Shown: piece by piece, positions 1 to 64,000 of the stretch
How the letters are laid out: each line of letters starts with the position of its first letter
How positions within the stretch are numbered: the first letter of the stretch is position 1
Assembly: GCA_963781585.1 (NCBI GenBank)
Contig: CAWAGQ010000003.1
Location: forward strand, 128,001 to 192,000
Reading direction: 5' to 3'
DNA length: 64,000 nucleotides
From: an uncultured Gemmatimonadaceae bacterium
GTDB taxonomy: Bacteria; Gemmatimonadota; Gemmatimonadetes; Gemmatimonadales; Gemmatimonadaceae
Position numbers and translations under genes: made by a program
Notes under the pieces: generated by a model
Database searches by the model: none
Seen by the model: the letters and a program-made list of their open reading frames with translations, nothing else
What the model was told of the DNA's origin: nothing

Positions 1-2215
1 ACAACTCGGCGTCGATCCCGTACTCCGTCTCGGTCGTGTTCTCCGGCTTCAGATTCTTGTTCCCGAGCTGGCTCGCCGACAGCGTCCCGCCCGTCCCGAT
101 GTTGAACGTCTCGTACTGGTACGTCTGTCCGGGCCGGCCACCGGCCGTTCCCACCGACGCCCGCAGCTTGAAGTCGTTGAGCGCGCCCTTGAAGAACCAC
201 CACGGCTCATCCGACAACCGCCACGCCATCGACGCCCGATAGTACGAGTGCCACCGCTGGGCCGCCCCGAACAGCGAGCTGCCGTCGCGACGATACGTCG
301 CATCGGCCAGATACCGGCCCTTGTAGTCGAATGCAATCCCGCTCAGCACGCCCATCGCCCGCGCCGACACGTTGCTCGACTGGGGCGCATTCTGCACCAC
401 CGCGTTCCGGATGTAGAGCACGCCCGGCACGGTCAGCGTGTTGCCGCCGGCCGACACATCATGTCCATCCTGTCGCTCGAAGTTGTACGACGAATTGAGT
501 CGTACGTTCAGGTCGCGGAAGCCGAACGGATTGTCGAACCGCCCCGTCCCGGTCAGCGACACGTTGTATGCCTGATCGTTGACCGTGCCATGCCCAATCG
601 AGCCGAGGTAGGCCGTGCTCTGCGACGCCGACGTCACCCGGTAGCCCTTCTCGGTGAGGTCGTAGTTGTCGTTCCGTCGCACGTCGAGGCTCGTCACCGA
701 CTGGAACTCGAGCCACGAGAGCGGCGTGTAGCGCCCCGTCAACGACCCGAGGTACCGGTCCACGTTGGTCCGCGACTCGGCGTTCTCCGTGTCGTAAATG
801 AAGTTCTCGTTCTGCTTCCCCTGGTTCATCGGGTTCGATCGAATGAACAGGCGGCCGTAATCGTCGCGCTGCAGGAGATCGACGCCTGCAGGCGCGCGCG
901 TCAGGCGGAAGAACGACACACTGGGATAGTTGGTCGTCTTGGCGAACGTCGTCGCCATCTGGAAGCTCAAATCCTCGCTGATCGTCTGATCGGCGTTGAG
1001 GCGCGCCGTCTTCCGGCGATACCCCTGCAGACCGCGAATCGAGCCTTCCTGGTAGAGGCCACCAAGACTCGCAAACACGCCGGTCTGCCCGAACCGGGCG
1101 GTCATGTCCAGGTGCGTGTCGTTGTACGCGCCCGGCAGCACCGCCTGCGCAATCGGGTTGTACCGCTTCGGCCAGGGGTTGATCTGGAAATTCCCCTTCA
1201 GGAACGGCTTGGTGGCCGTCGCCGAAATGCCGTAGTCGCGCGTGAACAGGTAGGGATCCAGAGCATCCGGCGTCGGCACGTTGTTGATCCGCCTGGCTTC
1301 CTGCGCGAAATCGACCACCATGCTGCAGATCGGATAACCCGGCACCACGGCGCAGAACTTGTTGTTCGTCTCGTCCATCTCGATCAGATGGTACTTCGAG
1401 AACGGATACTCGGTCTGCACATCCTGGAAGCCGTACTCCGAGCGCACGCTGAAGCGCGCCCCCTGGCCGGCGTTCCGGGCGCCCTTGGTCGTGATCTGGA
1501 TGACCCCGTTCTGGGCGCGCGAGCCGAACGTCGACGACGCCGCCGCGCCCTTGACCACTTCGATGCTCTCGATGTCGTTCGGATCGAGATCGGTCATCGA
1601 GCCGTTCAGAATCACCCCGTCCACCACGATCAGGGGATCGAGCGGCCGGTTGATCGACTTGACCCCGCGCAACAGGATCGACGGCGCGGTGCCCGGCCGC
1701 CCGTTCGGCAGCACGATCTGGGCGCCGGTGACCTTCCCCTGGAGCGCGGTCAGCGCGCTCGCCGAGGGCACCTTGAGGTCGGCCTGGTCGATCCGGTCCA
1801 CCGTGAACGCCAGCTTCTTCGTCTCCGTCGCACCCGTCACGCCCGTGACCACCACCTCCGAGAGCCGGTTGATGTCCACCTTGAGCGCGAAGTCCTTGGT
1901 GAGCGTCCCGGCGGTGAGGGTGATGAGCTCGGAGGCCGCCACGTAGCCGATGGAGCGCGCACGCAGCATCGCCTGCTGGCCCCGAACCCGCTCCGCCGGA
2001 ATGGAGATGCGGTAGGCGCCCTGCTCATTGGTCGGCACCGAGATCGTCATCTCGGCGATGTAGACCTGGGCACTGTTCAGGGGCTGGCCCTGCTCCGATT
2101 TCACGGTGCCGGTGATGACCAATCCTTGCGCATACGCAGTCCCGGCAAAGACCGCGCACGCCAGCCCGGCGAGCATACCCCTCGCCAAACTGAGTGAGTA
2201 ACGGAACTTCGTCAT
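1..2215 (-). CDS. SusC/RagA-family TonB-dependent outer-membrane receptor, copy 1 (3' part runs off the window)
   Basis: Not in the ORF track because it has no stop in the window. ATG at 2215 follows GAGG. Reads MTKFRYSLSLARGMLAGLACAVFAGTAYAQGLVITGTV... Colinear with 4138-6352 at a constant offset of 4137 bp, including the plug region. Confidence 0.92.
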   Translation of the reverse strand, partial: MTKFRYSLSLARGMLAGLACAVFAGTAYAQGLVITGTVKSEQGQPLNSAQVYIAEMTISVPTNEQGAYRISIPAERVRGQQAMLRARSIGYVAASELITLTAGTLTKDFALKVDINRLSEVVVTGVTGATETKKLAFTVDRIDQADLKVPSASALTALQGKVTGAQIVLPNGRPGTAPSILLRGVKSINRPLDPLIVVDGVILNGSMTDLDPNDIESIEVVKGAAASSTFGSRAQNGVIQITTKGARNAGQGARFSVRSEYGFQDVQTEYPFSKYHLIEMDETNNKFCAVVPGYPICSMVVDFAQEARRINNVPTPDALDPYLFTRDYGISATATKPFLKGNFQINPWPKRYNPIAQAVLPGAYNDTHLDMTARFGQTGVFASLGGLYQEGSIRGLQGYRRKTARLNADQTISEDLSFQMATTFAKTTNYPSVSFFRLTRAPAGVDLLQRDDYGRLFIRSNPMNQGKQNENFIYDTENAESRTNVDRYLGSLTGRYTPLSWLEFQSVTSLDVRRNDNYDLTEKGYRVTSASQSTAYLGSIGHGTVNDQAYNVSLTGTGRFDNPFGFRDLNVRLNSSYNFERQDGHDVSAGGNTLTVPGVLYIRNAVVQNAPQSSNVSARAMGVLSGIAFDYKGRYLADATYRRDGSSLFGAAQRWHSYYRASMAWRLSDEPWWFFKGALNDFKLRASVGTAGGRPGQTYQYETFNIGTGGTLSASQLGNKNLKPENTTETEYGIDAEL

Positions 2216-2921
2216 GTGATCCTCGCGTGTTGAGGGCCTGTTCCGTCTCATCCGCCGCTCAGCCCTCTGCCGGGCGGTGGACCTTCGCTGTTGCACCTAT
2301 GCGCCGGGCGCAGCGGTGCAGGTGGGGGTGGGAGTACCACAGAAGCTCGTCGGGGCGAGATATGCCAAGCGCGTCCTTTCCCACCGCACCAGGGATCTCA
2401 CCCACTTCCCTTCGTGACAGCGCCGCAACGAGGTCGTGACCCCTTTGCGAGCCTGTCTCGCGAAATTCGCCTGCATGCCGATAGTCGGTCCCGGAAAGGA
2501 ATGCGTTGAACCTAACGACGCATGTAGCACCGCCAGGCACGGACCCGGTACCTGCTGACCGGCCCGTCCCCGCGATTTATCGGTTCATGACGAGCCCCAT
2601 ATTGCTCGTCCCCACAAGGAAGCGCAAGACGGCGTTTGAGGACTCGTTGGGACGGACCGACGCGCCCGCGATGGCGGGGGGACGAGTGGACCTAAGTTCG
2701 CCTCAGGTCAAACGATCCTGCGCTCCCGGGACACCCCCGATCCACGACAAAATCCCGCATCGATTACTCTGATTTCGGGGCATTCCCCAGCTGCTTCCGG
2801 AGGCCTTGAATTACCGGAATCCCGCCGTTCGGAGCACGCCGTTCCGGCCGGCGCCGGCGCCTGCCGCTCTTCTATATAGGAGTGAGCAGACATGGGAATC
2901 AGCGGACCGCGAAACCCTGGA

Positions 2922-2955
2922 GAGGATGGAGAGTGTCCATCCACTCTCCATCCTC
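2922..2955 (-). terminator. 14-bp stem hairpin downstream of SusC copy 2 (terminator or mRNA stabiliser)
   Basis: GAGGATGGAGAGTG-N6-CACTCTCCATCCTC, 16 nt after the stop at 2972. The U-tract is weak. Confidence 0.55.
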
Positions 2956-2971
2956 CACCGGGTCTTGCCAC

Positions 2972-5900
2972 CTAGAAGCGGGTCTGCAGTGTGAGCGTGA
3001 AGGTCCTCGTGGGAGGATAGCCGTAGCCGGTCGACGCACCCACTGCATCCGAGTTGACCGCTCGGCTGTTGCCCCCGACCTCGGGATCCCATCCCAGGTA
3101 ATCCGTGATGGTCCAGAGATTCCGCCCATCCGCGCTGATGCTCCAGTCACCAACCCCGCGCACCGGGCCGATGTTGTACGAGAGGCTCACCTCACGCAGC
3201 TTCGTATAGGAACCCTTCATGATGGTGATGTTGCTGCCGCCGAGCACGTTGTACATGCCGCTCACGCCGTTGTTGTTCTCCGGCGACGTACCGCGCCAGT
3301 AGTACCCCATCGGCTTCGCCGTCTCGACGGTCTTCCCATCCTGGTCTTCCCACCGGACGTTGAAGTCGCCGAGCGACCAGTGGATTTCCGCGTTGTACAG
3401 GCGGTTCCCGTAGCTCCCGTCCACGAGCGTATACAGCGTGAACCGCTTGTAGTTGAAGTTCTGCGACAGCGACAGATGGAAGTCCGGGAGGGAATTCCCC
3501 GAATGCACGAGAATCTCCGATCCTGTGGAGTCCCGCATGCCCATCAGCATCCCCCAGTGCACGGTGTTCTGGCCCCACGGGGTCTGCACCACACCACCCG
3601 CCGCCAGGCAATTGATGATGCCGGTCTGGCTGACATTCTGACCGTTTACCTGGCAGCCGCCGAGCTGTGACTGCCACAGGTTCTTGGTGATCCCTTCACC
3701 CGGATCGTAACCACCGGTCCACACCAGAAATCCCTCGCTGTTCAGCTGATACGACTTGCCAGCGCCGCAGTCGCCCTGGAACTCGGTCGGCAGCTCCGAG
3801 CACGCGCGCAGGAAGTGCTTCCCCCACAACTGGCCAATCCGCTCGCCGACCCGGAACTGAAACTGCGTGTTGCCATTTCCCGTGGTTCGCGTAAACGGCG
3901 GCACATCGAGGCCGGTGATGACGCTGCGCGTGCGGTCGTACGAAATCCGCGACGTCCACACCACGTTCCGGCTCGTAACCAACGGCACGTTCAACGATGC
4001 TTCCCACGTCTTCCCATCCAGCTGCCCCGCGTTCCGCCACTGCGTGCTGAATCCCGACGACGACGACACCGGGACTTCGAGCATCTGGTCGGTCGTGATG
4101 TCCCGCGCGTAGGTCAGCGTCAGTCCGTACTTGCTGAACAACTCGGCGTCGATCCCGTACTCGGTCTCGGTCGTGTTCTCCGGCTTCAGATTCTTGTTCC
4201 CGAGCTGGCTCGCCGACAGCGTCCCGCCCGAGCCGATGTTGAATGTCTCGTACTGGTACGACTGGCCCGGCCGGCCACCGGCCGTCCCCACCGAGGCCCG
4301 CAGCTTGAAGTCGTTGAGCGCGCCCTTGAAGAACCACCACGGCTCATCCGACAACCGCCACGCCATCGACGCCCGGTAGTACGAGTGCCACCGCTGCGCC
4401 GCCCCGAACAGCGAACTGCCGTCGCGACGATACGTCGCGTCGGCCAGATACCGCCCCTTGTAGTCGAACGCGATCCCGCTCAATACGCCCATTGCCCGCG
4501 ACGACACGTTGCTCGAGCTCGGCGCGCTTTGTACTGTCGCATTCCGGATGTAAAGCACGCCCGGCACCGTCAGCGTCCTGCCTGACGCTGAAACGTCATG
4601 CCCGTCCTGCCGCTCGAAGTTGTACGACGAGTTCAACCGGACGTTCAGATCGCGGAAGCCGAACGGATTGTCGAACCGCCCCGTCCCGGTCAGCGCCACG
4701 TTGTACGCCTGATCATTCGTATTGCCATGCGAGATCCTGCCGAGGTAGTTCGTGCTCTGCGACGCCGACGTCACCCGGTAGCCCTTCTCGGTCAGCGAAT
4801 AATTGTCGTTCCGCCGCACGTCGAGGCTCGTCACCGACTGGAACTCCAGCCACGAGAACGGCGTGAAACGCCCCGTCAACGACCCGAGGTACCGGTCCAC
4901 GTTGGTCCGCGACTCGGCATTCTCCGTGTCGTAGAGGATGTTCGCGTTCTGCTTCCCCTGGTTCATCGGGTTCGATCGGATGAAGAGCCGCCCGTAGTCG
5001 TCCCGAGCGAGCAGGTTCACGCCGGCTGGCGCCCGAGTGAGGCGGAACGTGGAGAACCCGGGGTAGGTCGTCGTCTTCGCGAAGGTGGTCGCCATCTGGA
5101 AGCTCAGATCCTCGCTGATCGTCTGATCGGCGTTGAGGCGCGCCGTCTTCCGGCGATACCCCTGCAGTCCGCGAACCGACCCTTCCTGATAGAGCCCGCC
5201 CAGACTGGCGAACACACCCGTCTCGCCAAACCGCGCCGTCATGTCCAGGTGGGAGTCGTTGTACGCCCCGGGCAGCACCGCCTGCGCAATCGGGTTGTAC
5301 CGCACCGGCCACGGATTGATCTGGAACGTGCCCTTGAGGTAGGGCTTCTTGGCCGTCGCCGAAATCCCGAAGTCCCGCGTGAACAGGTAGGGATCCAGGG
5401 CATCCGGCGTCGGCACGTTGTTGATCCGCTTCGCTTCCTGCGCGAAATCGACCACCATGCTGCAGATCGGATAACCCGGCACCACCGCGCAGAACTTGTT
5501 GTTCGTCTCGTCCATCTCGATCAGATGGTACTTCGAGAACGGATACTCGGTCTGCATGTCCTGGAAGCCGTACTCCGAGCGCACGCTGAAGCGCGCCCCC
5601 TGGCCGGCATTGCGGGCGCCCTTGGTCGTGATCTGGATGACGCCGTTCTGGGCGCGCGAGCCGAACGTAGACGACGCCGCCGCGCCCTTCACCACTTCGA
5701 TGCTCTCGATGTCGTTCGGATCGAGATCGGTCATCGAGCCGTTCAGAATCACCCCGTCCACCACGATCAGGGGATCGAGCGGCCGGTTGATCGACTTGAC
5801 CCCGCGCAACAGGATCGACGGCGCGGTGCCCGGCCGCCCGTCCGGCAGCACGATCTGGGCGCCGGTGACCTTTCCCTGCAGCGCGGTGAGCGCGCTCGCC

Positions 5901-6352
5901 GAGGGGAGCTTGAGGTCGGCCTGGTCGATCTTGTCCACTGTGAATGCGAGGTTCTTGGTCTCCGTCGCGCCCGTCACGCCCGTGACCACAACCTCTGAGA
6001 GGCGATTGACGTCCACTTTGAGCGTGAAATCCCTGGTGAGGGTTCCCGCCGTTAGCGTGATCAACTGCGACGTGGGTGTGTATCCGATGGCGCGTGCCCG
6101 CAGCATCGCCTGTTGGCCCCGTACCCGCGCCGGCGGAATGGAGATACGGTACTCGCCCTGCTCATTGGTCGGCACGGAGATCGCCATCTCCGCGATGTAG
6201 ACCTGTGCGTTGGTCAAGGATTGTCCCTGTGCCGACTTCACCGTGCCGGTGATAACCAATCCTTGTGCGTGCGCCGCTCCGGCAAAGACCGCGCACGCAA
6301 GCGCGACGAACATGCCCCTCGCCGGCCTGTGGGTGTGACAGAAGCGTTTCAT
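2972..6352 (-). CDS. SusC/RagA-family TonB-dependent outer-membrane receptor, copy 2
   Basis: Signal peptide ending AHA-Q, N-terminal carboxypeptidase-regulatory-like domain, plug motif PLIVVDGVI...DIESIEVVKGAAASSTFGSRAQNGVIQITTK, barrel motifs (YRRDGSS, NKNLKPE), C-terminal Phe. The start at 6352 matches the start of copy 1. Confidence 0.95.
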   Translation of the reverse strand: MKRFCHTHRPARGMFVALACAVFAGAAHAQGLVITGTVKSAQGQSLTNAQVYIAEMAISVPTNEQGEYRISIPPARVRGQQAMLRARAIGYTPTSQLITLTAGTLTRDFTLKVDVNRLSEVVVTGVTGATETKNLAFTVDKIDQADLKLPSASALTALQGKVTGAQIVLPDGRPGTAPSILLRGVKSINRPLDPLIVVDGVILNGSMTDLDPNDIESIEVVKGAAASSTFGSRAQNGVIQITTKGARNAGQGARFSVRSEYGFQDMQTEYPFSKYHLIEMDETNNKFCAVVPGYPICSMVVDFAQEAKRINNVPTPDALDPYLFTRDFGISATAKKPYLKGTFQINPWPVRYNPIAQAVLPGAYNDSHLDMTARFGETGVFASLGGLYQEGSVRGLQGYRRKTARLNADQTISEDLSFQMATTFAKTTTYPGFSTFRLTRAPAGVNLLARDDYGRLFIRSNPMNQGKQNANILYDTENAESRTNVDRYLGSLTGRFTPFSWLEFQSVTSLDVRRNDNYSLTEKGYRVTSASQSTNYLGRISHGNTNDQAYNVALTGTGRFDNPFGFRDLNVRLNSSYNFERQDGHDVSASGRTLTVPGVLYIRNATVQSAPSSSNVSSRAMGVLSGIAFDYKGRYLADATYRRDGSSLFGAAQRWHSYYRASMAWRLSDEPWWFFKGALNDFKLRASVGTAGGRPGQSYQYETFNIGSGGTLSASQLGNKNLKPENTTETEYGIDAELFSKYGLTLTYARDITTDQMLEVPVSSSSGFSTQWRNAGQLDGKTWEASLNVPLVTSRNVVWTSRISYDRTRSVITGLDVPPFTRTTGNGNTQFQFRVGERIGQLWGKHFLRACSELPTEFQGDCGAGKSYQLNSEGFLVWTGGYDPGEGITKNLWQSQLGGCQVNGQNVSQTGIINCLAAGGVVQTPWGQNTVHWGMLMGMRDSTGSEILVHSGNSLPDFHLSLSQNFNYKRFTLYTLVDGSYGNRLYNAEIHWSLGDFNVRWEDQDGKTVETAKPMGYYWRGTSPENNNGVSGMYNVLGGSNITIMKGSYTKLREVSLSYNIGPVRGVGDWSISADGRNLWTITDYLGWDPEVGGNSRAVNSDAVGASTGYGYPPTRTFTLTLQTRF

Positions 6353-6893
6353 GTGTCCCCCGGGGTGTGAACCCTGTCTTGCGTCGCGATGCAACGCTCT
6401 CCTGGTCAGCGTCACTGCGCGTGCGCACGGCGCCCCTCCTTGCCACCGTGCGTGCTGAGGTGAGACAGCGATACTTCGGATCCTATCGATCTACGGCACA
6501 GCACTCCTTGCGAAAATCCTTCGGAGCCTAACGATGGCACCAAGCAGCGATTGACTCGGACCCGATGAATTCGGACCCTAACTATTAATCCAAAAAGGAA
6601 GGCGGGAGCCAACCCGCCGAAAGTTCAGTCAGAGCCTAACGATACGTGACATCTTGGCGCGTGCAGATTACCTCAGCGCCCGTCGGTTCGTCCCCGGCAC
6701 CGACGCCCTGTCACAGTACCCATATTGCGTCCAACTGCCGGGAAAGCGCAAGTCACGACTGCCGTGGCGCGCCGATTCCACAGCGTAAGTTGTTATAGAA
6801 ACGGCAGATACATGGCTACGCTGTTTTCTCCCCGTCGACACCGGTCAATGTGCGGATCGGCAGGCCGTGCGCCGAGCACCTTCCCGCGCATGG

Positions 6894-7145
6894 TCAGGCG
6901 GGGCTCGCCTTCTCCGTAATCACCCGCACCTGATCGCCGAGGACCTGCAGAAACCCGCCCTCCACGATGAACCGGCCAGCCGTACCCCCTGGATCGAGAC
7001 GCAGCTCGCCCTGCCCGAGAAGGGTCATCATCGGCGCGTGCTGCGACAGGATCCCGACCTCGCCGTCGAACGCCGGTGCAACGACGCTCGAGACCTCTCC
7101 CTCGAAGAGGACGCGCTCCGGTGAGATCACAGAGACTTTCAGCAT
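6894..7145 (-). CDS. atpC: ATP synthase F1 epsilon subunit (short form)
   Basis: MLKVSVISPE...GEVGILSQHAP...GGFLQV; follows atpD. Confidence 0.95.
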   Translation of the reverse strand: MLKVSVISPERVLFEGEVSSVVAPAFDGEVGILSQHAPMMTLLGQGELRLDPGGTAGRFIVEGGFLQVLGDQVRVITEKASPA

Positions 7146-7158
7146 GGACCCGGCTCTC

Positions 7159-8634
<1,476 letters not shown>

Positions 8635-9495
8635 CTACTCCAGCGCCGCCGCCCCTCCAACGATCTCGGCGATCTCCTGCGTGATGCCCGCCTGCCGGGC
8701 ACGATTGTACGTCCGCGTGAGCGAGGTCAGCATTTCGCCAGCGTTATCGGTCGCATTCTTCATGGCGGTGCGTCGCGCCCCCTGCTCGCCGGCCGCCGTT
8801 TCCACCAGTGCGCGAAAGACGGCATTCCGCACGTACGACGGCAGCAGCTCCGACAGGATGGCGTCCGCCGACGGGAAGAGCAGATAGTCCGGGGCGTGCC
8901 CCGAGCGCTGCGGCGGATGCACCGGGAGGATCCGCTCCGTGGTGGGGGGCGTCGAGAGCGCCGACCGGAACTGGGCATAGATGACGTAGACCGCGTCGAG
9001 CTTTCCGGAGATGAATCCGCGCATCAGGCCGTCCACCAGCGAGGCCGCATCGTGGGGCGTGGGAGGATCGCTGATGTCGGTGCGCCCGGTCGCGATCTCG
9101 GCACCGATGTAGCGGAAGTAGCCGAGGCCCTTGCGTCCGACGATGTGGAGCTCGGAGGCAACCCCCTCCTCGCGCTGGCGGGCCAGCAACGCGCGGGCCT
9201 CGCGAATGAGATTCGCGTTGAACGCCCCGCACAAGCCACGATTGGACGTGAGCAGGAGTATCGCGGCGCGGCGAATGCGCTCGGGTTGGCGGAGCAGCGG
9301 AAAGCGGTCGGCCAGATCGGGGGTGTAGAGTCCGGCAATCACGTCGGCCAGCGCGCGGGCGTACGGTCGCGCCGCGTTCACCCGATCCTGGGCGCGCTTC
9401 ATTCGCGACGTGGCCACGAGCTCCATGGTCCGCGTGATCTTGCGGGTGTTCTCGACAGTCTTGATACGGCGCTTGAGTTCGCGACCCTTGGCCAT
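8635..9495 (-). CDS. atpG: ATP synthase F1 gamma subunit
   Basis: KITRTMELVA, SNRGLCGAFN, RARQAGITQEIAEIVGGA. Confidence 0.99.
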   Translation of the reverse strand: MAKGRELKRRIKTVENTRKITRTMELVATSRMKRAQDRVNAARPYARALADVIAGLYTPDLADRFPLLRQPERIRRAAILLLTSNRGLCGAFNANLIREARALLARQREEGVASELHIVGRKGLGYFRYIGAEIATGRTDISDPPTPHDAASLVDGLMRGFISGKLDAVYVIYAQFRSALSTPPTTERILPVHPPQRSGHAPDYLLFPSADAILSELLPSYVRNAVFRALVETAAGEQGARRTAMKNATDNAGEMLTSLTRTYNRARQAGITQEIAEIVGGAAALE

Positions 9496-9551
9496 TGGTC
9501 AGGGGCAGTGAGCGGTGACGGATGAGCGGAGCGCGGGCACGCGATGGCCGC

Positions 9552-11123
9552 TCATCCGACGGTGACCTTCTTGTACTCTTCGATCCCTCGCCGCAACGCC
9601 GACTCGGCATCCTTCGAGAGCGTGCGTTCCTTGCGGACGCCATCGCCGACCTGCGGGAACTGCGTGGCCATGAAGTCATGGAAGCCACGTTCCCACTCCC
9701 GGATATCCTTCACCGCGACGTCATCGAGGAATCCGTTGGTCACCGCGAAGATGATCATCACCTGCTGCTCGACCGGCATCGGCTGATACTGCGGCTGCTT
9801 CAGGACCTCCACCGTGCGGGCGCCGCGCTCCAGCTGCTTCTTGGTCGCGGCGTCGAGGTCGGAAGCGAACGCCGAGAACGCCTCGAGTTCGCGGAACTGC
9901 GCGAGGTCGAGGCGGAGACGCCCGGCGACCTGCTTCATGGCCTTGATCTGCGCTGAACCGCCCACCCGGGAGACCGAGATGCCGACGTTGATGGCGGGAC
10001 GGACGCCGGCGAAGAAGAGGTCGGTCTCCAGGAAGATCTGGCCGTCAGTAATAGAAATGACGTTGGTCGGGATGTAGGCCGACACATCGCCCGCCTGCGT
10101 CTCGATGATCGGGAGCGCGGTCAGGCTTCCGCCCGACTTGAAAATCATCTTGTTGTCGACGACATCCGGGTCGTCGCGGAGCTTGGCGGCGCGTTCGAGC
10201 AGGCGCGAGTGGAGATAGAACACGTCGCCTGGGTAGGCTTCGCGGCCTGGCGGACGTCTGAGCACGAGGGACAGCTGGCGGTAGGCGGCGGCCTGCTTGG
10301 AAAGGTCATCGTACACGCAGAGGGTCGGTTTGCCCTCGTGGTACATGAAGTACTCGGCCATGGCACAGCCGGAGTAGGGCGCGATGTACTGCATCGGCGC
10401 CGGGTCCGAAGCGGCGGCGCAGACGACGATGGTGTATTCCATGGCGCCCGCCTGCTTCAGCTTTTCGACGACCGCGGCCACGGTGGACGCTTTCTGTCCG
10501 ATGGCCACGTAGACGCAGATGACGCCCTGCCCCTTCTGGTTGATGATGGTGTCGATCGCGATGGCCGTCTTGCCGGTCCCGCGGTCGCCGATGATGAGCT
10601 CGCGCTGGCCCCGGCCGATCGGGATCATGGCGTCGACGGCCTTGAGCCCGGTCTGCAGCGGCTGGTTGACCGGCTGCCTGACGATGATACCTGGCGCGGG
10701 AGAGTCGACGCGCCGCGTCATGGTGCTGTGGACCTCACCCAGTCCGTCGATGGGACGTCCCAGGGGATCGACCACCCGTCCGACGAGCGCCGGACCGACC
10801 GGCACATCGAGCACGCGCGTCGTCCGGCGCACTTCGTCGCCCTCCTTCAGCTGGAGGTAGTCCCCCAGGATGACGGCGCCGATGTTGTCTTCCTCGAGGT
10901 TGAGGGCGAGGGCGGTGATGATCGCACCGGTTTCCGACGAGGTGACCGCGAGCATCTCTCCCGCCATCGCCTTCTTGAGGCCGTAGATGCGCGCGATGCC
11001 GTCTCGGACCTCGAGCACGGTACCGACCTCTTCGACATCGAGCTCGTGGAGGTCGGCGGCCTCGATCTCGCGCAGGAGGATGTCCTTGATCTCGCCTGGC
11101 CGGAGCAGGGTTTCGCTGGGCAT
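9552..11123 (-). CDS. atpA: ATP synthase F1 alpha subunit
   Basis: [40 protein letters not shown]. Confidence 0.99.
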
Positions 11124-11344
11124 GGAGTGAAAGGAGGGAGTCGGAGGGCTCGGCTACACTCCGGAAGGATCAGGCAGGGAAACCCGATTTCTTCGATCCG
11201 GAAAGCTTGTGAAAATAATCACAAGCGAAGCACCCCAGCAAGGATGTCGGTTCGCTTCTTCTATAGAATAGGTGGATTTGGCCAAAGGCCAAAGGGCGGC
11301 AAACGACGCAGCCTGTTCGCGTCAACTTTCGCCTGCGCCGGCCG

Positions 11345-12169
11345 TCACAACGAACGCCCTGCGCCGCCGGCCGCCCGGCTGCGGGTACGCCCACGGACAA
11401 ACCGTTCGACCAGATCGACCGCCCGCAATCGTGCGAGGGAGCCGGGCCGCGTGCCGGCGATGCGCTGCGCCGTCGTACTCAGGTGTGACGACGACGCGTA
11501 TTCGAGCACACGCGCCACGTCGGCCACGTCATAGCCGGGGTTCTTCGCGAGCTCCGCGGCAGCGAAAAGGCGAACCAGATCGATGATGCGTTTGAGATTG
11601 GCGACGCCGTCACCGCTGAAGGTCCGACTGAGGTGCTCGCGGGTGATACCGAGCGCGGCGGCAATGGTGTCGGTACGGATCGCACGACCGCCATAACCGA
11701 TGAGGAAGCGCCAGGTCGCCTGATGCAGCGTGGAGTGGATTTGCAGGGCGGGAGGCGGATCGCGAAGTGCCCGGGCGAACCGCTGCGTGAAGGTCCGCGG
11801 CAGAACGAGGTCGCGCAGGGCGCCGTCGTCGACGGCTTCAGTGACCACCTCGGCCACATCGCACTCCGCTGCCCGCGCGATCGACGGACCGTCGGTGGGC
11901 CGGAACGGCGTGAGTGCGAAAAATGGGGCGCTGGGGAACTCTCGGGCCAGGGTCACCGCCCGCCAGGCATCTTCGCCAGGCGATGCGAGGTCCACAACAC
12001 AGGCATCGACGAGGTCCGTACGAAAAGCGCGTTCCACCTCGCGCGCAGTGCGGACCATCGTGAGCCGGCATCGCCGGCGGGGAAAGGCGCTGCGCGCCAG
12101 GGAGCGGGAGCGCTCGCGCGAGGCGCAAACGACGATGGTCACGGGCGAGATGAAACCGGCGGCGATCAT
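11345..12169 (-). CDS. AraC-family transcriptional regulator with a degenerate receiver-like N-terminus
   Basis: C-terminal two-HTH pattern [16 protein letters not shown]...[17 protein letters not shown]. Confidence 0.75.
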
Positions 12170-12181
12170 CGGCCGGCCTCT

Positions 12182-12631
12182 TCAGGCAGCGCTGATGCGC
12201 GTCAGCACCTGCACGTGCGCGCGGCGCAGGACATCACGGGCATTTTCGTACGATACCAGCGTCACGGCTTCGTCGAACGGTGCCCAGCGGCAGTCCGTGA
12301 TGCCCTCGTCATGCTGCGGAGAGGTTCGGGCGCTTCCCGTCTCCATCAGAAAGAAGTGGCAAACCTTGTGCACCAGTTCTCCGCGAAACCGGAAGTACCA
12401 ATCCACGGTGTGGACCGCGCCGACCAACTGCAGCTCACCCAGCCCGGTCTCCTCGCGGACCTCACGCATCGCCGCGTCGCGGGGCTGCTCTCCGGTCTCG
12501 ACATGTCCCTTGGGGAAACCCCAGTTGTCGTAGCTGTCCCGGATGAGCAGGTAGAGAGCGTGGTCGTTCTCCCGGCGAACGACGATGCCGCCCGCCGACG
12601 TCTCCATCCGGGCACGAGCCGGAGTTGACAC
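12182..12631 (-). CDS. NUDIX hydrolase (Ap4A hydrolase-like)
   Basis: Nudix box WGFPKGHVETGEQPRDAAMREVREETGL. Confidence 0.92.
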   Translation of the reverse strand: MSTPARARMETSAGGIVVRRENDHALYLLIRDSYDNWGFPKGHVETGEQPRDAAMREVREETGLGELQLVGAVHTVDWYFRFRGELVHKVCHFFLMETGSARTSPQHDEGITDCRWAPFDEAVTLVSYENARDVLRRAHVQVLTRISAA

Positions 12632-12633
12632 CG

Positions 12634-13389
12634 TCAGGCTCCCAGCTTCGCGGTCACGTCGATGTCGGCGCGCCCTTCGACAAACTGCCGGACGACCGGG
12701 TCAGTGGATGTCCGGATCGAATCGACGTCACCGACCTCGCGGACCCTGCCCTCGTAGAGCATCGCGATTCGACTCCCCACGCGGTACGCACTGCGCATGT
12801 CGTGGGTGATGACGATGCTGGTGACGCCGAGCTTTTCACGCATGCGGATCATCAGCTCGTCGATGACGGCGCTGGTCACCGGGTCGAGCCCGGTCGTGGG
12901 CTCATCGTACAACAGATACTTGGGCCGAAGGGCAATGGCCCGCGCCAGGCCGACCCGCTTCCGCATGCCGCCCGACAGCTCGGCCGGATACCGTTCCTGC
13001 ACGTTAGGCAGGTCGACCAGTTCGAGGGTCTCGTGTACCCGCTCCTGGATCTCGTCCTCCGAGTGCCGGGCCTGCTTGCGGAGTCCCATGGCGACGTTCT
13101 CGCCGATCGTGAGCGAATCGAAGAGCGCGGCGAACTGGAACACGTAGCCGATGTGGGTGCGCAGCTCGTACAGATCGCGGCGCTTCAGTCTGGGTACTTC
13201 CAGGTCGTCGACGAAGACGGTGCCCCGGTCGGGCGTGAGGAGCCCCACGATATGCTTGATGGCGACCGATTTGCCCGATCCCGAGTATCCGATGATCACC
13301 ATCGTCTCGCCTTCGGCCACGTCGAGGGTGAAGCCGGACAAGACCTTTTTCGCGCCAAAGGACTTGTGGATGTCGACGAGCTGGATCAC
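12634..13389 (-). CDS. mlaF: ABC transporter ATP-binding protein, MlaF/Mkl family
   Basis: GYSGSGKS, FQFAALFDSLT, LSGGMRKRVGLARA, YDEPTTGLDP, THD. Confidence 0.85.
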   Translation of the reverse strand: MIQLVDIHKSFGAKKVLSGFTLDVAEGETMVIIGYSGSGKSVAIKHIVGLLTPDRGTVFVDDLEVPRLKRRDLYELRTHIGYVFQFAALFDSLTIGENVAMGLRKQARHSEDEIQERVHETLELVDLPNVQERYPAELSGGMRKRVGLARAIALRPKYLLYDEPTTGLDPVTSAVIDELMIRMREKLGVTSIVITHDMRSAYRVGSRIAMLYEGRVREVGDVDSIRTSTDPVVRQFVEGRADIDVTAKLGA

Positions 13390-13654
13390 GGGATGGCGGG
13401 TCGGGGGTCCGAGCAGGCCGAAGGCCCGGGGCGAGCCCGGATGTGGCCGGGGCGAACGCCTGCAATCAACAGCACGATTGTGACATCCGGAAGGGCTCTA
13501 CTGTGGTGTTCCTGTCTGGACCTGCGCGGGGGCCGATCCGGGGCCAGGCGTTCAACGCGGTGCGCCCGGCGGCTTGATCGCGGAGCCAGGCGACCGGGCG
13601 ACGCTGATCATCAGGTCACCGGGGCCGTTTGCTGGCCCCGGTTGCGCGCGACGA

Positions 13655-13687
13655 CACAGGGGTCCGGCTGTTCACCGGACCCCTGTG
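13655..13687. terminator. 13-bp stem hairpin downstream of the sigma factor gene
   Basis: CACAGGGGTCCGG-N7-CCGGACCCCTGTG; a second hairpin lies at about 13619-13641. Confidence 0.55.
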
Positions 13688-13726
13688 ACACGACCGACGT
13701 TCGCGAGCGGGTCGACGAAGGGTTCG

Positions 13727-14683
13727 TTAGGCGGCAAAACTGCTCAGCGCCCGGCCAACGTCGCCCTCGCGGAGGCGCTTCAGCGCCCGATCGCGCAACT
13801 GCCGCACGCGCTCGCGGGTGACACCCAGCATCGACCCGATTTCCTCGAGCGTGTGCTCGCGACCGCCCTCGAGTCCGAAATACAGCCGAAGGACTTTCGC
13901 GTCACGCGGAGGCAGCGTGCCGAGGGCGAGCTCGATCTCGTCGGTGAGGAAGCGATTCATCGCTTCCTCCTCGGTGTCGGGCATCTCGTCGGCGACGAAT
14001 CGCTCGATGAGGGAGCGGTCGCCTTCCGGATCCATCGGGGCGTCGAGGCGCACGTCACCGGTGTTGAGAGCCGCCAGCGACTGCACGACGTCCACCGAGA
14101 GTCCGGTGAGGTGCGCCAGCTCCTCGGGGCTGGGCTCTCGACGCAACTTCTGACGCAGAATCTCCGACGCCTTGATGATGCGCGACAGGTCCGCCGTGCG
14201 ATTCAGCGGCACGCGGACGGTGCGTCCCTGACGGGCCAGCGAGGAAAGAATCGCCTGCCGAATCCACCACACCGCGTACGAGATGAACTTCACGCCCTGA
14301 TCCGGATCGAACTTCCGCGCGGCGGTCAACAGTCCCACGTTCCCCTCCCCAATGAGATCAATGAGGGGGAGACCTCGATTCTGGTACTTCTTGGCCACCG
14401 AAATCACGAATCGCAGATTCCGCTTCACGAGCTCCTGAAGCGAATCCTGATCACCGGCACGAATGCGCCTGGCAAGCGCGATCTCCTCCACTGGCTTGAG
14501 GAGGGGATAGGTACTGACCTCGTAGAGGTATTGATCAAGAATGTCGCGCTCCGGTTCGCTGGGCGCGATCCCCGGTGGGGCGGCGCGGCGGCGACGGCGC
14601 TTTACTTCGGGCATGTCGGGAAGTCCTCGGCTCCCAATGGGAGTGTTTGAATGGGGCGAGAGCGGCGGAGCTGAGCCACTCAT
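13727..14683 (-). CDS. RNA polymerase sigma70-family factor (RpoD/RpoS-like, no region 1.1); the start may be 14614
   Basis: NLRFVISVAKKY, DLIGEGNVGL, KFISYAVWWIRQ, region 4 TLEEIG...VTRERVRQ. Confidence 0.93.
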   Translation of the reverse strand: MSGSAPPLSPHSNTPIGSRGLPDMPEVKRRRRRAAPPGIAPSEPERDILDQYLYEVSTYPLLKPVEEIALARRIRAGDQDSLQELVKRNLRFVISVAKKYQNRGLPLIDLIGEGNVGLLTAARKFDPDQGVKFISYAVWWIRQAILSSLARQGRTVRVPLNRTADLSRIIKASEILRQKLRREPSPEELAHLTGLSVDVVQSLAALNTGDVRLDAPMDPEGDRSLIERFVADEMPDTEEEAMNRFLTDEIELALGTLPPRDAKVLRLYFGLEGGREHTLEEIGSMLGVTRERVRQLRDRALKRLREGDVGRALSSFAA

Positions 14684-14794
14684 TAAATGGTCAACTCAAT
14701 CGAATCCGCGGCGTTTGGGGTCGGACTGGTTCCGGGAGCCGGAAAAGGTGCTGCAAAAATAGTGCACGCAACGTGTTTCGCCAGTGTGATTTGC

Positions 14795-14823
14795 TTGACT
14801 TCGACAGTACCCCCGGATACTCT
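14795..14823 (+). promoter_or_regulatory. sigma70-type promoter for the tRNA-Ala/Gly/Val cluster
   Basis: TTGACT-N17-TACTCT, 40 nt upstream of tRNA-Ala. Confidence 0.65.
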
Positions 14824-14862
14824 TTGCGGTTCCTGAAAGGCGGCCTGTCCGGCTGCCAGCCT

Positions 14863-14935
14863 GGGGGCGTAGCTCAGTTGGGAGAGCGCGTGAATGGCAT
14901 TCACGAGGTCAGGGGTTCGATCCCCCTCGCCTCCA
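14863..14935 (+). tRNA. tRNA-Ala(GGC)
   Basis: Cloverleaf GGGGGCG...CGCCTCCA; anticodon arm CGTGA-ATGGCAT-TCACG; TTCGATC T-loop. CCA not encoded. Confidence 0.97.
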
Positions 14936-14994
14936 TCAGGCCACCCGGCGCCACGAGGCAGCGCAGTTGGAGATGCGAGCGGGGGCCGTCGCAT

Positions 14995-15067
14995 GCGGGA
15001 ATAGCTCAGTTGGTAGAGCACAACCTTGCCAAGGTTGGGGTCGCGGGTTCGAGTCCCGTTTCCCGCT
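14995..15067 (+). tRNA. tRNA-Gly(GCC)
   Basis: GCGGGAA...TTCCCGCT; anticodon arm CAACC-TTGCCAA-GGTTG. Confidence 0.97.
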
Positions 15068-15221
15068 CTGAGTGCCGCCGCTACACTGGAAAAGAGTACC
15101 TGAATGAGTGATATCGAGCGGGCCTCCTGCCATACGTGGTCTAATGGCTGATTGGTTCAGCACGCCGGGACCGTAGTCTGGAGGGCAGCCGACCCGCCGG
15201 TGACGGTGGGAGGGCGACACG

Positions 15222-15295
15222 GGGCGGTTAGCTCAGTTGGTTAGAGCGCCACGTTGACATCGTGGAGGTCACAAGTTCGAGTCTTGTACCGCCCA
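15222..15295 (+). tRNA. tRNA-Val(GAC)
   Basis: GGGCGGT...ACCGCCCA; anticodon arm CCACG-TTGACAT-CGTGG. Confidence 0.97.
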
Positions 15296-15427
15296 TCTGC
15301 GAGACCCGAGGGCCGGATCGCGTTCGGCGCGACGCTCGGCGATCCTGCACGACACGCAATCCAGGATCCTGAGCAAATGACTGTACGGCAACGACTTGTG
15401 ACATTTCATTGCCGCGCGCCCGATGGC

Positions 15428-15457
15428 TTGACGATGCTGCGAGGGTCCTCTTAGCTT
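15428..15457 (+). promoter_or_regulatory. Possible sigma70 promoter for the tRNA-Arg/Pro pair
   Basis: TTGACG-N18-TAGCTT. Confidence 0.45.
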
Positions 15458-15547
15458 GCGCCGGCCGCGGCGGCGGGGAGGGTCAGGGCAAGCAAACCGT
15501 CACTGCGGTCAGGTGGCCTCTGTGCATGTCGCTCAGATGGCCCCGTT

Positions 15548-15621
15548 GCGCCCTTAGCTCAATTGGATAGAGCATCTGACTACGGATCAGAAGGTTGGGA
15601 GTTCGAGTCTCTCAGGGCGCG
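15548..15621 (+). tRNA. tRNA-Arg(ACG)
   Basis: GCGCCCT...AGGGCGCG; anticodon arm TCTGA-CTACGGA-TCAGA. Confidence 0.97.
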
Positions 15622-15654
15622 TGGAGGCAGCTGATGAAGGTTGGATCCGGGATT

Positions 15655-15728
15655 CGGGGCGTAGCTTAGCCCGGTAGAGCGCCTGCTTCGGGAGCAGGAG
15701 GTCGCTGGTTCAAATCCAGTCGCCCCGA
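15655..15728 (+). tRNA. tRNA-Pro(CGG)
   Basis: CGGGGCG...CGCCCCGA; anticodon arm CCTGC-TTCGGGA-GCAGG; TTCAAAT T-loop. Confidence 0.97.
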
Positions 15729-15755
15729 CTGACGAGCGCGCGACGCTTTCCGCGC

Positions 15756-15789
15756 GCAGACGCCCCGCGAGATGCGGGGCGTCTGCTTT
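15756..15789 (+). terminator. Intrinsic terminator between tRNA-Pro and the convergent flgM-like operon
   Basis: GCAGACGCCCCGC-GAGAT-GCGGGGCGTCTGC-TTT. Confidence 0.75.
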
Positions 15790-16028
15790 CACCGCGGCGT
15801 CCTGGCCATCTGTTCCCAGACCGGCCCGGCGGCAGGACGGACCTCGGGGGCTTCGCCTAACGAGCCCAGCGCACCGTTCCGACCTGCTGTGATCCCAAAA
15901 TCGCGCAGGACGCGCTCCATCTGACGGAGCATTGCTTCCGAATCCAGCAGCAGGTCGGTCATCGGCCTGTGCATCGCGCGCCCGGGGTCCGCGAAGGATG
16001 CGCGGAGCGGGTCAGAGATCACCGACAT
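15789..16028 (-). CDS. Small hypothetical protein coupled to the flgM-like gene (possibly a truncated remnant)
   Basis: ATG at 16028 overlaps the end of the upstream ORF; helical segment TDLLLDSEAMLRQMERVLRDF. Confidence 0.4.
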   Translation of the reverse strand: MSVISDPLRASFADPGRAMHRPMTDLLLDSEAMLRQMERVLRDFGITAGRNGALGSLGEAPEVRPAAGPVWEQMARTPR

Positions 16029-16314
16029 CGAGAATGCGCCACGCCACAACGGCCATCACGGCGTCCGACTCATATAGGCCCGCTGCGAGCCGCTGGCGGA
16101 TCAATCCCAGCCGGTCGGCCGCATCGCGCGCGACGGGACAGAGCGCGCCCGACTCCGCGGTCCGACGCTGCGAACCATCCGCCAGCACGTACGGATCGAT
16201 CTCGCACCGTGTCTCATTCGCGCTCTCGACTTCATTGCAACCGGGGAACCTGTCCCGGCCGGGCACTTCGAGTGGCCGTGAAGAGTGTTCGCGGTCGGCA
16301 GGCGGGAAAGTCAT
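16012..16314 (-). CDS. FlgM-like anti-sigma28 factor
   Basis: Strong RBS GGAGGA. Disordered N-terminus and C-terminal DRLGLIRQRLAAGLYESDAVMAVVAWRIL resembling the FlgM sigma-binding helix. Preceded by a sigma28 promoter. Confidence 0.7.
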   Translation of the reverse strand: MTFPPADREHSSRPLEVPGRDRFPGCNEVESANETRCEIDPYVLADGSQRRTAESGALCPVARDAADRLGLIRQRLAAGLYESDAVMAVVAWRILDVGDL

Positions 16315-16335
16315 TGTATTCCTCCTCCACCCTTC

Positions 16336-16362
16336 TTATCGGCACGGCTTTCTCGTGAGTTA
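16336..16362 (-). promoter_or_regulatory. sigma28 (FliA) promoter
   Basis: The minus strand reads TAAC-N15-GCCGATAA (consensus TAAA-N15-GCCGATAA), 21 nt before the flgM-like ATG. Confidence 0.8.
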
Positions 16363-16580
16363 AGCGCTCGCAGCCGTTGAATGCCGGGCTGCCAGAGGGC
16401 ACTAATTCGTGCGAGGAGCGACTAGCGCAAGTCGTTGCGGCATAGACGAATCCACCGCCGCCGCGGCGGACCATCCCGGTCGGTTGCGAGGAGCGAGCCG
16501 GAGCGTCAAATGGGAAGGAATTGCCGAGCTCAGGCATCCCGCGACGCCGGATTCTCTCTTAAACAGGCGGCACTCACGGC

Positions 16581-18014
16581 ATGGCGAACATTTTGTGCGT
16601 CGACGACGAGTCGTCGATCGGACTGATCCTCGAGGACACCCTTACGCGTGCGGGTCACCACGCGATCGGCGCGCGGAATGTCGCGGAAGCCATGCAGGTT
16701 CTCTCGCGCGAGACGGTAGACCTGATCATCTCGGACTATCGCATGCCGGGACTGACGGGTCTGGAGTTCCTGGCCCTGCTGCAGGGCGAAGGCGTCGACA
16801 TTCCGCTCATCATGGTCACCGGGTACGGCAGCATCGAGCACGCGGTTGCGGCCATCAAGGCCGGGGCGATCGACTACATCACGAAGCCCATCCGCACGCA
16901 GCAACTGGAGTTGGCGGTGGAGCAGGCGTTGGAGTTTGTGCGGCTCAGGCGTGAGAACGACGCGTTGCGTCGTGAAGTGACCGAGTTGCGCAACGAGCGA
17001 CAGATCATCGGCGAGAGCGCCGCCATGCGCGGCATACTCCAGACGATCGCGATGGTGGCGCCAACTCGCGCCACGGTACTGCTGCAGGGCGAAAGCGGGA
17101 CGGGAAAGGAGCTTCTGGCTCGGGCCATCCACGATCTCAGTGACCGGCGAGACCGACCCTTCATCAAGCTCAATTGCGCCGCGCTGCCCGAGGGATTGAT
17201 CGAGAGCGCCCTGTTCGGACATGAGCGCGGGGCCTTTACCGGCGCCGTGAGGCGCGTGGAGGGGGCATTCGAACGCGCGCACGGGGGCACGTTGCTTCTG
17301 GACGAGATCTCGGAGATGAGGCTCGACATGCAATCGAAGCTGCTGCGCGTTCTGCAGGAGCAGGAGTTCGAGCGCGTGGGAGGAACATCTCCGATTCGCG
17401 TGGACGTGCGGATCATCGCAACCACGAATCGCGACCTGGTGGCCGAAGCGGCGGCCGGGAGCTTCCGCCAGGACCTGTACTACCGACTGGCGGTGGTGCC
17501 GATCGTCATCTCGCCTCTGCGGGATCGGCAGGAAGACATTCCCCAGCTCGCGCTGCGGTTTGCGATGCGCGCCGCCGCCGATACCGGGAAGCAGATCTCC
17601 GGGATTTCCCCCGAAGCCCTTGACCTGCTGTTGCGCTACCCCTGGCCAGGAAACGTGCGCGAGTTGCAGCACGCCGTGGAGCGCGCGGTCATCCTGAGCC
17701 ATGAGCCGGTGCTTCTGCCGCGCCACTTCGAGGCACAGCAGGGAGGTTCGGCGAACCCGCTTGCCCAGCAGACGCAGGCAACGGTCTCGCCGCAGGAGGA
17801 TGCCCCCGGTGCGCAGACGTTCGTGGCTCCGCCGGGCAGTGTCGTGCTCCACTCTCTGAATGTCGACGACGCCGAACGCGTCCTGATCAAACGGGCGCTC
17901 GAGGTGACGCACAACAATCGCACTCGTGCCGCAGAGTTGCTGGGTATTTCCGTGCGGACGCTCAGAAACAAGCTCAACGTGCGACACGTGGTGGCCGAGA
18001 CCTCAACGGCGTAA
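16581..18014 (+). CDS. sigma54-dependent response regulator (NtrC/FleR-like: REC, AAA+, Fis HTH)
   Basis: REC domain with DD/D/K residues; GESGTGKE; GAFTGA; LLLDEISEM; WPGNVREL; NRTRAAELLGISVRTLRNKL. Confidence 0.95.
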   Translation: MANILCVDDESSIGLILEDTLTRAGHHAIGARNVAEAMQVLSRETVDLIISDYRMPGLTGLEFLALLQGEGVDIPLIMVTGYGSIEHAVAAIKAGAIDYITKPIRTQQLELAVEQALEFVRLRRENDALRREVTELRNERQIIGESAAMRGILQTIAMVAPTRATVLLQGESGTGKELLARAIHDLSDRRDRPFIKLNCAALPEGLIESALFGHERGAFTGAVRRVEGAFERAHGGTLLLDEISEMRLDMQSKLLRVLQEQEFERVGGTSPIRVDVRIIATTNRDLVAEAAAGSFRQDLYYRLAVVPIVISPLRDRQEDIPQLALRFAMRAAADTGKQISGISPEALDLLLRYPWPGNVRELQHAVERAVILSHEPVLLPRHFEAQQGGSANPLAQQTQATVSPQEDAPGAQTFVAPPGSVVLHSLNVDDAERVLIKRALEVTHNNRTRAAELLGISVRTLRNKLNVRHVVAETSTA

Positions 18015-18169
18015 GGGAAGAAAGGACCGTCAACGCTCGGAAGAGATTTCCCCGGCGGACGAATTCTGCCGGCATCAACAGGAGATCTGCTGGAGTAGGA
18101 TCGGGGCGATCGAAGAATGTGACGCGATTCGTAAGTGATAGAGGCGAGCTAACTTGAGTGCTTTCCACG

Positions 18170-18202
18170 GAGGGCCGGGCGACAGTCGCCGGGCCCTCTT
18201 TT
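18170..18202 (+). terminator. Intrinsic terminator after the sigma54 regulator
   Basis: GAGGGCCGGGCGA-CAG-TCGCCGGGCCCTC-TTTT (one mismatch). Confidence 0.65.
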
Positions 18203-18216
18203 CGTTGGGGAAACCG

Positions 18217-18233
18217 TTGGTGCGAGCGTTGCT
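18217..18233 (+). promoter_or_regulatory. Putative sigma54 (-24/-12) promoter for fliA-flgN
   Basis: TTGGTGCGAGCGTTGCT: GG-N10-GC with TTGC at -12, immediately after the terminator and about 110 nt before the fliA ATG. Confidence 0.55.
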
Positions 18234-18343
18234 TTTGGATGAGGTCGGCGCGCTGGGCGTGTGCCCAGTGCGCGGGCATCGGAGCAGGTCGACCGGTGCG
18301 TGGGCGAACAGTGGCCGGACCTCCTTGCTGGAGCATCACTCGC

Positions 18344-19102
18344 ATGACGATCGATTCTGTCTGGGCCGCCTTTGCACAGGGCGACGATGCCGCACGGGAC
18401 ACGTTGCTGCGTGAGCACCTGAATCTGGTTCACCACGTGGCGCGGCAGCTCGCAAGAACCCTCTCTGCTGCTGTCGAGTGCGACGAGCTCGTGGGCTGTG
18501 GCGTGATTGGCCTGATGAACGCACTCAATGCGTTCCAGCCGTCGCGGGGCGTTGCGTTCAGCACCTTTGCGGTGCCGCGCATTCGGGGCGCGATCCTCGA
18601 CGAGCTGCGTCGCCAGGATATCGTGCCTCGGTCGGTGCGGCGGAGGAAGCGGGAGGTGGCAAGAGCGAGAGAGTCACTGTCTCACAGGCTGCTCCGCCAG
18701 CCCAGCGAGCGGGAAGTCGCCGGAACCCTGTGCATCGACGTCGACACCCTCTGGAGATGGCGCGCGGACCATGAGTCGTTCGTGGAGGTCTCGCTGGATG
18801 AAGGCGTGGGCGACGACGCCAGGGACCGCGGTCTCACGCTCGAGTCGGTCACTCCCGACTCAAGCGAAGCGGTCGACGAGGTCCTCCATCGAGAGGAACA
18901 CCACGCTCTCCTGCGCGAAGCGATTGGTGAGTTGAAGGAACAGGAACGGGTGGTGCTCACGCTCTACTACTTCGAGGAATTGAAACTGCATGAGATTGCC
19001 GAGATTCTGGGGGTGACGGAGTCCCGGGTCTCGCAGGTGCGGACGAAGGCGCTGGCGCGGCTGCGCACCCAGCTCGCCTCGCGGCAGATGGCCGTGGCGT
19101 GA
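18344..19102 (+). CDS. fliA: RNA polymerase sigma28 factor, FliA/WhiG family
   Basis: FSTFAVPRIRGAILDELRRQDIVPRSVR; LTLYYFEELKLHEIAEILGVTESRVSQ. Start taken at MTIDSVW after GGAG. Confidence 0.92.
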   Translation: MTIDSVWAAFAQGDDAARDTLLREHLNLVHHVARQLARTLSAAVECDELVGCGVIGLMNALNAFQPSRGVAFSTFAVPRIRGAILDELRRQDIVPRSVRRRKREVARARESLSHRLLRQPSEREVAGTLCIDVDTLWRWRADHESFVEVSLDEGVGDDARDRGLTLESVTPDSSEAVDEVLHREEHHALLREAIGELKEQERVVLTLYYFEELKLHEIAEILGVTESRVSQVRTKALARLRTQLASRQMAVA

Positions 19103-19584
19103 CGCACTCAGGGGCAGGCGCGCAGGGCGCCAGCCGATCGCACCGCACCTGGCCCCGCGGGGCGCGCCTCGGGACGAGCCGCCTCGGCGCAGAAACCCGC
19201 GGGACCTCGCGGGAGGTACTGCTGCTCGGGCTGCTGGACGCGCTCCAAAGTGAGCGCCGCCTGCTCGAGGCGGCAGCCGGTGTGCTGGTGCGGCAGCGCG
19301 GCGCGTTGCTTGCCTCGGCCGCCGACGAGATCCGTGACTGCACATATGCGGCGCAACGGGTGCTGCTTACGTTAGGCGAGGCGCGCAAGTGGCGCCGGGT
19401 AATCGCCGAGCGACTGGGCGCCGCAGACCTGCCGGTGCCGTGCCTGCCGGACCGACTCGCGCTCCCGCCGGACGATGAGGTGACGGTGGCGGTCCGTGAG
19501 GCGGAGGATGCCGCGCGCCGACTGGCGGACGACGTGACCGAGAACCGTCGGACACTTCGACTGGTCGTTGCGTCAGCGGAGTAG
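19099..19584 (+). CDS. FlgN-like flagellar export chaperone
   Basis: GTGA overlap with fliA. All-helical L..L..ERRLL...L..QR.AL...ENRR.L pattern typical of FlgN. Confidence 0.6.
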   Translation: MTHSGAGAQGASRSHRTWPRGARLGTSRLGAETRGTSREVLLLGLLDALQSERRLLEAAAGVLVRQRGALLASAADEIRDCTYAAQRVLLTLGEARKWRRVIAERLGAADLPVPCLPDRLALPPDDEVTVAVREAEDAARRLADDVTENRRTLRLVVASAE

Positions 19585-19673
19585 CCGCCCGCGCACACGC
19601 TTGTCTGGCCGCACCGCGGCAGTTAGTCTTTGCCCACGGCGCGCCGGGGCCCCCCCGGGACGAGGACGCCGAT

Positions 19674-19747
19674 GCGCGAGTAGCTCAGCTGGATAGAGCG
19701 TCGGCCTCCGGAGCCGAAGGTCGTGGGTTCGAATCCCGCCTCGCGCG
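19674..19747 (+). tRNA. tRNA-Arg(CCG)
   Basis: GCGCGAG...CTCGCGCG; anticodon arm TCGGC-CTCCGGA-GCCGA. Confidence 0.97.
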
Positions 19748-19887
19748 CTTCAGGACCGCAACGCCTTTCCCCTCCGCGCGCATTCGCCGCACGGCCGGAC
19801 CGATGTTCCTTCGCGCCTGAGCATCCCGCGCAGCACCCTCCCCTGTCTCCGTACGCGCGCCCCCGTTCCGCCATTCGCAGCGCCACC

Positions 19888-21132
19888 GTGGACATAGCCG
19901 AGCTGAAACAGAAGTCGGTCCCCGAGCTGCTCGAACTCGCCGCCAGCCTCAACATCCCCAATACATCGGGGCTGCGGAAGCAGGACCTCATCTATCGCAT
20001 CGAGCAGCAACTGCTCGATGCGTCTACCGCTTTGCACGGCGAAGGCGTGCTGGAGATTCTGCCGGAGGGTTACGGGTTTCTGCGAAGCCAGGACTGGAAC
20101 TACCTCGCTGGCCCCGACGACATCTACGTATCGCCCTCGCAGATCAAACGCTTCAGCCTGCGCACCGGCGACACCATCCGGGGTGAGGTGCGGCCACCGA
20201 AGCCATGGGAACGCTATCTGGCACTGCTCAAGATCGAGACGATCAATTTCCTGACACCTGACCTGGATGCGCCGCGGCCGATCTTCGACAACCTGCGGCC
20301 GGTCTATCCCGACGCGCGGCTGCACCTCGAGAACGGCGACCTGAACATGCGGATCGTGGATCTGGTGGCGCCAATCGGGAAGGGACAGCGCGGGCTGATC
20401 ACGGCGCCACCGCGCGCCGGAAAGACCATCCTGCTCCAGAAAATGGCCAATTCAATTTCGGAGAATCATCCCGAGGTCACGCTGATCGTGCTGTTGATCG
20501 ACGAGCGCCCGGAAGAAGTCACGGACTTCCGCGAAAACGTTCCGGGGGCGGAAGTCATCAGCTCGACGTTCGACGAACCACCGGAGCGTCACGTGCAGGT
20601 CGCCGAGATGGTGATCGAGAAGTCGAAGCGTCTGGTGGAGGTGGGGAAGGACGTGGTGATCCTGCTGGACTCCATCACCCGACTGGCGCGCGCCCACAAT
20701 GCCGTCCTGCCGCAATCGGGGAGAATCCTGTCCGGTGGCCTCGATGCGCAGGCGATGCAGAAGCCCAAGCGCTTCTTCGGCTCGGCCCGGAAGATCGAGG
20801 GCGGTGGCTCCCTGACGATCGTCGCCACCGCACTCATCGAGACAGGCTCGCGTATGGACGAGGTGATCTTCGAGGAGTTCAAGGGTACGGGGAACATGGA
20901 GCTGGTGCTGAGCCGGGACATCGCGAACCGACGGATCTTCCCGGCGATCGATATCAACAAGTCCGGCACGCGGCACGAGGAACTGCTGCTCGATCAGGAG
21001 GAGCGCAACCGGGTGTATCTTCTCCGTACCTTTCTCGCGGATATGCCATCGGAAGACGCGGTGGTTTTTCTGGTGAAGCAGATGCAGCGCACGAAGACGA
21101 ACCGGGAATTCTTCCAGGCGATGGCGACGTGA
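19888..21132 (+). CDS. rho: Transcription termination factor Rho
   Basis: [54 protein letters not shown] start at 19888. Confidence 0.98.
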
Positions 21133-21605
21133 CCCACGCGTCAGGTGAGACGCGCGTTGGGGCGACGCCCGGCGACGCCGGCGGCGGGACTGGTCGGGTT
21201 CTCGCGGTCGATCTGGGTGATCGACGGATCGGCCTGGCGATCAGTGATCCGACGGGTACCATCGCCTCACCCAGCGGTCACATCGTTCGCCGCGCCGGCA
21301 AGCGGGTACCGGTGGCGGCGATTCTCGATCGCGCCAAGGAGCTTGGCGCGACGGCGTTCGTGGTCGGCCTGCCTCTGGACGAGGACGGGAACGACACACC
21401 GCGCGCGGCCGAGGCCCGGGAACTTGCCGCGGCGATCGAGAGCCGCACCGGACGTCCCGTGCGACTGCACGACGAGCGCTTCACGACCGCCGCGGCGCTA
21501 CGGGCAATCCGGGAGATGGGAGGCCGGACTCGCGGTCGCAGGGGCGACGTGGACGCGCTCGCCGCCACGGTGTTGTTACAGCACGCACTCTCGATGACTC
21601 GCTAG
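21129..21605 (+). CDS. ruvX: RuvX/YqgF (pre-16S rRNA nuclease)
   Basis: [38 protein letters not shown]. Confidence 0.95.
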
Positions 21606-21614
21606 GAAGGAAGG

Positions 21615-22664
21615 ATGGTGGACACCCGGCATTGTGGTCGTCACGCGGTGACACGGAGCAGAAGCGCCGTATCGGTCGCACGACTGGCGAGCCTGAGCGT
21701 TGCAGTGGCATGCCTGCAGACTGGCTGCGCGGGTGGTACGCGAGGGAGCGTGCGCGTGGTCGTGCCGCCCGGTGCGAGCATGAGGACCGCGGCCGAATCG
21801 CTGGCAGTCCACGGTGTGATCGCGTCGGCCCGAATGTTCCGGCTCTATGCCACCGTGCGCGGGAGCGACCGCCACCTCCGTGCAGGCACCTATCTGTTGC
21901 GCCGCGATGCATCGTGGGCGGACCTGCTGGACGGGCTGGTCTCGGGACGGGGCCTCGTGTATACGGTGACCGTCCCCGAAGGTTGGGAGGTGAAGCAGAT
22001 CATTCCAGCGCTGGCGAGTCACGTGGGTGTTCCCGCGGAGTCGTTGGAGGTTGCGGTACGGGACACCGCACTTCTGCACCGGCTGGACGTGCCGGCTCCG
22101 ACGCTGGAGGGCTACCTCTTCCCGGAGACGTACGTGTTCCCGGACGGTGCATCGGCGCGGGACATCGTGCGCACGATGGTGGCCGAATTCGAGCGCCGAT
22201 GGAAGCCCGAGTGGAACGACAGGCTCGCCGCCCTGGCCATGTCCCGGAATGACATCATCACCCTCGCGTCGATCATCGAGAAGGAAGCCAGGCTTCCCGA
22301 GGAGCGGCCGGTGATTTCGGCGGTGTACCAGAATCGGTTGCGGCTGGGGATGCCCCTTCAGGCCGATCCCACGGTACAGTTCGCGTTAGGCCACCACGTC
22401 GCCCGAGTCCGGTCGCGGGATCTGGCAGTGAAGTCGAGCTACAACACCTATCTCACGCCGGGATTGCCGCCGGGACCGATCGCGTCGCCGGGGACCGCCA
22501 GCATCGAGGCGGCGCTATTCCCGGCCTCGGTGAAGTACCTGTATTTCGTGGCGCACCCCGACGGCCATCACGAGTTTCGCCGGACGTTCCGCGAGCACCA
22601 GGAGGCGGTGCGTCTGGTCCGCGCCGAGCGGCGCGCGCTGGAGCGGGCGGGCAAGTCCCCGTGA
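21615..22664 (+). CDS. mltG: Endolytic transglycosylase MltG
   Basis: LEGYLFPETY, ASIIEKE, GMPLQADPTV, YNTY..PGLPPGPI, YLYFVA. Confidence 0.95.
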   Translation: MVDTRHCGRHAVTRSRSAVSVARLASLSVAVACLQTGCAGGTRGSVRVVVPPGASMRTAAESLAVHGVIASARMFRLYATVRGSDRHLRAGTYLLRRDASWADLLDGLVSGRGLVYTVTVPEGWEVKQIIPALASHVGVPAESLEVAVRDTALLHRLDVPAPTLEGYLFPETYVFPDGASARDIVRTMVAEFERRWKPEWNDRLAALAMSRNDIITLASIIEKEARLPEERPVISAVYQNRLRLGMPLQADPTVQFALGHHVARVRSRDLAVKSSYNTYLTPGLPPGPIASPGTASIEAALFPASVKYLYFVAHPDGHHEFRRTFREHQEAVRLVRAERRALERAGKSP

Positions 22665-22761
22665 CGGCGCCGAGCCGCGACCGGCTCGGCCTCCTGAGGC
22701 GCCCGCGTGCACGCCGCGCGAGCGCGCCCGGCGGCGCCTTTCCTGCCATCGGTATCTGGCG

Positions 22762-23928
22762 ATGGGCGATTCGGCGACGGTGAGCCGGCGGGGGGCGCTG
22801 CGCTGGGAGCGCGGGCACCCCTGGATATTCCGGAGCGACGTGACGCACCGGCCGGGAGTGACCGCCGGCGGGGTGCGAGTTCGCGACGAGCGGGGGCGAT
22901 GGCTCGGGATCGCACTGTGGAGTCCGGCGTCGGAAATCTCGCTGCGTCTGCTCGACACCAACGCCGATGCACAGCTCGACGACCTGTGGTGGGCCGCTCG
23001 CATGAGAGGAGCGGTGGATCGCCGGGCACCGATCGGCGCCGTGTCAAACGCTTGCCGTCTGATCCATGCGGAAGGGGACGCGCTGCCGTCCCTGGTTTGT
23101 GACCGCTACGATCGCTGGCTGGTGCTGCAAATCCTGAGCGCGGGACTCGAAGCATACCGCGACCCGATCGTGAACGCCCTCGTTGGGCTGACGAACGCCG
23201 AAGGTGTGCTGGCGCGGAACGACGTACCCCTCCGGTCGCGCGAGGGACTGGTTCGCGAAACCACCGTGCTCCACGGAGAGGTACCGCAGGTGCTGGAGGT
23301 GCAGGAGTATGGCGTCCGGATGCGGGTTGCCCCGTGGACCGGCCAGAAGACGGGGGCGTTTCTCGATCAGCGCGAGAGCCGGCACCGCATGGGGGCGCTG
23401 GCGCGCGGCCGGGCGCTCGACTGCTTCTGCTACCACGGCTCCTTTTCGCTCCACATGGCGGAGCGGGCAGAGCGCGTCACGGCGATCGACTCGTCGAGCG
23501 AGGCAGTGACGCGGGCCATCGAGAACGCCCGGCTCAACGCCCTGGCGAACGTGGACGTGATCGAGGAGAACGCCTTCGACTTCCTGCGTGCCGCCGACCG
23601 CGCCGGAGCGCGCTTCGACACGATCATCCTGGATCCACCCGCGTTCGCGAAGAGCCGTGACACGGTGGAGAGTGCGCTGCGGGGATATCACGAGATCAAC
23701 CTGCGCGCCATGCGGATCCTGGAGCCGGGCGGTCTGTTGTATACCGCGAGCTGCAGCTATCACGTGACGAAGCCGCTATTCCTCGAAATGGTCGACCGGG
23801 CGGCCGCGGACGCGGGACGCCGGATCCAGCTGAGGGAGCTGATCAGTCAGCCCATCGACCACCCCGAGATCCTCACGATCCCCGAGACCGGATACCTGAA
23901 GGGTGCCATTGTCGAGGCGCGAGACTAG
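22762..23928 (+). CDS. RlmI-like class I SAM-dependent rRNA methyltransferase
   Basis: PUA-like GHPWIF, GQKTGAFLDQR, DPPAF, SCS. Confidence 0.9.
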   Translation: MGDSATVSRRGALRWERGHPWIFRSDVTHRPGVTAGGVRVRDERGRWLGIALWSPASEISLRLLDTNADAQLDDLWWAARMRGAVDRRAPIGAVSNACRLIHAEGDALPSLVCDRYDRWLVLQILSAGLEAYRDPIVNALVGLTNAEGVLARNDVPLRSREGLVRETTVLHGEVPQVLEVQEYGVRMRVAPWTGQKTGAFLDQRESRHRMGALARGRALDCFCYHGSFSLHMAERAERVTAIDSSSEAVTRAIENARLNALANVDVIEENAFDFLRAADRAGARFDTIILDPPAFAKSRDTVESALRGYHEINLRAMRILEPGGLLYTASCSYHVTKPLFLEMVDRAAADAGRRIQLRELISQPIDHPEILTIPETGYLKGAIVEARD

Positions 23929-23939
23929 CGCGGCGCGAA

Positions 23940-24734
23940 TCATCGCTGGCAGTGCGGGCAGAAATAGGTCGACCGGGCCCCCTGGGTGATGCGCCGGATT
24001 CTGCCGGCGCAGCGACGACAGCGCTGTCCCTCGCGATCGTAGACGGCAAAGCGGGCAGGGGCTGATCGGGTCGCTGCCTGCCGAAGGTAGCGGACCGCCA
24101 GTCGTCGCGCCCGCTCGATGACGCGGCGCATGGCGTGCACCAGCCGCGCGACCCGGGCGCGTGAAAGGTGCTGCGCCGGCACGCGCGGATCGATCCGCGC
24201 GCGCCAGAGGACCTCCGCCACGTAGATGTTCCCCAGCCCGGCCACCACACGCTGATCGAGGAGCGCGTTCTTGATCGTGCCGGGGCGCCTGGCCAGGGCC
24301 CGCCGCAACCTCTCCGCGTCGAGCCGCGGATCGTCGGCTTCGGGGCCGAGATCGGGAAGCGGGTCGCTGCCGGCGGGGTGCAGCGAGACGGCCGAGAGGG
24401 CCCGCGGGTCCGCGAGCACCAGACGTCGGCCGCTGTCGAAGGTGATCACGACGCGGGCGTGCGCCGGCAGCGGGTCGGCGCCGGTCACGACCTGCCAGTC
24501 TCCGGTCATGCGAAAGTGCACCTGCAGCAGGCGTCCGCTCGTCAGGCGGAAGAGCTGGTATTTTCCGCGGCGCAAGACCGCGCCAACGCCGTCACCCGCC
24601 AGGGAGCGTGCGGCTCGAGCGGGGAGGACACGCCGCTGCGCGGGGTGCCTCACCTCCACACTCGTTATGACGCGCCCCCGCGCGGCGGCGCGCGCCACGG
24701 TGGCAGCGGCTTCGACTTCGGGGAGTTCCGGCAT
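23940..24734 (-). CDS. mutM: Formamidopyrimidine-DNA glycosylase
   Basis: MPELPEVE, RRGKY, LLDQ..VAGLGNIY, zinc finger CRRC...CPHCQ. Confidence 0.95.
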   Translation of the reverse strand: MPELPEVEAAATVARAAARGRVITSVEVRHPAQRRVLPARAARSLAGDGVGAVLRRGKYQLFRLTSGRLLQVHFRMTGDWQVVTGADPLPAHARVVITFDSGRRLVLADPRALSAVSLHPAGSDPLPDLGPEADDPRLDAERLRRALARRPGTIKNALLDQRVVAGLGNIYVAEVLWRARIDPRVPAQHLSRARVARLVHAMRRVIERARRLAVRYLRQAATRSAPARFAVYDREGQRCRRCAGRIRRITQGARSTYFCPHCQR

Positions 24735-24840
24735 GTTTGCTCCACGAAATCTGCCTGACGCGAGGATCGTGCAGAAGCCGCAACCCTTGCGCGCCTAGCG
24801 AGACTGTCTAGGTTTGAGGCGTCACCGATCGCGCGGAGTC

Positions 24841-25653
24841 ATGGCGCAAAGAGCTCACCTCTCGCTCCGGTACGAATACGAACTGTACGTTGAGCAGGAG
24901 ATCGAGACCTACAAGGACTCGATCCCGCGGTCGGCGATTCTCCGTATCGGCGATGAGGCGGTGGCCATCCTGCGTGAGCTCGAGCAGCCGGAATTCGACG
25001 AGCTGGTCATCTGGGCCGAAGTCGATCGCATCATTCGGCGTCGTCTCCGGCTTCCGAACTATGTCAGTTGGCGCCGCCGCCGCCTGAAACTGCTTGCCCA
25101 GTACCGGCGACCCGAGCATTGGGGCCTTGCCGCCGACGCCCCGCTGGTTCGCGAGATCATCCCCGACTCCGAAACCCGCGTCCTGGTGGCCGGGATCCGT
25201 CAGCAGGGGCCGGTACTCTACCTGGCCGCGAAAGGATGTCGCGTGACCGCGCTCGAAGAGGATGAGGAGGCCGTGGAACGCGTGATCGCGGCGGCGGGCC
25301 AGGTCGGCCTGACCTCCAGAGTGAATGGCCGCGCCGTGGGACTCGACGCCTGGGCACCCGATGCGCCACTGCACGCTGTGGTCTGCACCCCGGCGGCGTT
25401 CGAACACCTCTCATCCGACGAGCGCGTTCGCGTGATCGAGCTGCTCAAGAGCGCCACGATGGATGGCGGCGTGCACCTGGTTGAGACGCTGGTGGCGGGG
25501 CAAAACGAGCAGGGGCGGGGCGACAAATCGCGCCGCGCTCCCGGTGTCCTGAGCGACGCGGAGCTGCGTGCGCGGTATCGCGGATGGGACATCAGCATCG
25601 TACGCGACGAGCGATCCAACCGGACTTTCCTGGCGCGAAAGAGCGTCGCCTAG
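24841..25653 (+). CDS. Hypothetical protein with an N-terminal helical domain and a degenerate TehB-like SAM-methyltransferase fold
   Basis: VLYLAAKGCRVTALE...ATMDGGVHLVE...ELRARYRGWDI resembles TehB/Methyltransf, but there is no GxGxG motif. Confidence 0.6.
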   Translation: MAQRAHLSLRYEYELYVEQEIETYKDSIPRSAILRIGDEAVAILRELEQPEFDELVIWAEVDRIIRRRLRLPNYVSWRRRRLKLLAQYRRPEHWGLAADAPLVREIIPDSETRVLVAGIRQQGPVLYLAAKGCRVTALEEDEEAVERVIAAAGQVGLTSRVNGRAVGLDAWAPDAPLHAVVCTPAAFEHLSSDERVRVIELLKSATMDGGVHLVETLVAGQNEQGRGDKSRRAPGVLSDAELRARYRGWDISIVRDERSNRTFLARKSVA

Positions 25654-26062
25654 CTTCGCGCTGCCTGCCACCCGGGCTTTCCACGGGCGGCTGCTGGTGG
25701 TGTGGCAGAACGATACTGGTTGCCGATTGGCGACGTGTCTTTTCGCGACAGCCGAGGCGAACCGCGGCACGGCGACGCTGGCTAACACGGCGCGCACGTG
25801 GAGGTTGCACGCGACGTCGGTCCGGGCACCAATAGTGCCAAGCGGTGCTCGCGGAACGCGTCCCATACTAATAGTCGCGGCGGCCGCATTCGGTGAACCG
25901 TTCTCGCCGACTGCGGCCGCAACGCGTGGGGCTTGGCGCGTAGGTGCGATAATCGGGTCGCGAGCGCGGTTCCTCGTTGTCGATCGGGAAACAGGCGGCG
26001 CCAGGTTTCCCGTCCGGCACGGACGACATCCACTGAACTGGCGCAGCGAGAGGAATCATTCG

Positions 26063-26221
26063 GTGCCCAAGAGCCGTCAGACCGTAGCGGTTGAGCAGGA
26101 GCCCATCGGCATCATCATCTCGCGGGGACGCATTGTCGAGCCGTCGCCGCGGGTCACCGCATTCGTATGGGGGATCGGCGACGAGCCGGAGGAGGAGATT
26201 GCGACGCCAAAGCCCGCCTAG
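26063..26221 (+). CDS. Small hypothetical protein (52 aa)
   Basis: GAGAGGA RBS then GTG; VPKSRQTVAVEQEPIGIIISRG...AFVWG; ends before the bidirectional terminator. Confidence 0.55.
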   Translation: MPKSRQTVAVEQEPIGIIISRGRIVEPSPRVTAFVWGIGDEPEEEIATPKPA

Positions 26222-26315
26222 GGCATTGGACCCTCCGGACCGCTCCCGAAGGCCATTCCGGAAGCGGCCCGCCTGAGAACGCGAGCTCGGGGTCCGGGGG
26301 GAAGACACTTGCGGA

Positions 26316-26352
26316 AACAAAAAAGCCGGCGCAAAGCGCCGGCTTTTTTGTT
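26316..26352. terminator. Bidirectional intrinsic terminator
   Basis: AACAAAAAAGCCGGCGC-AAA-GCGCCGGCTTTTTTGTT. Confidence 0.92.
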
Positions 26353-26367
26353 GGGCCGACCGCGTTA

Positions 26368-26412
26368 CTACTTCTTCTTTTTCTTCGCGGCCTTCTTCTT
26401 CTTCGCAGCCAT
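26368..26412 (-). CDS. 14-aa lysine-rich micro-protein MAAKKKKAAKKKKK
   Basis: GGAG 6 nt before the ATG, in-frame AAG/AAA/GCN codons, tandem TAG TAA stops, terminator 12 nt later. Confidence 0.65.
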   Translation of the reverse strand: MAAKKKKAAKKKKK

Positions 26413-26635
26413 TGAAAGCTCCATGGTCTGGAGTTGAACACCGATCCAATCCCCCGGTGGACTGGTCGGCAGCAACCGGATGTGCGAACACCCGATTGGT
26501 TCTGCGCGCCGGACTGCGGCGCTTTACTGCGACAGTCGATCTGGGCCCGTCTCTTATCAAACAGATCGCGACGTCACGCGGCTTGGCGAGTACCGACGAT
26601 TCGCGCGCGCCCGCGTTTCAGCCGAAGTTGCCAGA

Positions 26636-26644
26636 ATTATATCA
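26636..26644 (-). promoter_or_regulatory. Extended -10 promoter (TGnTATAAT) upstream of the micro-ORF
   Basis: The minus strand reads TGATATAAT, about 225 nt upstream of the ATG at 26412. Confidence 0.5.
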
Positions 26645-27232
26645 CGTCAGGTGAACGCATACAGCTGAGTCGACGGCAGCGGGGCCGGCGGCCAAGTGCG
26701 GAGCGATGAGCCAGCATCACCTCGGGGGAGCGAGCGCCCGCCGTCGAATGAGGTGAGTTCATCTCGGTTGAGCGCGCTCCCGGCCACAGCCGCCGAGGGG
26801 CTCATCGAGGAAGGAGCGAGTAGCGCGTTCTGGAGAATATGTGATTGGGTTAGAACCCACGCAGCAACCTCGCGCGCACACACGTGCGACGGGAGCGAAT
26901 ATAGGATACCGCGAAATCGCACGCAATACTCTCGCGAGCCGGCGTAGTCGCTCGAAGGATCGGACCCGCGTCGTCGTGGGCCCGCGACGCGATGTCGGCC
27001 GAGGCAGCACGCGCGTCGATCGCCGAGGGAGAACGACGCGCGACGCCGGCAAAATTCGCGAAGCGCAGATCGACGTCCTTCGATTCGCGGCGGCACCGCA
27101 TCGCGGACACCGCGCCGTGCATGGGACGGCGACCGGGGACGCGCGATACGCTGGCGGGCGCCGCCGATCGCACGATCCGGGCTCCTCTCCACCTCCCCTT
27201 CTCTGTCCTCGCCTCCTAGAATCCTTATGAGA

Positions 27233-27267
27233 GCCCAAGGGCCAGAGGCCAAGGGCTCGAGGCGAGA
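27233..27267 (+). repeat. Short degenerate heptamer tandem repeat (GGCCAAG/GGCCAGA)
   Basis: GCCCAAG GGCCAGA GGCCAAG GGCTCGA GGCGAGA; the same unit occurs at 11280 and 62351. Confidence 0.5.
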
Positions 27268-27292
27268 GTCGTTTCTTTATTTGCCGTGACGA

Positions 27293-30200
27293 ATGCCAAC
27301 ACTCTCCATTGACGGTCGATCGGTTACGGTTGCCGAAGGCGCCACCATCCTGGACGCGGCGCGCGTGCTCGAGATCGACGTCCCGACGCTCTGCTGGTAC
27401 CCCAAGCTGCCGGTAGTCGGCAATTGTCGCATCTGTCTGGTCACCGTCGCGGGGAATCCCAAGCTGGTTCCCGCGTGCGCCACCCAGGCCGCGGACGGTA
27501 TGGAAGTCACCACCGAGTCGCTCGCTGCGGTGAAGAGCCGGCACGGCGTGCTCAGCATGCTGCTCGAGCGTTATCCGGCAGCTGACATTCCGGAAACGGG
27601 GTATCGCAACGAATTCGAAGCGCTCGTCCGGCGCTACGACGTCCCGTCCGTGCGGCGATCGGGTATGGCCCTTCGCGCGGGGGACGAGCGCGACGGCGAC
27701 CCGATCATTCAGCACGATATGAGCCTCTGCATCCTGTGCACGCGGTGTGTCCGGGCCTGCGAGGACATTCAGGTGGTTGGGGTGCTCGACGTGGCGAACC
27801 GGGGTGATCACACGGAGATCATCGTGGGAGCCGACGGAAATCCCGAACACGCCGGGTGCACCTGGTGCGGTGAGTGCGTTCGCGTGTGTCCCACCGGCGC
27901 CATCCACGACATCATCCCGATGGCGATTCGCATGGCGGACGGCCAGTCCGCGAGTCGGGTGAGCTCCAAGGACATGCCGCCCGCGGACCGAACCGTGCGC
28001 AGTGTCTGTCCGTACTGCGGCGTCGGATGTCAGATCGATCTCCAGGTCCGCGACGGCAGCGTGGTACACGTGCAGAGCCCGTGGATCGAGGAGAACACGC
28101 CCAACCAGGGCTCTACCTGTGTGAAGGGGCGCTTCGGGACCGACTTCGTGCAACATCGCGACCGCCTGGGTGTGCCGCTCATCCGCCGTGGCTGGGTGAA
28201 GCGCGCCGGCGGCTGGGTCTACGATCCCGCGGACGACGGTGGCGGACGATGGGGACGACGCGGTGGACCGTGGAACCTGGTCCAAGACGAGGCGAGGACG
28301 CGGAAGCGACGGCCGCCATCGAATCCGCTGGTGACAGCGCCCACCGGGATCGGCCCATTGGGAGACGCGCGCGACCGCGTCGCCACGCCGCACGAGTGGT
28401 ATGAGCCGTTCCGCGAGGCGACGTGGGAAGAAGCCCTGGAACTCACCGCGCAGGAGCTTGTGAGGCTGAAGAACACCCACGGTCCCAACTCGCTGGCCGT
28501 GTTCCAGTCCGCCAAGTGTACGAACGAAGAGAACTACCTGCTCCAGCGCATGTTCCGCGGCGGACTGGGCACGAACAACGTCGATCACTGCACGCGCCTC
28601 TGTCACTCGTCGTCGGTGAGCGCGATGCAGCGGTCCATGAACACCAGCGCCGCGTCGGGCTCGATGCGGGAAGTCGAGACCGAGGCAGACGTGGTTTTCC
28701 TCCTGGGAGCCAACACCACGGAATCGCACCCCGTCTTCGGGGCCGCGATAAAACGGGCAGTCAAGCGCGGAGCGACGCTCATCGTGTGCGACCCACGGCG
28801 CATCGAGCTGGCGCAGCGCGCCCACATTCATCTGCAGGCCCTCCCGGGTACCGACGTCGCGCTCCTGAACGCGATGCTGAACCACATCCTGGCGCTGGGG
28901 CTCGAAGACGAGGAGTTCATCGCCGCACGCACGCACGAGTTTGCGGCAGTCCGCGACGCCGTGCGCCCCTACACCCCCGAGCGCGCCGAGACGATCACCG
29001 GTGTTCGGGCGGACCTCATCCGGCGGGCGGCCGAGCTCTACGCGCGCGGGCCAAGATCCTCGACGCTCTGGGCGATGGGTCTGACCCAGCACCGCACGGG
29101 CACCGACATCGTGGCCGCCCTGCTGAATCTCATCCTCGCCACGGGAATGATCGGCCGATGGGGCGCCGCCATGCTCCCCATCCGCGGACAAAACAACGTG
29201 CAGGGCGCGAGCGACGTGGGCGCCATCCCCATGGTCTACACGGACTATCAACCGGTCACCGACCCCGCGATCCGGCACGTGTTCGCGTCCGCCTGGGGCG
29301 TGCCGGATGAGCGCATCCCGCTCGAGGTCGGGCTCAAGGTGACAGACATCGTGCAGGAGGACAGTCCGGTACGCGGCATGTTCATCATGGGGGAGAACCC
29401 CATCCTGTCCGATCCCGAGGTCTCGCACGCGGAACACTGGTTCCGTGAACTCGAGTTTCTCACCGTCCAGGACCTCTTCCTGACGGAGACGGCACGGTAC
29501 GCCGACGTCGTACTTCCCGGTGCTTCGTTCGCCGAGAAGACGGGCACGTTCGTCAACACGGAGCGACGAATCCAGCTGTCGCACCAGGCGATCGATCCAC
29601 CAGGCGTGGCGCGCGCCGATCTCGACATCATCATCGATCTGTCCAACCGGATCGGTCTGCCGACGCGGTTCCGCAACTCGGCCGAGGTCATGGACGAGAT
29701 TGCGAGCGTCACACCATCGTGGCGCGGTGTCTCGCACCGCCGGCTGGAGGAATCGGGCGGGCTCCAGTATCCGGTGCCGCACGAAACGCACGGGGGCACC
29801 GACTTTCTGTTCGCGGAGTCGTTCCCGACCGCCGACGGCCGCGCCACGTTCGTTCCGGTGGAGTTTCTGCCGCCGGCGGAGCTGCCGGACGACGACTATC
29901 CGTTCATGCTCAACACCGGGCGCCAGATGTACCACTGGCACACCGGGACGATGACCCGGCGGTCCTTCGCGCTCGACGCCCGCGAGCCAGGCCCCATCGT
30001 GGAGCTCAATCCCGAAGACGCGCGGGAGCTGAACGTGCTCGACGGCGATGAAGTGGTGGTCGCATCGCGCCGCGGCATGGTGAGGATTTCCGTGCGGATG
30101 TCGGGCCGCGTGGCGCGGAAGCAGGTCTTCATCCCGATGCACTATCGAGAGGCGGCGGTTAACCTGCTCACGAACCCGCAGTTGGATCCGTATGCGGGGA

Positions 30201-30310
30201 TCCCCGAATTCAAGGTCTGTGCCGTGTCTGTCGCCAAGGCGGGAAGAGAGGAAACGAGGTCGACGGCCGGCCGGACTCCGAAAGCGGAGGTCGCGCACCC
30301 GGGAGATTGA
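27293..30310 (+). CDS. fdhF: Formate dehydrogenase alpha subunit (Mo/W-bisPGD, Cys ligand) with N-terminal Fe-S domains
   Basis: 2Fe-2S PTLC...GNCRICLV...PAC; two 4Fe-4S motifs CILCTRCVRAC and CTWCGECVRVCP; CPYCGVGC; active site CTRLCHS; RGQNNVQG. Confidence 0.92.
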   Translation: MPTLSIDGRSVTVAEGATILDAARVLEIDVPTLCWYPKLPVVGNCRICLVTVAGNPKLVPACATQAADGMEVTTESLAAVKSRHGVLSMLLERYPAADIPETGYRNEFEALVRRYDVPSVRRSGMALRAGDERDGDPIIQHDMSLCILCTRCVRACEDIQVVGVLDVANRGDHTEIIVGADGNPEHAGCTWCGECVRVCPTGAIHDIIPMAIRMADGQSASRVSSKDMPPADRTVRSVCPYCGVGCQIDLQVRDGSVVHVQSPWIEENTPNQGSTCVKGRFGTDFVQHRDRLGVPLIRRGWVKRAGGWVYDPADDGGGRWGRRGGPWNLVQDEARTRKRRPPSNPLVTAPTGIGPLGDARDRVATPHEWYEPFREATWEEALELTAQELVRLKNTHGPNSLAVFQSAKCTNEENYLLQRMFRGGLGTNNVDHCTRLCHSSSVSAMQRSMNTSAASGSMREVETEADVVFLLGANTTESHPVFGAAIKRAVKRGATLIVCDPRRIELAQRAHIHLQALPGTDVALLNAMLNHILALGLEDEEFIAARTHEFAAVRDAVRPYTPERAETITGVRADLIRRAAELYARGPRSSTLWAMGLTQHRTGTDIVAALLNLILATGMIGRWGAAMLPIRGQNNVQGASDVGAIPMVYTDYQPVTDPAIRHVFASAWGVPDERIPLEVGLKVTDIVQEDSPVRGMFIMGENPILSDPEVSHAEHWFRELEFLTVQDLFLTETARYADVVLPGASFAEKTGTFVNTERRIQLSHQAIDPPGVARADLDIIIDLSNRIGLPTRFRNSAEVMDEIASVTPSWRGVSHRRLEESGGLQYPVPHETHGGTDFLFAESFPTADGRATFVPVEFLPPAELPDDDYPFMLNTGRQMYHWHTGTMTRRSFALDAREPGPIVELNPEDARELNVLDGDEVVVASRRGMVRISVRMSGRVARKQVFIPMHYREAAVNLLTNPQLDPYAGIPEFKVCAVSVAKAGREETRSTAGRTPKAEVAHPGD

Positions 30311-30398
30311 GGTGCGGGCATACGAGGCTCGTCGGGTGTCTTCATGGTGCAATGCCGGGCCCCGCCGGGCCCTTCAGTCGTCCCGATCCGGAGACCAT

Positions 30399-30899
30399 GT
30401 GAACCCTCTTCGCCGGACCGTGCGCGCCATTCTCTCACTCGTTGGAGTGTCCGCCCTCGGCGCGTGCTCGATCTTCAGCAATCCGGACCCGTCGAAGGTC
30501 GATGTCCGCTCCAGCACCGAGGCGGCCGACCTCGTCCTCGGCGACACGGCGCGCATCACGATCGACGTCGTGAACGTCAGCGCGGCCATCGTGCGGGTGG
30601 GGCAAACCAACTGCAACGGTGATTTCGTCTTCGTGAACGCGCGTGGCGCGACGTTCCATCCCGCCGAATACATGCCGTGCACTCTGGCCCTCACGGCGCC
30701 CACCGAGCTGGCTCCGGGCGACACCTTGCACATGCAGGCCTTCACGACGGGGCGTGCGGTGCCTGAAGGGTCGCAGGCCGCACCCATCACGCTGGCACCG
30801 GGCACCTACACGATCCGACCGACGGTGGCAGTGTCGGAAGGCAGCGCCACCGCGGTCGCGGCGCGGAGTACGCCGGCCCGCATTACGTTCCGTGACTAG
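30399..30899 (+). CDS. Putative lipoprotein with a beta-sandwich fold
   Basis: GGAG RBS, GTG start, lipobox LGA-C, Ig-like pattern ending LAPGTYTI. Confidence 0.65.
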   Translation: MNPLRRTVRAILSLVGVSALGACSIFSNPDPSKVDVRSSTEAADLVLGDTARITIDVVNVSAAIVRVGQTNCNGDFVFVNARGATFHPAEYMPCTLALTAPTELAPGDTLHMQAFTTGRAVPEGSQAAPITLAPGTYTIRPTVAVSEGSATAVAARSTPARITFRD

Positions 30900-31099
30900 G
30901 CCAGCATTCGGACACTGACCAACGGCCACGGCCGCAGGGCAGACGCCACAGGCCAAGACGGTCAGCGCATTCCCGCGCTCATAGCTCACAGCGACGCAGC
31001 GGAGTTTGCGGCTGGAGTGGCGACGCGGTAGCGTGGTGCAGACTTCGGCGCCTCTGGGTCGGGCGCCGCGCCCTCTCACCATCAGCCACGCGCTTTCCA

Positions 31100-31891
31100 A
31101 TGGATCTGGGGCTTGCGAACAGGGTCGCTCTGGTCACCGGCGCATCGTCCGGCCTCGGCCTGGCCATCGCGCGCGAATTGAGCCAGGAGGGCGCATCGGT
31201 CGCGATCGTTGCCCGACGCGAGGACGTCCTTCGCCAGGCGGCGGGAGCGATTTCCGCTGCCACGAAGCGGCGTGTTCTGCCGATACCCGGTGACGTCTCG
31301 CGCGACGGCGAAGCGGCGCGGGTGGCGAACCTGGCCGCCGAGAATCTCGGCCCGGTGGACATTCTCGTCGCCAACGCCGGTGGGCCGCCCGCCACGATGT
31401 TCGATTCAACGACGGAGGAGCAGTACCTGGCGGCGATCCGCGTCAACCTCCTGGCCTCGGTGTGGCTGGCGCGGGCCTGCGTACCTTCCATGCGCGCGCG
31501 GAAATGGGGGCGCGTGATCTTCCTGTCGTCCTTCGTGGCGAAGATGCCTCTCGTCAACCTGATTCTTTCCAACACGGCACGCGCAGGGCTGCTGGGGTTT
31601 GCGAAGACGCTATCCAACGAGTGCGCCGCCGACAATGTGCTGGTCAACTCGGTACTGCCGGGGCACTTTGACACACCGCGCGCTCTGGAACTGGCGCGCA
31701 TGCGTGCCGAACGGGAGCACCTTTCGGTGGAAGAGCTCCTGAAGGGGCGGGTGGCGCACACGCCGATCCGCCGGGCTGGTGATCCGCGCGAGTTCGCGGC
31801 GGTCGTCGCGTTCCTGGCCAGCGAGCGCGCGAGCTACGTCACCGGGACGGCCATCCAGGTGGATGGAGGCCAGGTCCCCACGATCGTCTGA
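31100..31891 (+). CDS. SDR-family oxidoreductase
   Basis: TGASSGLG, DILVANAGGP, YVTGTAIQVDGG. Confidence 0.93.
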   Translation: MDLGLANRVALVTGASSGLGLAIARELSQEGASVAIVARREDVLRQAAGAISAATKRRVLPIPGDVSRDGEAARVANLAAENLGPVDILVANAGGPPATMFDSTTEEQYLAAIRVNLLASVWLARACVPSMRARKWGRVIFLSSFVAKMPLVNLILSNTARAGLLGFAKTLSNECAADNVLVNSVLPGHFDTPRALELARMRAEREHLSVEELLKGRVAHTPIRRAGDPREFAAVVAFLASERASYVTGTAIQVDGGQVPTIV

Positions 31892-31928
31892 CCGAGATCC
31901 TGTCGTTCGCACCCTCCAATTCCCGATT

Positions 31929-32954
31929 ATGAGAGCGCTGGTGAAGGTTGCAGGGGGACACGGCTTTTGCCTGAAGGAGACACCCGAGCCGGAGATTCGC
32001 GACGATGAGGTGCTGATCCGGGTTCGCCGCGCCGGGGTCTGCGGAACCGACGTGCACATTTACGAGTGGGACGACTGGGCGCGGGGGCGCTGCAAGCCGC
32101 CGTTCGTGGTGGGGCACGAGTTTGCCGGTGACGTGGTGACGGCGGGGAATCTGGTCACCGACGTCAAGGTGGGAGATCGCGTGACCGCGGAGGGTCACAT
32201 CGTCTGCGGGCGTTGCCTGCTCTGTCGAACGGGGAACTCGCACGTCTGCCCGTACACGAGGATCATCGGCGTCGACCGCGACGGGTGCTTTGCCGAGTTC
32301 ATCGCGATGCCGGCAATCAACGTCTGGCATCTGGATGACAGCATCTCGTACGAGGTGGGAGGCATTCACGATCCCATGGGAAATGCCTTTCACACCGCGC
32401 TCACCGCCGAGATTCCGGGTGCCACGGTGCTGATCACGGGATGCGGGCCGATCGGCATCTTCGCCGCCGGTATCTGTCGGGCAGCCGGCGCCTCGCGGGT
32501 GATCGCATCGGACGTCAACGATCGGCGGCTCGCCCTGGCGGAGCGAATGGGGGCGCACGATGTGGTGCACCCGGAAGCGGTGGAGGAGGCTGTGAAGCGG
32601 GCGACCGCGGGACTCGGCGTGGACGTGGTGCTGGAGATGTCGGGGGTGCCCGCCGCGATCCATCAGGGCTTCGCGCTGGTGCGTGTTGGCGGTCGAGTGC
32701 AGATGCTCGGCATTCCCGCGCGTCCCCTGGAATTCAATCTCGCCAACGAGATCATCTTCAAGGGACTGACAATCTACGGCGTGGTGGGCCGGCGGATGTA
32801 CGAGACCTGGCACCAGATGACGCGCTTCCTGCTTTCCGGGGAGTTCGATCCCACGCCGGTCATTACGCATCGCTTCCCGCTCGAAGCCGCCGATGAAGCG
32901 ATGCGGGTGATCCAGAGTGGCGAAGCGGGCAAGGTGGTATTCGAGGTCGCGTAA
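31929..32954 (+). CDS. tdh: L-threonine 3-dehydrogenase
   Basis: GVCGTDVHIYEWDDWA, GHEFAG, EGHIVCGRCLLCRTG, GRRMYETW; adjacent to kbl. Confidence 0.95.
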   Translation: MRALVKVAGGHGFCLKETPEPEIRDDEVLIRVRRAGVCGTDVHIYEWDDWARGRCKPPFVVGHEFAGDVVTAGNLVTDVKVGDRVTAEGHIVCGRCLLCRTGNSHVCPYTRIIGVDRDGCFAEFIAMPAINVWHLDDSISYEVGGIHDPMGNAFHTALTAEIPGATVLITGCGPIGIFAAGICRAAGASRVIASDVNDRRLALAERMGAHDVVHPEAVEEAVKRATAGLGVDVVLEMSGVPAAIHQGFALVRVGGRVQMLGIPARPLEFNLANEIIFKGLTIYGVVGRRMYETWHQMTRFLLSGEFDPTPVITHRFPLEAADEAMRVIQSGEAGKVVFEVA

Positions 32955-32988
32955 CTTCCACCAGTCGGCGACCAGCGGAGGTTTGATC

Positions 32989-34194
32989 GTGAGTCTGAAC
33001 GGGGGGTTTCGCGAAGATCTGAAGGCAAAGATCCGCCAGCTCAAGGCGGACCGTGTCTACAAGCGCCTCAACTACCTCTCCTCGCCGCAGTCGGCGCACG
33101 TAACGATGGAAGGACGGGGAGACGTGCTGATTCTGTCCTCCAACAACTATCTGGGCCTGTCGGACGAGCCGGAGGTTGTCGAGGCCGGACATGAGGGGCT
33201 GCGGAAGTACGGCGCGGGAACCGGGAGCGTCCGGTTCATCTGCGGCACGTTCGCGGTCCACCGGGAGTTGGAGCAGGCGCTGGCGCGGTTCGTGGGATGC
33301 GAGGCGTCGATGAGTTTCGTGTCATGCTGGAACGCCAACGAGGGGCTGACGCCGACGGTGCTGGAGGAAGGGGACGTGGTTCTGTCGGACGAGTTGAATC
33401 ATGCGTCCATCATCGACTCGATCCGGCTGGCGAAGTCGATAACGAAGTGCATGTCGGTGGTATTCAAGCACGGCGACATGGACGACCTGCGGGCCAAGCT
33501 GGCGGCGAATCGGGGGTCCAAGCGGAAGCTCATCTGGACCGATGGCGTGTTCTCGATGGAAGGGAGCGTGTGTCGCCTCCCCGACCTGCTCGAGATCGCA
33601 AGAGCGCACGATGCGGTGCTGGCGGTGGACGACTCGCACTCAACTGGAGTGCTGGGGAAGACGGGCCGGGGTACGGCGGAGCACTTCGGGGTGCTGGGGG
33701 AGGTGGACGTGATCACGTCGACATTGGGCAAGGCGTTAGGCGGCGCGGCGGGCGGGTTCGTGGCGGGACCGGACGTTCTCTGTGACATGCTGACGCAGCG
33801 CTCCCGTCCGCAGCTGTTCTCCAACGCCCTGCCGCCCACGGTGGCGTCGAGCGCCCTGGCCGCGGTGCGTTTCATCGAGAATCACCCGGAACGCGTGGAA
33901 CGCCTTCGCGAGAACACCCGCTACTTCCGTGCCGCCATCTCCGACGCCGGATTCAAGCCGCTTCCCGGGGAGACGCCGATCGTGCCGATCATCGTGGGCG
34001 ACACGGCGAAGGCGATCGAGATGAGCGACCTGATGCTGGGCGAGGGCATCTTCGTCACGGGGTTCGGCTATCCGGTGGTTCCGCAGGGAACCGCCCGCGT
34101 CCGGTGCCAGCTGTCGGCCGCACACACGCCCGATGACCTGGACTTCGCGGTGCGCGTATTCAAGAAGGTGGGAACGAAGCTGGGAATCGTGTAG
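32989..34194 (+). CDS. kbl: Glycine C-acetyltransferase (2-amino-3-ketobutyrate CoA ligase)
   Basis: SNNYLGL, SVRFICGT, LNHASIID, TLGKALGG, QRSRPQLFSN. Confidence 0.95.
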   Translation: MSLNGGFREDLKAKIRQLKADRVYKRLNYLSSPQSAHVTMEGRGDVLILSSNNYLGLSDEPEVVEAGHEGLRKYGAGTGSVRFICGTFAVHRELEQALARFVGCEASMSFVSCWNANEGLTPTVLEEGDVVLSDELNHASIIDSIRLAKSITKCMSVVFKHGDMDDLRAKLAANRGSKRKLIWTDGVFSMEGSVCRLPDLLEIARAHDAVLAVDDSHSTGVLGKTGRGTAEHFGVLGEVDVITSTLGKALGGAAGGFVAGPDVLCDMLTQRSRPQLFSNALPPTVASSALAAVRFIENHPERVERLRENTRYFRAAISDAGFKPLPGETPIVPIIVGDTAKAIEMSDLMLGEGIFVTGFGYPVVPQGTARVRCQLSAAHTPDDLDFAVRVFKKVGTKLGIV

Positions 34195-34452
34195 CCGCCC
34201 CGGCGGGCCGTCGCCCCCGGAGTGTGACGCAGGCTACAAAGGGCCTGTCAGCGGGCGTGACCACCTCGTTTGCATCCTCGTCCCTCCCATGAGCCTGCGG
34301 GGGCCGCTGGCGCCTGCCACGCGGCTCCCCCGACCTGTTCTCGTGTCGCGCCGATCGGGGCTCGCGAATCGGTGTTGCACGCGCTGCTCGACGGAGTGAC
34401 GCCCGTCCAGTGCGCACACACAACCTAACGCGCGTCATCTGAGGCTCAGCGT

Positions 34453-35121
34453 ATGCGCATGGCTTGCACGGCCGCCAAGGTATTCGCCGGTGTCGCCCTT
34501 CTCCCAGGGCTCGTGTTCGCCCAGGCGAACCGGTCGGCGAACTCGTTCAATGATTCGTGGTTCTGGGGCGTGAGCGGCGGCGTCATGCTGTTCAAGGCCG
34601 GCGTCGACCGGAGCACGCAGATCACCGCGCCCAGCGTAGGCGGCGAATGGCTCATCACGCGCACCCGCGTGGGGCTGCGGCTGTCGGTGGAACAGGCGTT
34701 CTTCAATGAACAGGCAGGCATCTTCGATCCCTCGTCGTCCGGCGGCGTGCGAGAGATCGATGTCAAGAATTGGCGCCGGTACAGCGGAGAGATCTACTTC
34801 TTCCCCGTCACCGACGGCAACCTGCGCCCGTACGCGGGCCTGGGCGTGGCGCTGAACGTCATCCAGAATTCGGTGCCCACGGGGTCGTTCTCGTCCGAGG
34901 GTCAGATGGATTCGGTGTTCGCCTCGGTCAACGAATTCAGCAGCCGCTCGTCGGCCGTCTTCACGGTGGGTGCGCAGATGGGTTTCAATCGCTCGGCCCT
35001 TTTCGTGCAGGCCAGCGCGATGCCCACCGGCGGGAACTTCCTGCTCAACCGCTCGCACTACACCTACATGGCGCAGGGCGGTATTCGTTACAACTTCGGA
35101 AACGCCATCGACAAGTTCTAG
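34453..35121 (+). CDS. Outer-membrane beta-barrel protein (8-stranded type)
   Basis: Signal peptide, alternating aromatic strands, LRPYAGLG, C-terminal GIRYNF. Confidence 0.7.
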   Translation: MRMACTAAKVFAGVALLPGLVFAQANRSANSFNDSWFWGVSGGVMLFKAGVDRSTQITAPSVGGEWLITRTRVGLRLSVEQAFFNEQAGIFDPSSSGGVREIDVKNWRRYSGEIYFFPVTDGNLRPYAGLGVALNVIQNSVPTGSFSSEGQMDSVFASVNEFSSRSSAVFTVGAQMGFNRSALFVQASAMPTGGNFLLNRSHYTYMAQGGIRYNFGNAIDKF

Positions 35122-35181
35122 CGGCGTCGGAGGGCTGCGGGTCGCCGCCACCTTCCGTCATGCGAGCGAAAAATCGAGAGG

Positions 35182-35844
35182 CTAGCGCACGCGCCCCTGC
35201 CCCGGTCCGTTCCGGACCGCGGCCGGGGCGCGTGACACATAGGGGCTCGAGCTGACGTAAAACCGCAGTGGCCAATCGGCTGCCAGCCTGATGCCGATGC
35301 GCGCAGACACTTCCACCTGCGCATCCGGGACCGGTACGCCTTCGAGAATCCGCAGCGAACCGCGCTGGAGCGGAGCACCGTTCAGGCGACCGTCGATCGC
35401 CAGGGCCGCACACAGCCTGGCCGGGCCGCTCGTGAGCTCACGATCCGGCACCGCACCGCGGCGCGCGCGCATGAGATCGAATCCGGCAAGCGGCTCGAGC
35501 GCCCTGATGAGGACCGCGCTCCCATGACCGGCTTCCCGCGTGACCGCGTTGACGCACCAATGCATGCCGTAGATGAAATAGACATAGGCCGTACCGGGAG
35601 GGCCGAACAGGGGCCGGTTCCGCCTGGTCAGCCCGACGGCGGCGTGACAGGCAGGATCGTGCGGGCCCAGATAGGCCTCGGTCTCGACGATGCGCCCGGA
35701 CGCGATACCGTCCGCTGTGCGGGATTCGAGCACGGCGCCCAGCAGGTCACGCGCCACACCCTCCGTCGCGCGGTCATAGAACGCGGGGAGAATGGGGACG
35801 GCCCTGGCGGCGCGCCGCGCACCCAGCGCGGCGCGCGCCATCAT
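35182..35844 (-). CDS. mpg: DNA-3-methyladenine glycosylase (MPG/AAG family)
   Basis: GRIVETEAYLG, YVYFIYGMHWC, AVLIRALEP, GPARLC, RIGI. Confidence 0.93.
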   Translation of the reverse strand: MMARAALGARRAARAVPILPAFYDRATEGVARDLLGAVLESRTADGIASGRIVETEAYLGPHDPACHAAVGLTRRNRPLFGPPGTAYVYFIYGMHWCVNAVTREAGHGSAVLIRALEPLAGFDLMRARRGAVPDRELTSGPARLCAALAIDGRLNGAPLQRGSLRILEGVPVPDAQVEVSARIGIRLAADWPLRFYVSSSPYVSRAPAAVRNGPGQGRVR

Positions 35845-37592
35845 GCGGCTGCGTCCTTCGGAGTGCTCTTCTTCGACCGGGATCGCCTGGGCTTGGACTT
35901 GGCCTTCTCCCCGGTTGCGCTCTTTGCGGCGTCGGGTCCCTCCGGCGCCGCCGCGGACTCACCCTTGGCTGCGGACGCGACTCGCGCGCGCCCCTTCCCA
36001 CCGCGGCGTGTCCTGGTACGGGGCTTCGCCCCAGCCACCGCTTCCCCTTCCACCGGTGCCGCCTCGGCGACGGCAGGCACGTCGACAACCCCCACCGAAA
36101 GCAGTTCAGGCGGCGGCGCCGACGGGCGCGCACCCGGGCGGCCACGTCCCGGGATTCCGCGGGGACCCATGCCCCGAGGGGCGGGAGCGGCTGCCGTCTG
36201 AGATGGCTGGGCGGATGCGCGAGCAGCCGCGGCCCGATTCAACTGCTCCGCCACCGGAGCTACATCCGCGGGAAGGGCAACTTCATAGTCATCCCCACGG
36301 CGACGGAGATCGATGATCTCGGCGTCGTGCGCGTCGCGGAGCACGCGAGCAAAGTTCCGTTCGCTCAGGCTCTCGCTGTCGCGGCCGAGCAAATCGAAGG
36401 CCCGCCGCCGGAGCGCCACTGCCGGCACCGAGCCGCCATCGGCGATCAGCGCCGCCGTGGTGCGGCGGAGCAGATCGAAGGCCTCCTCTCTCGTCAGGCG
36501 TTCGCCGCCGAGGCCGATCCCGTCGCTGGCTCCGGCGGACACCGCTGTTGCCGCTGGCGCCGGGGTCGAGGCTTCCGCCACTTCGGGAGCGGCCGCCGCG
36601 GCAATCGGCGGAAGGGCCGCACGCTCCTCGCGCTCACGCCCCGGCCCGCGGTCCCGTCCGCCCCGGCGTCCACGCCGGGTTCCCCGCTCCTCACGATCAC
36701 GCGGCTCGGATCCCCGTCCTCCGGGAGGCCGGTGCGATGCGGATGGTTGCGCTCCCCCACCAACGCGATGCGGATGTTCGGACGGCGCAACTTCGAGCTG
36801 GCCGTTCTCCATCTTCGTCACCTTGATGAGTCCCTGCGCCGCCGCCTCCTGACAGAACCGCGAGAACTTCGACATGCCGAGATTCTTCTCGTCGAACCCG
36901 GGGTCGATGTCCTGCATGACCTGCTTGAGGCGATCCGAGCGCATCACGTCGCCGTTCTTCACCATGCGATTGATGGCTTCGGTGACGAGCTCCCAGGGAT
37001 CCCACTTCACGACTTCATCCTCGCCAGCCTTCACCAGCCCGGCCAGGGCGTTGTAGCTGTAATACTCGTCGCAGTTCATGACCAGCAGGTCGCTCGACGA
37101 CTCCCGGATCCCGACACCGATGACGTACTTGCCGTATTCCTTGAGCTTCGTCACCAGACTGGCGAAGTCGGAATCGCCGGAGAGCAGGATGTAGGTTCCG
37201 ATTTCCGAACGCGTGAAGACCAGCTCCATGGCGTCGACCGACAGCCGGATGTCGGTCGCGTTCTTCTTCGACGTCCCATAGGCAGGCGCCATGATCATGT
37301 CGATCGACGCCTCTGCGAGCGGAACGATGTACTGGGGATAGCGGCGCCAGTCAGCGTAGGCGCGCTGCACGGCGACTTTGCCCTTGATGATTTCCGAGCC
37401 GAGGAGGTTGCGGAGTTCACCCGCCAGGTCGGAGCGGATCCCCATCGTCACGTTGTCGAAGTCGATGAGGAGGGCGGCGTTTGGTGCGTGTTGAACCGGG
37501 AGTTGGGAGAGTTGAGGTAGGGCTTGCGGACCCCGATGTATGGGGGTGACCGGCGCGCGCGATGGCGTGTGCCGTGGTAGGCGTTGGTTCAT
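35841..37592 (-). CDS. NYN-domain protein (LabA/DUF88) with LOTUS/OST-HTH domains and a basic low-complexity tail
   Basis: ALLIDFDNV, RAYADW, KNATDIRL, SGDSDF, CDEYYSY; FDEKNLGMSKFSRF. The start is uncertain. Confidence 0.85.
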   Translation of the reverse strand: MNQRLPRHTPSRAPVTPIHRGPQALPQLSQLPVQHAPNAALLIDFDNVTMGIRSDLAGELRNLLGSEIIKGKVAVQRAYADWRRYPQYIVPLAEASIDMIMAPAYGTSKKNATDIRLSVDAMELVFTRSEIGTYILLSGDSDFASLVTKLKEYGKYVIGVGIRESSSDLLVMNCDEYYSYNALAGLVKAGEDEVVKWDPWELVTEAINRMVKNGDVMRSDRLKQVMQDIDPGFDEKNLGMSKFSRFCQEAAAQGLIKVTKMENGQLEVAPSEHPHRVGGGAQPSASHRPPGGRGSEPRDREERGTRRGRRGGRDRGPGREREERAALPPIAAAAAPEVAEASTPAPAATAVSAGASDGIGLGGERLTREEAFDLLRRTTAALIADGGSVPAVALRRRAFDLLGRDSESLSERNFARVLRDAHDAEIIDLRRRGDDYEVALPADVAPVAEQLNRAAAARASAQPSQTAAAPAPRGMGPRGIPGRGRPGARPSAPPPELLSVGVVDVPAVAEAAPVEGEAVAGAKPRTRTRRGGKGRARVASAAKGESAAAPEGPDAAKSATGEKAKSKPRRSRSKKSTPKDAAA

Positions 37593-37952
37593 GTCGTGTG
37601 GTGAGCTGCGGTGTGTGTTGAAAGCGCGCATCTGCGCGTCGTGCCCCGTCACACTCTCCGGCGTCACCTGCAAACGGTGGTTCCCGGGAACGTGCGACGA
37701 AGGCATGGGATCCCAGACTGGCTCCCGGCATGCCCCTCTGCGGGCCATTGTCAAACCGGGTCACCAGCCTCCGGCCGGATCCCATTCACGCTCACCGACT
37801 CCCCACGTCGTCGTGGAAACATCGATGTCGCAAAGGGTTCGAGGCTCGGCGCGACTAGCCTATCAGCTCGCTTTGCCGCTCGCGCAGGCCCCGCTGACCC
37901 GGACGGATGGAGGTTAATGTAACACGTCTCCCGCTGGCACGCACCGACCAGT

Positions 37953-38375
37953 TCAGACCCCCATCGCCTTCAGGATAACGCGCTTGGGGCGCTGCCCGTC
38001 CCATTCCCCGTAGAAGACGCGCTGCCACGGACCGAAGTCCAGACGACCGCCGGTCACCGGCACGATCACCTCATGTCCGATGGTCAGGCTGCGCAAATGC
38101 GCGGCCGCATTGTCCTCGCCGGTGCCCGAGTTGTGGCGATACCGCTCCGGATCCCATGGCGCGATTCGACTCTCCAGCCAGTCGAGTATGTCCTTCCAGA
38201 GGCCAGGTTCGTGGTCGTTCACGAACACGCTGGCGGAGATGTGCATCGCGGAGACGAGGACAAATCCCTCGGCGATCCCGGCCTCGGATCGACACTCCTC
38301 GACCGAGTCGGTGATGTCGATGATCTCCTGGCGTTTCCTGGTATTGAACGTCAGGTACGCGGTGTGAGTCTTCAT
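37953..38375 (-). CDS. yjbQ: YjbQ/UPF0047 family protein
   Basis: MHISASVFVND, YRHN...EDNAAAHL, GPWQRVFYGEWDGQR. Confidence 0.9.
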   Translation of the reverse strand: MKTHTAYLTFNTRKRQEIIDITDSVEECRSEAGIAEGFVLVSAMHISASVFVNDHEPGLWKDILDWLESRIAPWDPERYRHNSGTGEDNAAAHLRSLTIGHEVIVPVTGGRLDFGPWQRVFYGEWDGQRPKRVILKAMGV

Positions 38376-38533
38376 GGCCCTCCCAGAAGGTGGCTCTTGC
38401 ATGCGGAAAACGGTTGAACCGGCCGCCTGGATCGGGAAGAGACGCTTGATTGCCGGGAGTTGACGGCGACAGTCTCGGCCGTTCTCCTCAGCCTTCCGCA
38501 GCGTATCTTGGGACCGGCTGCCCAGGGGTGTCC

Positions 38534-39793
38534 ATGTTGCGGCAACTCGCGTTTCGCAAGCGTCTCCTCGTCGTTCTTTCACTGTTTGCGCTGGTGCCTG
38601 CCATCGCGATGACGGTCGCGTGGGCAGTTGCCGTTCGCACCGTCCTGCTCAAGGTCTCGGAGAACGCGGCGTGGGAGCAGGTTGCGTCTTCCGGCGCGCG
38701 CGCGCTCGATTCGCTGCGCGGAGCACCGCTCTCGTCCGGTCAGCGCGCGGCCCTCAGAGCCCATGAGCAGAACCTGGCGCAGTCGGTCACCCAGGCGCGC
38801 CGATTCGACTTCGTGGCGGTGCGATTCGCCAGGGTGATGATAGTGGGAGCGATTGTCGGACTCGTGCTGCTGGGGGTGCTCGCGTCGCGGGTGGCCGGGC
38901 ATCTCAGCCGGCAGATGAGTCGGCCCCTGAACGAGCTGCTGGGATGGGCCGAACTGATCGCCCGGGGCGCCTCTCTTCCGGCCGAGACTCCACTGCGAGG
39001 CGCGCCGGAGTTCAAGGTGCTGCGCGAGCGCATGCGGACCATGGCAGTGGAGCTCGCCGATGGGCGGGTTCGCGCACTCGAGGCCGAGCGGCTGGGCGCC
39101 TTTCGCGAGAGCGCGCGCCGATTCGCGCACGAATTGAAGAACCCGCTCACGCCGATCCAGTTTGCGCTTGCCCGGCTCGAGCGCGAAGTCCCTCCGGAGC
39201 TTGCCGACACGGTGGACGTCCTTCGGACCGAGACCGGGCGTCTCAACGAGATGTCGAAGAATTTCTCGCAATTCGGCCGGCTGCCCGGAGGGCCGGTTTC
39301 AGAAGTGGATATCGGCGACCTGGTTCGGTACGGCGTTCGGGCAGTGGTGCCGCCCGATCTTTCCGTCTTCATCGAAGTGCCGCCGAATCCGGTCGTCGTG
39401 CGCGGGCAGCACGATGCGCTCCAGCGGGCGCTCACGAACATCCTGCTCAACGCGGTTGACGCCTGCTCGGCGTCGAGCAGCAATGGTGACGGTTCCGGGC
39501 ATCGGGGAGCGATCCACGTCACGGTGGAACTCAGTCCGTTGGGCGGCGGGGAGGGGGTCGCGATCCGGGTTCGGGACACGGGGTGCGGGATTCCGCCGGA
39601 GCGAATCGAAAGCATCTGGGATCCGTACGTGACAAGCAAGCCCGGGGGCACTGGTCTCGGGCTGGCTATCGCGCGACAGACGATCCTGGCACATCATGGG
39701 AGCGTGGCGGCCGAAAGCGCGCCCGGCAGGGGAACGGAGATTCGCCTGGTGCTCCCGGTGGCGGCCGATTCACACCTCAACGTCGAGGCATGA
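38534..39793 (+). CDS. Membrane sensor histidine kinase (NtrY-like: 2 TM, HAMP, HisKA, HATPase)
   Basis: Two TM helices, HAMP, H-box AHELKNPLTPI, N-box, DTGCGI, GTGLGL. Confidence 0.93.
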   Translation: MLRQLAFRKRLLVVLSLFALVPAIAMTVAWAVAVRTVLLKVSENAAWEQVASSGARALDSLRGAPLSSGQRAALRAHEQNLAQSVTQARRFDFVAVRFARVMIVGAIVGLVLLGVLASRVAGHLSRQMSRPLNELLGWAELIARGASLPAETPLRGAPEFKVLRERMRTMAVELADGRVRALEAERLGAFRESARRFAHELKNPLTPIQFALARLEREVPPELADTVDVLRTETGRLNEMSKNFSQFGRLPGGPVSEVDIGDLVRYGVRAVVPPDLSVFIEVPPNPVVVRGQHDALQRALTNILLNAVDACSASSSNGDGSGHRGAIHVTVELSPLGGGEGVAIRVRDTGCGIPPERIESIWDPYVTSKPGGTGLGLAIARQTILAHHGSVAAESAPGRGTEIRLVLPVAADSHLNVEA

Positions 39794-39797
39794 CCTG

Positions 39798-40091
39798 GTG
39801 ATCTCACCGTTCCTCGTTCCGATCGTGTTCTTCATCTCGCTGCCGGTGACCATCATCGGGGTCATGCTTGCCAGAACACATGCGCGCCGGGTGGAGCAGC
39901 GAGGCACGGGAAGGGAGCTGGGTCCAGAACTCGCGGAGCGTCTGGACCGTATGGAACAGGCCGTGGATGCGATCGCGGTGGAGGTCGAGCGCATCTCCGA
40001 GGCACAACGATTCACGACCCGGCTACTGGCGGGTCGGAGCGAATCACAGGGTCAACGCATCGAGGGGCCGTCATCCGGAGGAAACCGGTGA
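39798..40091 (+). CDS. Small single-TM coiled-coil protein, paralog 1 of 4
   Basis: TM helix then RLDRMEQAVDAIAVEVERISEAQRFTTRLL. Confidence 0.8.
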   Translation: MISPFLVPIVFFISLPVTIIGVMLARTHARRVEQRGTGRELGPELAERLDRMEQAVDAIAVEVERISEAQRFTTRLLAGRSESQGQRIEGPSSGGNR

Positions 40092-40372
40092 ACGAAGACA
40101 TTGTCATCCCAATCGCCGGAATGCTCATGATCATCATTCTGGCGCTGGGCGTCCCGCTGGTCGTGTCTCACGTCAGGCGGACGTCAGCCCGCGACTCAGT
40201 GCGGGGGGAGCCGCGGGACGAGGGGCGACTGGAGCGTATCGAGCAGGCGATCGATGCGATGTCGATCGAGATGGAACGTATTTCGGAGGGCCAGCGGTTC
40301 ATCACCAAGGTGCTCGCCGAGCGTTCGCCCGAGCCGGTGGCGATACCCGCCGCCACCCGCCGGAACGCGTGA
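40088..40372 (+). CDS. Small single-TM coiled-coil protein, paralog 2 of 4
   Basis: GGAGG RBS, GTGA overlap; TM helix then RLERIEQAIDAMSIEMERISEGQRFITKVL. Confidence 0.85.
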   Translation: MNEDIVIPIAGMLMIIILALGVPLVVSHVRRTSARDSVRGEPRDEGRLERIEQAIDAMSIEMERISEGQRFITKVLAERSPEPVAIPAATRRNA

Positions 40373-40385
40373 ACTTCGAGGTCGC

Positions 40386-40679
40386 ATGTTGATTCAGGGC
40401 GAAGACATCGCGATGGCGGCGATCATCCTCGGCACCGCCAGCGCGACCATCATTTCCCTCGCGCGGTTCTGGTTCAAGCGCCTGGAAATACGTGACCGGG
40501 CGCGAACCGGCGCGGGCGACGTGGACGACCGACTGCTCCGCATCGAGCAGGCGGTGGACGCCATCGCGATCGAAGTCGAGCGCGTGTCGGAAGCACAGCG
40601 ATTTACCACGAAGATGCTGGCTGAAAGGCTGCCCGCGGCCGCCTTGCCAAGCGAGACATCAAGGAGAAGTCCGTCATGA
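40386..40679 (+). CDS. Small single-TM coiled-coil protein, paralog 3 of 4
   Basis: GAGG RBS; TM helix then RLLRIEQAVDAIAIEVERVSEAQRFTTKML. Confidence 0.85.
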   Translation: MLIQGEDIAMAAIILGTASATIISLARFWFKRLEIRDRARTGAGDVDDRLLRIEQAVDAIAIEVERVSEAQRFTTKMLAERLPAAALPSETSRRSPS

Positions 40680-41299
40680 CGCAGGCCACAACCGCGCAGG
40701 CCACACCGCAGGCACCCACGCCGCCGGCGACGCCGGCGCAAACGCTCGATCAACAGATCGAGAAGACGGTCAATGACGCGGTCAACCAGGCGCTGCAGGG
40801 CGCGCAAGCCGGCGCAAACGGGGCCGAGGCGGGTCGGCTGGCAGCTCAGCGCGTGAAGGAGGCGATGGCGCGGGTGCGGGCCGAGATGGACGCGCGGGCC
40901 AACGGCGGGATTGCCGGTGTGGCGCAGGGGCCGGTGTTTCCGGCCGATGTGATCCCGCCGCAGGTCGTGGACATCACCACCGCCTTCTTCATCACCGTGG
41001 CGGTAATCGTCATCGGACTTCCGTTGGCACGGGCGATTGCACGAAGGATGGATCGCCGGGGCGCGCGGGAGGCGGTGGCACCACCACCCGAACTGGCGTC
41101 GCGGCTGGACCGGATCGAGCAGGGGATCGAGGCGATGGCGATCGAAGTGGAGCGAATCTCCGAAGGCCAGCGTTTCGCGACGCGGCTGATGTCGGAGATG
41201 CGGGGCCTGCCGGCGCCGAACCCGATGGCTGGACGAATGGCGCGCCCGGCGAACGAGGCGGAGCCGATTCCGGAACCGGCGGCCGAGCGCCGCGCCTAA
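40676..41299 (+). CDS. Single-TM coiled-coil protein with an N-terminal Ala/Gln-rich extension, paralog 4 of 4
   Basis: AGGAG RBS, ATGA overlap; TM helix then RLDRIEQGIEAMAIEVERISEGQRFATRLM. Confidence 0.85.
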   Translation: MTQATTAQATPQAPTPPATPAQTLDQQIEKTVNDAVNQALQGAQAGANGAEAGRLAAQRVKEAMARVRAEMDARANGGIAGVAQGPVFPADVIPPQVVDITTAFFITVAVIVIGLPLARAIARRMDRRGAREAVAPPPELASRLDRIEQGIEAMAIEVERISEGQRFATRLMSEMRGLPAPNPMAGRMARPANEAEPIPEPAAERRA

Positions 41300-41311
41300 C
41301 GAACTGCGGGC

Positions 41312-42709
41312 GTGGCCAGCGTTCTGATCATCGACGACGAGCCGAATATCCGGCGGATGGTCGGCGCCCTGCTGACCGCGGAAGGATACGAGGTGCGCGA
41401 CGCGCCCGACGGCGCGCGTGGTGTGGCGGTCGCGCTCGAAACGGACCCCGATGCCGCGCTGGTCGACCTGATGATGCCGGGCACCGTGGACGGCATGGGG
41501 GTGCTCTCGGCGCTGCGGGAAAGGCTCCCCGATCTGCCGATCATCATGATGAGCGGGCGTGCCGGGTTGGCGGACGCGGTGCGGGCCACCAAGCTGGGTG
41601 CGCACAATTTTCTGGAGAAGCCGTTGACGCCGGAGGGAGTGCTGCTGGCGCTTTCCTCGGCGATCGAGTTGCGACGGGCGCGCCGTGAAGCGCAGGCGCT
41701 GCGGGCCGACCTCGGCCTCTCGATCGAAATGGTCGGTGGCAGCACCGGGATGCGCCGCCTGCGCGAACTCATCGGCCGGATTGCCCCGACCGACGCGCGG
41801 GTGCTGATCTCGGGCGAGTCGGGGACGGGGAAGGAGCTGGTGGCGGTCGCGATCCACAACGGGAGTGCGCGGCGCGACCGTCCGTTCGTGCGCGTGAACT
41901 GCGCCGCCATTCCACGCGACCTGGTGGAGAGCGAGATGTTCGGTCACGAGCGGGGGAGTTTCACCGGCGCGACTGAGCGGAGGATCGGACGGTTCGAGCT
42001 GGCACATCGCGGCACGCTCCTGCTCGACGAGGTCGGCGACCTGGGACCCGAGGCGCAGGCGAAACTCCTGCGGGCGATCGAAGCACGGGAGATCGAACGC
42101 GTGGGCGGCACCAAGCCCATTCCGATCGACGTGCGTGTCATCGCCGCGACCAACAAGGACCTCCAGCGGACGGTTCGCGAGGGTGCATTTCGCGAGGACC
42201 TGCTGTTCCGTCTGAACGTGATCCCGGTGGAGGTGCTCCCGCTGCGCGAGCGCCCCGACGACATTCCCGATCTCGTCAGGCACTTCTCCGCGTTGCACCG
42301 CGTGCGGACCGGACAGGCGTTTCCCGCCTGGCAGAGCGACGCGCTCTCCGCCCTCCAGCGATACCGATGGCCGGGCAACGTGCGGGAACTGGCGAACATC
42401 GTGGAGCGGTTGGCGATCCTCCACGCCGGCCAGCCGGTGACGGCCCATCAGGTTGCGCAGGTGCTGCCGATCGAGGAATCGCCGGGCACGATGGCGCCGG
42501 CCACGCTGCCCGACCCCACCGGCCTCGAGGCGCCCCTCACCGACCTGCTCGACGAGTACGAGCGCCTGCTGATCACGCGGGCGCTCACCTCGGCGGGAGG
42601 CAACGTGGCCGAAGCGGCACGACGCCTGCGGACCGACCGGCCGAACCTCTACCGTCGAATGAAGCGCCTGGGGATCGCGCTCGAGGCGGGGATGACACAC
42701 ACGGCGTGA
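41312..42709 (+). CDS. sigma54-dependent response regulator (NtrX-like)
   Basis: REC domain; GESGTGKE; GSFTGA; WPGNVREL; HTH NVAEAARRLRTDRPNLYRRM. Confidence 0.93.
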   Translation: MASVLIIDDEPNIRRMVGALLTAEGYEVRDAPDGARGVAVALETDPDAALVDLMMPGTVDGMGVLSALRERLPDLPIIMMSGRAGLADAVRATKLGAHNFLEKPLTPEGVLLALSSAIELRRARREAQALRADLGLSIEMVGGSTGMRRLRELIGRIAPTDARVLISGESGTGKELVAVAIHNGSARRDRPFVRVNCAAIPRDLVESEMFGHERGSFTGATERRIGRFELAHRGTLLLDEVGDLGPEAQAKLLRAIEAREIERVGGTKPIPIDVRVIAATNKDLQRTVREGAFREDLLFRLNVIPVEVLPLRERPDDIPDLVRHFSALHRVRTGQAFPAWQSDALSALQRYRWPGNVRELANIVERLAILHAGQPVTAHQVAQVLPIEESPGTMAPATLPDPTGLEAPLTDLLDEYERLLITRALTSAGGNVAEAARRLRTDRPNLYRRMKRLGIALEAGMTHTA

Positions 42710-42796
42710 CCTCGGCGGGGGACGCCGGCGAGTTGCCCGACGGTGCGCGTCGCCTGAACTTGTTGAGGTGCCGACCGTTCGCGCGGGGCGGCGATG

Positions 42797-42811
42797 GGGT
42801 ACGCATCGTGC
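42797..42811 (+). promoter_or_regulatory. Possible sigma54 promoter for the Omp85-like/DUF4390-like operon
   Basis: GGGTACGCATCGTGC has GG-N10-GC spacing but imperfect boxes; 37 nt before the ATG at 42849. Confidence 0.35.
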
Positions 42812-42848
42812 CAGCACGCGCTGACGTCCGCTTCGACACGGAGCCGTC

Positions 42849-44603
42849 ATGCGTCGCCTAACCCTGCTCCTGCCCGCGCTGGTCGTTCCGCTCGCCGCCC
42901 CCGGGCAGGTGCCCTCGGTCCAGCGCGAGACCGTTCAGGTGGTCGAGTCCCGGAGTATCCCGCGCGACATCGCCGACGACGTGTCACGCCTGTTCAATGC
43001 CTCCTCCACAACGCGCCTCACGGGGACGCAGCAGATCGACAGCGGCCAGGTGGTTTCGCAGGACATCGCCATTCTCGACGGGTCGCTCACAATCGCCGGC
43101 CACGTCGCCGGGCGGCTGGTGGCGATCAACTCCGCGGTGGTCCTGCTGCCGGCGGCACGGATCGATCGTGACGTGACGATTCTCGGCGGTACGTTCGACT
43201 CCCGCGATCCGGACAACGTTACCGGCGACGTGCGGGTCTACGGCGATCGCGTCAACGTGACCCACGAGGACGATCGCATCGTTGTGCACGGCGACCCGGA
43301 CAGCGATCAGTGGTTCCGCCGGCACAGGCGATGGGAGACGCGCGCGTGGAGCGATCTGCGGCTGGTCTCCGCCCGAACGTACAGCCGGGTGGAAGGGCTG
43401 CCCCTCCTGCTCGGGCCGCTGTTCGGCCGCGAGTTCTCCTGGGGCCGGGTGTCAGTGGACGCACTGGGAATCATCCGGAGCGCCGACCGCTTCGACTGGA
43501 AGAGCGAGAATCTCGGGCACAGCCTGAAGACCGAGATCAGCGTCGGGAAGCGCGGCGGGATTCGCGTTGGCGGCCAGCTGTTCGACCTGGTGGATGCGGT
43601 CGAGCCCTGGCAGCTGTCGGACGCGGAGAACGGCCTTGCGTCGTTCTTTCTGCACCGTGACTATCGCGACTACTTCGATCGACATGGTGGCGCCGTCTAC
43701 AGCACGCTGTTCCTGGGGAACACCACCGATCTCACGCTGCGCTACAGCGCCGAGCGCTGGGGATCGCGTGACGCCCGCACGCCGTTCACGCTCTTTCGCC
43801 AGACGCAGGACTGGCGTCCGAATCCGCAGCTCGACGACGGCACGGTGCATCTGGTGAACCTGACGCTGCGGTACGACACGCGGAACGACGAACTCGAGCC
43901 GCGGTCGGGCTGGTACGTCAGCGCCGACTTCGAACACGGAAGTGGCCAGAGCCTGATTCCGGGACCGGCCTCCTGGGCGGCGCGCTTCGGTGCGCTGGAC
44001 CCGATCTACAATCGCGGGCTGCTGGACGTGCGACGCTACAATCGCGTCGCACCGGACGGGCAGCTCAACCTGCGATTGGTTCTGGGCGGATGGTTGGGCG
44101 GTGACGACCTCCCGCTGGAGCGTCGGTTCTCGCTGGGCGGTCCCGGCACGTTGCCCGGGTACGATTTCCGGCGGATCGAAGGGGGGACCGACTACTGGCA
44201 GTGTTCCGCACCGCCGGCCGCTCCATCCGGCCCTCCTCCGGCGGCGTATCCGGCGGGTCTTCCGGCGCAGTGCCAGCGGATCGCGCTCGCGCAAGCCGAG
44301 TACCGCGGCGTGATTCACGTGGATCCGTTAGGCATACTTGGCGAGGAGCGGGTGCGGCGGCGGAGCGGCTGGGGACGGACCGCCGAGTGGGTCGTGTTCG
44401 CGGACATGGGACGGGGTTGGCTGGTAGGCGAGCGGTTCGGAGCCCTGCGGTACGGAAGCAATGCCATCCCGCCGCTCAACACGTTTCGCGGTGATCTCGG
44501 GGTCGGGATCCGGCTCGATGACGTCGGGGTGTACGCCGCCAAGGCGCTGTCCAACTCCCACACACCGGTGAACTTCTTCGTGCGCCTTCGGCCGCGCTTC
44601 TAG
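42849..44603 (+). CDS. Omp85/BamA-TamA-like outer-membrane protein with an N-terminal bactofilin-like beta-repeat region
   Basis: Signal peptide; G.L.I.G.V.G repeats; LRYDTRND, FSLGGPGTLPGY, VVFADMGRGW, C-terminal RLRPRF. Confidence 0.7.
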   Translation: MRRLTLLLPALVVPLAAPGQVPSVQRETVQVVESRSIPRDIADDVSRLFNASSTTRLTGTQQIDSGQVVSQDIAILDGSLTIAGHVAGRLVAINSAVVLLPAARIDRDVTILGGTFDSRDPDNVTGDVRVYGDRVNVTHEDDRIVVHGDPDSDQWFRRHRRWETRAWSDLRLVSARTYSRVEGLPLLLGPLFGREFSWGRVSVDALGIIRSADRFDWKSENLGHSLKTEISVGKRGGIRVGGQLFDLVDAVEPWQLSDAENGLASFFLHRDYRDYFDRHGGAVYSTLFLGNTTDLTLRYSAERWGSRDARTPFTLFRQTQDWRPNPQLDDGTVHLVNLTLRYDTRNDELEPRSGWYVSADFEHGSGQSLIPGPASWAARFGALDPIYNRGLLDVRRYNRVAPDGQLNLRLVLGGWLGGDDLPLERRFSLGGPGTLPGYDFRRIEGGTDYWQCSAPPAAPSGPPPAAYPAGLPAQCQRIALAQAEYRGVIHVDPLGILGEERVRRRSGWGRTAEWVVFADMGRGWLVGERFGALRYGSNAIPPLNTFRGDLGVGIRLDDVGVYAAKALSNSHTPVNFFVRLRPRF

Positions 44604-44626
44604 TGACGTTCCGACTTGGCTGAGCC

Positions 44627-45265
44627 GTGCGACCGCACGTCATTCTCGCCGCCCTCCTGTTCGCGGTGCCGGCGGCCGCGCAGGGCGGCCCGAAGCTCGA
44701 GATCACACTCCCGTCGCGTGACGCCCTGGCCACCGAGGGGCCGCGCGTGCGCGCTGTGAACGTGCTGTCGGAGCCGACGGTCCGGGATCTCCTGAACAGC
44801 GGATTCCCGGCACGCCTGCATTTCCGCGTCGAGCTCTGGTCTTCGGGCGGGTTGTTCAACGCGATGCGCGAAAGCGCCGAATGGGACGTGGTGGTGAGCT
44901 ACGACGCGCTCGGCAAGCGTTATCGCCTGGTGAGGCTGAACGACGGGCATGTCGTGTCGTCGCTGCAGTTCGTGAACTTCAGCGCCGCGCTGACGGAAGC
45001 GGAGCGCCCCTATCGTGTACCCATCGCCGCGCGCCGCCAGCGCGATCGACAGTACTACAATGCCGTGCTCGACGTCGAGACGATGTCGCTGGGAGACCTC
45101 GACGAGTTGCAGCATTGGCTGCACGGTGAACTCCAACCCGCGGTACGCGGGCAGCGGAATCCCGGCACGGCGATCGGACGGGGGCTGCGCGAGTTGTTTG
45201 CGCGACTGCTGGGCGCGGATCGTCGGAGCCTGGAGATCCGGTCGCGGACGTTTCAGGTGCCGTGA
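44627..45265 (+). CDS. DUF4390-like exported protein
   Basis: Signal peptide; LLNSGFPARLHFRVELW...SYDALGKRYRL. DUF4390 genes typically neighbour NtrY/NtrX-like pairs. Confidence 0.6.
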   Translation: MRPHVILAALLFAVPAAAQGGPKLEITLPSRDALATEGPRVRAVNVLSEPTVRDLLNSGFPARLHFRVELWSSGGLFNAMRESAEWDVVVSYDALGKRYRLVRLNDGHVVSSLQFVNFSAALTEAERPYRVPIAARRQRDRQYYNAVLDVETMSLGDLDELQHWLHGELQPAVRGQRNPGTAIGRGLRELFARLLGADRRSLEIRSRTFQVP

Positions 45266-45277
45266 ACGACGCGAACG

Positions 45278-45880
45278 TCAGCCGCCGCGCAGGGCGCGCG
45301 GCCGGCGATGCTCGAGATCCTCGAGCTGATGCAGGACCGTCGCGCCGTAGAAGAGCCGGATGTACTTGGCCTGAATCGGCGTGAGGCGGCGAACGGCCCA
45401 GCTGAGGTGGACGAAATGGGGCTCCACCGGGTGCGCCAGAGGATGCATCCCGATCTCTTCAGGCAACTTGTTTCCCTTGCGCGTGTTGCAGGGGCTGCAC
45501 GCCGTCACCACGTTGGTCCAGTCGTTGGTCCCGCCACGCGACAGCGGCACCAGATGATCGCGGGTGAGTGACTCGCGCGGCTTGAGCTCGGCCAGCGAAC
45601 GCCCGCAGAACTGGCAGCAGTAGTGGTCCCGCGCGAAGAGGAACGTGTTGGTGACCTGGCGGCGGAAACGGCGCGGCACATGTACGAAGTTCGTGAGGCG
45701 GATGACGGCCGGCCGCGGGATCGCGAGATGCTCGGACCGGACGGGGCGTTCCCCATCGGCCTCGACAATCTGCGCCTTCCCATCGATCACCAGGCGCAGG
45801 GCGCGCTTCAGGGGAACCATGGTGAGGGGTTCAAACGACGCATTGAGCGCCAGGCAGCCGACGATCACGCGGACCTCCAC
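45278..45880 (-). CDS. HNH endonuclease (McrA-like)
   Basis: LALNASFEPL, FARDHYCCQFCG, TRDHLVPLSRGG..W.NVVTACSPCNTRKG. Confidence 0.92.
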   Translation of the reverse strand: MEVRVIVGCLALNASFEPLTMVPLKRALRLVIDGKAQIVEADGERPVRSEHLAIPRPAVIRLTNFVHVPRRFRRQVTNTFLFARDHYCCQFCGRSLAELKPRESLTRDHLVPLSRGGTNDWTNVVTACSPCNTRKGNKLPEEIGMHPLAHPVEPHFVHLSWAVRRLTPIQAKYIRLFYGATVLHQLEDLEHRRPRALRGG

Positions 45881-45996
45881 CCGCTGTACCGTGTGGCTCC
45901 TCGCTCAGCGCGGACACCCACGGGAGCATTGCAGGGCAAACTATGGCACCATCCAGAGCCGTACAAGTTCCCGCTCGTCAGGCACCGTGGACGAAC

Positions 45997-46953
45997 TCAC
46001 TGTCCGGCGGCGGCTCCCACGGGCACGGGCGTCAGCCATCCGTAGCGGTCGGGAATCCTCCCCTTGGCGATACCCAGGTACCCCTCCTGCAGTTTCCGGG
46101 TAACGGGGCCGGGCTCGCCGGTGCCTACCGGGATGCGATCGACCGACCGCACCGGCGTGATCTCGGCGGCGGTGCCGCAGAAGAAGATCTCATCGGACAC
46201 GTACAGCATCTCGCGGGGCAGGTTTATCTCGCGCACCTCGTGTCCCATATCCCTGGCCAACTGGATAATCGTCTCCCGGGTGATGCCGTGGAGGATCCCG
46301 GCCGAGAGCGGTGAGGTGTACAGGACACCATCGCGCACGAGGAAGATGTTCTCACCGGTCCCTTCGGAGACGAACCCGAAGATGTCGAGGGTGATCGCCT
46401 CGAGATACCCGTCCTGCCGCGCTTCGATCTTGGAGAGCTGGGAGTTGAGGTAGTTGCCCGACGCCTTGGCGAGCGTGGGATAGGTATCAGGGGCCGCGCG
46501 ACGCCAGCTCGAGACGCAGGCGTCAGCGCCCTTGTCGAAGGCGTCACGGCCCAGGTACGTGTCCCACTTCCAGCAGATCACGTAGGTCTCCACCGGGACG
46601 CCGACCGGATAGAAGCCCATCTGCTCACCGGTTCGCATCACGATCGGCCGGATGTAGCAGTGTCGCAGTTCGTTGGCCGCCACGGTGTCGACGGTGGCCT
46701 GCACCAGATCGTCGACCGAATACTCGATGGGCATCCGGTAGATGCGGCACGAGTTGAGGAGTCTGCGCATGTGGTCGCGGAGGCGAAATACGGCACCGCC
46801 GTCGGGCGTTTCGTAGCAGCGGATCCCTTCGAAGACGCTGGACCCGTAGTGCGCCACGTGGCTGATGATGTGGATCGTGGCGTCTTCCCAGGCTACAAGC
46901 TCACCGTCACGCCAGATCTTCGCGGTACGCCCCGGGGTGCGGTCGTTGGTCAC
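45997..46953 (-). CDS. ilvE: Branched-chain amino acid aminotransferase
   Basis: HYGSSVFEGIRCY, AKASGNY, EGTGENIF, GITR, GTAAEITP. Confidence 0.96.
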   Translation of the reverse strand: MTNDRTPGRTAKIWRDGELVAWEDATIHIISHVAHYGSSVFEGIRCYETPDGGAVFRLRDHMRRLLNSCRIYRMPIEYSVDDLVQATVDTVAANELRHCYIRPIVMRTGEQMGFYPVGVPVETYVICWKWDTYLGRDAFDKGADACVSSWRRAAPDTYPTLAKASGNYLNSQLSKIEARQDGYLEAITLDIFGFVSEGTGENIFLVRDGVLYTSPLSAGILHGITRETIIQLARDMGHEVREINLPREMLYVSDEIFFCGTAAEITPVRSVDRIPVGTGEPGPVTRKLQEGYLGIAKGRIPDRYGWLTPVPVGAAAGQ

Positions 46954-47045
46954 CGTCTCCTCGCGCTGGATGGAGGAGTAAGGATAACCCGCGGCGCGCG
47001 TGACCGGCTAGGCGACGCGCACGCGCAACAGGGATGGTGATCGGG

Positions 47046-48392
47046 TCAGGCGTTTTCAGCGGCGAAGTGCTCCAGATCACGAGCGGTGTCTCGGACGACG
47101 GCAAGGTCGGATGCGGCGTCGCGGAGCAGACGTCCATCGCGGACCAGAACCTCGCCGGCGACCATCACCAGGCGAGCCACTCGTCCCGGTGCGGCGAACA
47201 CCAGCGCGCTCGCCGCCTCGAACGTGGGGGAATCGCGCAGGTCGTCCAGCGGGAACGCCGCGATGTCGGCCCCCTTGCCGACTTCGAGCGAGCCGACGCG
47301 GTCATCGAGGCCCACCGCGCGCGCCGCGCCCAGGGTCGCGAGTTCCAGCGCGTGCGTCGCGGACAGCGTGTCCGGACGCGTCAGTCGCGCGCGCTGCATC
47401 AGAATCGACAGGCGCGCCTCATCGAGCATGTCCATCCGGTTGTTGCTTGCCACCGAGTCGGTCCCCAACCCGACCCGGATCCCGGCGGCCAGGAACTCGG
47501 CGAGCGGGGCGATGCCGTGTCCGAGCTTCGCGTTCGACGCCGGGCAGTGCGCCACGGCGCACCCGGCGTCCGCGATCAGACGGATGTCCTCCCGATCCAC
47601 GCGCACGCAATGCACCAGCAGGGGGCGGGCGCGCAATGCGCCGACTCGTGCGAGGAGCCGGATGGGCGAGGCGGCGCGGGGCTCCGCGGCAATGCCGCGA
47701 GCGCGCAGAGCGTCAGCAAACGCACCGGTCGCGTCGCGCACCAGCGCTGTTTCCGCCTCGCTCTCGGCAGCATGAATGGCCATCGGCAGGGAACGGGCGA
47801 GCGCCAGATCGGTGGTGGCGGTGAATAGCGCGTCGCTGACCGAGTAGGGGGCGTGTGGCGACACGCCGGTGCACACCAGCGCGGTGTCGCCGGCGGCCAT
47901 CGCGTCCACGCGCTGGCGCAACCCGGCCATGGCCTCGTCGCACTGCTCCGCGCGCGGGCCGAAGACTTCCTGGTACACGACGCCGCGCACGCCCATCTCG
48001 CGCAGCGCCTGGTGCGGCACGCCCGACTCACTGGTGTCGGCGAACGACGTGACCCCGGACCGGAGCCCTTCCGCGATGCCCACGCGGGCCGCCGCGAGCA
48101 GCCGCTCCGGCGTGAGCACCGCCTGTCGCGCCTTCGTCAGGCGCAGGATCCAGGGGCGGAACGGCAGGTCCTCGAGAAACCCACGCATCGCGGTGAGTTC
48201 GAGGTGGGTGTGCGCGTTGACCAGGCCCGGCACCAGGATGCAGTCGCCCAGGTCGATCCGGTCACCAGCGGGCACTCCGGCGCGCGGGCCGACATACACG
48301 ATGCGCGCGTCCTCGACGGATACCGCCCCCTGCTCGATCGGTGGATGCGATACCGGGAGGACCCAGCGGGCCAGATAGGAGACCGAGGTCAG
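47046..48392 (-). CDS. Amidohydrolase, MTA/SAH deaminase-like; probable CTG start
   Basis: PGLVNAHTHLE, SPHAPYSV, IHAAES, HCPASNAKL, GLGTDS. The family N-terminus (YLARWVLPV) begins at the CTGA overlap with the PBP stop. Confidence 0.85.
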   Translation of the reverse strand: MTSVSYLARWVLPVSHPPIEQGAVSVEDARIVYVGPRAGVPAGDRIDLGDCILVPGLVNAHTHLELTAMRGFLEDLPFRPWILRLTKARQAVLTPERLLAAARVGIAEGLRSGVTSFADTSESGVPHQALREMGVRGVVYQEVFGPRAEQCDEAMAGLRQRVDAMAAGDTALVCTGVSPHAPYSVSDALFTATTDLALARSLPMAIHAAESEAETALVRDATGAFADALRARGIAAEPRAASPIRLLARVGALRARPLLVHCVRVDREDIRLIADAGCAVAHCPASNAKLGHGIAPLAEFLAAGIRVGLGTDSVASNNRMDMLDEARLSILMQRARLTRPDTLSATHALELATLGAARAVGLDDRVGSLEVGKGADIAAFPLDDLRDSPTFEAASALVFAAPGRVARLVMVAGEVLVRDGRLLRDAASDLAVVRDTARDLEHFAAENA

Positions 48393-50653
48393 AAGCCGGA
48401 GGTCGGAGGGCGGCGGCGGCGGGGAATGGCGAAGGGATTGGGGACTCCTCGAGGCGCCGGCCGCTTCGACGAATCGCCGGCGACGGTTCCGGCCGACCCC
48501 TGCAGACCGAAGGCGGCACGGGGCGGGATGGAAAACGGATTCGCGTCCGTGCAGAACCGATGGGGCTCGGTGCCAAGGAGGAAATATTCCGTGTACGAAT
48601 GCTCCAGACAGGCCGGCGTGGCGAGCAGTCCCGTTTGCGAGTCGATGTCGCGCGCGACCACCGAAGCCGGCATCGGCCAGTCCGGGGGGGCCGGTTTCCG
48701 CCGGTACGTCTCGAGCATGAAGGCGGTGTACGCGGGTGCAGCCAGCCGGCCACCCTGCGCGTTGACCATGATCTTCCTCGGTTTGTCGAACCCCATCCAG
48801 ACACCGGCCACCAGATCGGCCGTGTATCCGATGTACCACACGTCCGCGCCGTCGTTGGTGGTCCCGGTCTTGCCGCCGGAGGGTACGCGGAAACCGGCGC
48901 TCCAGACGCTGGCCGAGGCCGTCCCGCGGAGCACCACGTCCTTCATCATGCTCACCATGATCCACGCCTCGGACGGCGTGAGCACGACGGTGGACCTCGC
49001 GCTCGGCTGCCAGAGCAGGTTGCCCTCCTGATCCTCGACCCGGACGATCCCGTTAGGCTCGGTGCGCGTGCCAAGGTTCGCGAAGGTGGTGTAGGCCCCC
49101 ACCAGGTCCAGCGGGTAGACCTCGGCCGATCCGATGTGGATGGACGGATAGGGCGGAATGGGCGTACTGATGCCGAAGCGGCGCGCCTCGTCGACTACCG
49201 CCTGCTCACCGAGTTCCATGCCCAGCCTGATGGCGATCAGGTTGCGAGACATGTAGAGGCCCTGACGCATGGTCATCGGGCCCTCGAACTTGTTGTCGTA
49301 GTTCTGCGGGGTCCACAGCGATCCGTCCACCTGGGGCACGCTGATCGGCGCGTCGTCGATGAGCATCGACGGGGGCCGGCCGCTCTGGATCGCGGTCGAA
49401 TACACGATCGGCTTGAACGTGGAGCCGGGCTGGCGCATCGCCTGGGTGGCGCGATTGAACTTGGAATCGTCGTAGTCCCGGCCCCCCACCATCGCTCGTA
49501 CCGCGCCATCGCGCGGGTCGATCGCCACGAACGCCCCCTGCAGGTACGGCGACTCGGTGTCGAGATTCTCGTCGCGCACGCCGCGCGCGATGTACTGCTC
49601 ATACGTGAGATGCCGGTACGGACCCGACTTCCCTCCCTCAATCGCCCGGAGCTGATTCTCCAGTGCCCGTTCCGCCGCCGACTGCATGTCGAGATCGAGG
49701 GTGGTATACACTTTCAGACCCTGATCGTAGAGGCGATCACCGAACCGATCGTGGAGCTGCTGACGGACCCACTCGACGAAATACGGCGCGACCTCTCCCG
49801 ATTCGATGCGCCGCGCGAGGTGGAGCGGATAGGCCTTGGCCAGGCTGGCTGCCGACGAACTGACCTCGCCCTCACGCCGCATCAGCTCAATGATGGTGTT
49901 GCGGCGCTGGACGGCCCGCACCGGATAGCGGCGCGGATTGTATCGACCCGGGGCCTTGGGAAGCGCCGCCAGCGTCGCCGCCTCGGCAAGATTCAGATCG
50001 CGTACCGACTTGCCGAAATAGCGCTGGGCCGCCGTCTCGACGCCGTAGGCGCCGCTGCCGAGGTTGATCTGGTTCAGGTACAGCTCGAGAATCCGGTCCT
50101 TCGAGTAGCGGCGTTCGATGTCGCTTGCAACCCGGACCTCCTTCAGCTTGCGGACCAGCGACTTGAAGATCAGGGCCAGGGAGGACGAACGCTTCTCGCG
50201 CGAGATCTGCTCGGGGAAGACATTGCGCGCGAGCTGCATGGTGATGGTCGAGAAGCCCTGCTCGAACGAACGCGCGAGGAGGTCGCGCGCGGCCGCTCCG
50301 GGAATGCGCCAGAGGTCGACGCCGTGGTGCTGGTAGAAGCGCTTGTCCTCGATGGAAACGAAGGCGTCACTCACGACCCGCGGAATGGAATCGAGCGGCA
50401 CGAGCGTGCGCCGTTCCAGGCCAAGCTCACCCAGGAACCGGCCGTCCACGGCGTACAGGCGCGCGGTCTCGCGCGGCGAGTACTGCTCGAGCACGCCAAT
50501 GGAGGGGCACCGGTTCCCCTGGCACACCAGACTCCAGGCGGCGAGCGGAAGGGCCAGCGCGAACCCGGCGCCGAACGCCGCCGCGAACCCGAGCGCGCGC
50601 GTTAGGCCCGCATGACGGCGGACAAAGCGGTTCTGAAGGAATTCCGAGAACAT
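48389..50653 (-). CDS. Class A penicillin-binding protein (PBP1A)
   Basis: Transglycosylase EDKRFYQHHG, STITMQLARN, RKLKE; transpeptidase STFK, SRN, KTG. Confidence 0.95.
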   Translation of the reverse strand: MFSEFLQNRFVRRHAGLTRALGFAAAFGAGFALALPLAAWSLVCQGNRCPSIGVLEQYSPRETARLYAVDGRFLGELGLERRTLVPLDSIPRVVSDAFVSIEDKRFYQHHGVDLWRIPGAAARDLLARSFEQGFSTITMQLARNVFPEQISREKRSSSLALIFKSLVRKLKEVRVASDIERRYSKDRILELYLNQINLGSGAYGVETAAQRYFGKSVRDLNLAEAATLAALPKAPGRYNPRRYPVRAVQRRNTIIELMRREGEVSSSAASLAKAYPLHLARRIESGEVAPYFVEWVRQQLHDRFGDRLYDQGLKVYTTLDLDMQSAAERALENQLRAIEGGKSGPYRHLTYEQYIARGVRDENLDTESPYLQGAFVAIDPRDGAVRAMVGGRDYDDSKFNRATQAMRQPGSTFKPIVYSTAIQSGRPPSMLIDDAPISVPQVDGSLWTPQNYDNKFEGPMTMRQGLYMSRNLIAIRLGMELGEQAVVDEARRFGISTPIPPYPSIHIGSAEVYPLDLVGAYTTFANLGTRTEPNGIVRVEDQEGNLLWQPSARSTVVLTPSEAWIMVSMMKDVVLRGTASASVWSAGFRVPSGGKTGTTNDGADVWYIGYTADLVAGVWMGFDKPRKIMVNAQGGRLAAPAYTAFMLETYRRKPAPPDWPMPASVVARDIDSQTGLLATPACLEHSYTEYFLLGTEPHRFCTDANPFSIPPRAAFGLQGSAGTVAGDSSKRPAPRGVPNPFAIPRRRRPPTSGF

Positions 50654-50805
50654 GGACCAGGGTTGCGGACACGGGAGGCACCGGGCCCGCCGTGATGGAC
50701 CATTGTAAGGTTATCGGGCCACGCCGGCGTGAGCAACGAACCAGTGACGACGCCTCACGCACGCAGGCGATGTCATCGGTGCGGCGCCCGGCTATCTTGG
50801 TGCGC

Positions 50806-52110
50806 ATGCACCACCCGACCTTCCTGGACGAGCTCCGCTGGCGGGGCCTTCTTCACCAGTGCACCGAGGGCGCCGGGGAGGCGCTGACGCGCGGTCCGGT
50901 GGCCGGATATTGTGGGTTCGATCCGACCGCTCCGAGTCTGCACGTCGGCAGCCTGATTCCGGTGATGGGACTCGTGCACCTGCAACGTGCCGGCCACATT
51001 CCGGTGGTGCTGGTGGGTGGCGGCACCGGGTTGATCGGCGACCCGAGCGGTAAACCGAACGAGCGCCCACTGGCCGATCCGGCCGTCACCGAAGCGAATG
51101 CCGAAGGGGTGCGCGCCCAGCTCGCCCGCTTCGTGGATTTCAGCGGCCCCAATGCAGCCCGCTTGCGGGATAATCGCGACTGGCTGCAACCCCTCGGGGC
51201 GATCGAGTTCCTGCGCGATGTGGGAAAGCACTTCAGCGTCAACGCGATGCTGGCCAAGGAGTCGGTGCGGACACGACTCGAGGCCGGCATCTCGTTCACG
51301 GAATTCGCCTACATGCTGCTCCAGTCGTATGACTTCCTGGAGCTTTACCGCCGCGACGGTGTGACCCTGCAGATCGGCGGAAGCGATCAATGGGGCAACA
51401 TCACCATGGGCGTGGACCTCGTGCGGCGCACCGCAGCGGCCGAGGTTCACGGCGTCACGCTGCCGCTGATCACCCGCGCCGACGGATCCAAGTTCGGCAA
51501 GACGGAGAGCGGCAACGTGTGGCTGGACCGGCGCCTGACGCGCCCGTACGGCATGTACCAGTTCTGGGTCAATACCGACGACCGCGACGTGGGCCGATAT
51601 CTGCGCTGGTTCACCCTCCTGGAACACGACGAGATCGAGGCGCTGGAGCACGCGGCGACCGAGCGCCCGGAAACGCGCGAGGCGCAGGCCGCGCTGGCGC
51701 TCGACGTCACCGCACGGGTTCACGGAGACGAGGACGCGCGAACCGCGCGCGATGCCTCCCGCGTTCTGTTCGATCGCACCGCCGATCCCCGCTCCTTCCC
51801 GGCGGAGGTGTTCGCGGTGTTGCGTGACGAGATTCCGTTCAAGCGCCTGGAGACGGTGGCGCTCCCCACCGGGGCCGGCGGCACCTCTCTGTCGGTCCTC
51901 GACGCGTTGGTGGAAACCGGACTCGCCAAATCGAAGGGCGACGCACGCCGCCTGTTCCAGCAGGGCGCCGTCTCCGTCAACGGCCGGCGACTTGCCAGGG
52001 ACGAGCATTTTGTCGCCGGCGCCGAGGCCCTGGCGGGGTCGTACTTCCTGATCCGCAAGGGAGCGCGCGAGATGGCGCTGGTGGAGATCGCGCGGGAAGC
52101 GCAACACTGA
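50806..52110 (+). CDS. tyrS: Tyrosine--tRNA ligase
   Basis: YCGFDPTAPSLHVG, QIGGSDQWGNI, KFGKT, C-terminal S4 domain. Confidence 0.98.
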   Translation: MHHPTFLDELRWRGLLHQCTEGAGEALTRGPVAGYCGFDPTAPSLHVGSLIPVMGLVHLQRAGHIPVVLVGGGTGLIGDPSGKPNERPLADPAVTEANAEGVRAQLARFVDFSGPNAARLRDNRDWLQPLGAIEFLRDVGKHFSVNAMLAKESVRTRLEAGISFTEFAYMLLQSYDFLELYRRDGVTLQIGGSDQWGNITMGVDLVRRTAAAEVHGVTLPLITRADGSKFGKTESGNVWLDRRLTRPYGMYQFWVNTDDRDVGRYLRWFTLLEHDEIEALEHAATERPETREAQAALALDVTARVHGDEDARTARDASRVLFDRTADPRSFPAEVFAVLRDEIPFKRLETVALPTGAGGTSLSVLDALVETGLAKSKGDARRLFQQGAVSVNGRRLARDEHFVAGAEALAGSYFLIRKGAREMALVEIAREAQH

Positions 52111-52185
52111 GAACGCCCGCGCTGAGCGCTGAATTCGGACCGCGAAGGCGGAACCGCTGAATGCGGACCGCCCCCGGTGGCCCGC

Positions 52186-53364
52186 CTAGCCCGCGAGCAC
52201 ATCCAGCGCCCGCTCGACCTCCTGCTCCGACGTATAGAAATGGGGAGAGAGGCGGATGGCGCCTTCGCGGAGTGAATGCACCACACCGTGCTGCTCCAGG
52301 CGGCGTGAGGCAGCAACCGGGTCGGCGGGCGCCACCGAGACAACGCCGGCGCGACGCGATCGCTCCGCCGGCGTTACCAGCCTCACGCCCCGCTGCCGCC
52401 CGGTCCAGGCCACGATCTGTCCGGCGCGTTCCGCAACCAGGGCGTGAACCCGCGGCAGGCCTACCTCGAAGAACAGCTCCAGCGAGGCGTTCATTCCGGC
52501 GAAATCCTGAAACGGCAGCGTGATCACCTCGAACTTTCGCGCATCCTCGAGATAGCTCAGGTCGTAGTCGCAGAGCCGGGTAAAGTCGAGCGAGTTGCGC
52601 ACCGCCATCCACCCCACGTCGTGTGGCTCGAAGCGATCCACCAGCTCGCGCCGCACGTAGAGAAACCCGGCGCCCCACGGCGAGAGGAGCCATTTCTGGG
52701 CACCGCACGCGAGGAAGTCGATTCCGCACTCGTGGACGTCGAGCGGCGCCGTACCGACGCCCTGAATCGCATCCACCACGAAGTAGATGTCCCGCTCGCG
52801 GCACGCCGCCCCCAGTCGGGCGAGGTCCAGGCGGAGTCCCGTCTCGAACGACACCCACGCCACCGTCAGGACGCGCACCCGGGGATCGTCGAGTGCGCGC
52901 AGGAGGGCTGCCTCATCGGCGAGCCGGTCGTGGCACGGTACGCGCCGATAGCTGATCCCGCGCTCGCGTTCCAGCGCCATCCAGGGATACACGTTGGCGG
53001 GAAACTCCCGGTCGCTCGAAACGACCACATCGCCGGCCCGCAGGGGGAGCACGCGGGCGGCGAGGTTGAGCCCGTAGGTCGTGTTGACCATGAGGGCGAT
53101 CTCGTCCGGCGTCGCGCCGACCAGCCGGGCGCACAGCTCGCGCGAGCGCGTGAGCACGCCGAACTGGTCCTCGTGAGTGAGGCGCCACGGTTCACTGCGG
53201 CGGCGCTCGAACACATCCGTGGCGCGCGTGGAGCGCGCGGGAAGCGGGCCGGTGCTCGCGTGATTGAGGAAAATGACGTCGTCGCGCAACGTCCAAGGAA
53301 ACTCGCTGGCGCGCAGACGGTCCAGCCAGTCGCGTGCGCGCGGATCGGCTGACGATGCGCTCAT
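52186..53364 (-). CDS. Aminotransferase class V (cysteine desulfurase/IPN epimerase-like)
   Basis: FLNHAS, EFPANVYPW, DAIQ, QKWLLSPWGAG, IRLSPHFY. Confidence 0.9.
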   Translation of the reverse strand: MSASSADPRARDWLDRLRASEFPWTLRDDVIFLNHASTGPLPARSTRATDVFERRRSEPWRLTHEDQFGVLTRSRELCARLVGATPDEIALMVNTTYGLNLAARVLPLRAGDVVVSSDREFPANVYPWMALERERGISYRRVPCHDRLADEAALLRALDDPRVRVLTVAWVSFETGLRLDLARLGAACRERDIYFVVDAIQGVGTAPLDVHECGIDFLACGAQKWLLSPWGAGFLYVRRELVDRFEPHDVGWMAVRNSLDFTRLCDYDLSYLEDARKFEVITLPFQDFAGMNASLELFFEVGLPRVHALVAERAGQIVAWTGRQRGVRLVTPAERSRRAGVVSVAPADPVAASRRLEQHGVVHSLREGAIRLSPHFYTSEQEVERALDVLAG

Positions 53365-54311
53365 GGCACGGCTCCGAGCCTCGTGGCGAAGCGCGCCGGA
53401 TCGCGCAGCTCGGCCGGAGTATCCGGCGGCTGGCGCTTCCAGCGCCGGTGATGCCAGAAATACTGCTCGGGATAGCGTCGCACCCAGGACTCCAGGATCG
53501 CCGTGTAGCGCGCGACCACAGTGTCCACGTCCGCGTCGCGATCCCCGGTCGATGCCAGCGGCACGGGAGCGACCAGAAACCGGTAGCGGCCGTCACCCTC
53601 GCGCACTGCTGCGGCAGAAAAGACCGGCACCTCCGACCGGATGGCGAAGACCGCCGGGCCGCGAGGCGTCTTGGCCGGCCGCCCGAAGAACGGCACGAAG
53701 GTTGACGCGAGTCCCAGCACGCCCTGATCGGCCACGAAGGCCACGGCATGCCCCTCGCGGAGCGCGCGCGGCGTGCGCTTCACGGCATCCGCGTCGCGAA
53801 TGACGCGCATGCCACTCCGCTCGCGCGTCCGCGTCAGGTACTGGTCGAACAGTGGATTGTTCATGCGGCGCGTGATGGCCTCAATCGGGATTCCGCGGGC
53901 CGCCACGTATGCACCCGCCAACTCCCAGTTGCCAAGGTGACCGGTGATGAGAATCACGCCGCGTCCGGCGGCGTGGGCGCGCAGGACCGCGTCGAATCCG
54001 TCGGCCCCGCTGAACAGCTGGAGTATCTCCTCGCGGTCCAGCGAGGGGAGCAGAGCTGTTTCCACGGCGACCCGGCCGAGGTGGGCGTAGGCGCCTCGCG
54101 CGAGCCTGCGCACGCCGCGCTCGTCGACACCCGGGAAGGCGGCCGCGATCTGGCGCAGGACCACCGTCCGCCGGATTCCCAGCGGCGCGTACCCGATCAT
54201 CCCGGTGAGTTCACCGACACGCCGCGCCGCGGCGAGCGGGACGGCGCCGAGGAGCCCCACCGCGGCACGGACTGCGCCGTACTCCGCGCGATGAGCAAGC
54301 GACACCCTCAC
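53361..54311 (-). CDS. Lipid A late acyltransferase (LpxL/HtrB family)
   Basis: GHLGNWE, ADQ, VPFFGRPA, PEQYFWHHRRWK. Confidence 0.9.
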   Translation of the reverse strand: MRVSLAHRAEYGAVRAAVGLLGAVPLAAARRVGELTGMIGYAPLGIRRTVVLRQIAAAFPGVDERGVRRLARGAYAHLGRVAVETALLPSLDREEILQLFSGADGFDAVLRAHAAGRGVILITGHLGNWELAGAYVAARGIPIEAITRRMNNPLFDQYLTRTRERSGMRVIRDADAVKRTPRALREGHAVAFVADQGVLGLASTFVPFFGRPAKTPRGPAVFAIRSEVPVFSAAAVREGDGRYRFLVAPVPLASTGDRDADVDTVVARYTAILESWVRRYPEQYFWHHRRWKRQPPDTPAELRDPARFATRLGAVP

Positions 54312-54360
54312 GGCCCCGTTTCTCCCGGCGCGCCGGCACGGCGATCAGCGAGCCTGGCGG

Positions 54361-55542
54361 TCACGTGTGCCCTCCTCCCTGGGCAGCGTCGCGCGCGAAC
54401 GCGAGCGTATCGCGCGCGACGCGGTCCCAGTTGAAGTACTCCTCCACCGCCAGCCGGGCGCAGGCGCCGAATCGGCGACGGAGCGTCTCATCGTGCAGGA
54501 ACGTGCGCACGGCTCCGGCGACGGCGTCCGCATCGGTCGACGGCACAACCAGCCCCGTTTCCCCGTCGCGAACCGCGGAGCGCACGCCGCCCGAGTCGCC
54601 CGCCACCGAGGGCACGCCGCTGGCCGCCGCTTCCACGAAGGAGATGCCGAAGCCTTCGGCATCGATCGCCTGCTCCACCCGCGATGGACCGACGTACACG
54701 GTACTGGTTGCGTATGCGTCGGCCAGTTCATGGTCGCTCAACCGGCCCGCCAGCACCAGGCGATCGGACACGCCAAGCTCGCGCGCGAGGCGCGCCAGGC
54801 GTGAGCCATCGGGCCCTTCGCCAACCACGACGTAGCGCAGTGCCGGGAACTCGGGGGCCAGCTTGGCCAGGGCCCGGATGGCTACATCCTGTCCCTTGTG
54901 GGGCACCAGACGCGCCACCGTGATCATCACCGGCCGCGTACCTAACGAGAAGCGCCGGCGCAGGGCTCCGGTGTCGCACCGCGGCGCGAACTGCGCCGGA
55001 TCGGTCCCCAACGGAATGGCCCGGACCGGCGGCCTCCGCGTGAGACCCAGACGGCCCATCACGTCGCGCGCCAGTTCCGCCGTCCAGGCCGAAATCGCGA
55101 CCACGCCGCAGGCGCCGCCGAATATCCAGCGAGCCGCTCGGCGTTTCATCGGGCTCCGCATCTTCAGGTCGCGCTCCTTGAGAAGATCGCCGCCGTTGAC
55201 ATAGAGCACATAGGGTCGCCGCACACGGGCTCGCGCCAGCCACACCACGTAGCCGCAGGGCCGGATGTTGCCGCAGTGCACCAGGTCGACCCCGCGCAGG
55301 ACATCGGACGCCAGCGACGCCGCCCAGCGAACCTGGTTGGTGAACCGATTGGCGTGGCCGAACGGGAAGCGCTGTCGGTGGATGACGTACGGTTCGTGCG
55401 TGTCGAAGGCGTCGTCTTCCCGAAGGGCAACGGTGGACACAATGAGTTCGTCAGGCGCGAATCGCCGGCAGAGCTCCACGTGGCGTCGCGCCATACCCCC
55501 AAGGTCGGGACCGAAGTCCTGCGTGACGAAGAGGTGTTTCAC
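54361..55542 (-). CDS. Glycosyltransferase family 4
   Basis: TQDFGPDLGG, VARLVPHKG, EGFGISFVEA; GTG start at 55542. Confidence 0.9.
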   Translation of the reverse strand: MKHLFVTQDFGPDLGGMARRHVELCRRFAPDELIVSTVALREDDAFDTHEPYVIHRQRFPFGHANRFTNQVRWAASLASDVLRGVDLVHCGNIRPCGYVVWLARARVRRPYVLYVNGGDLLKERDLKMRSPMKRRAARWIFGGACGVVAISAWTAELARDVMGRLGLTRRPPVRAIPLGTDPAQFAPRCDTGALRRRFSLGTRPVMITVARLVPHKGQDVAIRALAKLAPEFPALRYVVVGEGPDGSRLARLARELGVSDRLVLAGRLSDHELADAYATSTVYVGPSRVEQAIDAEGFGISFVEAAASGVPSVAGDSGGVRSAVRDGETGLVVPSTDADAVAGAVRTFLHDETLRRRFGACARLAVEEYFNWDRVARDTLAFARDAAQGGGHT

Positions 55543-55556
55543 GAAGTGCCCGGCCC

Positions 55557-56345
55557 TCAACCGGCCGCGGAGCCGGCGCGCTCGCCCCGGCCCAACGCCC
55601 ACAGATGTGCATATTTGGCGGCGACACTCACCGACGCGAGGACCGCGAGGACCACGCCATGCCCCCCGTCGCGCCAGCCGCCACGGACCAGGTAGGTCGA
55701 GACGAAACGCGCCGGCGGCTTGAGCAGCACCATCCAGATGCGTCCCCGGCGACCGCCGGCGTGGTGCTGGCGTGCCCAATCGCGGCTGTATCGTGTGAGC
55801 TTCTCGAAGTACTCGTCCAGGGAGGTGTACGGTTCGTGCCGCAATGGCTGCTCGAGCAGACCGACCGGCCCGTTGGTGACGACGTGCTCGTGTACCGGAC
55901 GTTCATCGTAGCGCAGGCTGCGCCGGAAGAGGCGCACGGGGTTGTCGCTCGAGGCGCCCCAGCCACCGTGGCGGATCACGCGTCCGAAAAAGACGTTCTC
56001 CCGCGGCACCCGAAACGCCTCCGGGGAACCGGCCGCCGCCACGCAGCGGCGCACCGCGGCGCCCAGCGCGGGCGACGCGCGCTCGTCGGCGTCGAGCACC
56101 AGCACCCAGTCCTGCGACGCTCGCGCAATGGCGGCGTTGCGTTGCGCGCCGATGGACCGGAACGGATGACTGAACACCTGCGCGCCGGCGTCGCGTGCCC
56201 GAGCCACCGTATCGTCAGCCGAGTCGTTCTCGACAACCAGGATCTGGGCGGCCCAGTCGACGCTGCGCAGGCAGTCAGTGATCTGCCGGCCCTCGTTGCG
56301 CGCCGCGATCACGACCGAGACCGGGACCGGGTCGCCAGAAGTCAC
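55557..56345 (-). CDS. Glycosyltransferase family 2 (WaaE/KdtX-like LPS core enzyme)
   Basis: SVVIAARNE, QRN.AI, LDADE, VHE, GGWRDG. Confidence 0.88.
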   Translation of the reverse strand: MTSGDPVPVSVVIAARNEGRQITDCLRSVDWAAQILVVENDSADDTVARARDAGAQVFSHPFRSIGAQRNAAIARASQDWVLVLDADERASPALGAAVRRCVAAAGSPEAFRVPRENVFFGRVIRHGGWGASSDNPVRLFRRSLRYDERPVHEHVVTNGPVGLLEQPLRHEPYTSLDEYFEKLTRYSRDWARQHHAGGRRGRIWMVLLKPPARFVSTYLVRGGWRDGGHGVVLAVLASVSVAAKYAHLWALGRGERAGSAAG

Positions 56346-57406
56346 CGGCTCACCGTGGCCCGCTCGTGCGCCACACGGGCCGCCTGCTCGAATCCGTTGG
56401 CCAGGTCGCGCTCAGTGAACTCCCGCGCGGCGCGGTCACGGGCGGCGCGACCCGCCCGCATCAGTCGCGCGGGATGCGCGGCGTACCGCGCCAGGGTGGC
56501 CGCCAGGACCGGCGGTTGCAACGCCGGGAAGAGCTCACCATGCACGCCCGACGTGATGAATCGCTCGGTCACCTGCGTTCGCGGAGCGAACACCGGCAGG
56601 GATCGCGCCATGCCGGCCAAACACCCGAACGCTGCCTCGTCGCCATCGGCCGTGACCCAGACGACATCGCACGAGCGCAGCAGATCGTCCTCGCCGTGAC
56701 GGATCTCGACCATCGGCGCGATCCGCAGCGCCGCCGCCTGGAGCCGCAGGTCATCCACGGGAAGGCCCGTCCCGCCAAGCGCCAGGTGCACCCGAGGATG
56801 ACGCTCGGCGAGCAGGGCCACCGTCCGCAGCACGTTGAGCACGTGCGGCCGGGCCGCCGGGGACGCGATACACGCCAGCCGCGGCGCGCCACGATCGGTG
56901 ACGGAAGCGAGTACGCGCGGCCCGGTCGGCGACTCGATTCCCAGGTCACCGCGGACGACTTCGGTGCGCGGCCAGGTAACGCCGTCGGGGGGAGCGGTGC
57001 CGGTGAACAGGAACGTCCCGGGCGCGAAGCGCCTGGCGAGGCGCGTGCGCCACCCGGTGACCGGCAGGTCGCCGGCCGCGAGCCGCCGCACCACGGCGCC
57101 GCGTCCGGCCAGGCGCACGGCGACCGACGCGGCCAGATCATCCCGCTCGTTATGCACGAACACGGCGTCGAGGAACCGGTCGCGCACTACCCGCCGCAGG
57201 TCACGAATCCGACCGGCGAGGGTCGGGGCGGGCCGGACCGGTTCGGTCTCCCACCCGCGGTCGCGGCAGCGGCTTTCCAGCGGGGACCCGGCCGGACAGG
57301 CGACGGTGACGTCGTATCCGCGAGCCACGAGCACCCGGGCCGCGGCAAAGAACGCGCGCGCCCTCCCCGACCATCCTGTGGACGCATCGTGCAGGAGGAG
57401 GCGCAT
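56342..57406 (-). CDS. GT-B/GT4-like glycosyltransferase with an atypical motif
   Basis: GT4 N-terminal pattern (WSGRAR...GYDVTVAC) and C-terminal DEAAFGCLAGMARSLPV. Confidence 0.7.
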   Translation of the reverse strand: MRLLLHDASTGWSGRARAFFAAARVLVARGYDVTVACPAGSPLESRCRDRGWETEPVRPAPTLAGRIRDLRRVVRDRFLDAVFVHNERDDLAASVAVRLAGRGAVVRRLAAGDLPVTGWRTRLARRFAPGTFLFTGTAPPDGVTWPRTEVVRGDLGIESPTGPRVLASVTDRGAPRLACIASPAARPHVLNVLRTVALLAERHPRVHLALGGTGLPVDDLRLQAAALRIAPMVEIRHGEDDLLRSCDVVWVTADGDEAAFGCLAGMARSLPVFAPRTQVTERFITSGVHGELFPALQPPVLAATLARYAAHPARLMRAGRAARDRAAREFTERDLANGFEQAARVAHERATVSR

Positions 57407-57462
57407 GTCCTATCGATCGGGATCCGGCGACCGCGCCTCGGAGTCGTCTCGCACGATCCTCT

Positions 57463-59265
57463 TCACGCGCCGACGCCCACCTCGCGACGGCCCGTCTGCA
57501 GGGCGTGAAGGCGCGCATACAGGCCATCGCGGGCCATAAGCTGATCGTGGGTTCCGCGATCCACGATGCGCCCGCGGTCGAGAACCAGGATCTGCGTCGC
57601 GTTGCCAACCGTCGACAGGCGATGCGCGATGACGAACACCGTGCGCCCGGCGAGCAGGCGGTCCACGGCCTCCTGAACGAGCCGTTCGGACTCGGTGTCG
57701 AGCGCCGACGTCGCTTCGTCGAGGATGAGGATCGGCGGGTCGATGAGCAGCGCCCGGGCGATCGCGATCCGCTGGCGCTGTCCGCCCGAAAGCCGCGTGC
57801 CGCGCTCGCCCAGCAGGGTTTCGTATCCGTCCGGGAGCTCGAGAATGAATTCGTGCGCGTTGGCCGCGCGCGCGGCACGTGTGACCTGTTCGTCGGTGTA
57901 CCTGGTGCCGGAGCCGTAGGCGATGTTGTTGCGCACCGAATCGTTGAAGACGACGGTGTCCTGATTCACGATCCCGGTCAGGGCGCGGAGCGAGGCGAGG
58001 CGGATCTCGCGGGTGTCGACGCCGTCGAACAGGATGCGGCCGCGGCTCGGCGTGAAGAACCGCGGGATGAGATCCACCAGGGTGCTCTTCCCCGCTCCGC
58101 TCGGCCCGACCAGGGCGATCACGTCGCCCCGGCGCGCGCGGAAGGAGACGTCGGAGAGCACCGGTTCGTCGTCGTATGCGAAGGTGACGTGCTCGAACTC
58201 GATGCTCTCGGTCAGCGCCGTCAGCGTCCGACTGCCCTGATCGGTCGCATATTCGGTTGGCGTGTCGAGCACCTCGAACACCCGCTCCGCCGCGGCCATG
58301 GATTGCTGAGCCACCGTGGGGACCTGTGAGAGCTGCTTCAGCGGCTGCAGCATGCGCAGCACCAGGGCGAGAAATGCGATCAGCATCGCGCCAGAGATGG
58401 CCTGCGCCATGACCTCCCGAGCGCCGAGGAGCAGGATCGTTACGGCGATCGCGGTGCCGACCGTTTCGGTGATAGGCTGGGCGAGAAACGAGATGCGTGT
58501 CACGCGGACCATCCCCTTCGAGTAACGATCGCTCGCCACGCGGAATCGTCCCTCTTCGTACGACTCGCCGCTGAACGACTTCACCAGCCGGATGCCGCTC
58601 ACGCCCTCCTGCACGACCGCCGTCATGTCGCCGAACTGATTCGACAGGCGACGGTGACCCTTTCGCAACCGTCGCAGCAGGGGCTGAAGCAGCGCAATGA
58701 GCAGGGGGGCGATGATCAGCGAAAGCATCGCCAGACGCCAGGAGATCACGAACAGGGCAACAATCGTCGTCACCACCATCGCCGCGCTCTGGAGCGACCG
58801 GGTGACCGATTCGGTGATCATCTGCTTGGTCTGCGTGGTGTCGCTGAGCACCCGCGCCAGAATCTGCCCGGTCTTCATGCGCGTGAAGTACGGCAGCGGC
58901 AGCCGCTGCAGGTGCGCATAGAGGGCATTCCGCAGATCGCGGGTCACGAACTCCTGGAGGGACGCGCCAAACTGACCGCTCAGCCAGACGAACACGTTCT
59001 TCACCGTGACCGCCACGAGGATCACCACGACCACGTTGCGCAGGGACCCCATCGCGTCGGCCGGATTGAGAAACGCGCCGATGAGTCGCTGCTGGAGTTC
59101 CGTGATGCGGACGACCGGCGTCGGCTCGTTGAACAGCGCGCTCAGAAACGGAATGAGCAGGGTGAAGCTGAAGACGTCGAGCACGGCCGCCAGGAGGTTG
59201 CAGACGATCGTTCCCACCATGCGCCACCAGTGGGGGCGGAGGAAGGTCAGCAGGCGCCGGTACAC
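57463..59265 (-). CDS. msbA: MsbA-like ABC exporter (TMD + NBD)
   Basis: Six-TM domain; GPSGAGKS, LSGGQRQ, DEATSALD, AHRLST; lies in an LPS cluster. Confidence 0.8.
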   Translation of the reverse strand: MYRRLLTFLRPHWWRMVGTIVCNLLAAVLDVFSFTLLIPFLSALFNEPTPVVRITELQQRLIGAFLNPADAMGSLRNVVVVILVAVTVKNVFVWLSGQFGASLQEFVTRDLRNALYAHLQRLPLPYFTRMKTGQILARVLSDTTQTKQMITESVTRSLQSAAMVVTTIVALFVISWRLAMLSLIIAPLLIALLQPLLRRLRKGHRRLSNQFGDMTAVVQEGVSGIRLVKSFSGESYEEGRFRVASDRYSKGMVRVTRISFLAQPITETVGTAIAVTILLLGAREVMAQAISGAMLIAFLALVLRMLQPLKQLSQVPTVAQQSMAAAERVFEVLDTPTEYATDQGSRTLTALTESIEFEHVTFAYDDEPVLSDVSFRARRGDVIALVGPSGAGKSTLVDLIPRFFTPSRGRILFDGVDTREIRLASLRALTGIVNQDTVVFNDSVRNNIAYGSGTRYTDEQVTRAARAANAHEFILELPDGYETLLGERGTRLSGGQRQRIAIARALLIDPPILILDEATSALDTESERLVQEAVDRLLAGRTVFVIAHRLSTVGNATQILVLDRGRIVDRGTHDQLMARDGLYARLHALQTGRREVGVGA

Positions 59266-59270
59266 GGGGA

Positions 59271-60878
59271 CTAGTGTGGAGCGCCGGGCGATGGATGGGG
59301 CGTCAGCAGCGCCAGCGGCACGATGCACTCCTCGGGCGTGACCCCTCCGTGGAGGAACGATCCGCGATAGCGGCTCTGGTACTCCCGCAACTTCGTGGGA
59401 TAGACGAAGAACACCCCGTCCACGGCGAGCAGCGTATTGGCGCCGAGCCCGCGGCGCGGGAGCCGCAGCGTGTCTTCGTTCGGGAACAGGAGCGCCAGTT
59501 CGGCGCGCTCGGCCCGCAGGTCCTCGCCGAACTTGTAGCGCAGGTTCGACGTCGCATCCCGCTTGGCGTAGACGGTGGCCGGGGTGGAGCAATGAATGGA
59601 CCCGTGGTCGCTGGTCAGCAGCACCGTGATCCCGCGTCGGGCCGCCTCGCGCAGAACGCCCAGCAGCGGGGACCGCTGAAACCACTGCAGCGTGAGCTGG
59701 CGCAACGCGATCTCGTCGCGCGCCACTTCGTAGAGGATGGCGCTCTCGCTGCGTCCATGCGTGAGGAGATCGACGAAGTTGAAGACGAACGCGCTCACTC
59801 CGTCGTGCCCGATCACGCTCCCAAGCCGACGCTCCAGATCGTCCGAATCGGCGGGCGACGAGATCTTCTCGTAACGAACGGGTGCCTGAACGCCGAGTTC
59901 CGCGAGTTGCGCCTCGAGCAACTGCCGTTCGTGCGCATTCAGGGTCTCATCGTCGCGCTCGCCCCACCAGTCGGGGAACCGCGCGGCGATCTCCCCCGGA
60001 AACAGCCCACTGAAGAGGGCGTTCCGGGCGTACGGCGTGGCCGTGGGAAGAACCGCGAACTGATGCGTCGTTTCCACCACGAACAGGCTGGTCAGCGCGC
60101 TTTCCAGCACCCGCCACTGATCCAGTCGCAGGCAGTCGACCACGATCAGGACGACGTTGCCGTCACGCCGCAGGACCGGCAGCAGAAACTCGCTCACCAC
60201 GTCGATCGACAACGGCGGCCGCGCGCCCTCCAGCTCGCGCAGCCAGCGCGGGTACTCGGCGAACATGAACGCCGCGAATTCGCGATGCATGTCGGGATAG
60301 AGACCCCGCAGCGACTCGTACAGGCCCATCTCCCCCGCTTCGGCCAGCTCGATGTCCCAGCGCACCAGCTCATCGTAGCGCTCCACCCAGCCACGCCAGT
60401 CCAGCACCCGGTCGCGTTCGAGCTCGATGGCGCGAAAGCGGTCCACGAACGAGCGGGCGAGGGCCTGCCGGCGAATCCGCGGCCCCTCGAGAATCCGTGT
60501 CACCACCGACAGGACCTGTCGCGGATTGACCGGCTTGACCAGATAGTCGCTGACCTCGGTGCCTAACGCCTCGCGGAGCACCGCGTCGTCCTCGCTCTTG
60601 GTGACCATCACCACCGGCAGCGCCGGCGCGATCTCCCGCATTTCGCGATAGGCGTCCAGCCCGCGCCTGCCGGGCATCTGCTCGTCGAGCAGCAGCACGT
60701 CGTACGTGTGCCGACGCAGCATCTCGATGGCGTCGTCGGCGTTGGTGGCGACCGCCACGTCGAAACCCCTGTCGGAGAGGAACAGCCGATGCGGCTCGAG
60801 GAGTTCCGCTTCGTCGTCCACCCACAACAGCGACTTGGGCGGGTGCCCGACCTTCGTCGCGAGCCGGGAGAGGGGCAT
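59271..60878 (-). CDS. PorX-like response regulator (REC + PglZ/alkaline-phosphatase-like domain)
   Basis: LLWVDDE...LLDEQMPG...VMVTKSE...KPVNPRQ; DCLRLDQW, LPTATPYARNALFSG, NFVDLLTH, TSDHG, HGGVTPEE. Confidence 0.88.
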   Translation of the reverse strand: MPLSRLATKVGHPPKSLLWVDDEAELLEPHRLFLSDRGFDVAVATNADDAIEMLRRHTYDVLLLDEQMPGRRGLDAYREMREIAPALPVVMVTKSEDDAVLREALGTEVSDYLVKPVNPRQVLSVVTRILEGPRIRRQALARSFVDRFRAIELERDRVLDWRGWVERYDELVRWDIELAEAGEMGLYESLRGLYPDMHREFAAFMFAEYPRWLRELEGARPPLSIDVVSEFLLPVLRRDGNVVLIVVDCLRLDQWRVLESALTSLFVVETTHQFAVLPTATPYARNALFSGLFPGEIAARFPDWWGERDDETLNAHERQLLEAQLAELGVQAPVRYEKISSPADSDDLERRLGSVIGHDGVSAFVFNFVDLLTHGRSESAILYEVARDEIALRQLTLQWFQRSPLLGVLREAARRGITVLLTSDHGSIHCSTPATVYAKRDATSNLRYKFGEDLRAERAELALLFPNEDTLRLPRRGLGANTLLAVDGVFFVYPTKLREYQSRYRGSFLHGGVTPEECIVPLALLTPHPSPGAPH

Positions 60879-61068
60879 GTCTCCGAATGTAGTTGTCGCG
60901 GTTGGCTTTGCCGAGTGCGGCGGGCGGGTCGCCGGCGCCGGGCGTCGTTCCCCACCGGAGCGCGCCGGGCTCCGACACCGTGCCTTGGCCGCGCGCGCGC
61001 GAATCCGCGCCAGAAGAGCGCGACCCCGGCGGACTCGCGACCGGGGCCGCGGAAGTAGATTGTCGGCC

Positions 61069-61470
61069 ATGCGTTCGCTGCCGCCGTACGCGCTCGCCGT
61101 CCCCGAGTTTCGCTTTCGCGCGCTTGCCGCAGTGGCGGGACGCGCAAGCCTGGGCGGCGCGCGGGAGCTCGTGATCGGTGTGCTGCTCGGCGCACGCCTG
61201 ACCGATGGAGTGGTCGGTGAATACCCGCTTCCACTGTCCGTTCGGCAGCAACGTGCGGCCGCGGCGCGCATATGGCTCGGCTCCCTCGCCCTGCCTCCTC
61301 CCACCAGGGCGACCTTGCTGCGACTGCTCGACGCGACCGCCACCAACGACCGGCGCGCGCTCTCCGAGACGTTCGATGCCCTGCTTGCCCTCGCGTCTCC
61401 GGCACTCGACGGGCCATCGCGCAACGAACTGCGACGCGTGTCGGGGACCGTGGTCGTGGAATCAGCATGA
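61069..61470 (+). CDS. Hypothetical helical protein
   Basis: Coding-like sequence MRSLPPYALAVPEFRFRALA...; ATGA-coupled to the downstream gene. Confidence 0.6.
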   Translation: MRSLPPYALAVPEFRFRALAAVAGRASLGGARELVIGVLLGARLTDGVVGEYPLPLSVRQQRAAAARIWLGSLALPPPTRATLLRLLDATATNDRRALSETFDALLALASPALDGPSRNELRRVSGTVVVESA

Positions 61471-62351
61471 CCAACGAAGCGAATCGCGAACAGAGGGCCG
61501 GCCGCACCGCGGCTGGCGCATCCGGTCGCCGCTCCGACACTTCGGTGCTGGTGCGATCCGTGCTCGACGGGAAGCTGATCGGCGACCGGGTTCAAACCGG
61601 GTTTCCGGGGCTCGACACGCTGCTCGGCGGCGGCATCCGTCGCGGAGACGTGGTGGTCCTGGGGGGTGACGCGGGAGTGGGAAAGTCCGCACTCGCTCTC
61701 GCGATCGCCCGACGCGCCGCGGCGCTGGGGCATTCGGTGGGATTCCTCTCCGGGGAAATGTCCCCCGAGCGCGTCGCCGAACGCCTGCTGGCGCTTGAGG
61801 GGCGGGTCAGGGTGGACGACCTGCGTCGGTCGCCCCTGGAGGACGCGACCCATTCCGCCGTGGCTGCGGTGGCCCTGCCGCTCCGCGAACGGGCGCCAGT
61901 CCTGGCCACGATGTCCGACGCCGGCGTCGCGGGTGTGTCGGACTTTCTCGTGGATTACCTGGGCATGGAACTGGTGGTCGTGGATCCGGTGCAGTTTCTG
62001 GCGAATGGCCAGAGCTCGCTGGACGACCAGTTGGCAGGCATTGCACGCGGGCTCAAGGAGCTGGCATTGCGTCGCGCCGTAGCTGTGCTGGCCGTGACGC
62101 ATTTTGGCCGAAGCGTACGCGAGCGGTCCGACCCGCGCCCCGTGCTGGAGGACTTTGGCGGACACGGCGGCATCCGTCAGCAGGCGGACGTGGTCCTTGG
62201 GCTGTTTCGCGAGGAGCTGTATCTCCCCTCACCGCATGTAGAGGGCGCCACCGAACTGCACGTGCTGAAGAACCGGAACGGACCCCGCGGCTTCGTCGAT
62301 CTGTACTTCTACAAGCAGTGGTTGCGTTTCGAAGATGTGATGGAGGAATAG
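61467..62351 (+). CDS. DnaB-like helicase, C-terminal (RecA-fold) domain only
   Basis: TGFPGLD, Walker A GDAGVGKS, SGEMS, RPVLED, KNRNGP; no N-terminal DnaB domain. Confidence 0.8.
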   Translation: MTNEANREQRAGRTAAGASGRRSDTSVLVRSVLDGKLIGDRVQTGFPGLDTLLGGGIRRGDVVVLGGDAGVGKSALALAIARRAAALGHSVGFLSGEMSPERVAERLLALEGRVRVDDLRRSPLEDATHSAVAAVALPLRERAPVLATMSDAGVAGVSDFLVDYLGMELVVVDPVQFLANGQSSLDDQLAGIARGLKELALRRAVAVLAVTHFGRSVRERSDPRPVLEDFGGHGGIRQQADVVLGLFREELYLPSPHVEGATELHVLKNRNGPRGFVDLYFYKQWLRFEDVMEE

Positions 62352-62391
62352 GCCAAAGGCCAGAGGTTGGTGCTCGGAGAGCAGCTCGGAA

Positions 62392-63402
62392 ATGATTCGT
62401 CGCGCCTTCATCGTATTCGCATCGCTGGCCGGACTGGCAACGGGCGCGTGTGCGCCGTCGCCTGCGCCGCCCGGCCCGGCACGTGTGCCGGCCCCGACTC
62501 CGGCTCCGGTACCGGTACAGCCGGCGCCGCCAGTGGTCGTCATGCCGGCCGAGGGCCGAATCGACGTCGGCGCGGCCGGCGCCCTGTGGTACCAGGTCGC
62601 CGGATCCGCCCGTGACACAGTGCTCGTGCCGTTAGGCCTCTACCTGCGTTCCGCGCTCGCACCGCTCGCGAGGTCGCACACCCTCATCTTCTACGACCCG
62701 CGACACCGCGGCCGCTCCGACTCGTACGCCGACACCACCCTGTCCACGCTCGACAACGACGTACGCGACCTCGAATCGGTCCGTGCGGCGTTCCGGATCT
62801 CCCGGGCCGCGATCATCGGGTTCTCCCATTTTGCCGCCGTCGCCGTGGCGTACGCCGCCCAGAATCCGGACCACGTCTCGCGACTCGTCCTGCTGAGCCC
62901 GATCGAACCGACGGACAGCCTTGCCACCGCGTTTGCGCCGCCCGATCGTCGCGCACGGATCGACACGACCGCCGCCCGCCGCCTGCTCAAGATGCGCGCC
63001 GCCGGCCGGGACACGCTGGCGTCGCCGGAATATTGCGAGGCATACTGGCGAGTGAACGCACCGCTGTTCGTGGGCGACACGCTGCACGCCGGACGGCTGG
63101 TGCCGACCTGGTGCCAGTTCGCCAACGAGTCGCCGCGTCGCATGGGTGACCAGATCGCGCGGGAGATGGCATCGTTAGGCGCCGGCTACGATCTGTCGCG
63201 CCTGGCGGCGCGCGTGGCCGCGCCTGCCCTGGTGATCGGCGGAGGCGCCGACCTCATCGTCAACCCGGCGAGTGCCGCGGCGTGGGCACGGCGCATTCCC
63301 GGCGCGCACGCCCTCACGGTGCCGGGCGCGGGGCACTTCCTCTGGCTGGACGATCCAACAGAGGTACTGAACGCGATCGATGGTTTTCTCCGGGGTGGGT
63401 GA
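62392..63402 (+). CDS. Alpha/beta hydrolase lipoprotein (proline iminopeptidase-like)
   Basis: Lipobox TGA-C, Pro-rich linker, YDPRHRGRS, nucleophile elbow GFSHF, GAGHF. Confidence 0.78.
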   Translation: MIRRAFIVFASLAGLATGACAPSPAPPGPARVPAPTPAPVPVQPAPPVVVMPAEGRIDVGAAGALWYQVAGSARDTVLVPLGLYLRSALAPLARSHTLIFYDPRHRGRSDSYADTTLSTLDNDVRDLESVRAAFRISRAAIIGFSHFAAVAVAYAAQNPDHVSRLVLLSPIEPTDSLATAFAPPDRRARIDTTAARRLLKMRAAGRDTLASPEYCEAYWRVNAPLFVGDTLHAGRLVPTWCQFANESPRRMGDQIAREMASLGAGYDLSRLAARVAAPALVIGGGADLIVNPASAAAWARRIPGAHALTVPGAGHFLWLDDPTEVLNAIDGFLRGG

Positions 63403-63682
63403 GACGGCGGCGGATCGTCGGCTCCCGATCCGTGCGGGCGCCCCGATGAACTCCGGTGACTCGAGCGTCCGACGCGGTGGAGGTGAGTCCGAGCCATGAA
63501 CGCGTCGCCCAGGGGGCCGTCGGGCCGTATATTTTCTCAAGCGGTTGGCTATCGGTCAGCTATCGGCGGTCAGCGGTTCTGGGTTGAGTGATGTGTCGTC
63601 ATGCGCCATGAACTGCTTCCTCTGACCTCCAAGCTCTGACCTCCGACCTCCAGTCTACGACATCCGAATCTGAGCAGCACTC

Positions 63683-64000
63683 ATGGCCGGTCACAGCAAG
63701 TGGAAGCAGATCAAGCACTACAAGGCAGCTGCCGACGCCAAGCGTGGTGCGCTCTTCACCAAACTCATCCGCGAAATCACCGTAGCCGCCAAGTCCGGCG
63801 GCGGTGATCCGACCGGGAATCCCAGGTTGCGCACAGCGATCGACGCAGCGAAGGCGGCGTCGATGCCCAAGGACAACATTGAGCGCGCCATCAAGAAGGG
63901 GACCGGAGAGCTCGAGGGTGTCGAGTATTCCGAGATCGTGTACGAGGGCTTCGGGCCGGGAGGCGTGGCGCTGATGATCCAGGCCGTCACGGACAACCCG
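63683..64000 (+). CDS. yebC: YebC/PmpR-family protein (partial, runs off the window)
   Basis: [12 protein letters not shown]...FTKLIREI...NPRLR...[13 protein letters not shown]...[10 protein letters not shown]. Confidence 0.96.

Follow-up and report, generated by a model that had tools for sequence, protein, structure and literature searches.

Given that one octamer, CGTTAGGC, recurs along the 64-kb window considered here (the whole stretch of Gemmatimonadaceae DNA that was analysed), we questioned whether it reflects composition and codon usage or a DNA signal kept throughout the genome, and what might read such a signal. A first-pass annotation of the window had reported 16 exact copies (10 versus 6 in the two orientations), three copies of CGTTAGGT and one of GGTTAGGC, with 2–3 copies of the octamer expected. 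The 16 copies (10 plus, 6 minus) were reproduced at identical coordinates and the variants in the same numbers, while the excess was stronger than claimed, the expectation being nearer 1: 100 dinucleotide-preserving shuffles of the window averaged 0.97 copies and never held more than 4, none of them coming up to 16. The copies of CGTTAGGC are as follows, with codon contexts resting on crude in-house gene calls.

6526..6533, minus: intergenic
6634..6641, minus: intergenic
8299..8306, minus: sense GCG-TTA-GGC (A-L-G) in a 479-aa ATP-synthase-beta-like ORF, 7159..8598 (minus)
13002..13009, plus: antisense CTG-CCT-AAC-GTG (L-P-N-V) in ORF 12634..13389 (minus)
13725..13732, plus: overlaps the TAA stop (GCC-TAA) of ORF 13727..14683 (minus)
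15855..15862, minus: TCG-TTA-GGC (S-L-G) in a short ORF, 15789..16049 (minus), gene call uncertain
19370..19377, plus: gene boundary; GCC-TAA is the stop of ORF 19372..19572 (minus) by the present call
22384..22391, plus: GCG-TTA-GGC (A-L-G) in ORF 21615..22664 (plus)
33734..33741, plus: GCG-TTA-GGC (A-L-G) in ORF 32917..34194 (plus)
41294..41301, minus: overlaps the TAA stop (GCC-TAA) of ORF 40676..41299 (plus)
44326..44333, plus: CCG-TTA-GGC (P-L-G) in ORF 42849..44603 (plus)
49051..49058, plus: antisense GAG-CCT-AAC-GGG (E-P-N-G) in ORF 48389..50653 (minus)
50600..50607, plus: antisense GGC-CTA-ACG (G-L-T) in ORF 48389..50653 (minus)
60561..60568, minus: GCG-TTA-GGC (A-L-G) in ORF 59271..62165 (minus)
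62630..62637, plus: CCG-TTA-GGC (P-L-G) in ORF 62392..63402 (plus)
63173..63180, plus: TCG-TTA-GGC (S-L-G) in ORF 62392..63402 (plus)

Eight copies thus read NCG-TTA-GGC, two CCT-AAC and one CTA-ACG, three lie over a TAA stop, and two are intergenic. Most codon contexts assigned by the first-pass annotation stand, namely TTA-GGC at 8299, 22384, 33734, 44326, 60561, 62630 and 63173, CCT-AAC at 13002 and 49051, CTA-ACG at 50600, and the TAA stops at 13725 and 41294. The copy at 19370 differs: it had been read as TTA-GGC in a flgN-like gene on the plus strand, and is called here as the TAA stop of a minus-strand ORF.

Abundance of the word and its variants

The genome holding the window (G000; 5.715 Mb in 17 contigs) carries 1442 copies of CGTTAGGC (724 plus, 718 minus), compared to 217, 89, 44 and 51 expected under Markov models of order 0, 1, 2 and 3, respectively, and the word ranks first among 8-mers by observed/expected ratio at orders 1, 2 and 3. 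It is therefore about 30 times commoner than chance in this genome (1442 versus ~50). The excess survives codon-shuffled as well as Markov nulls, with 1088 copies in called CDS against 50.9 ± 6.3 in 12 within-gene synonymous-codon shuffles. Sequence flanking the copies holds almost no information. Similar 8-mers are not equally frequent: near variants are rarer, with the exception of a sister word absent from the first-pass annotation, CGTCAGGC (the C-form, as opposed to the T-form CGTTAGGC), which is enriched ~3-fold in G000 and occurs 13 times in the window.

899..906, plus: C-form CGTCAGGC
4580..4587, minus: C-form
10676..10683, minus: C-form
12632..12639, plus: C-form
24540..24547, plus: C-form
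24753..24760, minus: C-form
36492..36499, plus: C-form
40171..40178, plus: C-form
42274..42281, plus: C-form
45976..45983, plus: C-form
48135..48142, plus: C-form
51533..51540, minus: C-form
55449..55456, plus: C-form
2510..2517: one-off variant CGTTAGGT
34423..34430: one-off variant CGTTAGGT
54940..54947: one-off variant CGTTAGGT
42856..42863: one-off variant GGTTAGGC

Genome-wide, CGTTAGGT is 5.4-fold above its order-3 expectation in G000. The C-form is over-represented in G000, G001 and G009 and is the sole enriched form in G010, and CGTTTGGC is enriched in G005.

Placement, strand and spacing

The fraction of TTA codons inside the word, one of the checks proposed at first pass, is half (710 of 1411 in G000), and codon usage is therefore distorted by the word. 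Intergenic copies make up 273 of 1442 (19%), and uncalled DNA 18% of the genome; density is equal in coding and non-coding DNA. Among the peptides that permit the word, [ASTP]LG is filled by it in 710 of 4595 cases (15.5%) and PN[VADEG] in 260 of 1108 (23.5%). Given the intergenic share and the similar occupancy in both orientations, the signal lies at the level of DNA, and neither of RNA nor of peptide.

Occupancy of the same peptides is also similar on the G-rich and the other strand (16.6% versus 15.9% and 24.1% versus 25.4%), intergenic copies are oriented 80:83 relative to GC skew, and orientation is mixed in five other motif-rich genomes. The earlier impression of no obvious polarity is thus borne out, as the copies, once peptide availability is counted, favour no orientation with respect to either gene strand or GC skew. 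One G000 contig shows a mild excess following GC skew, because of gene orientation and peptide availability.

Copies avoid proximity, and the scale of avoidance follows motif density: gaps below 500 bp number 68 in G000 against 172 expected, and gaps below 200 bp number 38 against 66 in the dense genomes G009 and G197. Only six close inverted pairs (minus then plus) occur in G000. Foreign DNA was ruled out as the source of motif deserts, since the two largest motif-free stretches contain ordinary core or metabolic genes: one carries alaS, recX, recA, ftsK, accC and lptD, and the other encodes metabolic enzymes.

Conservation and lineage distribution

We compared site positions with a same-genus relative, G001, of which 427 kb aligned to G000 at 88.7% nucleotide identity. 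Of 100 CGTTAGGC sites, 83 were unchanged, compared to 44% of all 8-column windows; main-frame sites were identical in 51 of 62 cases (controls 42%) and intergenic sites in 11 of 12 (controls 39.5%). Motif positions, whose conservation in orthologs had been suggested as a check, are therefore conserved in this relative above frame-matched controls. Between genera sites turn over, albeit in a small sample, with 3 of 22 common-context sites shared between G009 and G000 (2.9 expected if independent).

About 30 of 77 Gemmatimonadaceae genera are motif-rich, copy number between sister genera ranges from 6 to 7821 (roughly 1000-fold), and outside the family enrichment was found in only one genus. In an RpoB tree (FastTree), rich genera are scattered and richness flips repeatedly; 10 of the 52 rows represented a neighbouring long ORF and were ignored (G067, G028, G097, G006, G104, G040, G025, G060, G101 and G037). 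Scanning 200 kb from each of the motif-poor genomes G059 and G003 revealed no alternative hyper-abundant word. The few CGTTAGGC copies of motif-poor relatives are the ends of cassette-array repeats, and G013 and G015 contain same-strand clusters spaced ~550 bp apart that resemble such arrays; a giant repeat gene was rejected as their source, there being no tandem repeat and no long ORF. Overall, the inference of a lineage-specific, highly iterated, non-polar motif acting at the DNA level (akin to HIP1, uptake sequences or protein sites) was supported by every check that could be run.

A possible self tag for DNA uptake

Hyper-abundance, strand-symmetric placement at the DNA level, maintenance between species, short-range repulsion, a patchy lineage distribution and the presence of uptake genes are all observed. 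We tentatively read CGT[T/C]AGGC as a double-strand self tag for DNA uptake or self-recognition, comparable to DUS/USS, although our confidence falls somewhat short of even. A candidate sequence-specific protein would read the word in either orientation, most likely in the setting of natural transformation via type IV pili, ComEA and ComEC, and this reader would form part of the uptake machinery. Fragments bearing the word would be preferentially taken up and recombined, and synonymous or tolerated changes creating it would therefore spread (molecular drive), while changes destroying it would be lost. The word would then build up to the same extent in non-coding DNA and wherever the protein permits, at places such as [A/S/T/P]-Leu-Gly or Pro-Asn, and an extra copy near an existing one would add little.

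The genome encodes ComEC, a DprA match (223 bits), a PilQ-like secretin (268 bits), four PilT, and a ComEA-like gene immediately upstream of pilB-pilT-pilC. The three genera in which no ComEC was found (g23, 0 of 3 genomes; g49, 0 of 4; g68, 0 of 4) are all motif-poor, and the ComEA-like gene is likewise missing from their representatives. Based on one representative genome per genus, as in all rich/poor tallies here, ComEC is present in 28 of 30 rich and 41 of 44 poor representatives and the ComEA-like gene in 25 of 30 and 37 of 44, respectively; being near-universal, poor genera included, neither explains the distribution of the motif. With Pfam ComP_DUS, G000 yielded no ComP-type receptor; the model gave only weak matches, in 12 of 77 genomes, and exceeded its cut-off in one, a motif-poor genome. 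Methylase and competence genes had been proposed for phylogenetic profiling, and none of those tested (C5-methylase, Vsr, ComEC, ComEA-like and ComP_DUS) tracks motif richness.

To our knowledge, some dialect of DUS is found in every genus of Neisseriaceae. DUS are reported to be enriched in genome-maintenance genes. The motif-poor relatives with no alternative word and the core genes in motif deserts count against an uptake tag, as does a literature search by title that returned nothing on transformation in Gemmatimonadota. Titles and abstracts on natural transformation or competence in Gemmatimon* yielded none on this word, the combination of Gemmatimonadetes and DNA uptake sequence yielded nothing, and the matches listed for CGTTAGGC and CGTCAGGC comprised only primers and unrelated sequences; no paper describing the word was found in the literature searched.

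Alternative readings

All statistical features of the word would equally suit recognition within the cell, as envisaged in the main rival reading, a HIP1-like site that a nucleoid-associated or chromosome-organising protein binds and that selection keeps spread along the chromosome. HIP1 (GCGATCGC) is a cyanobacterial octamer described in PMC5861425 as 15- to 300-fold over-represented, as conserved both within ORFs and between them, and as playing no part at the peptide or RNA level, its function still being unknown. The word described here shares those statistics (strong over-representation and conservation in ORFs, with nothing to suggest a peptide, RNA or regulatory role), its spacing is more even than random, and it is independent of uptake-gene presence. 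However, it is non-palindromic (CGTTAGGC versus its reverse complement GCCTAACG), and the methylase connection drawn for HIP1 (to orphan methyltransferases, with C5-methylases discussed; PMC4390886) is absent: C5-methylase PF00145 occurs in 6 of 30 rich and 15 of 44 poor representatives and in 0 of 5 genomes of the densest genus. PF01555 and PF02384 (N6/N4 methylase families) were not found in G000, and an Eco57I-type protein occurs in 70 of 77 genomes regardless of motif. The 1000-fold copy variation between sister genera and the repeated flips over the tree would also be odd for a signal of core architecture, and repulsion scales with density rather than with a fixed footprint. We consider a HIP1-like role unlikely on balance, while giving it appreciable weight.

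The word may instead mark self for a defence or repair nuclease that is attenuated by, or spares, DNA bearing it in either orientation, so that host would be told from foreign DNA. A lineage-specific, repeatedly gained and lost, dense, evenly spread word maintained by selection would be consistent with this, and a mobile defence gene would fit the gains and losses on short branches; yet known examples such as Chi are strand-polar and the word is not, and no candidate gene was found. We regard this explanation as improbable.

A link to integrons deserves mention because CGTTAGGC, as went unremarked at first pass, matches exactly the 3′ terminus of GCSGCTKANCTCVRRCGTTAGSC, a degenerate primer for attC given in PMC2669170 (primer end CGTTAGSC). 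The octamers might be R-box half-sites for IntI or a paralogue (landing sites or decoys), or an uptake tag matched to the attC core. Besides the primer match and the cassette-array repeats ending in the word in motif-poor relatives, G000 has a true IntI (434.5 bits) with adjoining attC-like sites and three copies of a 2572-bp element bounded by CGTTAGGC in inverted orientation, and an integron integrase is present in 122 of 201 genomes of the family. The core consensus of attC and attI sites is GTTRRRY, which the C-form (GTCAGGC) does not fit. Furthermore, IntI is found in 19 of 30 rich versus 29 of 44 poor representatives and was not found in the motif-rich G081 (97% complete, 5 contigs), the 303-aa recombinase encoded by the repeated 2572-bp element is sporadic (7 of 77 genomes, rich and poor alike), and recombination at thousands of sites in essential genes would be harmful. 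Upstream flanks resembling the attC primer accompany 12 of 1442 copies, the same rate as for a control word (5 of 746); genomic copies were accordingly rejected as attC sites, their flanks being at background and the close inverted pairs so few. Such a link therefore seems a slim prospect. A broader proposal, which we also hold to be a long shot, is a ComP-independent self-DNA-tag system in part of the Gemmatimonadaceae, repeatedly switched on and off by genera, whose tag is the universal attC crossover core, such that cassette DNA would be preferred if the reader acts in uptake. If true, environmental gene cassettes would all bear the preferred tag, these soil bacteria would be biased to capture integron cassettes, and transformation and integrons would be functionally coupled. 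Either coincidence, and a striking one, accounts for the identity with the attC core, or two gene-exchange systems are linked.

A by-product of biased repair (methylation-linked or of the very-short-patch type) or of a mutational hot spot is very unlikely, and this reading is largely refuted. The T- and C-forms differ by one transition, and G000 has a Dcm-Vsr pair (C7:477177-478451). However, the two forms seldom interconvert, as only 1 of the 121 C-form sites aligned to G001 reads as the T-form there, and in the main frames such a change would be non-synonymous (Ser/Leu, Asp/Asn). No Vsr was found in the four dense genomes G009, G197, G048 and G057, C5-methylases are unassociated with the motif, and sites are conserved rather than churning. 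The first-pass annotation had allowed for a mutational process, which in pure form is now unlikely, as sites are conserved to a far greater degree than frame-matched controls and neither C5-methylase nor Vsr tracks the word.

A strand-polar signal such as Chi (RecBCD/AddAB) or KOPS/SRS (FtsK/SpoIIIE) might be argued from the octamer length, from a density of about one copy every 4 kb and from the mild skew of one contig (accounted for above). It has next to no likelihood and is already refuted for G000 by equal occupancy of the replication strands, the even intergenic orientation and the mixed orientation in the five other rich genomes, unless strand assignment based on GC skew is wrong.

Comparison with known systems

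Chi and KOPS/SRS are strongly strand-polar with replication; the word resembles them in length and density, but it is non-polar and its excess is far larger. With HIP1 it shares over-representation and positional conservation, whereas HIP1 is a palindrome linked to methyltransferases and CGTTAGGC is asymmetric with no methylase tracking it. Its likeness to attC consists of eight identical letters and of genuine cassette arrays, present in G000 as well as in relatives, whose repeats end with the word; unlike attC sites, genomic copies are single, in both orientations and inside ordinary genes, with no attC flanks, and motif-rich genera do not track IntI.

The uptake-tag reading rests its comparison on DUS/USS, from which the word differs in belonging to another phylum, in being 8 bp long with nearly uninformative flanks, in that about half of Gemmatimonadaceae genera have no such word and, with respect to the DUS of Neisseria, in that a ComP-type receptor was not found in G000. 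Like DUS/USS, it is a short non-palindromic word with hundreds to thousands of copies equally on both strands, intragenic in preferred frames, conserved in close relatives and over-evenly spaced, with lineage variants, and competence genes are present in G000 too. Genome-wide tags maintained by selection are well known from few lineages only (Neisseriaceae, Pasteurellaceae and cyanobacteria). CGTTAGGC would add to these three a case from a phylum that is abundant in soil and has cultured members, and could serve as a self-DNA mark for metagenome binning and as a flag for recent transfers. Tagged and untagged sister genera across the family tree, some three orders of magnitude apart, offer a contrast that the classic systems lack, and one that makes both the identity of the reader (by phylogenetic profiling) and the origin of the tag (selection versus molecular drive) testable.

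An iterated octamer and its sister form

The first-pass annotation had proposed the octamer CGTTAGGC (reverse complement GCCTAACG; hereafter the T-form) as a candidate chromosome-wide DNA signal. All 16 exact copies claimed in the window were recovered in place, 10 on the forward and 6 on the reverse strand, as were the variants CGTTAGGT (n = 3) and GGTTAGGC (n = 1); 13 copies of a sister word, CGTCAGGC (the C-form), had been overlooked. Dinucleotide-preserving shuffles of the window yielded 0.97 copies on average (maximum 4), with 0 of 100 reaching 16. The genome that contains the window at C3:128001–192000 (G000; 5.715 Mb in 17 contigs, 67% G+C, completeness 93.5% and contamination 7.2% by the tool's figures) carries 1,442 copies (724 + 718), at similar density on all contigs. 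This excess held under both null models that the annotation had suggested: 44–89 copies were expected at Markov orders 1–3 (89, 44 and 51, respectively; 217 at order 0 and 484 at order 4), and 1,088 copies were observed in coding sequences (CDS) vs 50.9 ± 6.3 over 12 within-gene synonymous-codon shuffles. Among 8-mers with at least 100 copies, CGTTAGGC ranked first at orders 1 to 3, followed by its own overlapping pieces, and its flanks were nearly uninformative (C rare at −1; G or A at +1). Three other words enriched in G000 and in its congener G001, AAAGGCCA, AGGCCAAA and CAAAGGCC, derive from tandem 7-nt arrays, (AAGGCCA)n, and were rejected as kin of the octamer.

Nearly all single-base variants of CGTTAGGC were at background in G000. 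Relative to order-3 expectation, CGTTAGGT was enriched 5.4-fold, CGTTATGC 4.7-fold, TGTTAGGC 3.5-fold and the C-form 3.6-fold (1,519 copies, a raw count inflated by a CRISPR array at C7:~396085–401600 that contributes 78 copies, its 78 repeats having a period of about 71–74 nt and a 37-nt repeat that includes CGTCAGGC). In CDS, the C-form numbered 1,145 vs 394 ± 14 in synonymous-codon shuffles. Among 21 relatives compared, it exceeded the reversed-word control only in the T-form-rich G000, G001, G009 and, mildly, G005, and in G010, where the T-form was not in excess. Interconversion was rare, the T-form occupying 1 of 121 aligned C-form sites in G001. The signal is best written as CGTYAGGC, with preferences that differ by lineage; CGTTTGGC may be one such dialect in G005 (C1:1–200000, loci L040–L049), with 48 copies vs 9.4 expected, alongside 25 of CGTTAGGC.

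Placement in genes and on strands

Copies were assigned to reading frames using crude gene calls, based on ORF length and GC3 (4,143 ORFs covering 82% of G000).

Placement of the 1,442 copies of the octamer in G000 (crude gene calls)
Sense, NCG-TTA-GGC: 707
Antisense, xxG-CCT-AAC-Gxx: 259
Antisense, xGC-CTA-ACG: 68
Sense, xxC-GTT-AGG-C: 48
Stop-containing frame: 3
Across gene ends: 84
Intergenic: 273

Given the 82% covered by gene calls and the 273 intergenic copies, word density is the same in coding and intergenic DNA. TTA is the rarest leucine codon in G000 (0.9%), and CG-TTA-GGC holds 710 of its 1,411 occurrences, a fraction that the annotation had listed as a check; a tRNA-Leu(UAA) gene was found. 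The word spells 15.5% of [A/S/T/P]-Leu-Gly tripeptides (710/4,595), and its complement 23.5% of Pro-Asn-[VADEG] (260/1,108). Since these occupancies are similar, the 70:30 sense bias reflects the abundance of permitting peptides rather than a transcribed-strand preference. The absence of polarity suggested at first reading was also borne out: with replication strands assigned from GC skew smoothed over 100 kb, permitting-peptide occupancy was 16.6% vs 15.9% and 24.1% vs 25.4% by strand, and intergenic copies divided 80:83. Orientation was likewise mixed in stretches of G056, G171, G156, G197 and G009.

Conservation, turnover and spacing

Conservation of sites in orthologous DNA, another check named by the annotation, was strong within the genus. 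Over 427 kb aligned between G000 and G001 (88.7% identity), 83 of 100 G000 sites were identical in G001 (83/93 in the reverse direction), vs 44% of all 8-column windows. Identity was 51/62 for main-frame sites (42% for frame-matched controls), 11/12 for intergenic sites (39.5% in the control) and 75/121 for C-form sites. Between genera, placement looks independent: G009 and G000 have 22 aligned [ASTP]LG sites in common, with 8 motifs per genome and 3 coincident (2.9 expected), and G005 and G000 shared 2 sites (1.2 expected), both being small samples. Many motifs of the dense genome G009 (10 + 13, again small samples) fell where G000 has no permitting peptide, which suggests that the word can shift protein sequence too. 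Within G000 itself, contigs C5 (446 kb) and C8 (434 kb) share 343 kb of synteny at 88% identity, a divergence equal to that of G000 from the genus's other species; the pair represents two related replicons or else a relative co-binned with G000 (contamination estimate 7.2%).

Close neighbors were avoided. In G000, gaps below 100, 500 and 1,000 bp numbered 8, 68 and 211 vs 36, 172 and 322 expected under an exponential distribution, with a slight excess above 20 kb (14 vs 8.4). In the dense G009 and G197 (mean gap 810 bp), the deficit was limited to below about 200–300 bp (38 gaps under 200 bp vs 66 expected), and avoidance distance therefore scales with density. This is as expected if a nearby second copy brings little added benefit, and bears little resemblance to a fixed footprint. 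The largest motif-free stretch (C4:866742–905435, 38.7 kb, with just 4 C-form copies) contains alaS, recX, recA, ftsK, accC, pilT-like, surA-like, hutU/hutH and lptD, and the second largest encodes metabolic enzymes; we thus rejected foreign DNA as an explanation for these two deserts.

Patchy distribution across the family and phylum

Copies ranged from 1 to 7,821 per genome among 201 genomes in 77 genera of the family. When the first listed genome stood for each genus (counted by hand), 30 genera had at least 200 copies, 3 had 100–200 and 44 had fewer than 100, with counts in motif-poor genomes far below the reversed-word control. Counts were mostly uniform within genera, the exceptions being g54 (66 vs 3,479–4,141) and g21 (173 vs 858–1,991). 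Of 151 genomes sampled over the phylum, 119 lay outside the family, and none of these exceeded 91 copies except those of one genus of the sister family (g109 of f2; 181, 337 and 726 copies in G301, G318 and G319). These tallies include genomes flagged as unpublished (G008, G042, G043, G141, G251 and G278), G008 also being one row of the tree below; no claim depends on flagged genomes alone.

In an RpoB FastTree phylogeny (52 rows, 42 usable), G000 fell in a 10-row clade of nine motif-rich genomes and one intermediate (support 90), and the remaining rich genera were scattered; G056 (3,249 copies) was sister to G039 and G103 (37 and 38; support 99). Over all 52 rows, 10 of them not RpoB, the rich/poor label required 9 changes, at least 6 of these forced by well-supported branches. 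No substitute word was found in 200 kb each of the motif-poor G059 and G003 (top z about 13); z of CGTTAGGC was 17–93 in eight rich genomes.

A resemblance to integron attC sites

The few copies of motif-poor G015 and G013 terminate a conserved ~45-nt element, repeated on one strand every 500–650 bp and ending in ...GCCGCAGCTTAGGCGCnnnC-CGTTAGGC. A search there for tandem repeats or a long ORF found neither, and the loci thus resemble gene-cassette arrays. Similar same-strand clusters occur in G261, G264 and G295, the period over all these loci being 500–1,000 bp. The standard degenerate attC primer terminates in CGTTAGSC, as given in PMC2669170, and the octamer is therefore letter-identical to the conserved attC end.

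Integron-related features
G015:C95:1–20000 (L035) and G013:C3:1–9000 (L036), same strand: cassette-array-like repeats (sister family, same order)
G000:C7:185885–186829, reverse strand: integron integrase IntI (434.5 bits; TIGR02249 cut-off 265)
G000:C7:172173–174744, C7:~182856–185367 and C13:307514–310085: three near-identical copies of a 2,572-bp element, bounded by GCCTAACG...CGTTAG

The C7 locus of G000 is a chromosomal integron: several attC-like sites that terminate in CGTTAGGC follow intI downstream (C7 ~157000–185000), and because they are on its strand the cassettes appear co-oriented with it. The 2,572-bp element looks like a mobile integron-associated unit. Its 303-aa tyrosine recombinase shows 100% identity between G000 and G001, despite the 11% overall difference between the two genomes. 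This recombinase has a homolog adjoining intI in G022 and G075 and is sporadic (7 of 77 genomes). We rejected the genome-wide copies as attC sites, primer-like upstream flanks occurring at 12 of 1,442 copies and, in the case of a control word, at 5 of 746, and a functional tie of the word to integrons is improbable.

Candidate readers and comparison with known systems

None of nine association tests followed motif richness. Integron integrase (TIGR02249; 122/201 genomes) occurred in 19/30 rich vs 29/44 poor genus representatives, and C5-methylase (PF00145; 50/201 genomes) in 6/30 vs 15/44, with 0/5 in the densest genus. Vsr was found in G000 alone of five rich genomes, PF01555 and PF02384 had no match in G000, and an Eco57I-domain protein of about 1,060–1,140 aa was present in 70 of 77 family genomes irrespective of the motif. 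G000 has two long Eco57I-domain copies (C6:145483–146376 and C2:158783–159673) plus two other matches, and joins C5-methylase and Vsr domains in a single 790-aa open frame (C7:477177–478451), a Dcm-Vsr pair.

Among uptake genes, ComEC was detected in 184/201 genomes and homologs of the G000 ComEA-like protein in 65/77; ComP_DUS had no credible match in 77 genomes. ComEC was consistently absent from three genera, all motif-poor, which is compatible, as weak evidence from three genera, with a requirement for uptake genes that by themselves would not suffice. The ComEA-like gene of G000 (186 aa, HHH_3, 53.7 bits) lies immediately upstream of pilB (T2SSE + MshEN), pilT and pilC (C14:143982–149194) and is preceded by ORFs of 2,008 and 333 aa without Pfam match; the genome further encodes DprA, a PilQ-like secretin and four PilT.

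Taken together, CGTTAGGC is a genuine and very strong word at the DNA level, symmetric between strands and maintained by selection, of which we found no published description in the open-licence literature. A polar signal, a role as RNA or peptide, and a by-product of methylation or repair were rejected or are unlikely. The main rival reading is an intracellular site resembling HIP1, the iterated octamer of cyanobacteria. Our tentative preference is that the word behaves most like the DNA uptake sequences of Neisseriaceae and Pasteurellaceae.

Follow-up and report, generated by a model that had tools for sequence, protein, structure and literature searches.

The 64,000-nucleotide stretch of Gemmatimonadaceae DNA analysed here, referred to below as the window, carries four consecutive small genes located between a gene for a sensor histidine kinase and a gene for a sigma54-type response regulator. 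The features of this cluster are as follows:

38534..39793, + strand: sensor histidine kinase, first gene of the putative operon, with two membrane helices, a weak HAMP, HisKA and HATPase_c
39798..40091, + strand: family member 1 (ORF1), 97 aa, with membrane helix, basic patch and helical motif
39939..40037, + strand: conserved 33-codon helical motif of member 1
40088..40372, + strand: family member 2 (ORF2), 94 aa, with membrane helix, basic patch and helical motif
40226..40324, + strand: 33-codon helical motif of member 2
40386..40679, + strand: family member 3 (ORF3), 97 aa, grouping with an array member of genome G140
40530..40628, + strand: 33-codon helical motif of member 3
40676..41299, + strand: family member 4 (ORF4), 207 aa, with an N-terminal extension of about 95 residues
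41102..41200, + strand: 33-codon helical motif of member 4
41312..42709, + strand: sigma54-type (NtrC-family) response regulator with receiver, AAA+ and Fis-type HTH
42849..44603, + strand: Omp85-superfamily outer-membrane protein (PF01103, E=5.6e-10; synteny)
44627..45265, + strand: DUF4390 protein (PlrP domain; PF14334, E=9.2e-10), conserved in the cluster

The kinase (419 aa) matched the Pfam models HATPase_c (1.5e-25), HisKA (1.8e-11) and HAMP (0.06); its hydrophobic peaks lie at residues 11 and 98 and its periplasmic loop comprises about 70 residues. The regulator scored 405, 397 and 396 bits with the NtrC, AtoC and NtrX models, respectively, all under their cut-offs. The position of the Omp85 gene downstream of the regulator is conserved. 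The gaps between kinase and ORF1, ORF1 and ORF2, ORF2 and ORF3, ORF3 and ORF4, and ORF4 and regulator are 4, −4, 13, −4 and 12 nt. Of the three junctions within the array, for which the first-pass annotation proposed translational coupling, two overlap (−4 and −4) and the third is gapped (+13).

Each of the four ORFs encodes one hydrophobic 19-mer (4/4; mean Kyte-Doolittle value 2.07–2.64) with 3–6 K/R in the next 15 residues and 0 in the preceding 15, and the common motif was found in 4/4, which confirmed the initial description of four consecutive ORFs sharing a transmembrane helix, a basic patch and a motif. The AlphaFold model of the ORF1 core (pLDDT 92.6, pTM 0.47; alignment of 55 sequences) consists of a membrane and amphipathic helix (5–35), a short loop and a 40-residue helix (42–82). 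On the basis of hydropathy, charge asymmetry and this two-helix model, one membrane helix at the N-terminus is predicted, with a helical domain after it in the cytoplasm, which is the anatomy of PspB. A single-sequence model of ORF4 had two extra N-terminal helices; with its low confidence (mean pLDDT 57) it was left out of the conclusions. No signal-peptide-like stretch was found in the N-terminal extension of ORF4.

The heptad positions of the motif are conserved within the family, and its polar residues E, R, E, Q, R and F are near-invariant (98–100% or 91%). Where the membrane helix ends, a stretch G-x-P-x-x-R...R-R is conserved as well (G 67%, P 71% and R 71–78% in 55 family members). The sequences flanking the motif, which had been regarded as unalignable, are thus not entirely so. 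The motif DNA (33 codons) is 68–72% identical between ORF pairs, with 9–15 synonymous differences per pair compared with 9–12 identical codons. In a quick tree, ORF4 grouped with long members of arrays in four other genera (SH-aLRT 95), and ORF3 with a G140 member (SH-aLRT 96) and not with ORF4. The paralogues are therefore older than these genera, and the earlier view of old paralogues kept by selection is borne out both by this grouping and by the many synonymous differences.

None of the four ORFs matched a Pfam or NCBIfam model above cut-off. A PDB sequence search returned generic coiled coils only (best E 0.016) and a Foldseek search with the ORF1-core model gave no match. Chance likeness among the ORFs was considered and rejected: a profile built from all four matches 8 ORFs of the genome with E<=6e-10, the next one being at E=0.11. 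These 8 family members are the array of 4, single genes on contigs C4 and C13 and a pair on C14.

The distribution of the family was followed in a sample of 151 genomes drawn from Gemmatimonadota, comprising Gemmatimonadaceae (f1) and other families designated f2, f3, f4, f6 and f7. In 27 of the 31 Gemmatimonadaceae genomes there were 3–11 family matches per genome; no match was obtained with either of two profiles in 3/31, one of which (G084) has a pspA match. A broader profile detected members in 36/36 of the f2 genomes searched (f2 sample 71), 5/5 of f6 and 7/7 of f7. The named homologues are hypothetical proteins of Gemmatimonadaceae. Among the best 80 of 589 genome loci, which set no bound on the taxonomic range, 78 were titled as Gemmatimonadota taxa and the other 2 as 'bacterium'. 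With 7,995 candidates scored, 3,725 proteins were found at E<=0.001; the family representatives at 50% clustering numbered 4,466, and a Pfam domain was present in 0 of the best 120 family proteins. No relative was found in the viral contigs searched, and no description of the family in the open-access literature searched. By their sequences, the four genes are assigned to an unnamed Gemmatimonadota family that encodes small membrane proteins, and within it to the branch found in Gemmatimonadaceae.

In sister families (f2/f3 and f6), homologues are encoded beside pspA. The 19 tandem-hit loci in f2/f3 are arrays of 4–10 diverged homologues with the tail E-R-x-D-F-x-E-R-L-L, and a CesT/Tir gene or pspA lies at the end of the array in 19/19. 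Loci were then picked by pspA itself to remove the selection for tandem hits. Family genes were found within 1.5 kb of pspA in 18/18 further f2 genomes and in 3/3 f6 genomes; the pspA-adjacent genes of f6 are single copies, and two more f6 genomes from the earlier hits bring the count to 5/5. A search of both called genes and six-frame translations detected no family gene beside pspA at any of 30 Gemmatimonadaceae loci from 29 genomes, nor was one found in f7 (0/8) or f4 (0/1). The gene order in the genome studied is uvrA - CesT/Tir - pspA (pspA on contig C3, 24097–24882) with no insert, the gene preceding pspA being a CesT_Tir_1 gene (PF22550, E=2.5e-19). Array homologues in an operon with pspA thus occur in f2 and f6 and were seen neither here nor at the other Gemmatimonadaceae pspA loci. 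The genomes are kin and these locus counts are not independent of each other.

When the Gemmatimonadaceae profile was aligned with the pspA-linked profile using hhalign, a probability of 98 was obtained (E=6.6e-14, 73 columns), and this sequence comparison establishes homology between the Gemmatimonadaceae genes and the genes preceding pspA in sister families. In a tree of 102 rows and 88 columns, the Gemmatimonadaceae members formed one group (100/94), and together with the pspA-adjacent single genes of f6 they lay on one side of a branch (98/84); the tree has few columns, its bootstrap was not fully settled, and only 30 f2 and 12 murJ-type rows were included. As the tree is unrooted, it is parsimony across the families, and not a root, that sets the direction of the change, from a place beside pspA to one in the kinase operon.

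Neither the flanking kinase-regulator pair nor the link to pspA had been mentioned in the first-pass annotation. To obtain an unbiased set of kinase-regulator loci, we picked them by the Omp85 gene and not by family hits. Fifteen of 19 intact Gemmatimonadaceae loci carry 1–2 family genes and 4/19 carry none; one more locus is truncated. Of 20 loci fetched outside Gemmatimonadaceae, 19 have both kinase and regulator, and a family gene is present in 0/19; kinase and regulator overlap there by 4 nt in 13/19. Nine further Gemmatimonadaceae loci picked by family hits have 1–4 copies each. In a second set, the best 80 of 589 loci, which may overlap the first set, 62 loci have the order kinase-array-regulator, with 1 copy in 39, 2 in 12, 3 in 7 and 4 in 4. 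The rest of this set are 3 partial loci, 14 dispersed ones and one with a single copy between kinase and regulator that was missed by the gene caller; pspA is present in 0 of the 80. Dispersed members were also considered as neighbours of another kinase, but that kinase is on the opposite strand and the candidate was rejected. Since the locus holds between 0 and 4 copies, 1 being the commonest number (39/62 loci), and four further members lie elsewhere in the same genome, a fixed hetero-oligomer of four stoichiometric subunits, as suggested initially, is not supported. No earlier account of a Gemmatimonadaceae branch inserted between kinase and regulator was found.

An ECF-type promoter motif, GAAAC-N16/17-CGTA, precedes pspA, the sister arrays and many of the Gemmatimonadaceae kinase genes. 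The promoter matrix was trained only on 18 of 30 Gemmatimonadaceae pspA upstream regions, and its threshold (13) was chosen after the data had been seen. It matched 22/30 pspA upstream regions, which include the training set, 14/20 regions upstream of the first f2 array gene, 5/5 upstream of the f6 gene and 2/9 upstream of the f7/f4 CesT/Tir genes. The background amounted to 4/275 control upstream regions and 46/3289 in this genome; the latter matches include all 3 dispersed family loci and the CesT/Tir-pspA operon, and the predicted regulon also includes MacB/TolC/HlyD efflux, TPM and M50 proteins. Dispersed Gemmatimonadaceae members had a match in 6/14 cases in the first set and in 0/12 in the second set, even over 700 nt.

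Upstream of the kinase genes, matches were found in 12/27 Gemmatimonadaceae regions versus 0/20 outside the family (Fisher p=4e-4, a value overstated by the kinship of the genomes). In the second set, 34/55 kinase upstream regions matched, 32 of the 34 at one fixed distance. No ECF promoter was recognized before the kinase gene of the window itself (best score −0.4). An internal ECF-like site near 39600 in the kinase gene (score 14.5) was rejected, as it rests on conserved codons and sites of this type are no commoner than in controls (4/27 Gemmatimonadaceae and 3/19 other kinase ends). A sigma54 motif was found in 0/30 Gemmatimonadaceae pspA, 1/20 array and 0/27 kinase upstream regions and was not enriched upstream of family genes either. 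Judged from the upstream sequences, the PspF- and sigma54-dependent transcription of the enterobacterial Psp system is not present, and an ECF-type motif is found instead.

The position of the array suggests the main rival to the reading that we favour, namely that the proteins have been co-opted as accessory regulators whose cytoplasmic helices bind the HAMP/DHp part of the kinase and tune phosphorylation of the regulator. Such a co-option, which would wire a membrane-stress response to an NtrYX/PlrSR-like system, appears possible but rather unlikely to us. Many genera retain the insert between kinase and regulator, which here is separated from them by gaps of 4 and 12 nt, and the ECF promoter occurs only before kinases with the insert (12/23, versus 0/4 without it in Gemmatimonadaceae and 0/20 outside), although the contrast within Gemmatimonadaceae is not significant (p=0.11). 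There are also precedents: the leucine zipper of E. coli PspB mediates its binding to the kinase ArcB (PMC3068692), and kinases of the NtrYX family work with accessory proteins, among them the DUF4390 protein PlrP (PMC13001219). However, the motif is also kept in copies far from such a kinase (4/8 in this genome) and in the pspA-side genes of f6, the kinase-regulator pair exists without an insert in 19/19 loci outside Gemmatimonadaceae and in 4/19 within, and sigma54 motifs show no enrichment before the kinase gene, before pspA or before family genes.

The resemblance to PspB noticed in the first-pass annotation holds as a lead, and it is strengthened because homologues sit before pspA in the sister families; no PspB model, however, reaches its cut-off (25.6 bits for PF06667, 51.7 bits for TIGR02976). 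ORF1 matched TIGR02976 with 14.9 bits (E=0.024), ORFs 2–4 gave no match, and no PF06667 match over the cut-off was found in the genome. Among 105 pspA-linked homologues, TIGR02976 was the commonest NCBIfam match (27/105, best E 1.7e-4), followed by GspM (15); Pfam PspB matched 3/105, not ranked first (best E 7e-4). The pooled profile had pspB as its top match in the E. coli chromosome (E=0.078), whereas the pspA-linked profile alone did not find it. In the Atlas, PspB was the nearest named cluster twice (0.76 and 0.77), which we take as leads only; clusters from beyond the phylum, in Armatimonadota and Thermodesulfobacteriota, are hinted at there as well. The hhalign comparison gave probabilities of 11.6 and 3.2 with a PspB alignment that is shallow, containing only 72–100% identical enterobacterial-type sequences, and this weakens the profile comparisons. 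Depending on the profile, 4–50 of 2000 segment-shuffled decoys and 18–191 of 2000 heptad-preserving decoys reached the score of the real PspB; for the latter decoys, the counts were 18–23/2000 with pooled profiles and 80 (Gemmatimonadaceae only) and 191/2000 with single-branch profiles. The likeness to PspB is therefore weak at the sequence level and stays below the curated cut-offs. The proteins are, by sequence, not PspB by definition; they resemble it in predicted anatomy and, in sister families, in position.

These scores would also fit a convergent likeness, a membrane helix joined to a coiled coil, with a role of the Gemmatimonadaceae branch unrelated to envelope stress. No curated model was passed, GspM and other coiled-coil families were also weakly matched (15/105), Foldseek found nothing and the window lacks the ECF promoter. 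We nevertheless consider this very improbable, given the clear homology to pspA-linked genes and the common promoter before dispersed copies and kinases, both of which are independent of the PspB label.

The observations comprise the four genes and their homology to those linked to pspA, together with the reciprocal order of genes and the ECF-type promoter motif common to relatives. We give about an even chance to the reading that the proteins are displaced inner-membrane anchors or stress sensors for PspA, resembling PspB and the tail of PspC and moved into a kinase-regulator operon, in which single chains join a membrane anchor to a PspA-docking helix within an ECF-controlled envelope-stress response. 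Envelope stress would activate a sigmaW-like ECF sigma factor, which would induce the CesT/Tir-pspA operon, efflux genes, the family genes and, in many relatives, the kinase-array-regulator operon as well. Each protein would insert by its N-terminal helix, leaving the basic patch and the helix of about 40 residues in the cytoplasm, where the helices would bundle together and present the docking helix to PspA. One chain would thus do the job that enterobacteria divide between PspB and the C-terminal tail of PspC. As inputs, the membrane and N-terminal parts would vary from paralogue to paralogue, and one cytoplasmic output surface would be common to all. In E. coli two-hybrid tests, PspB interacted with itself, with PspC and with ArcB, but no binding to PspA was seen (PMC3068692), so docking to PspA would have to copy the PspC tail and not PspB. 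The most economical history would be that the genes entered the kinase-regulator operon early in Gemmatimonadaceae and then underwent repeated duplication and some losses. Several observations speak against this reading: the kinase operon of the window has no recognizable ECF promoter, nor have the 12 dispersed members of the second set; the linkage to pspA is not universal (0/8 in f7, 0/1 in f4), and 3/31 Gemmatimonadaceae genomes gave no family match; and the likeness to PspB is weak.

The proteins could also act as PspA-independent effectors, merely co-induced with pspA, whose homo- or hetero-oligomeric bundles stabilize the inner membrane or capture mislocalized outer-membrane proteins, an idea close to the scaffold suggested in the first-pass annotation. 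In Yersinia, PspB and PspC suffice by themselves to prevent the permeability that secretins induce (PMC5596341), separation from pspA is tolerated throughout Gemmatimonadaceae, the heptad positions are conserved and an Omp85-like gene lies in the same cluster. We find this unlikely, since the invariant polar residues are more than the core of a plain coiled coil calls for and hint at a partner that is conserved, the close association with pspA in f2 and f6 speaks for a common complex, and the variable copy number argues against a fixed hetero-oligomer.

A bolder version of the anchor reading, which we offer as speculation and hold to be improbable in its full extent, is that PspC has been replaced in Gemmatimonadota by PspB-like single-pass proteins that form a combinatorial set, their inputs being variable and their PspA-docking helix shared, and that in Gemmatimonadaceae this module left the pspA operon for an NtrYX/PlrSR-like operon that came under the same ECF promoter, directly coupling bacterial ESCRT-III membrane repair to a sensor kinase and a sigma54 regulator. 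As anchors for PspA, the family would be a candidate adaptor bringing PspA/ESCRT-III-like proteins to damaged membrane in bacteria without PspBC, in an abundant and little-studied phylum. With the reciprocal gene order and the common promoter, there is a case of operon rewiring that can be tested: a stress module has come to lie within a two-component operon, and in many lineages that operon has the same stress promoter. If the proteins were only co-induced effectors, the value of the findings would lie mainly in the annotation of the family.

Like PspB (PF06667, TIGR02976; pspFABC), the family proteins are small, with a predicted N-terminal membrane helix and a cytoplasmic helix, and in sister families they are encoded beside pspA; E. 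coli PspB 3–61, covering the membrane helix and the first heptads, weakly matches the pooled profile (18 bits). They differ in exceeding PspB by about one to two heptads, the end E-x-x-x-F-x-x-[RK]-L-L having no match in it, in their 3–11 matches per Gemmatimonadaceae genome, in having no pspC or pspF seen adjoining, in the location of the homologues upstream and not downstream of pspA (and not beside it in Gemmatimonadaceae), and in an ECF-type promoter where the PspB system has sigma54. The C-terminal tail of PspC likewise has a membrane helix followed by a leucine-zipper-like helix, and this part of PspC binds PspA (PMC5596341, PMC3068692). The family proteins, in contrast, have no PF04024 domain, and E. 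coli PspC reaches only 5–6 bits on the pooled and pspA-linked profiles. PspC (PF04024) was not found in this genome (93.5% complete); the domain is present in 4/31 Gemmatimonadaceae and 14/71 f2 genomes, and a family gene lies near pspC at 1 of 12 pspC loci examined.

In Bacillus subtilis, pspA is under the control of sigmaW. The sigmaW boxes of that organism, −35 TGAAAC and −10 CGTA (PMC5758882), match the putative promoter motif GAAAC-N16/17-CGTA described here. Gene dyads of CesT/Tir and PspA, as well as duplicates of PspB in some operons, were reported by Ravi et al. 2024 (PMC11237479). With a CesT_Tir_1 gene in front of it, pspA in this phylum conforms to these dyads. The word 'Gemmatimonad' is absent from the main text and one supplement of that study, and the passages cited here do not describe arrays of small membrane coiled-coil genes with the dyad (PMC11237479).

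Compared with the NtrYX and PlrSR systems, the present kinase differs in its shortness (419 aa, with a loop of about 70 residues), the regulator in scoring 395.9 bits on the NtrX model, whose cut-off is 600, and the DUF4390 gene in lying downstream, after the Omp85-like gene; an insert of membrane-protein genes is not described in the part of the PlrP study cited here (PMC13001219). What the cluster has in common with these systems is a kinase, a sigma54-type regulator and a linked DUF4390 gene. The DUF4390 protein PlrP is a periplasmic partner of NtrYX-family systems (PMC13001219), and NtrYX regulates the envelope in R. sphaeroides (PMC7240162).

The ECF motif (GAAAC-N16/17-CGTA) defined a predicted regulon of 46 genes among 3289 upstream regions in the source genome. 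The 20 of these 46 genes that were scanned include genes for MacB/FtsX permeases, TolC and HlyD proteins, TPM-domain proteins, M50 and CAAX proteases and DUF456, together with several small membrane proteins without a name. In 32 of the 34 matches among the kinase upstream regions of the second set of 80 relative loci (L240-L319), the ECF promoter started approximately 35 nt 5' of the start codon of the kinase gene. Since only about 7 nt remain between the −10 box and the start codon, this promoter–start codon distance suggests that the kinase transcript is leaderless. In one relative locus, a long family member carrying a strong ECF motif (L044:5500-6926) is directly followed by a gene for an ECF sigma factor (Sigma70_r2/r4_2), and this sigma factor may be the cognate one.

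The long members of the family possess an N-terminal extension, which comprises about 95 residues in ORF4 (window 40676-41299). Two further examples are:
L031:5609-6322, long family member
L032:5710-6327, long family member
None of the 23 long members contained a signal-peptide-like stretch in this extension. In spite of this, the positive-inside rule predicted their N-terminus to be outside. The N-terminus may be translocated without a signal, or a re-entrant helix may leave both ends inside.

The operon is flanked by NYN-domain and HNH genes in most of the Gemmatimonadaceae loci examined and by a UPF0047 gene in some of them. In the window, these flanking genes occupy 35841-37445, 37953-38375 and 45278-45880.

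The response-regulator frame was found to be open for approximately 900-990 codons in five loci:
L201:6166-9039, long open regulator frame
L203:6540-9263, long open regulator frame
L204:6554-9277, long open regulator frame
L205:6302-9229, long open regulator frame
L298:5291-8251, long open regulator frame
In L201, L203 and L204, the frame continues directly into a signal-peptide-like stretch and Omp85-like sequence. The long frames represent either a real fusion or the loss of a stop codon combined with an internal start.

A separate branch of the family occurs as one copy between bshC and murJ in five other families of Gemmatimonadota (f2, f3, f4, f6 and f7):
L034:5739-6038, branch member (bshC and murJ labels checked on this locus)
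L035, L036, L105 and similar single-gene loci among L056-L083, further branch members
This branch was not found in the source genome.

In addition to its pspA, the source genome encodes a divergent homologue of PspA/IM30 (G000:C14:71403-72149; E=2e-11), whose gene clusters with transporter-like genes, as judged from its neighbours by eye. As for PspC, one of the 12 pspC loci examined (L213, from another sampled genome, G052) has pspC near a family gene; it is a short standalone pspC, 431 nt upstream on the same strand.
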